Source of the DNA: Hydrurus foetidus
Lineage: Eukaryota
Assembly: GCA_900617105.1 (NCBI GenBank)
Contig: UYFQ01000380.1
Coordinates: 1 to 38,938 of the forward strand
Length of the DNA stretch: 38,938 nt
Reading direction: 5' to 3'
The notes beneath the pieces are model-generated. The model was not told where the DNA came from. It worked only from the letters and a program-made list of their open reading frames with translations, and made no database searches. The translations under genes and the position numbers were made by a program. Of this stretch, positions 1 to 38,938 are shown piece by piece; position 1 is the stretch's first letter; each line of letters opens with the position of its first letter.

Positions 1-3000
1 CACCTGCTCAAACTTGGGGTACTACACCGTCGACCGGTCCCTCTACCCCCTACTTTGGGGTCAGCCATGGGGTACGAAGACCAGTTTGTACTGAGCCGAT
101 TTTTTCTGAGGTATGATATGCATACATGAACTGAAATGTATCAGAACGACAATGTGTGAATCGTATCTGATGGTGTGTTCGCACCTGCTCAAACTTAGGG
201 TACTACACCGTCGACACCGGTCCCTCTACCCCCCTACTTTGGGGTCAGCCCTGGGGTACGAAGACCAGTTTGTACTGAGCCGATTTTTTCTGAGGTATGA
301 TATGCATACATGAACTGAAATGTATCAGAACGACAATGTGTTAATCGTATCTGATGGTGTGTTCGCACCTGCTCAAACTTAGGGTACTACACCGTCGATA
401 CCGGTCCCTCTACCCCCCTACTTTGGGGTCAGCCCTGGGGTACGAAGACCAGTTTGTACTGAGCCGATTTTTTCTGAGGTATGATATGCATACATGAACT
501 GAAATGTATCAGAACGACAATGTGTGAATCGTATCTGATGGTGTGTTCGCACCTGCTCAAACTTAGGGTACTACACCGTCGACACCGGTCCCTCTACCCC
601 CCTACTTTGGGGTCAGCCCTGGGGCACGAAGACCAGTTTGTACTGAGCCGATTTTTTCTGAGGTATGATATGCATACATGAACTGAAATGTATCAGAACG
701 ACAATGTGTGAATCGTATCTGATGGTGTGTTCGCACCTGCTCAAACTTAGGGTACTACACCGTCGACACCGGTCCCTCTACCCCCTACTTTGGGGTCAGC
801 CCTGGGGTACGAAGACCAGTTTGTACTGAGCCGATTTTTTCTGAGGTATGATATGCATACATGAACTGAAATGTATCAGAACGACAATGTGTGAATCGTA
901 TCTGATGGTGTGTTCGCACCTGCTCAAACTTAGGGTACTACACCGTCGACACCGGTCCCTCTACCCCCCTACTTTGGGGTCAGCCCTGGGGTACGAAGAC
1001 CAGTTTGTACTGAGCCGATTTTTTCTGAGGTATGATATACATACATGAACTGAAATGTATCAGAACGACAATGTGTGAATCGTATCTGATGGTGTGTTCG
1101 CACCTGCTCAAACTTAGGGTACTACACCGTCGACACCGGTCCCTCTACCCCCACTTTGGGGTCAGCCCTGGGGTACGAAGACCAGTTTGTACTGAGCCGA
1201 TTTTTTCTGAGGTATGATATGCATACATGAACTGAAATGTATCAGAACGACAATGTGTGAATCGTATCTGATGGTGTGTTCGCGCCTGCTCAAACTTAGG
1301 GTACTACACCGTCGACACCGGTCCCTCTACCCCCTACTTTGGGGTCAGCCCTGGGGTACGAAGACCAGTTTGTACTGAGCCGATTTTTTCTGAGGTATGA
1401 TATACATACATGAACTGAAATGTATCAGAACGACAATGTGTGAATCGTATCTGATGGTGTGTTCGCGCCTGCTCAAACTTAGGGTACTACACCGTCGACA
1501 CCGGTCCCTCTACCCCCTACTTTGGGGTCAGCCCTGGGGTACGAAGACCAGTTTGTACTGAGCCGATTTTTTCTGAGGTATGATATACATACATGAACTG
1601 AAATGTATCAGAACGACAATGTGTGAATCGTATCTGATGGTGTGTTCGCGCCTGCTCAAACTTAGGGTACTACACCGTCGACACCGGTCCCTCTACCCCC
1701 CTACTTTGGGGTCAGCCCTGGGGTACGAAGACCAGTTTGTACTGAGCCGATTTTTTCTGAGGTATGATATACATACATGAACTGAAATGTATCAGAACGA
1801 CAATGTGTGAATCGTATCTGATGGTGTGTTCGCGCCTGCTCAAACTTAGGGTACTACACCGTCGACACCGGTCCCTCTACCCCCCTACTTTGGGGTCAGC
1901 CCTGGGGTACGAAGACCAGTTTGTACTGAGCCGATTTTTTCTGAGGTATGATATACATACATGAACTGAAATGTATCAGAACGACAATGTGTTAATCGTA
2001 TCTGATGGTGTGTTCGCACCTGCTCAAACTTAGGGTACTACACCGTCGACACCGGTCCCTCTACCCCCTACTTTGGGGTCAGCCCTGGGGTTCGAAGACC
2101 AGTTTGTACTGAGCCGATTTTTTCTGAGGTATGATATACATACATGAACTGAAATGTATCAGAACGACAATGTGTGAATCGTATCTGATGGTGTGTTCGC
2201 ACCTGCTCAAACTTAGGGTACTACACCGTCGACACCGGTCCCTCTACCCCCCTACTTTGGGGTCAGCCCTGGGGTACGAAGACCAGTTTGTACTGAGCCG
2301 ATTTTTTCTGAGGTATGATATGCATACATGAACTGAAATGTGTCAGAACGACAATGTGTGAATCGTATCTGATGGTGTGTTCGCACCTGCTCAAACTTAG
2401 GGTACTACACCGTCGATACCGGTCCCTCTACCCTCCTACTTTGGGGTCAGCCCTGGGGTACGAAGACCAGTTTGTACTGAGCCGATTTTTTCTGAGGTAT
2501 GATATACATACATGAACTGAAATGTATCAGAACGACAATGTGTGAATCGTATCTGATGGTGTGTTCGCACCTGCTCAAACTTAGGGTACTACACCGTCGA
2601 ACCGGTCCCTCTACCCCCCTACTTTGGGGTCAGCCCTGGTGTACGAAGACCAGTTTGTACTGAGCCGATTTTTTCTGAGGTATGATATACATACATGAAC
2701 TGAAATGTATCAGAACGACAATGTGTGAATCGTATCTGATGGTGTGTTCGCACCTGCTCAAACTTAGGGTACTACACCGTCGACACCGGTCCCTCTACCC
2801 CCCTACTTTGGGGTCAGCCCTGGGGTACGAAGACCAGTTTGTACTGAGCGATTTTTTCTGAGGTATGATATGCATACATGAACTGAAATGTATCAGAACG
2901 ACAATGTGTGAATCGTATCTGATGGTGTGTTCGCACCTGCTCAAACTTAGGGTACTACACCGTCGACACCGGTCCCTCTACCCCCTACTTTGGGGTCAGC

Positions 3001-6000
3001 CCTGGGGTACGAAGACCAGTTTGTACTGAGCCGATTTTTTCTGAGGTATGATATGCATACATGAACTGAAATGCATCAGAACGACAATGTGTGAATCGTA
3101 TCTGATGGTGTGTTCGCACCTGCTCAAACTTAGGGTACTACACCGTCGACACCGGTCCCTCTACCCCCTACTTTGGGGTCAGCCCTGGGGTACGAAGACC
3201 AGTTTGTACTGAGCCGATTTTTTCTGAGGTATGATATGCATACATGAACTGAAATGTATCAGAACGACAATGTGTGAATCGTATCTGATGGTGTGTTCGC
3301 ACCTGCTCAAACTTAGGGTACTACACCGTCGACACCGGTCCCTCTACCCCCTACTTTGGGGTCAGCCCTGGGGTACGAAGACCAGTTTGTACTGAGCCGA
3401 TTTTTTCTGAGGTATGATATACATACATGAACTGAAATGTATCAGAACGACAATGTGTTAATCGTATCTGATGGTGTGTTCGCACCTGCTCAAACTTAGG
3501 GTACTACACCGTCGACACCGGTCCCTCTACCCCCTACTTTGGGGTCAGCCCTGGGGTACGAAGACCAGTTTGTACTGAGCCGATTTTTTCTGAGGTATGA
3601 TATGCATACATGAACTGAAATGTATCAGAACGACAATGTGTGAATCGTATCTGATGGTGTGTTCGCACCTGCTCAAACTTAGGGTACTACACCGTCGACA
3701 CCGGTCCCTCTACCCCCTACTTTGGGGTCAGCCCTGGGGTACGAAGACCAGTTTGTACTGAGCCGATTTTTTCTGAGGTATGATATACATACATGAACTG
3801 AAATGTATCAGAACGACAATGTGTGAATCGTATCTGATGGTGTGTTCGCACCTGCTCAAACTTAGGGTACTACACCGTCGACACCGGTCCCTCTACCCCC
3901 TACTTTGGGGTCAGCCCTGGGGTACGAAGACCAGTTTGTACTGAGCCGATTTTTTCTGAGGTATGATATGCATACATGAACTGAAATGTATCAGAACGAC
4001 AATGTGTGAATCGTATCTGATGGTGTGTTCGCACCTGCTCAAACTTAGGGTACTACACCGTCGATACCGGTCCCTCTACCCCCCTACTTTGGGGTCAGCC
4101 CTGGGGTACGAAGACCAGTTTGTACTGAGCCGATTTTTTCTGAGGTATGATATACATACATGAACTGAAATGTATCAGAACGACAATGTGTGAATCGTAT
4201 CTGATGGTGTGTTCGCACCTGCTCAAACTTAGGGTACTACACCGTCGACACCGGTCCCTCTACCCCCTACTTTGGGGTCAGCCCTGGGGTACGAAGACCA
4301 GTTTGTACTGAGCCGATTTTTTCTGAGAACATGATATATACATGAACTGAAATGTATCAGAACGACAATGTGTGAATCGTATCTGATGTGTTTCGCACCT
4401 GCTCAAACTTAGGGTACTACACCGTCGACACCGGTCCCTCTACCCCCTACTTTGGGGTCAGCCCTGGGGTACGAAGACCAGTTTGTACTGAGCTGATTTT
4501 TTCTGAGGTATGATATACATACATGAACTGAAATGTATCAGAACGACAATGTGTGAATCGTATCTGATGATGTGTTCGCACCTGCTCAAACTTAGGGTAC
4601 TACACCGTCGACACCGGTCCCTCTACCCCCTACTTTGGGGTCAGCCCTGGGGTACGAAGACCAGTTTGTACTGAGCCGATTTTTTCTGAGGTATGATATA
4701 CATACATGAACTGAAATGTATCAGAACGACAATGTGTGAATCGTATCTGATGATGTGTTCGCACCTGCTCAAACTTAGGGTACTACACCGTCGACACCGG
4801 TCCCTCTACCCCCCTACTTTGGGGTCAGCCCTGGGGTACGAAGACCAGTTTGTACTGAGCCGATTTTTTCTGAGGTATGATATACATACATGAACTGAAA
4901 TGTATCAGAACGACAATGTGTGAATCGTATCTGATGATGTGTTCGCACCTGCTCAAACTTAGGGTACTACACCGTCGACACCGGTCCCTCTACCCCCTAC
5001 TTTGGGGTCAGCCCTGGGGTACGAAGACCAGTTTGTACTGAGCCGATTTTTTCTGAGGTATGATATACATACATGAACTGAAATGTATCAGAACGACAAT
5101 GTGTGAATCGTATCTGATGATGTGTTCGCACCTGCTCAAACTTAGGGTACTACACCGTCGACACCGGTCCCTCTACCCCCTACTTTGGGGTCAGCCCTGG
5201 GGTACGAAGACCAGTTTGTACTGAGCCGATTTTTTCTGAGGTATGATATACATACATGAACTGAAATGTATCAGAACGACAATGTGTGAATCGTATCTGA
5301 TGGTGTGTTCGCACCTGCTCAAACTTAGGGTACTACACCGTCGACACCGGTCCCTCTACCCCCCTACTTTGGGGTCAGCCCTGGGGTACGAAGACCAGTT
5401 TGTACTGAGCTGATTTTTTCTGAGGTATGATATACATACATGAACTGAAATGTATCAGAACGACAATGTGTGAATCGTATCTGATGGTGTGTTCGCACCT
5501 GCTCAAACTTAGGGTACTACACCGTCGACACCGGTCCCTCTACCCCCTACTTTGGGGTCAGCCCTGGGGTACGAAGACCAGTTTGTACTGAGCTGATTTT
5601 TTCTGAGGTATGATATACATACATGAACTGAAATGTATCAGAACGACAATGTGTGAATCGTATCTGATGATGTGTTCGCACCTGCTCAAACTTAGGGTAC
5701 TACACCGTCGACACCGGTCCCTCTACCCCCTACTTTGGGGTCAGCCCTGGGGTACGAAGACCAGTTTGTACTGAGCTGATTTTTTCTGAGGTATGATATA
5801 CATACATGAACTGAAATGTATCAGAACGACAATGTGTGAATCGTATCTGATGGTGTGTTCGCACCTGCTCAAACTTAGGGTACTACACCGTCGACACCGG
5901 TCCCTCTACCCCCCTACTTTGGGGTCAGCCCTGGGGTACGAAGACCAGTTTGTACTGAGCTGATTTTTTCTGAGGTATGATATACATACATGAACTGAAA

Positions 6001-9000
6001 TGTATCAGAACGACAATGTGTGAATCGTATCTGATGATGTGTTCGCACCTGCTCAAACTTAGGGTACTACACCGTCGACACCGGTCCCTCTACCCCCTAC
6101 TTTGGGGTCAGCCCTGGGGTACGAAGACCAGTTTGTACTGAGCTGATTTTTTCTGAGGTATGATATACATACATGAACTGAAATGTATCAGAACGACAAT
6201 GTGTGAATCGTATCTGATGGTGTGTTCGCACCTGCTCAAACTTAGGGTACTACACCGTCGACACCGGTCCCTCTACCCCCCTACTTTGGGGTCAGCCCTG
6301 GGGTACGAAGACCAGTTTGTACTGAGCTGATTTTTTCTGAGGTATGATATACATACATGAACTGAAATGTATCAGAACGACAATGTGTGAATCGTATCTG
6401 ATGATGTGTTCGCACCTGCTCAAACTTAGGGTACTACACCGTCGACACCGGTCCCTCTACCCCCTACTTTGGGGTCAGCCCTGGGGTACGAAGACCAGTT
6501 TGTACTGAGCTGATTTTTTCTGAGGTATGATATACATACATGAACTGAAATGTATCAGAACGACAATGTGTGAATCGTATCTGATGGTGTGTTCGCACCT
6601 GCTCAAACTTAGGGTACTACACCGTCGACACCGGTCCCTCTACCCCCTACTTTGGGGTCAGCCCTGGGGTACGAAGACCAGTTTGTACTGAGCCGATTTT
6701 TTCTGAGGTATGATATACATACATGAACTGAAATGTATCAGAACGACAATGTGTGAATCGTATCTGATGGTGTGTTCGCACCTGCTCAAACTTAGGGTAC
6801 TACACCGTCGACACCGGTCCCTCTACCCCCTACTTTGGGGTCAGCCCTGGGGTACGAAGACCAGTTTGTACTGAGCCGATTTTTTCTGAGGTATGATATA
6901 CATACATGAACTGAAATGTATCAGAACGACAATGTGTGAATCGTATCTGATGGTGTGTTCGCACCTGCTCAAACTTAGGGTACTACACCGTCGACACCGG
7001 TCCCTCTACCCCCTACTTTGGGGTCAGCCCTGGGGTACGAAGACCAGTTTGTACTGAGCCGATTTTTTCTGAGGTATGATATACATACATGAACTGAAAT
7101 GTATCAGAACGACAATGTGTGAATCGTATCTGATGATGTGTTCGCACCTGCTCAAACTTAGGGTACTACACCGTCGACACCGGTCCCTCTACCCCCTACT
7201 TTGGGGTCAGCCCTGGGGTACGAAGACCAGTTTGTACTGAGCCGATTTTTTCTGAGGTATGATATACATACATGAACTGAAATGTATCAGAACGACAATG
7301 TGTGAATCGTATCTGATGGTGTGTTCGCACCTGCTCAAACTTAGGGTACTACACCGTCGACACCGGTCCCTCTACCCCCTACTTTGGGGTCAGCCCTGGG
7401 GTACGAAGACCAGTTTGTACTGAGCCGATTTTTTCTGAGGTATGATATGCATACATGAACTGAAATGTATCAGAACGACAATGTGTGAATCGTATCTGAT
7501 GGTGTGTTCGCACCTGCTCAAACTTAGGGTACTACACCGTCGACACCGGTCCCTCTACCCCCTACTTTGGGGTCAGCCCTGGGGTACGAAGACCAGTTTG
7601 TACTGAGCCGATTTTTTCTGAGGTATGATATACATACATGAACTGAAATGTATCAGAACGACAATGTGTGAATCGTATCTGATGGTGTGTTCGCACCTGC
7701 TCAAACTTAGGGTACTACACCGTCGACACCGGTCCCTCTACCCCCCTACTTTGGGGTCAGCCCTGGGGTACGAAGACCAGTTTGTACTGAGCTGATTTTT
7801 TCTGAGGTATGATATACATACATGAACTGAAATGTATCAGAACGACAATGTGTGAATCGTATCTGATGGTGTGTTCGCACCTGCTCAAACTTAGGGTACT
7901 ACACCGTCGACACCGGTCCCTCTACCCCCTACTTTGGGGTCAGCCCTGGGGTACGAAGACCAGTTTGTACTGAGCTGATTTTTTCTGAGGTATGATATAC
8001 ATACATGAACTGAAATGTATCAGAACGACAATGTGTGAATCGTATCTGATGATGTGTTCGCACCTGCTCAAACTTAGGGTACTACACCGTCGACACCGGT
8101 CCCTCTACCCCCTACTTTGGGGTCAGCCCTGGGGTACGAAGACCAGTTTGTACTGAGCTGATTTTTTCTGAGGTATGATATACATACATGAACTGAAATG
8201 TATCAGAACGACAATGTGTGAATCGTATCTGATGATGTGTTCGCACCTGCTCAAACTTAGGGTACTACACCGTCGACACCGGTCCCTCTACCCCCTACTT
8301 TGGGGTCAGCCCTGGGGTACGAAGACCAGTTTGTACTGAGCTGATTTTTTCTGAGGTATGATATACATACATGAACTGAAATGTATCAGAACGACAATGT
8401 GTGAATCGTATCTGATGATGTGTTCGCACCTGCTCAAACTTAGGGTACTACACCGTCGACACCGGTCCCTCTACCCCCCTACTTTGGGGTCAGCCCTGGG
8501 GTACGAAGACCAGTTTGTACTGAGCTGATTTTTTCTGAGGTATGATATACATACATGAACTGAAATGTATCAGAACGACAATGTGTGAATCGTATCTGAT
8601 GGTGTGTTCGCACCTGCTCAAACTTAGGGTACTACACCGTCGACACCGGTCCCTCTACCCCCTACTTTGGGGTCAGCCCTGGGGTACGAAGACCAGTTTG
8701 TACTGAGCTGATTTTTTCTGAGGTATGATATACATACATGAACTGAAATGTATCAGAACGACAATGTGTGAATCGTATCTGATGATGTGTTCGCACCTGC
8801 TCAAACTTAGGGTACTACACCGTCGACACCGGTCCCTCTACCCCCTACTTTGGGGTCAGCCCTGGGGTACGAAGACCAGTTTGTACTGAGCTGATTTTTT
8901 CTGAGGTATGATATACATACATGAACTGAAATGTATCAGAACGACAATGTGTGAATCGTATCTGATGATGTGTTCGCACCTGCTCAAACTTAGGGTACTA

Positions 9001-11210
9001 CACCGTCGACACCGGTCCCTCTACCCCCTACTTTGGGGTCAGCCCTGGGGTACGAAGACCAGTTTGTACTGAGCTGATTTTTTCTGAGGTATGATATACA
9101 TACATGAACTGAAATGTATCAGAACGACAATGTGTGAATCGTATCTGATGATGTGTTCGCACCTGCTCAAACTTAGGGTACTACACCGTCGACACCGGTC
9201 CCTCTACCCCCCTACTTTGGGGTCAGCCCTGGGGTACGAAGACCAGTTTGTACTGAGCTGATTTTTTCTGAGGTATGATATACATACATGAACTGAAATG
9301 TATCAGAACGACAATGTGTGAATCGTATCTGATGATGTGTTCGCACCTGCTCAAACTTAGGGTACTACACCGTCGACACCGGTCCCTCTACCCCCTACTT
9401 TGGGGTCAGCCCTGGGGTACGAAGACCAGTTTGTACTGAGCTGATTTTTTCTGAGGTATGATATACATACATGAACTGAAATGTATCAGAACGACAATGT
9501 GTGAATCGTATCTGATGGTGTGTTCGCACCTGCTCAAACTTAGGGTACTACACCGTCGACACCGGTCCCTCTACCCCCTACTTTGGGGTCAGCCCTGGGG
9601 TACGAAGACCAGTTTGTACTGAGCTGATTTTTTCTGAGGTATGATATACATACATGAACTGAAATGTATCAGAACGACAATGTGTGAATCGTATCTGATG
9701 ATGTGTTCGCACCTGCTCAAACTTAGGGTACTACACCGTCGACACCGGTCCCTCTACCCCCTACTTTGGGGTCAGCCCTGGGGTACGAAGACCAGTTTGT
9801 ACTGAGCTGATTTTTTCTGAGGTATGATATACATACATGAACTGAAATGTATCAGAACGACAATGTGTGAATCGTATCTGATGGTGTGTTCGCACCTGCT
9901 CAAACTTAGGGTACTACACCGTCGACACCGGTCCCTCTACCCCCTACTTTGGGGTCAGCCCTGGGGTACGAAGACCAGTTTGTACTGAGCTGATTTTTTC
10001 TGAGGTATGATATACATACATGAACTGAAATGTATCAGAACGACAATGTGTGAATCGTATCTGATGGTGTGTTCGCACCTGCTCAAACTTAGGGTACTAC
10101 ACCGTCGACACCGGTCCCTCTACCCCCTACTTTGGGGTCAGCCCTGGGGTACGAAGACCAGTTTGTACTGAGCTGATTTTTTCTGAGGTATGATATACAT
10201 ACATGAACTGAAATGTATCAGAACGACAATGTGTGAATCGTATCTGATGGTGTGTTCGCACCTGCTCAAACTTAGGGTACTACACCGTCGACACCGGTCC
10301 CTCTACCCCCTACTTTGGGGTCAGCCCTGGGGTACGAAGACCAGTTTGTACTGAGCCGATTTTTTCTGAGGTATGATATGCATACATGAACTGAAATGTA
10401 TCAGAACGACAATGTGTGAATCGTATCTGATGGTGTGTTCGCACCTGCTCAAACTTAGGGTACTACACCGTCGACACCGGTCCCTCTACCCCCTACTTTG
10501 GGGTCAGCCCTGGGGTACGAAGACCAGTTTGTACTGAGCTGATTTTTTCTGAGGTATGATATACATACATGAACTGAAATGTATCAGAACGACAATGTGT
10601 GAATCGTATCTGATGGTGTGTTCGCACCTGCTCAAACTTAGGGTACTACACCGTCGACACCGGTCCCTCTACCCCCTACTTTGGGGTCAGCCCTGGGGTA
10701 CGAAGACCAGTTTGTACTGAGCTGATTTTTTCTGAGGTATGATATACATACATGAACTGAAATGTATCAGAACGACAATGTGTGAATCGTATCTGATGGT
10801 GTGTTCGCACCTGCTCAAACTTAGGGTACTACACCGTCGACACCGGTCCCTCTACCCCCCTACTTTGGGGTCAGCCCTGGGGTACGAAGACCAGTTTGTA
10901 CTGAGCCGATTTTTTCTGAGGTATGATATACATACATGAACTGAAATGTATCAGAACGACAATGTGTGAATCGTATCTGATGATGTGTTCGCACCTGCTC
11001 AAACTTAGGGTACTACACCGTCGACACCGGTCCCTCTACCCCCCTACTTTGGGGTCAGCCCTGGGGTACGAAGACCAGTTTGTACTGAGCCGATTTTTTC
11101 TGAGGTATGATATACATACATGAACTGAAATGTATCAGAACGACAATGTGTGAATCGTATCTGATGGTGTGTTCGCACCTGCTCAAACTTAGGATACTAC
11201 ACCGTCGATA
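1..11210. repeat. Tandem array A (satellite-like), 183/184-bp monomer, about 61 near-identical copies, truncated by window start; internal to P-like element 1
   Basis: The monomer cacctgctcaaacttagggtactacaccgtcgacaccggtcc...gtatctgatggtgtgttcg recurs every 183-184 bp. The length difference is a C5/C6 run, and there are only a few SNP variants. The array ends at ...accgtcgata (~11210), ~56 bp before the transposase splice acceptor. Confidence 0.99.
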
Positions 11211-11266
11211 TCGCTTTATTAAAACTTAATTTTTTTTACTTTTCTGATAATTTTTTCTTTTTTTAG

Positions 11267-13874
11267 ATTTACTATTGTAAAGGAACTACACTTGCGGCCT
11301 TGAAGTATTGGCATTTTGAGGAGTGTCAGAAAAATTTAAGACTGTTAGTTAATGATGAACACCGATTATCACATTTTTGCTCGGATTTATGCGATTTATC
11401 GATGAATGTCAGTATACAAATTCAAGAAAGAACATTTCTTGGATTTATATTACCAAAAAAGAAGAAACGATTATTTTCAAAAATTGAAAATCGTATTTCG
11501 ATACCAACAGCGTTGTTATTCTCGAAGCATGGCGTGTCAACTGAGTATTGGATTCAATCATACGAGTGTTTCAAAGCTAAGAATAATCTCCAAACTAAAG
11601 ATCTAGCTTGCAAATGTTGCAAACTGTTCTGGAGAAGTTTCAGAGGATTGTCAGCGAAGGAAACAGTCTTACTAAGTGATCACAATAAAATCATAAAAAA
11701 AAAATCAAAAGTTATAGAGGATCTCAAAAAAGAAAATTATGATTTAAATGCAGAAATTGAAAAGCATTCGAAGGAGGCTAACAAAAGATTTCATAATTTA
11801 AGAAAAAAAGTGTCTTACTGGCGGTTGCAATGCAAAAATTTGAAAAATGCAGTTAGTCAATGGCGTAAAGTTGAGCATGTACGGAAAGGTTTTATAGATG
11901 TAAGTGAAGATGAATCAGAAATATGGTACAAATTCTATGTTTTCATTGACGAAATTATCAGTAGAGAGCACGCCGGAGATCCTGAAAAAATAAGTTTACA
12001 TAAAGAATTAGTTCGATCAGAAACCTTTCAGCTCGGTAAATTTAACAAATCTGGTAATAAGAGAGGCATAAGAACTACCAAGTTATCATCCCGTATTCTT
12101 AATTATGCATTGGGATTGGCGCATAATTTAGGAAAAACTAATTACGAGAAAGAGGCTGCACTGCGTTCCTTACCCTGTTGGTCGACATTGACAAAGTAAG
12201 TTGGTAACAATTCAATATTATCAATGTATGTTTATTTTTCAAATTGAACGCGAATTTATCTAATTACGTATTATCATCATTTTTCGCAGGTACAAATCAA
12301 ATTTCAGTTGCGAGGTTGGAGTCCAATTAAATAATTTGTTAATGGCTTCTCGTTCAGCGGGAGAAAACAGAAACATGAGTAAAGAACACTCTGCTTTACT
12401 AATAGATGAAATGATGATAACTAATGGTATTATGTATTCAGTTACTAGAAGTAAAGTATTTGGATTAGCGGAAATCTCTACACACGGAATACAAAACGAG
12501 ATTTATCAGGATTTTTATGGCATGAATTCCAATGAAATACAAAATGAAAAAATGACAAGTATGAAATATTTCGATGAAACTTCACAAAAATTAAAAGGTC
12601 ATATGGCTACAGGATTAACTCAGGTGATGATACTTATAGAATGAAACATAAGATTTGATTCAAATTATTATATAACTGTTTTCTTTAAAATAATGTAGGT
12701 CAGAATGGTAAGCTTGGCAGGTTGTCAGCTCGACTACTGCGTCTATCAATGTTTTAATACATCTATGACGTCATTGGATATACACTCCATTTTGCGAGAA
12801 GTTTTGATAGCAACAGCAGCAATGCATTTTGATATCATTGCAATAATAGGCGATGGAGCGCAGTGTAATCGTCAATACCAAAATAGATACTCTAATTCAG
12901 GGGGTTGCAACAATTTGCATATGGTTCATCCTATAACATTAAAACCGATTTATTACATATCAGATCCGTCTCATGTTATAATAAAGATAGTGTCGAGCCT
13001 ATCGAGCAGAAATAGAAATATTTTCAAAAAAGTAGAAAATGAAGATAGGAGAATTTCACTATCTTTAATGTTTGAATTGTGGATGTCTTTCAACGACAAC
13101 TCTGGGCTCAATAGGTTCAAAAGTTTTAAGACAATAGACTTCGTTAAAAACTCATTCCAAGCGATGAGGGTAGGGCCGTGCATTAAAGTTCTTGGTCCGC
13201 AAATGATAGAAATGATAGATTTGGCATTGCTTTACAAAACAGAATACGAAAAATTTAAAAATGAAGAAAAAAATAATGGTAAAATAAATCCATATGAATT
13301 CTACAAAAATTCAGAAATTTATTCAGGATGGAGAGAAGTTTGTGTATCCTTTTCAAATTTATTCCTTATTCTAAACTCAACAGAAAAAAGATTAAACACA
13401 ACAAATTATTCCGAAAATTATAATTACTTAATAAAATTCAATCAATGGTTTAGTAGTTGGAAGAATGAGTGCATAGAGAGGAGAAGACAAGAATTGCCAG
13501 TCAAGCATACAGCATATGAAGCTATGACTGGATTTTTTACAGCAGAAGCAGCAGATGATTGCCAATCGATGATTCAAGGTATAATTTCTATTACGAAATA
13601 TTACTGCAACACCAATAACAATAGTGGAGAGTTCTTTTGTTTTCTTCCTCGACGAATTAGCCAAGATTTAGTTGAGAATGCCTTTGCAAGAATGAGAGTC
13701 GCTATTGGACACGCTAGACTTGACCACTCCACAACATTTAATGCGTGTACTCAGGTAAACATGCTTAAAGAAGTAAAAGTGAGTGAGCGCGCAACCAAAA
13801 AGAGAAATGCTGCTGGTGCCAATAATGGTGTTAAAGAATTATCAGTAAGAATTATCAGTAGCGTCAATCATTAA
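11267..13874 (+). CDS. P-element/THAP9-like DDE transposase of element 1; exons 11267-12195, 12290-12623, 12699-13874 (~812 aa, 5' start not seen)
   Basis: Motifs LLIDEM (D1), IIGDGA (D2), YISDPSH (DxxH), MRVG and RRISQDLVENAFARMR (E) match P-superfamily transposases. GT-AG introns join the three ORFs in frame. The first exon begins at a polypyrimidine/TAG acceptor (11266) with no ATG there. No THAP domain is visible; the N-terminus has CxG...SxxC...CxxC. Confidence 0.9.
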
Positions 13875-15368
13875 GTGAGAGGAAAATGATGCGTCAAAAG
13901 TGTTTTCTTCATTCTCCATTCTTATTTCATCGGTACGTAAACTTTCCTCTTTTTCCTCGTCTTCATTTTCACCTATGTCTTCTACCCCCTCTTGTCCAAT
14001 TAAATTATTTAATATGATTATGTGTGCAGGTATAGTAGGCTCAATTGCAAATTCATCATTTGTCTTACGGATGTGCACAGAACAGTTTGATGTATGTTTA
14101 GTATACCAATTAAGTCGAACAAATTTTTTTCCACACATACAAGTTAATCGAGATAAGTCACTATTGTTTTTACTTGAACTTGATTTTGATACTTTATCAT
14201 TTTCTTCAAATGGTTCTTCATCGCTACAAGACTTAGATGAGAACGATTTTGCACTAAATGAAAGTAAATTTGTTCTTATTCCCGATGCACCAGTCTTGCT
14301 GAGTAGAGCGTTCGATAATCTTAGTTGATAAATATCTTTTGCATGAGTTCGAATAAAGCCATTTATGATAAATTTGTATAAAAATGATATCGGTGTTTCA
14401 TCTGCTGCGAGGTCCATACCTTCCTTCACTTGATCTTGTAACATAAAACATGATTCGATGAATGCCAATTGAACATTTTTTGATTTTAGTATAACTTCAT
14501 GAACTCGCTTGACGGGCTCATATGCATTGAATAGAATTAAAACATCAGTCGATAAAGACTGCATCCAAATAGCTTGGACTAACTTTATGAATACAAAATT
14601 GTCTTCTTTAGCATAGTATAATCCTTCAGAATGCTCACGAAATAGAATACACTGCGCAGGTAGATTGTAGGATAAAGCTGTGGCTGCATTAGCGTGGCGT
14701 GAAAATTCATAATATTTTTGAAATGTTTCCTTGTACTCACTTCGTAATGTATTCAAGTGAAATAGATTAAATATACGATGACCACATAAATAACCCGTAA
14801 TATCATAAATCTTGTGAAGCATAGTTTCTGAGTAAACATAAACTTTATCAGAGGACCTTTCAGTAATATAATTATCGATATCCAGCCCCCTATTAAAGTG
14901 CTGCCATTTCCAGAAATTTTTGTACACAAAATCCTCCAAGTAGCTAAAAATCAAGTTGCTGTGTTCACTAACGCTTCGATCCACTTCTTCATTTTGAGGC
15001 TCATCGAACAATGATCGAATAATCTGGAAGCAGGAAAACTTTCTTCCACAGACTTCCCGTGCTTTGTTGCGGTCACTTTCAAAAATTTTCATCATTATCT
15101 TGCCCGACTTCATCCTTTTATCGATGTCGTCTACTGTCGACTTGACGCACCTACCGTAGGCATCATAGTAACTGACTACTAATTCGTAGAGCAAATTCTG
15201 CAAGAAAAGGCAAGATGCATCGTCTGTCAAGAACTGAAGAAAAAAAGCTGTGTGAACGCTCTCACGCCCAAGGAAAAATATTTCACTCTCGAAGAGATTT
15301 TCGATAGTTCTCTCGTAGATACCTCCAGGTTGCAAGAATAAGTCGAGGTTGAAAGCCGGCAAAGTCAT
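13842..15368 (-). CDS. Accessory protein of element 1 (~508 aa from ATG 15368), unknown function, C-terminal C2HC zinc-finger-like motif and acidic tail
   Basis: Long intronless ORF, clearly homologous to 24011-25480 (shared KIYDITGYLCG, HSEGLY, LSTDVLILFN, LLSKTGASGIRT). Motif CMCGKKFVRLNWYTKHTSNC. The start was chosen by alignment with the paralogue; the ORF is open back to 15473. Confidence 0.88.
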   Translation of the reverse strand: MTLPAFNLDLFLQPGGIYERTIENLFESEIFFLGRESVHTAFFLQFLTDDASCLFLQNLLYELVVSYYDAYGRCVKSTVDDIDKRMKSGKIMMKIFESDRNKAREVCGRKFSCFQIIRSLFDEPQNEEVDRSVSEHSNLIFSYLEDFVYKNFWKWQHFNRGLDIDNYITERSSDKVYVYSETMLHKIYDITGYLCGHRIFNLFHLNTLRSEYKETFQKYYEFSRHANAATALSYNLPAQCILFREHSEGLYYAKEDNFVFIKLVQAIWMQSLSTDVLILFNAYEPVKRVHEVILKSKNVQLAFIESCFMLQDQVKEGMDLAADETPISFLYKFIINGFIRTHAKDIYQLRLSNALLSKTGASGIRTNLLSFSAKSFSSKSCSDEEPFEENDKVSKSSSSKNNSDLSRLTCMCGKKFVRLNWYTKHTSNCSVHIRKTNDEFAIEPTIPAHIIILNNLIGQEGVEDIGENEDEEKEESLRTDEIRMENEENTFDASFSSHLMIDATDNSY

Positions 15369-15534
15369 TGCAATAGAATGGAGAATGCTTGGTTGTGTCG
15401 TGTTCGCAACACCGTTCGCTGAAGTAAAAGTTGAACTGAGATCGGAGATGAGTGAACATCCAAGTTGGATCACCGCTCACCGCTTTTGGGTTTTTCATTT
15501 TTTGGAAAAATAGGCGAGGTGAGGATTCCGCTTG

Positions 15535-15541
15535 GTGGAAG
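15535..15541 (+). other. Left 7-bp target-site duplication (GTGGAAG) of element 2
   Basis: Identical to 25679-25685; both copies abut the TIRs exactly. Confidence 0.9.
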
Positions 15542-15603
15542 CAAGGGGCTATAAAAGGAGAGGGGACGGTTTCACTGGTGGGCCCACTCAAAAAAATTCT
15601 CAC
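15542..15603 (+). repeat. Left TIR of element 2
   Basis: caaggggctataaaaggagaggggacggtttcactggtgggcccactcaaaaaaattctcac matches the reverse complement of 25618-25678 (caagggggtattaaaggagaggggacggtttcaccggtggatcccgctaaaaaaaactcac). Confidence 0.9.
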
Positions 15604-16614
15604 AACCGTCTCACCCAAGTTTGAAATACCAAGTTAATTATGGGTGATCGATGTCACCATCATATACATATTAACCAGTTTGTCACGCACGACAACATAA
15701 CAATGGGTTTACCAGCTGGGATTTCAGCAACGGTACCAAGTCACTAGTATCCAGCGCTGCTGCACAGAGGTATCGCTTTTTGAAGCCTTGCAAAATCTAT
15801 TCGATGCTTTCATCACTCCCAGATGTCAGCTGAAAAAATAAAAATTCTTGCCCAACAAAATTATGGGCGCAAATTTTGCGCAATTTGATGAGGCTATCCA
15901 CCAATGATTTTGCCGAAGTTTGCGCCCATATAAATAAAAATTGAGTAACTTATAGCATTTTCCACATTTGTCACGCCACAAAAACTTCTGCAGCATGCTC
16001 TCTGATTCTAATGAAGCTCTTTACCCTTCTCGAACAGGCTAATGACCAGCTTTGCTGAAATGTTGGGGATGTTTCAAAAATGCTTGAACGCATATTTAAT
16101 TCGTAACCCCCAAAGTGGGACAGCTGTGTCCGGTCAGCCGGGAATGGTGAAACTTCTGCATTTACTGTATCCATTTTATCAAGGTAAAACGACATGCCCA
16201 TCACCAAATTAGTTGAATTGTGTCTCTGTGAAATATGATTGAACTGTTTCCGTGAAACATGATTGTCATGTCGGTCATGATCACATCAGTTGGAAAAGAG
16301 ATATGATTTTTGAATCCTATCAAATTTCGGTTTTTGTCACACTAACTGGTGTCCAATCATTTAATCTGAAACAAACTAGGTGCAACGCTCGTAAAGTTTT
16401 CCAAAAAACTGAAGCAACTGTATCGCAAATCAAGGATCAAAATGATTTTTGACTTTTCGTCAGTGTCATTATACTCGAGTAGAAATCCGGGTGAGGTTGA
16501 GGTCTCATTCCGGTATGGGGTACTACTGGACTTAAAAGAAATTAAAATTTCTGACTATCCTCCTGAAGAAAACTTTTTCAAAAATGTAATCCAATTTTTC
16601 GTTGCTTATTATCA

Positions 16615-19600
16615 AGAGAATGTTTCTCATATTGCAATTATTTGTTTGATCAATATTATACGGATTATTGGGTATTTTCGTATTCTAAAGTACACCTTTT
16701 TAGATGATATTTCTGACTCTCTTTATTTACATTTTAAATCGTGATAACAGACATCTTCTGTTATCAATGGACTGGATACACCTTATACTCCATTGCATTC
16801 AAGCGAGCATGTAAGTATGCATTTATTTCTTTTTATTCGGGTCATACCGGTATCTACAGTATTGATACATAATGTTGTCATTTTTAGTATGATAAGAATC
16901 GTGAAATTAAAAATATTTTTTATTTTTTTTATTTTCGTATCCTATCATATAGAGAATGTTTCTCATATTGCAATTATTTGTTTGATCAATATTATACGGA
17001 TTATTGGGTATTTTCGTATTCTAAAGTACACCTTTTTAGATGATATTTCTGACTCTCTTTATTTACATTTTAAATCGTGATAACAGACATCTTCTGTTAT
17101 CAATGGACTGAATACACCTTATACTCCATTGCATTCAAGCGAGCATGTAAGTATGCATTTATTTCTTTTTATTCGGGTCATACCGGTATCTACAGTATTG
17201 ATACATAATGTTGTCATTTTTAGTATGATAAGAATCGTGAAATTAAAAATATTTTTATTTTTTTATTTTTGTTTCCTATCATATAGAGAATGTTTCTCAT
17301 ATTGCAATTATTTGTTTGATCAATATTATACGGATTATTGGGTATTTTCGTATTCTAAAGTACACCTTTTTAGATGATATTTCTGACTCTCTTTATTTAC
17401 ATTTTAAATCGTGATAACAGACATCTTCTGTTATCAATGGACTGGATACACCTTATACTCCATTGCATTCAAGCGAGCATGTAAGTATGCATTTATTTCT
17501 TTTTATTCGGGTCATACCGGTATCTACAGTATTGATACATAATGTTGTCATTTTTAGTATGATAAGAATCGTGAAATTAAAAATATTTTTATTTTTTATT
17601 TTTTGTTTCCTATCATATAGAGAATGTTTCTCATATTGCAATTATTTGTTTGATCAATATTATACGGATTATTGGGTATTTTCGTATTCTAAAGTACACC
17701 TTTTTAGATGATATTTCTGACTCTCTTTATTTACATTTTAAATCGTGATAACAGACATCTTCTGTTATCAATGGACTGGATACACCTTATACTCCATTGC
17801 ATTCAAGCGAGCATGTAAGTATGCATTTATTTCTTTTTATTCGGGTCATACCGGTATCTACAGTATTGATACATAATGTTGTCATTTTTAGTATGATAAG
17901 AATCGTGAAATTAAAAATATTTTTTATTTTTTTTATTTTTGTTTCCTATCATATAGAGAATGTTTCTCATATTGCAATTATTTGTTTGATCAATATTATA
18001 CGGATTATTGGGTATTTTCGTATTCTAAAGTACACCTTTTTAGATGATATTTCTGACTCTCTTTATTTACATTTTAAATCGTGATAACAGACATCTTCTG
18101 TTATCAATGGACTGGATACACCTTATACTCCATTGCATTCAAGCGAGCATGTAAGTATGCATTTATTTCTTTTTATTCGGGTCATACCGGTATCTACAGT
18201 ATTGATACATAATGTTGTCATTTTTAGTATGATAAGAATCGTGAAATTAAAAATATTTTTTATTTTTTTATTTTTGTTTCCTATCATATAGAGAATGTTT
18301 CTCATATTGCAATTATTTGTTTGATCAATATTATACGGATTATTGGGTATTTTCGTATTCTAAAGTACACCTTTTTAGATGATATTTCTGACTCTCTTTA
18401 TTTACATTTTAAATCGTGATAACAGACATCTTCTGTTATCAATGGACTGGATACACCTTACACTCCATTGCATTCAAGCGAGCATGTAAGTATGCATTTA
18501 TTTCTTTTTATTCGGGTCATACCGGTATCTACAGTATTGATACATAATGTTGACATTTTTAGTATGATAAGAATCGTGAAATTAAAATATTTTTTATTTT
18601 TTTATTTTTGTTTCCTATCATATAGAGAATGTTTCTCATATTGCAATTATTTGTTTGATCAATATTATACGGATTATTGGGTATTTTCGTATTCTAAAGT
18701 ACACCTTTTTAGATGATATTTCTGACTCTCTTTATTTACATTTTAAATCGTGATAACAGACATCTTCTGTTATCAATGGACTGGATACACCTTATACTCC
18801 ATTGCATTCAAGCGAGCATGTAAGTATGCATTTATTTCTTTTTATTCGGGTCATACCGGTATCTACAGTATTGATACATAATGTTGTCATTTTAGTATGA
18901 TAAGAATCGTGAAATTAAAATATTTTTTATTTTTTATTTTTGTTTCCTATCATATAGAGAATGTTTCTCATATTGCAATTATTTGTTTGATCAATATTAT
19001 ACGGATTATTGGGTATTTTCGTATTCTAAAGTACACCTTTTTAGATGATATTTCTGACTCTCTTTATTTACATTTTAAATCGTGATAACAGACATCTTCT
19101 GTTATCAATGGACTGGATACACCTTATACTCCATTGCATTCAAGCGAGCATGTAAGTATGCATTTATTTCTTTTTATTCGGGTCATACCGGTATCTACAG
19201 TATTGATACATAATGTTGTCATTTTTAGTATGATAAGAATCGTGAAATTAAAATATTTTTTTATTTTTTATTTTTGTTTCCTATCATATAGAGAATGTTT
19301 CTCATATTGCAATTATTTGTTTGATCAATATTATACGGATTATTGGGTATTTTCGTATTCTAAAGTACACCTTTTTAGATGATATTTCTGACTCTCTTTA
19401 TTTACATTTTAAATCGTGATAACAGACATCTTCTGTTATCAATGGACTGGATACACCTTACACTCCATTGCATTCAAGCGAGCTTGTAAGTATGCATTTA
19501 TTTCTTTTTATTCGGGTCATACCGGTATCTACAGTATTGATACATAATGTTGTCATTTTAGTATGATAAGAATCGTGAAATTAAAAATATTTTTTATTTT

Positions 19601-21072
19601 TTTATTTTTGTTTCCTATCATATAGAGAATGTTTCTCATATTGCAATTATTTGTTTGATCAATATTATACGGATTATTGGGTATTTTCGTATTCTAAAGT
19701 ACACCTTTTTAGATGATATTTCTGACTCTCTTTATTTACATTTTAAATCGTGATAACAGACATCTTCTGTTATCAATGGACTGGATACACCTTATACTCC
19801 ATTGCATTCAAGCGAGCATGTAAGTATGCATTTATTTCTTTTTATTCGGGTCATACCGGTATCTACAGTATTGATACATAATGTTGTCATTTTTAGTATG
19901 ATAAGAATCGTGAAATTAAAAATATTTTTTATTTTTTATTTTGTTTCCTATCATATAGAGAATGTTTCTCATATTGCAATTATTTGTTTGATCAATATTA
20001 TACGGATTATTGGGTATTTTCTTATTCTAAAGTACACCTTTTTAGATGATATTTCTGACTCTCTTTATTTACATTTTAAATCGTGATAACAGACATCTTC
20101 TGTTATCAATGGACTGGATACACCTTACACTCCATTGCATTCAAGCGAGCATGTAAGTATGCATTTATTTCTTTTTATTCGGGTCATACCGGTATCTACA
20201 GTATTGATACATAATGTTGTCATTTTTAGTATGATAAGAATCGTGAAATTAAAATATTTTTATTTTTTTATTTTCGTATCCTATCATATAGAGAATGTTT
20301 CTCATATTGCAATTATTTGTTTGATCAATATTATACGGATTATTGGGTATTTTCGTATTCTAAAGTACACCTTTTTAGATGATATTTCTGACTCTCTTTA
20401 TTTACATTTTAAATCGTGATAACAGACATCTTCTGTTATCAATGGACTGGATACACCTTACACTCCATTGCATTCAAGCGAGCATGTAAGTATGCATTTA
20501 TTTCTTTTTATTCGGGTCATACCGGTATCTACAGTATTGATACATAATGTTGTCATTTTTAGTATGATAAGAATCGTGAAATTAAAAATATTTTTTATTT
20601 TTTTTATTTTCGTATCCTATCATATAGAGAATGTTTCTCATATTGCAATTATTTGTTTGATCAATATTATACGGATTATTGGGTATTTTCTTATTCTAAA
20701 GTACACCTTTTTAGATGATATTTCTGACTCTCTTTATTTACATTTTAAATCGTGATAACAGACATCTTCTGTTATCAATGGACTGGATACACCTTATACT
20801 CCATTGCATTCAAGCGAGCATGTAAGTATGCATTTATTTCTTTTTATTCGGGTCATACCGGTATCTACAGTATTGATACATAATGTTGTCATTTTTAGTA
20901 TGATAAGAATCGTGAAATTAAAAATATTTTTATTTTTTATTTTCGTATCCTATCATATAGAGAATGTTTCTCATATTGCAATTATTTGTTTGATCAATAT
21001 TATACGGATTATTGGGTATTTTCGTATTCTAAAGTACACCTTTTTAGATGATATTTCTGACTCTCTTTATTT
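16615..21072. repeat. Tandem array B, AT-rich ~334-bp monomer, about 13.3 copies; internal to element 2
   Basis: agagaatgtttctcatattgcaatt... recurs every 333-336 bp, with variation mostly in a T-rich homopolymer stretch. The array ends ~25 bp before the transposase ORF. Confidence 0.99.
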
Positions 21073-21096
21073 TCACCTCGTATCACGTCGTATCAG

Positions 21097-23950
21097 ATGA
21101 TTTCTGATGACTTTGACGATCATTTGAATGGTATCTGCATGACATCCTCAAGTTATCCGTGTTATGGGGTGACATCTATTCAATTGAATTCTGACTTGTT
21201 AGTTCAGAGCCAACAAAATTATAATGACCTATTACAAGATAATATAAATTATTCGAGGTACTGCCCAGTCTTATTGTCTTTAAAAAATCAATCGAAAAGC
21301 GTGATTCGAATACACGGACTTATGGGATTTTTTTATCCTCGTAAAAATAAAGAACTAGATGCATCAAATGAGCATGTGCGAAAACCATCATCATTCTACT
21401 ACTCAATGAATAGAGGCAAGAATGAGTTTGCTGTCCAATCATACAATTGTGCAAAAAATACTAACGTTTCTAATGACAAATATAAACCATGCTTAGACTG
21501 TAAAAATAATTGGAGATCATTTAGAAATAAGACTGCAGTTAAATACTTAAAAGAGTCAAGTCATAAGAAAATATTAAAAAATGAAGAAAAAAAATACATA
21601 TCTCTTAACGACGAATTTCAGGAGCATATCAAAAGCAATAAATTAAAATGGATATCTATAAACAAAAAAATGAATAAACTTTTCAAACGTGTTTCGTATT
21701 GGAAAAATAAATTTAAAAATCTGGAAGCGGCTGTCTCACAGTGGCGCAAAATAGAGAAAGAAAGAAATGGGTTCATAACAGTCAATGAAGATGAATCATC
21801 TCTATGGACGAAATTTTACGAGTTTATAGATAAGCAAATCGATAAAGAACATCACGCAAATGAGGAAATGAGAGAGTTGCATAAAGAATTGGTTAGAACT
21901 GAAATTTCGACGTTAGGTAAATTCAATACCTGTAATGATAAAAGGGGCATAAGAACAACAAAAATATCCTCCCGAATATTAAACTATTCAATGTCATTAG
22001 CAAATAGCATGGGAAAAGCTAGATATGAAAATGAAGCTACACTGCGTTCTCTCCCAACATGGGATACAATATCTAGGTAAGATATTTTTCTCAATTATCT
22101 CCATCATGAAGAGAAACGAAATTTGTATCAAAAATTGTTATCTTCAAAAGTCCTATTTTAAATTTACAGGCACAAATCACTGATGACTTGTGAAGTAGGA
22201 GTTCAATGGAAAAATTTGATCCTTGCATCCAAACAAGCAAAAGAAGATGATGTAAGAAACAAAGACTATTGTGCCCTTTTAATGGACGAAATGATCATAA
22301 CAAATGGAATAATGTATTCAGTGTCACAGCAAAAAGTTTACGGACTCGCAGAAATGCCAAGTCATGGCATAAACAACGAAATTTATCATGATTTTTACAG
22401 AATGAATTGCAATGAAACCGTTGTGGAAGATATGTCGCGAATGACGTACTTTGACGAAACATCCAACAAATTAAGCGGTCACACAGCAACTGGCTTGACA
22501 CAGGTATTCATATTACGATCATACAATTACTGTTGCTGTACAATCATCTAACGCGAATCATTACTAATTATCATATTAGGTTCGCCTAGTGAGTCTTGCA
22601 GGAAAGCAACTTGACTACTGTGTATATCAATGTTTCACATCAACAATGAGTACCATGGATATTTATTCCGTAATATCAAAAAGTCTATTAGCTACATCAA
22701 TGTTACGGTTTAATATTATAGCAATAATAGGAGACGGAGCGCAATGTAATAGACAATTTCAAAACAGATTTTTTGATAAAGTCATAAAAAAAGACGAAAT
22801 TATATACGATCACCTAATGCCTCATAGAGTAACTGAAAAACCAATATTCTATATATCTGATCCTTCCCACATGATCAAAAAAATAGTTTCGAGTCTATCA
22901 AGTAACAATAGAAATATTAAAAAAGTTGTTGAAGGAAATATTCGTAATCTATCTCTTTCTTCCATGATGGTGTTGTGGATGTCATTTAATAATCATTCTG
23001 GTTTAAATGAGCATAATGATTTTAAAATGACAGATTTCGTAAAAAATAGTTTCCAGGCTATTCGAGTCGGACCGTGCATAAAGGTATGCATTGAATATAT
23101 TATTTTTTACTTCATCGATGATTTAAATAATTTCTAAATCACGTAAACTAAAATGTAGGTACTTGGACCGAAAATGATAGCTATGATTGACAGAGCTTTA
23201 CTTTATAAACAAAGATATGCCGAACATAAAGAATCATCTCCATTTGTGACAAATCCGTATGAAAAATTCAAAAATGCTGAACAATATATGGAATGGAGAG
23301 AAGTATGTATTTGGTTCACAGGACTATTCGAAATTCTAAATTCAACTCAAAATCGGTTAGGCATAGGTGAAAACAGCCATAATCTAAAATTCCTAAAAAA
23401 ATTCTTGGAGTGGTTTGAAATCTGGAAATGTGAATGCATTGAAAGACAACTAAAAATATTACCTGTAAATTCTACATCATATCAAAGAATGACCGGTTTT
23501 TTTACGAGTGAAGCATCTGACGACTGTACGACTATGATTAAGGCAATGATACAAATGACTGAATTCTACTGTTGTAGACAAACTTCTAATACGCCACTGT
23601 ATTTCTTACCGAGAAGAATAAGTCAGGATTTAGTTGAGAATGGGTTTTCTAAAATAAGGCTAGCGATTGGACATGGTAGACTTGACCATAGAACAACTGC
23701 AGCTGCTTGCGTGAAGGTTAACTTAGTTAAAGAAATTAACACGAAGAATAGGAATGTGAAGAAAAGAAACGCGAGTGGTTGTCAATTGGATATAAATGTC
23801 CCAGAAAATAAAATACAAGACAGCCCCTGTACTGAGTATGCGACACTTCTAATTGATGAGGCCAGAAAAAGAAAGAGTATCTATTTTAAGAAGGTAAATC
23901 CTTATATATGGACTGAAACGAATGGTCTAAAACATATGAATTTTTTTTGA
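21097..23950 (+). CDS. P-element/THAP9-like DDE transposase of element 2; exons 21097-22076, 22170-22503, 22580-23083, 23159-23950 (869 aa if it starts at ATG 21097)
   Basis: Motifs LLMDEM, IIGDGA, YISDPSH and RRISQDLVENGFSKIR. Three GT-AG introns give a continuous frame colinear with the element 1 transposase. ATG 21097 is directly preceded by CAG, so an upstream exon is possible. Confidence 0.92.
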
Positions 23951-24010
23951 GTCAATGCTACTAGAAATCTATTTAATTACATACATTATTAGATGTAAAA
24001 TAAAATTAAG

Positions 24011-25480
24011 CTACTCTTCGTCCACAATACAAGACACAAATTTTGAATCAAAAATGTTCTCTTTCTCCTGTAAAAATATTTCAAAATCATTCATAGCTTG
24101 TATATCGCTATCACATGAAAAGTCACCCAAATCTTGAAGACCTTCATTTTCAAGTAGATTATCTAAAATAACCGACGAATTATCAACAGGAATATGATCA
24201 GACGATGTATTATTTGTATTAATGTATATGGAACATGATATGATATGCCTCGCTAGCCACCCATTCCCAGTGAATTCTCTTCCGCAGGGACAGGAGTAAT
24301 TGTCAATAGTGACAGCTTGTGCTGTTGTAGTGTTACTAGTTGTTACATTTTTTTTCTTTTGCGCCTCTGCACTTAAAGTTAATAAAGCTGTTCTTATTCC
24401 TGATGCACCTGTTTTACTTAAGAGAACATTTGATAGTCGATGTTGATATATGTCTTTGGAATACACTCTTATGAAACCTTGTACTAAAAATTGATATAAG
24501 TAGCATATTGGAGATTTATCAACAGCGAGATTTACATCAACATCAAATATGTTAGGCAACATGTAACAAGATTGTTTGAATAATTTTTGAACTGTTGTTG
24601 AATTTAGTATCAACTTATGAACGAGTTTTACGGGTTCAGATGAGTTAAATAGTATAAGAACATCAGTTGATAAACATTGCATAAATATTGCCTGCATAAT
24701 TTTTATGAAATTGAAGTTTCCTTCACGTGCAAAATAAAGGCCCTCAGAATGCTGACGAAATAGCAAAAATTGAGCTGGTAACTTATCTTCAATTGCCATG
24801 CAACCATTTGGATATCTAGAATGAGTGTAGTATTCATTAAATAAGTATCGATATTCGGACTTGAGCCTATTAAAGTGCATTAAATTGTACAGTCGCGCTC
24901 CACATAAATATCCAGTTATGTCATAAATTTTATCGAGCATAATGGGTGAAAATTTGTAGTCCTCATCATTAGGTCTCTCCCTTATGAAATTTGAAACATG
25001 CAGGCCCTTAGATGAGTGTAACCACTTCCAATAATTTTCATATAGATACTGCTCGATAAAACCGAATAATAAATTGACGTCCTCTTTCAAATTGACCTCA
25101 AAAGTACCGTCTTCTTCAGCACAAAGATGCTCAATAACCCCTGATAAACAGGAAAACTTTTGCCGGTATTCCTCAACCAACCCTATTCTGCTAGTCTCCA
25201 GTTTGGTGATCATAAGCTTCCCGGCACGGTGCCTTTTTTCGAGTGATCCGCTTGTGGCGGATACATGCTCACTGTAAAGACTGTGATAACCGCAGACCAA
25301 ACCAAAGAGGACAGTAATAATTTCCTGCGCATTTAATGGACTCGCCATGCACTTTAAAAAAAATTGGGTGAAAATTAGCTCTCTCTGCAAGAAAAATTCA
25401 TCACAATTATACAGCTGATCGATGGTGCATTCAAATATCCCGCCGTCGCATAGAAATTCATTTGCATCTAAACTTATCAT
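24011..25480 (-). CDS. Accessory protein of element 2 (~489 aa from ATG 25480), unknown function, C2HC zinc-finger-like motif
   Basis: Intronless ORF homologous to 13842-15368 over its whole length; motif CPCGREFTGNGWLARHIISC; acidic C-terminus. An alternative ATG lies at 25540. Confidence 0.88.
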   Translation of the reverse strand: MISLDANEFLCDGGIFECTIDQLYNCDEFFLQRELIFTQFFLKCMASPLNAQEIITVLFGLVCGYHSLYSEHVSATSGSLEKRHRAGKLMITKLETSRIGLVEEYRQKFSCLSGVIEHLCAEEDGTFEVNLKEDVNLLFGFIEQYLYENYWKWLHSSKGLHVSNFIRERPNDEDYKFSPIMLDKIYDITGYLCGARLYNLMHFNRLKSEYRYLFNEYYTHSRYPNGCMAIEDKLPAQFLLFRQHSEGLYFAREGNFNFIKIMQAIFMQCLSTDVLILFNSSEPVKLVHKLILNSTTVQKLFKQSCYMLPNIFDVDVNLAVDKSPICYLYQFLVQGFIRVYSKDIYQHRLSNVLLSKTGASGIRTALLTLSAEAQKKKNVTTSNTTTAQAVTIDNYSCPCGREFTGNGWLARHIISCSIYINTNNTSSDHIPVDNSSVILDNLLENEGLQDLGDFSCDSDIQAMNDFEIFLQEKENIFDSKFVSCIVDEE

Positions 25481-25617
25481 GACGAAGAATAAGTAGATAC
25501 GGAGCATGCATGTCCTTTGCACAATAGTGATAGAGGTCATGGTGTACGAGGGTTCATCATATCACAGTCCCAAAGGGATTTGGTAGTTCAGGTTTTTGAA
25601 TTATGAGTGAAAGGGAG

Positions 25618-25678
25618 GTGAGTTTTTTTTAGCGGGATCCACCGGTGAAACCGTCCCCTCTCCTTTAATACCCCCTTG
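25618..25678 (-). repeat. Right TIR of element 2
   Basis: Inverted match to 15542-15603; ends ...cccccttg and is followed by GTGGAAG. Confidence 0.9.
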
Positions 25679-25685
25679 GTGGAAG
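25679..25685 (+). other. Right 7-bp target-site duplication (GTGGAAG) of element 2
   Basis: Identical to 15535-15541. Confidence 0.9.
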
Positions 25686-25715
25686 AGTGCCCCCTCTCTC
25701 TTTTGTACCCCCTTG
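25686..25715 (-). repeat. Outer 30 bp of the right TIR of element 1
   Basis: The reverse complement caagggggtacaaaagagagagggggcact is the same terminal motif as the element 2 TIRs and the TIR at 32770. Confidence 0.82.
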
Positions 25716-25990
25716 CTTGGGGGATGAAATTTTGCAAAACCGTTGTTTTCAACGGATAAAATCGATTCGGATCTGAGAACCGGTTTCAGATTTCACATCG
25801 AAAATGAAATCTATCAGTTGAGAGTTGAGTCTGGCAGGCAGTCTGGCAGTCTGGCAGTATATTCAGTCACATGTTATCACGCCTCTTCTGGCATTCTCAG
25901 ATCAGCGTGTGAATCAACAAAGCTAGCAATTCTTCGAGCAAAAGTTGTAGGCAACTGACTGGTCAGCTCCACAACCGTCAATTGTCGAAA

Positions 25991-28900
25991 ATGGCAGACC
26001 CAAGCGATGGTTTCAAGGTACACTAAAGCGAACACTTCTCGTTGTCGAACATATGTGTCGACGTCATACGCGCCGTTTTAGGCAACTAGGACTCACGCGA
26101 GAGACTATCACTCTTAGCAGATTTCAGAGATTAAAATAGTCTTATGCTCACCGTTTTGTTAAGAGGATCCTTCCTCCGCAACGAAATGAGATCAGTTCTA
26201 TGAAAAATCGCATTCTGAGAGAAATTATTGAATAGAATGCATCCTCATCTTTACAATTTCCATTCAAGTACATAATTTGGACAACTACTACTCGATATCT
26301 AACTATATCTCCGTATGATTTACAGGAAGTAAAATTCTCTAACCAGGAGAGGATCAAGGAGAGGGCTAGAAAGGTTATTTTTTTGTCACTGTCAACTAAG
26401 ATATATTTAAAGATGTTTCATTTCTTCGTAATATTCCTCGCACACTTACATCGGATCAACATGATATAGATTAATGCATCAGGACTGGCCGATGATGGCT
26501 TCAAAGTCGCCCGCTTTGGAGCACCTGCGGCCTCGGAGAGCAATAAAGTGAGTGCGAATTCTAATGCTTTCATGAATAAGTATCGCGGCATATTTTAACG
26601 GTCATAATGGCTCTTGTGCTAGTTGAATAAATATCTATTGTGTCGTTTTTCTCATTATTCCGCTCCAAAAGTCCTCCAATGGCGGTCGCTACGACGTGTG
26701 CATCGTTCTCCCTGTAAACAAGAACAACAACGGTTTGCAAAGCTATGGAGAGGATATTATGAGAGTTATTGAGTAAGTGTACAGGCTGCAATATGTTATG
26801 TCAGATTTGAAAGATAGGCTGCGAAATACTGATCGACTTCTCATTTTCCTTCTCTCTACTTCCCCCAGGAATGCAGGGGGCGAGACCTACGCCTACTATG
26901 ACGCAGACAGAGTGAAGATATTCGTGCTCGTACGATTCCCTCTAATGAAGCTGATTCTCTTCGCAGATACGAACAATTTTAAGATGCTTCTCGATCCTAT
27001 CCTCTTAGAGGCGAAGTGCAAGCTAGGCGATCCGGAGAACAGAATCAAACCCTTCGAAATCGGACAGGATCCATCAATCACAAAGTTCTCACCGTACGAG
27101 CACATCTACACCAAATACGTGAGTTTTTTCTGAGAACACTTTGGATGTATTTTTTTAGCTCTCTGTAGGTAGGATTTGAATGCAAAGCTGTGCAGCACTG
27201 TATCACCCCATCCTATATTAATCCTCATATTACTCCCATCTACCCATCCCTGTATTAACACCTACCCTATATAATCAATGCTCTGTTAGGAATATGACCA
27301 GGACGACATCTTTTGGCGACCCCAAAATGAGAGGAGCAGTACATCCTTTAGTGAGAGTGTTCGCCTGAAAGTCATCCATCTGTTACTCGAATCTTCGATC
27401 TGTAAGGGGGGTGAGAAGCATTCATGTTGCTGGTGTGTCACAAGAGAGCGAAATTCCTGCAGATGTTACGACTACATCGAAAGATTATACTAGATGACGT
27501 GATTGTTCTGTACTTCCTAAATGACGTCACTCTTCTGTGTTAGGATGTGCACTTAAAATGAGAAGACTGGAGTTGGAGAAAAAAATTCTCGCCTACTACC
27601 CCATGCCCAACAGCGAGCTGAAGAACAACCTCGAATCCAAATGGCTGCAATACTGTGAGCGCCATGCTACATAACTGTGATGCCCTTTCATGTTAATGCG
27701 GGACACTGTACGGAAACATTGTTTTCAGATGATTTCCTTTAGACCCCATCGACAACTCCATCGCTGACTTCTGCACCTCCGTGTCTCTCCCTAGGCATGA
27801 CTCCAAATGGCCAACCATTCCGTCAAATCAGGGCGTATTTCGGCGAAAAAATAGGCCTATTCTTTGAATTCCGTGCCCATCTCACTTCATGGCTGGCCGG
27901 TCCCGCCATCGTTGGATTTGCTCTTGAGTGCGTGGTAGTGGGCACTTTGAATTTCTCCCACCCGGTGATTCCTTTTTTCTCTCTCTTGATCGCTGTGTGG
28001 TCCGTGTTGATGACGGAGTTCTGGAAGAGAAGAGAGATGGCGGTGGCGATGGAGGCAGGCATGCTCGACATGGAAGTGTACATGCAGGACAGACCGGAAT
28101 TCAAGGTTAGTACGCACATACGTACGCACATAACATACACTCACAAACATGCATGCACGCGTACATACATGTACACATGCAAACATCAAACATACATGCG
28201 CACGTTACACACACACACACACATTCGTACATTTCGTGCATAAAGGCATACATATTTGAACTGCATGCACACACAATAAACAACTGTCACAAGAAACACT
28301 ATTTCAATGACTCCTACAGTACAGAGTAATTTGTTCTTCCCCCTAAAATTAAAATCTTGCGGTTAATTCCGGCATATCCCTCTGCTCTGCAGGGCATCTT
28401 CAGACCATCTCTGGTAGATGGAACTCCGGAGAAATATTATCCCGCGGGTTCCAAGCGCGCCAAGATATGCGCCTCTTTCTCCATCATCGTAAGTCCCTTG
28501 ACCTGTTACATGACCGATTTAAACAGTTGCTAAACATATCCCAGGATCTGATGTGATTATTCTCCTCTGTATCTCCAGAGCGTTTTCGTGTTGTGCGTCG
28601 TAGGTGTGATCGCGGGTATCTACACTCTGCGATACGTACTATACCAAGACATCGGATCCAAAGCTCAAGTGGTTGCATCAGTTCTCAATGTGGTTCAAAT
28701 TCAAATCTTGACCTTCATCTACGACTACCTCGCATTCAAACTTACTGATCTGGAGAATCACAGGAATGACGTTCTTTACGAAGACTCCATGATTATCAAA
28801 CTCTTCCTCTTTCAGTTCGTCAACAATTACTCCTCCTTCTACTACCTCGCATTCGTTGCTGGTTTTCTCCCTGTACCCCCAGGGGCAGCTGCCAATAGTC

Positions 28901-30829
28901 AGGTTAGTTGTACAAACAACACGTACTTGCAAAACAACGTACATGAGTCTTGTGCGTACGTAATTCACTTTCATCCCACACGTCACTTCACACTACATCC
29001 AATTAGGGAGAGTGTGGCTATCCTGACTGCATGCAGGCTCTTGCTGTCAATCTTGGCATCATCTTCGGTAAGCACTTGAAAGTTCACAGCTCTCCATCAT
29101 GAAATCAATGTGATCACTCTGATAATGCCTGCTGGTCTGTCTGGCTCAGCCATACTACTGTACATCAGACTTGATTTCTTTCTTTCATTTCAATCGTGTG
29201 ATTGTGAAGGAAAGGAAGATGAGCCGCCAAAAATTACAAACAATTGACAGCAATTTGATTGAATTTGAATAGGACTCTGACTCTCCCACCCTACCCTTTC
29301 CCCCTCCCTTTCCTCCCTTACACACAGGATCACGTCTGTTACTGAAGAACTTTTTGAATCTCTTTCTGCCTTGGTACAGCACCCGAAGGAGAAGACAGAA
29401 GGAAGTCAAGAGTGCTGGGTCCAGAGCCCTTTCTCCCGCAGGTAAGGGCGAGTCATATTTTGCACTCTGTATTCCGTATTCCGTATTCTGCGAAAAGTAT
29501 TGCGAGTCCTCTCTATTAAGTGTACCATGCAGATGGTGTACTGTATTATGTGAAGAAACGCTGCTAATCTTCTCTATGCAAAGTGGTATCAGGTGATGCA
29601 ACGATATCCATCTACACTACCTTACTCCACATTCATCAATTTAACCAAATCACCTTCTTAGAGCAAGAGTTCGTGAAGGAGCCGTTCGACCATATCCGGT
29701 CATCTCTGATGCAGTATGCGGATGCAGCGACTTTCTTCGGTTACACGGTGTTCTTCACAGCAGCCCTGCCTGTCGCTCCATTCTTCGCACTGATCAACAC
29801 TTACCTCGGTGCGTCACGTTATGTCATGTCATGTCACGTTATGTCATGTCATGTCATGTCTGCCTTCCTCTATTGATCACTTCTCATTCGTCATTCTCAT
29901 GGAGAGGGATTTCAGATGAGCACTAACTATCCCTCTTTGAACCAATTCTAAACGTTCCTTCATTATCGTTCTTTTTCTTATCCCCTTCAAGACATTCGTT
30001 TCAACGCCTTCTCGATGCTTCATCAGTACAGACGTCCTGTACTCGTAGGATGCCAAGATATAGGTGGGTTCATATCAAACCATCATATCCTAATCACGTT
30101 TCTCCTCATATGAATGATGTACTGTGTTGAATTTGACATGCGTCAGTACAAAATACAAAGTACAAATGTCGTAACTTCCCTCTTCTCAAACTCCTTCTCG
30201 ACATCCCCACTCGCCCTTCCCAGGAACATGGCAAACCATCTTCGAGATTTCTTCCACCATCGGTGTCATCACAAATGCCGGCCTCATTATCTTCACTATG
30301 GAAACTTTGAACGGACAAGCATACACGAATGTTGGCAAACTCTGGATCTTCATCGGATTCCAGGTGATTTTCTCTTATTTTTTAGGGACTATCAATTCCT
30401 TTTGTATCTGATACGCGTCATTTCACCTCTTTTTTTCTCTCTTTCTTGCCTTCATCCTCTTCCTTTTCCTCCTAACTCCTCTCTTTTTATCTCTCTCAGT
30501 CACTCACTCAGTTACTCTCTCTGTCACTTTTCCTCTTTATCTCTATCTCTATCTATCTCACTCACTCACTACCTCCCTCCGTCCCTCTGTTACTATTACT
30601 CTCTCTTCTTATTCAGTGGGTACTGTTCTTCTCTCAAGTGCTCATCCGTGCATCGGTGCCCGACGTGCCACTCTTCGTGACCATTCAGAAGAAGAGAACG
30701 GAGTACATCTCTCGCAAGATCATCGACAGGCAGGAGGACGAAGAGGACAGCGACCTAAGTGCAGCTGCTAATGCTCCCTCTAAGTCTCTCCTCACCGACC
30801 ACATCAACGACTACGCACCTGGCATGTAA
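25991..30829 (+). CDS. Anoctamin/TMEM16 family membrane protein (channel/scramblase), multi-exon host gene; 5' exons uncertain
   Basis: Family motifs in successive exons: PYEHIY (~27100), QPFRQIRAYFGEKIGLFF (~27810), LTDLENHR...KLFLFQFVNNYSSFYYLAF (~28740-28860), FGYTVFFTAALPVAPFFALIN (~29735-29800), YRRP...DIG/TWQ (~30030-30240), VPDVP (~30660). Stop at 30829. Exons are bounded by GT-AG. The start ATG 25991 (MADPSDGFK, then a GT donor) is tentative. Confidence 0.9.
28110..28275. repeat. CA-rich low-complexity intronic sequence
   Basis: Runs of cacata/cacaca inside an anoctamin intron. Confidence 0.7.
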
Positions 30830-31120
30830 TCAATGAGTCGCAGCAACATTTGTATGCGCGAGGAAATTGCATCTAATTGTTGGAAGAGGCAATTAGCCGG
30901 GTACACCGGACACTCCGATGCTATTCCCACCCATATAGCCGCCATCCGATGCCTCGACTGCATAACATCCAATACACCTGCATGATGTATTCTAGTCGCA
31001 CCACAGCAGACCTCAATACTATAGTCCGTGATGCGCTCTGCATCTACCACAAACAATTATTACAGTGCAGCATATAGATGGTGAACGGTTTGATCTCAGG
31101 TCTGAGGTCCATGCGGTCTC

Positions 31121-32168
31121 ACCTTCCGCCATCTTCTGCTATTTTTATGGTGTCACTGATTTGATGTTGATTTCGTACGGCTATCATTTTAACGATGAGA
31201 AACCAATCGAATTCCACGTGATCTGAAAGCGAAATGTAATGCCTCGCAGTACCTCTTTCGTTCAGGAAGCCACTCTACCATAGTTAGAATGCCTTCTTCT
31301 TTTTTCTTTTCTCACTCCTCTCGCAAACTTCATCCTGTGTAAACGATTCCATCCCGTCCCATACATGCCATGTATTGCTCCTTAGCAAGACAGCAAATAC
31401 CTTTTACGTTTTAAGTGATTTAAGTGATTCTTTAATTTCTTGTGGCCGGCGGTAGCCTACTGATATGTGATATGTGTCTACTTTGACAACTACATTAAAA
31501 TACAGTGAAACGATCTCCACTAAACTGCAGTCAGTTTTGCATCGCGAGGACTTGAGAATGGCTGTATATTTCGTATTTTACAAATATATGACGTTATAAT
31601 GGAGATCGCATCGCACCGTCCACGATGTATTGTCGAAGAACGCTTCCCTTCTGTGGAACACATCGATAAGTATTAGTTCCTGGCTGACAAAATTCAAACT
31701 CAACACTGACAAATCTAGGCAAAGTTTCTTCAGGCTGATGTTACGAAGAAAAACGATGAAAATTCAGTGTCGAATCCATAAAAATTAAGAATCGATCGTA
31801 CAATTTGGTACAGATAAGAATCAGAACCGTAATCTTGAGCCGCACAACACCAACATTGTACGGATACTGTCGACCGTGAAGATTGAAGAAATAAGTGTCT
31901 GAAAGGACCCAGTTTTTGTGATGTAGAACACAATACCGTCGAATGCCCCATCTTTTTCTTGTTATACAGCGGTGTGTGGTAGTAGAGTCAATTTGTTAAA
32001 CATCTCAACTTCATGGACGACATAGCTAACATCAGCAGAGCAAAACTTCACTGATACTTACCCGATAAAGTCAATTTCTTTTGGCTTCGAAGCTGCAGTG
32101 ACCATTCCTTTAGTATCTGCATTGTTGACTTCTGACGGGCCAGAACGCTTCAGGTAATTTCGAATTCC
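31121..32168 (-). CDS. Possible multi-exon gene of unknown function (fragmentary)
   Basis: Minus-strand segments with AG/GT boundaries and open frames: ~32168-32063 (IRNYLKRSGPSEVNNADTKGMVTAASKPKEIDFIG), ~31381-31252 (SNTWHVWDGMESFTQDEVCERSEKKKKEEGILTMVEWLPERK) and ~31155-31123 (DTIKIAEDGG, phase-compatible with the previous one). No family recognised. Confidence 0.3.
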
Positions 32169-32369
32169 TGAAACGTTGCTGATGGTGTGACTTTCAATGT
32201 TTGAGCCTCGTTAAACTCAGTCCCCATCAAATTGAATTCCGACAATTTGTGAGATGCTTGTAAACGATGTGGAATCTACGAATCTGAAACGCTCTCTAGA
32301 GCGGCACCACTATTCTGACTTAAAATTTTTGCAGCGTTGCAGAACCATAATAGTTTGAGTTTTTGCTTA

Positions 32370-32589
32370 GGCCGGTCCTTACGGTGTCGGATTTCAGGGA
32401 AAGTTAGAATCGGATTTCGGTTTTTGAAATCCAATTCTGACTTTTTCGATTTCCGACGCGGAGATTGTCGAAAAATAGGCCGAATTTCCGACAATCTCCG
32501 CGTCGGAAATCGAAAAAGTCAGAATTGGATTTCAAAAACCGAAATCCGATTCTAACTTTCCCTGAAATCCGACACCGTAAGGACCGGCC
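32370..32589. mobile_element. PIF/Harbinger (Tourist-like) MITE, 220-bp perfect foldback with TTA TSD
   Basis: 101-bp arms (32370-32470 and 32489-32589) are exact reverse complements around an 18-nt loop. Termini are GGCC...GGCC, with TTA on both sides (32367-32369, 32590-32592). Confidence 0.88.
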
Positions 32590-32769
32590 TTAGTGCAAAA
32601 TTTTATCGAGCAAAAATTAATCACCAAAATGGAATAGCCAGCCCAGAAGTAGACATCAGATAGCTCCACGTGATGTCAACGGCATTGAAAAAAATGGATT
32701 ACCCAATGAGATAGTAATGTTATTGGGAGGACATGCATATGGTGATAATATGGTCGGTGTCGACCAAAG

Positions 32770-32850
32770 CAAGGGGGTATTGAAAGGAGAGGGGGCACTT
32801 TGAGGCCTCTGGTCTGGGTCCCATAAAATTTTCTCCGATGTCTCTCACTC
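32770..32850 (+). mobile_element. Terminus (TIR) of a third P-like family member; body presumably continues rightwards and is interrupted by the Gypsy element
   Basis: caagggggtattgaaaggagagggggcact matches the termini of element 1 (caagggggtacaaaagagagagggggcact) and element 2. No partner TIR is in the window. Confidence 0.7.
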
Positions 32851-34050
32851 AAAACATTTATACCCGAGATTCTTATATTGCATCTATTTCATTACGAACC
32901 ACATGAAGCACATATACTCTCAACATAGCAGTCAACCTCCTGACTACAACGATTTTTCTTCCCAAGCGTCACAGGCATCTCCGGATTCGCAATTCCTCGC
33001 AGCTGAAGCCAATGTAAGAAAATTCCCAAATTGATGTGCATTGAATAAGAATTATGTCATGACTGTCGTCCATAATTTCGATGTGGCATCGCTAGATGGA
33101 CATGACGCTGTGAATGCAACGTGCACTAAGGACGTCTAATCGGTCTTAAATACCATAAAAATGCCTTTTGAGTGGTTTAGTGCATGGTGCTACTGGAATT
33201 ATTACCTTTTTTCGAGTGAGTCACTAACAATCGTCTGCTTCAATTTTTATCCAGAAAAATGTCTTCGGACACTGTCGATGGGGTTGAGCTGCTGAGCATA
33301 TTCAAGGCTTGCCTTGACCTGAAATTTCATGATTCTGTCAGCGAATTACCCACCTCCATCAATCGGTCCCCAATCAGAAGCAGTCTTGATGCTGGTGGGT
33401 CCATTTTTGAGATCTCTCAAGAACCGCCATGAACTTGTGCTGAGCTCTCACCGGATATCTTTCGCGAGAGGATGCAACGCGTCAAAGCTTAGGGTTTCAT
33501 TTGAGATTGGAAATTCGATTAGAGTCGATGAATTTGATGTAGAATATTTGACTTCGATCGTGCTTGACATTTCCACGGGGAAAAAAAAACTCATGTTGAA
33601 CACTCCACCAAAGCTCCAAGGAATATCTAACGTAAGTAAAAATTGAGATGTTTCTATAAATGCAATTGATCATATTCATTGTTACTACTTTGCGACACAA
33701 ATTAAACTCTTTTTACTGAACATGAGATGTGTATGGAACACTGAACAATGAACACCCCGGCAATTCTCGAAGAAGACTTACCGACCGTTGGAGAAGCTCG
33801 AAGCGAGGGAGGACTCGCCGAAGTGGAATCTGCCGCAGTAACCGATGATGGCGATGATGGCAACCCAGAACAGCGCTCAGAATTCAGCAAATAAAGACCT
33901 CTCAACCTTGGCAGCTTTCGCCATATATTCGACAAATCTATCATGGAATCAAATCTCGGGATTTTGGGATCCGTGGTGTTTGGTGCTGCTACACTACTTT
34001 TCGACTGACGGTCGAATCTCAGATACCAGCCATGACTACGCGTGGACAGG

Positions 34051-34416
34051 TGTCACGATGTCATGAGGTTCTCTGGACGTAAGATATTGGAGCGGTGTTG
34101 TAGCTGCTGTATGCTGCATTATACAGAGTATAGAGTACAGTGTACAGGAGGTCCTCGATGCCAGATAAGCCTATTGCTACGTCCAGGACAGGGTGATGTA
34201 CGTACAGATGTGACCTTTGAGGGCTAGAGAGAAGGGAAGTCAAAAGGCTAAAAGGAGCTGGTTAGTTAGGGATGCAAACAGAAGGTACGCTAGTAACTTC
34301 TGCAAAGCAGCACAAACTAGCTAGTGACTGATAATCGTGGCTGTGAACACGAAGGTACTAAGGTAGAAACAGCATCTAATCGGCTGAATGGGGTAGCAGA
34401 CCCTGAGGGAGCCACA
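34051..34416 (-). repeat. 3' LTR of the Ty3/Gypsy element (outer boundary uncertain: 34051, 34059 or 34099)
   Basis: On the minus strand a polypurine tract is immediately followed by TGTGGC at 34416. Several candidate ...ACA ends exist, and the second LTR is not in the window. Confidence 0.6.
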
Positions 34417-34435
34417 CTACCCCTACTTATCTCTC
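34417..34435 (-). other. Polypurine tract of the LTR retrotransposon
   Basis: Minus strand gagagataagtaggggtag lies directly before the TG LTR start, downstream of the pol stop. Confidence 0.7.
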
Positions 34436-34777
34436 GTTTTCTCATCTCTCTCTCTCTCACACTCTCTCTCTAATGTTGAGTCTCTAGCTACAATGTGTGA
34501 CAAAACAAATACAACTCAAGCGTGAGAAAGAAAAATGCAGAAAAGGATAAAAAAAATACAGAAATACAGAAATAAACACGTACGATGAATACAGATATTT
34601 GTACATGTGAGAGAATGGGGAAGTGAGAGACGAGAGTGCCTAGATGTGTTGTTTCTAAGTGTTCCCCTACACATTTATGTCAGATTTTTACTGATTAAAC
34701 CTCCTGAAAAGCAACTTAACGTAGTAAAAATGAGGAGGAATCTTCAAAAGATAATGTGTAGGTCGTTCCTTGGAAAC

Positions 34778-37700
34778 TTACTTCTCTGTCGGAATTATTT
34801 TCGACATGCCGCGAAGGCGTAAATATGTGTGAAGAGCGTCTGTAAGACGAAGATTCTTCCACGACTCCCACGTATTGTGTGAGTCATCAAAGTCAGTCCA
34901 TTTGACTAAAAACCGCATTTGGGTTTTGCGTCTGGAATTGCCTCGATGTTGAAGAATGGAATCAATAAAGAATTCCATATAATCGCGGCGTGCTACATCA
35001 GTAGGATCCGTATGTTTCGGGTTGAAAACAAATTGTTTCAGATTACTAATATGAAGATGTTTATGTTTCTTCGTAGTTATATCTAACAACGTATAATCAG
35101 AGTTGTGAATCGATATCACTTGGAACGGTCCCCGCCACAACGTATGTAAACGTGTGGGCGGTTGTGTGGTGTATCTAGCCAACACATATGAACCGACGGG
35201 AAAAACCGTTATGTCCTGTGGACTTGTGGCAACATGAGCCGCGTCCATTGTGCGCAAAGCAGTTTGTGCTTGGGCAATCAGGGTGTCCTGGATGTAATAC
35301 ATCTCACAGACCACTTTAGATGCGGAAGTTTCCACTTCCGGTAATTATGGGAATGGCGACAGTATTCCAGAATCAAGATTGATTTGGTTACCAAACAATA
35401 AACTTGCTGGGGAAGCATTGGTACTGCTGTGAATTGACGAATTCAAAATGCGCTGTATAAACGGTAAGCAGTTTTTGTACTGGTACACGTCGTTTGTATC
35501 ATACAGGAACGAACGTAAGTACCGGTTAATTTCTTTATTAACTCGTTCAACTATTGCATTCTCTTGTTTAGAGTATGCTAGTGTCAGGTTGTGGGGTGTA
35601 CCCGTTGACACTAGGAATTGTTTGATCAATTCGTTAGCAAAATGTGAACCCCGATCAGATCTGATCATTTGGGGTGCACCGTATCTTCCAAAGTGTTGGA
35701 GAAGGCAATCGGTAGCCGATTTGGCCGTATTATCAGCACACCAAAATAGTTCTGTCCATCGTGTAAAAGCACAGATGATGACAAGAACGTGTGAGGCATC
35801 GGGGAAGGGTCCGATGAAATCGATGTTCAATACATGGAAAGGTTTGTACGCAGAAGTAACGTACTTGTGTACACGTATCGGTACGCGTGTAGCGTTCATC
35901 TTCTGGCAGCACGCACATTGTTGTATAAACAAGTGGGTGTGCTGGACCATGTGTTCCCACTGAATAGGTAAGCGTATAAGCTTTTCGACGGTGCGTTTAA
36001 CGCCCCCGTGTCCAACAAACTTGTTGTGGCACATGTTGAGTGCGTCACGCTGCGTATCAGTCATTTCTGGTATGACCTTGAGGGCGCCGCAAAACGGGCC
36101 CGGCAAGTTATCTGGTTCTGTGCCAGTGGTGGCTGGGTGAACCTTGATGACAAGGTCGGAGAGATTAGCACAGAGGCGAGACATAGCGTCCGCGACCGTG
36201 TTCTCAGACCCTCGCACGTATGCGATAGTGTAATCCAGCTCTTGTAGAGCCATGGACCATCTCCCTACCATCGAGTTAGGGGAGGATTTCATGTACGTCA
36301 GATTTTTATGATCTGTGTGAATCGTAAATTTGCGATCACGTAATAGTGGATCAAGTTTGGTACAACACAAGTAGATAGCATAAGCTTCTTTCTGGATTGT
36401 TGACCAGTTCAACTGTGAGAAGGTGAGTGACTTACTCACAAATGAAATGGGTTTCATTTCATCTCCAACCTTTTGGAACAATACACCGCCTACACCATAA
36501 TCAGATGCGTCGGTGTATAAATGTATTGGTGATACATTATCAATGAAGTGCATCAGGGGGCATTGAGAGATTGCCTGCCTAATGTCTTGAAACGCTTTAA
36601 TGGTTTCAGCATTCCAAGTTACTCTGGAATGTTTATGAGTTGTAGACACCGTCATTTTATGTAACGGTGCTACTATGTTGGAGTGGTTTGGTACGAAACC
36701 TCTAAAATAGTTCGCCAAACCGAGAAATCCCCTAAGGGCAGTAACGGTTTTAGGGCGAGGAAAATCTAAAACAGATTTTATTTTCTCAGCCGACATAGAT
36801 AACCCCTCTTTGGAGATCACACGTCCGACGTATTCGAGGCGTGTAACTCCGAACTTACATTTCTTAGCTTTCAAGAATAAATTCTTTTCTCGAAAACGGA
36901 TGAAGACATCACGAAGTCTCTGCAGAAACTCGTCAGGCCCATTACCAAATACAATGCAATCATCGAGATACATCTCACATGTTACATATAAAAGGCCCGC
37001 AAGGACAACCGTGGCCATCATCTCCTGGAAGTATGATGGGGCACGTTTGAGGCCGAAAGGCAATCGAGTGAATTGATAAATTCCAGAGAAGCATATGAAT
37101 GCAGTCAGGATTTTGGCTGATGCCGTAAGGGGTGCTTGATGGTAGCCGGACGTTAAGTCCATAACCCAAAGATGTCAGGTTGACGAGCGCCAATGCGTTC
37201 AAACATTGCTGGAATGTTGGGGAGTGGCCAACTGGCCGACTCCGTACAGTTATTAAGTGGCCGGAAGTCAATACATACACGGTATTGTCCGGGTGACTTC
37301 TGTACTACTACAGGGTGACTGTAGTATACCGCATTAGACTTCTCAACCACCCCGATCCGTATCAGATCCTGAAGGTTATTGTGAATCGCCTCCTCCTTCT
37401 GTGAGGATTGTGGGCGGAGCGGGGTCCTGTTACCAGGTACTTCCCATTGTGCCGCCTTATGATCAATATCAAAAGGAGGTATACGGGCCGGTTCACGGGC
37501 CACCTCATCTTGAAAGATGTCAATAAATTCGGTACATAATGCTCTGCATGCTGTTTGCAGAGCGTCCGACCCACCAAAGGTGATTGTCGAGATGACGTCG
37601 TTCGCCCTACCTGTTGGGGTAGGGTCTTTCATCAATGCAGAAAGAAACGGACCGAACGCATCTGTTTTGTCATCATCAATCTCATCTCCATTGAGATTGA

Positions 37701-38868
37701 TTCCGCACGGCAACACGCTCGCGGCGTTAAGTGTTACTGTGTTCACTCTCGTCCCGGTCTCAGAAGGGGGGCGGTTAAGACCACTGCCCGTCCATAGCGC
37801 AGATGGACCCCACTCTTCTCCCACTGTTGGAATACGGTGGGTGCTCGAGTGACCTTCGTCTCCATTGTCAGCAGTGTCGGTAATTTGGCGACACTGTGTA
37901 CAAGGACTACGCGATCCGACAGCGTCACTATGATGACAACAGACGTCGGTATGTGGATCTGTACCGATGTCGGACTCTGCCCTTAAGGGAAGTAGACCGA
38001 TGTCATCTGGGCTGGGTGACGTTTCGATTAATGTAGGGTCAAAGCCCATACGTTTCGGCGTCAGCACAAACAAGTTGTGTTGATTTAGGGACTTGCGTCC
38101 GATGATCAGATCCAATTGTGCAAAAGGATTAACACTAAAAGTGATATAGATAGTGTGCTTAATATTACTATCATCGAAAAAAGTAAGGCCTAAATCGACT
38201 AAGGTATTACACCTATAACAAGTGCCATCAAGACCGCTACAAACATTAAGTGCGGTTGAAGACACATAACAATGAGCAAGTGCATCAAGTGAGACAAGCA
38301 GTGATTTGGAAACAAAATCGCCGGCCATGCTACCCGTGTCTAGGAGCGCGTGCGCTGTAAGACTAAGTCCCGTGGACTGGGGTGCTGACGCGGCTGTGGT
38401 GGGGGCGTGTCCCTGCAAGGTTCTTCGTTCATCCTTGAACACCAATAATGAAAGAAGTTCATTAGGATTTGTTGAGTGTACCGCTGCTACAAGTGAGTCA
38501 GACGGTAACGTACCTATGAGCGGTATTTCCGACATGTCGGTCTGGTTATGGCATTCCGCCAGCACCTCCGAGATTAGAGGCAGGGAGGTATGGAGTGGCT
38601 GTAACACGTGAAGACATGTGGGAAGAACATTGTTAGTGTTATCCGATACTGTATTGGAGGGGGTTGAGACCTCCAATGTATTAGTTACAAGTATATCAGA
38701 GTTGAGTATACATAAAGGTGGTGGTGTATCGGTAGGGTTACGTGTGCTAGCAGCATGTATCGCCACTACCAATGACTCCACCACCGTGACGTGAGGTAAC
38801 GTACCATCATATGCGGCTGCGGGCGGTGGACCACTGTGGGCTGCGTTGATGGAGTTGTTGTTGGCCAA
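34778..38868 (-). pseudogene. pol polyprotein (aspartic protease, RT, RNase H, integrase, chromodomain) disrupted by a 1-bp frameshift (~37165) and an in-frame TAA (35345-35347)
   Basis: Motifs LLDTGS (protease), CIDFRPLN / MDLTSGYHQ / YLDD (RT), TDASDYG...TDHKNL (RNase H), H..H..CACC with IDFIGP / SDRGSHF / VERVN (integrase), WRGPF (GPY/F) and FLVKWTDFDDSHNTWE (chromodomain). ORFs 35345-37162 and 34778-35335 are in the same frame, separated by one stop. Confidence 0.92.
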
Positions 38869-38938
38869 CGTGGTGTTTTGTCCACCAGAACCGTATCGCG
38901 GTTTGTTGGTGGACCTCGATTATAGTTCCCCATGATAG

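Follow-up and report, generated by a model that had tools for sequence, protein, structure and literature searches.

Two nested P-superfamily transposons of Hydrurus foetidus with a transposase that is probably divided between two convergent genes

In the 38,938-bp stretch of Hydrurus foetidus DNA that was analysed here (the window), we found two nested and diverged cut-and-paste transposons of the P superfamily, A and B. Their transposase is probably divided between two convergent genes, one of which would supply the C-terminal domain in trans. Both elements show the same order, in which a tandem array is followed by a + strand DDE transposase gene and then by a convergent - strand gene, and their sizes range from 10 to more than 25 kb. 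The features are as follows.

1-11208: tandem array of A with at least 61 copies (61.2) of a 183-bp monomer, 98% matches, continuing past the window
11267..13874, + strand: transposase gene of A, inferred exons 11267-12195, 12290-12623 and 12699-13874
13834..13860, + strand: 13-bp duplication at the joint where this A copy has lost about 200 bp (transposase tail and intergenic gap)
13842..15368, - strand: second gene of A, 508 aa, with a core like the P C-terminal domain (fold inferred from the B homolog), a CxC..H..C finger and an acidic tail
15440..15541: subterminal region at the right of A, with an approximate inner limit, the last 7 bp being the left duplication copy of B
15535-15541 and 25679..25685 (+ strand): left and right copies of the 7-bp target-site duplication of B
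15542-25678: the whole of element B, bounded by inverted ends of 55 nt and flanked by a target duplication of 7 bp
15542..15596, + strand: left terminal inverted repeat of B, 55 nt
15597..16614: unique 5' region of B, without a match to either protein family; contigs of sequencing runs X5 and X10 cross from it into the array
16615-21072: tandem array of B, 334-bp monomer, 13.3 copies, 98% matches
21097..23950, + strand: transposase gene of B, modelled at 869 aa from the inferred exons 21097-22076, 22170-22503, 22580-23083 and 23159-23950
24011..25480, - strand: second gene of B, a single exon coding for 489 aa and converging on the transposase gene, 60-bp gap between the stops
24233..24292, - strand: zinc-finger-like motif C-x-C-x12-H-x3-C, varying across the family
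24419..24958, - strand: fold-matched region of the second gene of B, model residues 178-357 against 6p5a_B 617-733
25624..25678, - strand: right terminal inverted repeat of B, 55 nt
25686..25715, - strand: outer 30 bp of the right terminus of A, moved 10.1 kb away by B

When we compared the terminal repeats, the duplication and the ends of the two elements, B was found to sit within the right end of A. The inverted repeats of B are 84% complementary over 55 nt, with 28 of the first 30 nt of the left end agreeing with the right end, and the ends read CAAG..CTTG, starting CAAGGGG. The left end of A lies outside the window, and terminal repeats and a target duplication are observable for B; the search for them that had been proposed with the original prediction yielded the 55-nt inverted ends and 7-bp duplication of B and, within the window, the right end alone of A. 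The architecture proposed for two elements was recovered in that both contain the array, the transposase gene and the convergent gene, but they are nested rather than side by side and one of them is cut by the window edge. By parallel with B, the array of A would be placed between the ends of A. A tblastn search of positions 25716-38938 found no third gene-bearing copy, and an Rfam search of positions 10600-26000 gave no match. We drew copy estimates from the contigs of sequencing runs, in which depth is a rough guide. Run X5 contains the empty site, with an unbroken end of A whose loose end lies at 15541. An unbroken end of A is also present in run X1 (loose end at 25675), where the ends of B carry other flanks. 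Together with the 7-bp duplication, the empty site in X5 and the other insertions in X1 speak for the mobility of B.

The transposase genes were modelled with GT..AG introns of 75-94 nt, which were inferred from the restored reading frame and the A/B alignment. In 6% of two RNA runs, made from a single sample that bears this species label but may be another strain, there were no intron-spanning reads and almost no reads on either gene, and the depth on the neighbouring host gene was 30-150; this scarcity counts against the split reading given below. Transposase B matched PF21787 with 28.7 bits against a cut-off of 24.6, and transposase A reached 20.5, under the cut-off. The DEM, DGA, DPSH and QDLVEN motifs line up between A and B, indicating a DDE enzyme with DxxH, and a D(2)H signature is described for P-type DDE RNase H transposases (PMC10045372, PMC4168063). 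The fold was predicted from the last exon of one close homolog, P0054, and this model matched residues 259-565 of P transposase (6pe2_A/6p5a_A, Z 19.0/18.8), compared with Z 6.6 for Hermes and 6.3 for RAG1. With Foldseek the same match had an E value of 1.5e-6, and there were 2 matches in all at E<=0.001. P transposases are characterised by GTP-dependent cleavage that leaves 17-nt staggered ends, and the helical insertion region also aligns structurally with that of P transposase. Assignment to the P superfamily, which had been made from the DNA alone, thus agrees with both the PF21787 match and the predicted fold, which place the enzyme nearer to P/THAP9 than to hAT, Transib/RAG, MuDR or Kolobok. 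The THAP domain, described as confined to animals (PMC7776569), had no match in the scanned exons, and an upstream exon may be absent from the models.

The length of the transposase is central to the split reading. The catalytic-E motif was present in 38 of 45 transposase homologs, and these chains end 75-124 residues past it. A YxxGY motif, from which the link between the second gene and the P C-terminal domain had been anticipated ahead of the fold result described below, was absent from those homologs. These alignments show that the + strand gene, as modelled, ends too early to contain the P C-terminal domain. In the window, the A transposase additionally misses about 48 C-terminal codons as well as the intergenic gap, and where the window has 7 letters at the deletion joint, the principal contig of the A family in X1 shows 211. 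Both genes had been described as open in both copies, which holds for the B pair and for the second gene of A, while the A transposase is without its last codons.

The two elements are deeply diverged. The transposases are 53% identical over 801 codons, and their 4-fold sites are identical at 0.35, compared with 0.31 expected at random. The second genes share 41.5% amino acid identity over 487 codons, with identities of 0.53/0.66/0.39 at codon positions 1/2/3 and a pS of 0.80 against a pN of 0.40. Codon comparison thus confirms the deep divergence and a pattern of purifying selection on both genes; the view that the second gene is a selected and long-standing part of the element is supported.

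The best structural match of the predicted core of the second protein was to Drosophila P transposase, in its C-terminal domain (Z 10.1, rmsd 2.7, 117/118 residues), where the value is to be read with the reservation that a Z below about 13 may reflect a common arrangement of helical bundles. This was the sole chain at Z>=8 among 48,161 representative chains, and the runner-up had Z 6.9. Since the 117 target positions are aligned across 180 model positions, the domain of the second protein has insertions. The match is all-helical with 9% identity, which leaves room for the alternative that it is a chance likeness of helical bundles, that the second gene was captured as an accessory without relation to the enzyme and that the transposase works without a C-terminal domain. 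Foldseek searches of the PDB and viral libraries returned nothing at E<=0.001, profiles of the second-gene family gave E>0.4 throughout against PDB sequences, and the members scanned had no convincing Pfam match. Neighbours of the core in the ESM Atlas were DUF6589 clusters at 0.88, under the 0.9 line, which we regard as a lead only. However, the best of the 48,161 chains is a domain from just that enzyme family to which the adjacent gene belongs, and the match has nearly full coverage, stands 3 Z units over the rest and was anticipated beforehand, so that we consider chance likeness very unlikely.

The fold-matched region is also the best-conserved part of the second protein, with a mean conservation of 0.71 in the core (residues 171-385) compared with 0.40 in the finger region. 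The finger pattern was found in 41 of 55 close homologs but in 1 of 11 distant ones, a few of which may be incomplete. The zinc finger is an add-on that varies from homolog to homolog, while the core lies elsewhere, and the label of a zinc-finger accessory gene, under which this gene had been introduced, is therefore not retained. Beyond the core, the protein has about 175 extra N-terminal residues (helical), the finger and the acidic tail.

Based on these observations, we suggest that the + strand gene keeps the catalytic DDE part of the enzyme, while the - strand gene would carry the predicted C-terminal domain and supply it in trans. The two proteins may co-assemble on the element ends, and this reassembly would be needed for the element to move. 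By analogy with the P C-terminal domain, the second protein could bridge the catalytic and insertion domains and grip transposon and target DNA (PMC7776569). Target DNA is among the contacts described for the P C-terminal domain (PMC7776569), so the earlier idea of a role in targeting comes close to our best reading. The N-terminal helical part, the finger and the acidic tail might be assembly or regulatory add-ons.

In VANDAL elements, the accessory protein VANC binds tandem motifs of its own element and removes silencing marks. Along such lines, the second gene could be a descendant of the P C-terminal domain that turned into a DNA-binding regulator, which represses the element or shields it from silencing through the array or the ends. 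The finger in 41/55 close homologs and the extra domains are in line with a regulator, and so are internally deleted copies in run contigs that keep the second gene and the array and have lost the catalytic core (joints 21463-23326 and 11203-13281). In addition, algal transposons are described to bear opposite-strand accessory genes that are proposed to modify their own DNA (PMC12477816). On the contrary, the partner transposase is without exactly this domain, so that something must supply it, and the finger pattern is present in 1/11 distant homologs. The 183-bp and 334-bp monomers are unrelated (best local match 13/15 nt, E 0.36) and have no common motif although the proteins are 41% alike, which speaks against the VANC-like binding of the arrays suggested in the original prediction. 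CpG observed/expected is 0.75 and 1.12 in the arrays, on either side of the 0.86 found in the host region, and thus gives no consistent sign of methylation. We consider a regulator improbable and prefer the split transposase.

When we searched for relatives, the second-gene family had 139 profile matches, the longest being <=694 aa, and all of these relatives stand alone. No fused form of transposase and second gene was scored among 5,907 longer candidates, which is a weak test, and 189 second-gene homologs and 45 transposase homologs gave no cross-matches (best E 0.21). In the lists of 53 and 45 homologs, four longest contigs were of the same size (jitter P 0.0011), all of them >=4 kb, which 0 of 20,000 jitters reached; moreover, the identities of 7 transposase/second-gene pairs correlate (Mantel r 0.74, p 0.009). 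From matching contig sizes alone, we infer that the two genes are linked in other organisms. Two scans of metagenome contigs gave 66 and 199 pattern matches for homolog loci, with 0 confirmed, and viral contigs gave 3, with 0 confirmed. We tentatively raise the possibility of an old, uncatalogued bipartite P lineage in freshwater protists, including chrysophytes, with an obligatory separate target-capture subunit encoded tail-to-tail with the catalytic gene and a giant family-specific 5' array as a regular part. Such a lineage may have arrived at a RAG1/RAG2-like logic by splitting one enzyme, or may represent an ancestral state that was later fused in animals.

The arrays were examined in their own right. 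Coding arrays were rejected, because the array of A, which contains 184-bp variants, has no open frame of 100 aa, and the frames of the B monomer reach 109-124 aa at most, are low in GC and are broken by indels. An assembly artefact was rejected on the monomer variants and on joints in independent runs: head-to-tail joints were seen in runs X1 and X5 for A and in runs X1 and X10 for B, and array junctions and joints turned up again in environmental samples that were sequenced independently, in runs from two other studies. This recurrence supports the arrays as features of their families rather than an accident of one locus. In those runs the depth of the B array is about 10-30 times the gene depth.

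The arrays could be required parts of the elements, for example as multiple transposase-loading sites or as a long intron throttling transposase expression, in which case the array would characterise the clade no less than the split does; this possibility concerns the array alone and is compatible with a split transposase. In both families, which diverged deeply, an array stands at the same position, although the arrays themselves are unrelated, and they recur in other runs as described above. Furthermore, the transposase A model opens at a splice-acceptor-like site with its first in-frame ATG at codon 46, and sequence conserved with B extends upstream of this ATG (a score reached by 3/5,000 shuffles), so an upstream exon would lie in or beyond the array, and the array of A is probably located within an intron. 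However, the arrangement is seen in two families only, the monomers are unconserved and copy number differs several-fold. In Galileo, a P-superfamily element, an internal segment is reported to have multiplied in place to as many as 82 copies (PMC13553610), and tandem arrays borne by transposable elements are described as common (PMC9659126). We therefore regard required arrays, and array function in general, as rather unlikely; most likely, the arrays are family-specific satellites that were amplified in place 5' of the transposase and carried along as tolerated cargo.

No two-gene or split P element appeared by title or abstract opening in the literature searched, and Repbase, Dfam or supplements could hold one. 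So far the P transposase has been regarded as one chain of six domains, and what its C-terminal domain does is known from one cryo-EM structure only. If true, a natural split would make this role testable by two-gene complementation, would mean that a eukaryotic transposase is divisible into separately regulated subunits and would assign a function to a family of proteins that lacks annotation (139 profile matches). It would also raise the question of whether the split or the fused state is ancestral, and would point towards a transposon tool with separate switches for cutting and for target capture. P elements of 10 to more than 25 kb act here as satellite carriers in protists.

Compared with known systems, the elements share with Drosophila P (6P5A/6PE2) the RNase H DDE core with a helical insertion (predicted, Z 19), DxxH, short inverted ends, a target duplication of 7-8 bp (7 bp here) and the fold of the C-terminal domain (predicted, Z 10.1) (PMC7776569). 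While Drosophila P is described with six domains in one chain (PMC7776569), the C-terminal domain is predicted here in a separate opposite-strand gene, and the elements here are far larger, with kilobase-scale arrays. Because the C-terminal-domain fold is predicted in the convergent gene, the single-gene layout with this domain in the same chain does not apply here, and we do not file the elements under the canonical animal P, Galileo or THAP9 type. Galileo has in common a P-type transposase, a 7-bp target duplication, nested P-family elements and an internal array amplified in place (CDSTR177, up to 82 copies), but is described with long foldback ends, one THAP-bearing transposase and an array reported for one species (PMC4168063, PMC13553610). 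The elements here have short ends, two genes and an array at the same place in both families.

Target duplications of Kolobok elements are TTAA. Kolobok0 with KolX likewise combines a DxxH-type DDE transposase with a second protein, while its ends are 5'-RR..YY-3' (PMC9587614), compared with CAAG..CTTG and a 7-bp duplication here. KolX has a P2X7 ballast fold (PMC9587614), while the best match of our second protein is the P C-terminal domain, and the Kolobok analogy drawn earlier is reduced to layout alone. No P2X7 ballast-fold chain was among the 50 structural matches listed for the second protein, and identity with Kolobok/KolX was rejected on ends, duplication and best-matching fold. In the two-gene DNA transposons PIF/Harbinger, ProtoRAG and VANDAL/VANC, the second protein works with or for the transposase, and RAG1L and RAG2L of ProtoRAG lie tail-to-tail in the same layout as here. 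Their second proteins have unrelated folds (Myb/SANT, kelch-PHD and VANC, respectively), whereas the second protein described here resembles, by its predicted fold, a piece of the family's own transposase.

The two P-superfamily elements, A and B, are nested, and their main features are listed below together with the neighbouring host gene.

Features of the nested elements and their flank
1-11208: array of A, 183-bp monomer, 61.2 copies, 98% homogeneous; the window starts inside it
15542-25678: element B, with 55-nt inverted ends and identical 7 bp on either side
16615-21072: array of B, 334-bp monomer, 13.3 copies, 98% homogeneous
~25800-30800 (end approximate), + strand: host anoctamin (TMEM16) gene, spliced and expressed, beginning ~100-200 bp past the right end of A

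After each array, a + strand gene in pieces is followed by a convergent - strand ORF, the second gene. When B was excised in silico, an unbroken right end of A finishing at 25715 was restored, and thus B is inserted 30 bp inside the right terminus of A. The end of A without B is also present in X5, a sequencing run of another study, and run X1 contains an A-type end without B as well as B ends joined to other flanks. By X1 depth, a rough measure (~170-270 over B versus 119 over the flank, and ~460-590 over the genes of A), both are low-copy families, each with an internally deleted form that has lost the catalytic core and kept the array and the second gene. The window holds a defective copy of A: a 13-bp duplication marks the point where the transposase breaks off, ~48 codons short and directly against the second gene, and at the joint the X1 family contig has 211 letters where the window has 7. 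X1 contig depth over the element ends at 15382-15579 and 25585-25789 is 20-50 times single copy, which suggests many short non-autonomous relatives with common ends. A third end of the same kind lies at 32770-32799 (25 of 30 nt as in the right end of A). Neither gene has a match beyond it, and the window contains no right end for it; it likely represents a non-autonomous or interrupted A-type element.

The + strand genes contain inferred GT..AG introns of 75-94 nt, two at positions common to A and B; once these introns are removed, each gene reads through in one frame, 812 aa in A and 869 aa in B. The P-superfamily placement in the original prediction was supported by a match to PF21787, by the DDE and DxxH motifs known from the P group (PMC10045372 and PMC4168063), and by the predicted fold. 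When the last exon of P0054, an intact homolog with 93% identity, was modelled from a 38-row alignment (pLDDT 68), Drosophila P transposase was the sole match at E<=0.001, and the model covered its residues 259-565 with a Z of 19, compared with 6.6 for Hermes. Beyond the aligned part lie ~80-90 poorly predicted residues. The catalytic-E motif occurs in 38 of 45 transposase homologs, and since the chains end 75-124 residues past it, the + gene is too short to include the C-terminal domain (CTD) of P transposase, which takes up 117 residues.

Of 4,000 candidates, 53 proved to be close homologs of the second gene, and its profile matched 139 of 1.84 billion representatives; Pfam gave nothing convincing among the members scanned. 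Its protein was modelled from a 49-row alignment (pLDDT 77), with which Foldseek returned no match. In a full structural alignment against 48,161 representative chains, the model matched one chain at a Z of at least 8, namely the P transposase CTD (6p5a_B, residues 617-733; Z 10.1, rmsd 2.7, model residues 178-357 aligned with 117 of 118), and the runner-up reached 6.9. The CTD reading had been proposed from a sequence motif ahead of this result. The match is not proof, because it is helical and only 9% identical. The matching region is the best-conserved part of the protein (0.71 versus ~0.40 elsewhere), and the matched fold is the domain absent from the neighbouring enzyme. A loosely tethered domain working across subunits would plausibly be a good candidate for splitting off. 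The zinc finger originally ascribed to this gene is present in 41 of 55 close homologs, while its pattern matches just 1 of 11 distant ones.

Linkage of the two genes elsewhere is indirect: when each homolog is listed with the length of its longest contig, 4 of these lengths coincide exactly between the two lists (53 and 45 homologs; P 0.0011, jitter), and 3 more such coincidences occur among members of 10 clusters chosen partly for that reason. A correlation (r 0.74, p 0.009) was also obtained for the identities across 7 pairs, of which 2 are real and 5 inferred. These comparisons point to co-inheritance of the genes, without bearing on contact between the proteins. Distant second-gene homologs (~17-26% identity, 378-671 aa) stand alone, one distant homolog is named from an Ochromonadaceae alga, and no fused transposase-CTD form appeared in the homolog searches, one of which was weak and in which gene calls on contigs break at introns. 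We consider it most likely that a P transposase has been split into two convergent genes, with putative contact between the partners.

The transposases of A and B share 53% identity with near-random 4-fold sites, and the second genes share 41.5% with third codon positions conserved least (pS 0.80, pN 0.40); both genes are under long-term purifying selection. The sources in which element B occurs include freshwater, sediment, biofilm and air metagenomes. In ~6% of two poly(A) runs (X22 and X23), both made from a single sample labelled as the same species, B had essentially no reads, with one stray pair in X23, and A had 13 partial reads in X22, several on monomers; the host gene beside B showed a depth of 30-150. 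The elements look silent in this sample, which may be another strain. The spliced, expressed anoctamin gene identifies the host as an intron-bearing eukaryote, and second alleles of it occur in ~25-30% of the RNA reads. Farther along, a 228-bp near-perfect palindrome at 32366-32593 (114-nt arms, 96%, no loop, TTA-like 3-bp flanks) resembles a PIF/Harbinger-type MITE. A Gypsy, chromovirus-like LTR retrotransposon occupies 34050-38938 on the - strand and exits the window; it encodes RT, RNase H, integrase and a chromodomain, in frames broken in places.

Head-to-tail monomer joints recur in other runs (A in X1 and X5, B in X1 and X10, the last also of another study), X5 and X10 contigs pass from the 5' region of B into its array, and in both runs the A monomer is entered from the same unique sequence. 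Depth ratios, although rough, suggest ~6-30 monomers per B copy, and ~14 (X5) to 130-170 (X1) per gene copy of A. Both arrays are therefore stable features of their families. Since coding similarity of A to B begins before the first ATG (a score attained by 3 of 5,000 shuffles), following a polypyrimidine-AG, an upstream exon of A would lie in or beyond the array. Along 1-11208, diagnostic monomer variants are clustered: one group is confined to the first 4 kb and a second to 4.4-9.5 kb, while some alternate. Local unequal exchange would produce such a distribution. At 11073, 16780 and 16818 both monomers join other unique sequence in X1, X5 or X10, and further elements or loci may carry these arrays. 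The monomers, known from two families only, are unrelated in sequence, have no common motif when compared, and show no common pattern of CpG ratios. Of the proposal that array and second gene are selected, functional parts, the second gene is supported by its purifying selection, and the arrays are most likely carried cargo of putative function.

Identity with Kolobok0 was rejected, because its second protein, KolX, has a ballast fold (PMC9587614, in part). Giant algal transposons with opposite-strand accessory genes are known in other superfamilies (PMC12477816, accessible text). A two-gene P element is not mentioned in the available portions of PMC5751038, PMC6431247, PMC9659126 and PMC10824691, nor was one found in literature searches judged by title and opening of the abstract. 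Galileo has an internal array amplified in place to up to 82 copies (PMC13553610), a precedent for those of A and B. The broad P-superfamily features were found wherever testable; however, animal P, Galileo and THAP9 carry the transposase in a single chain, which A and B do not. The feature is real, and within the already known P superfamily its two-gene form, most likely a split one, is a new variant.
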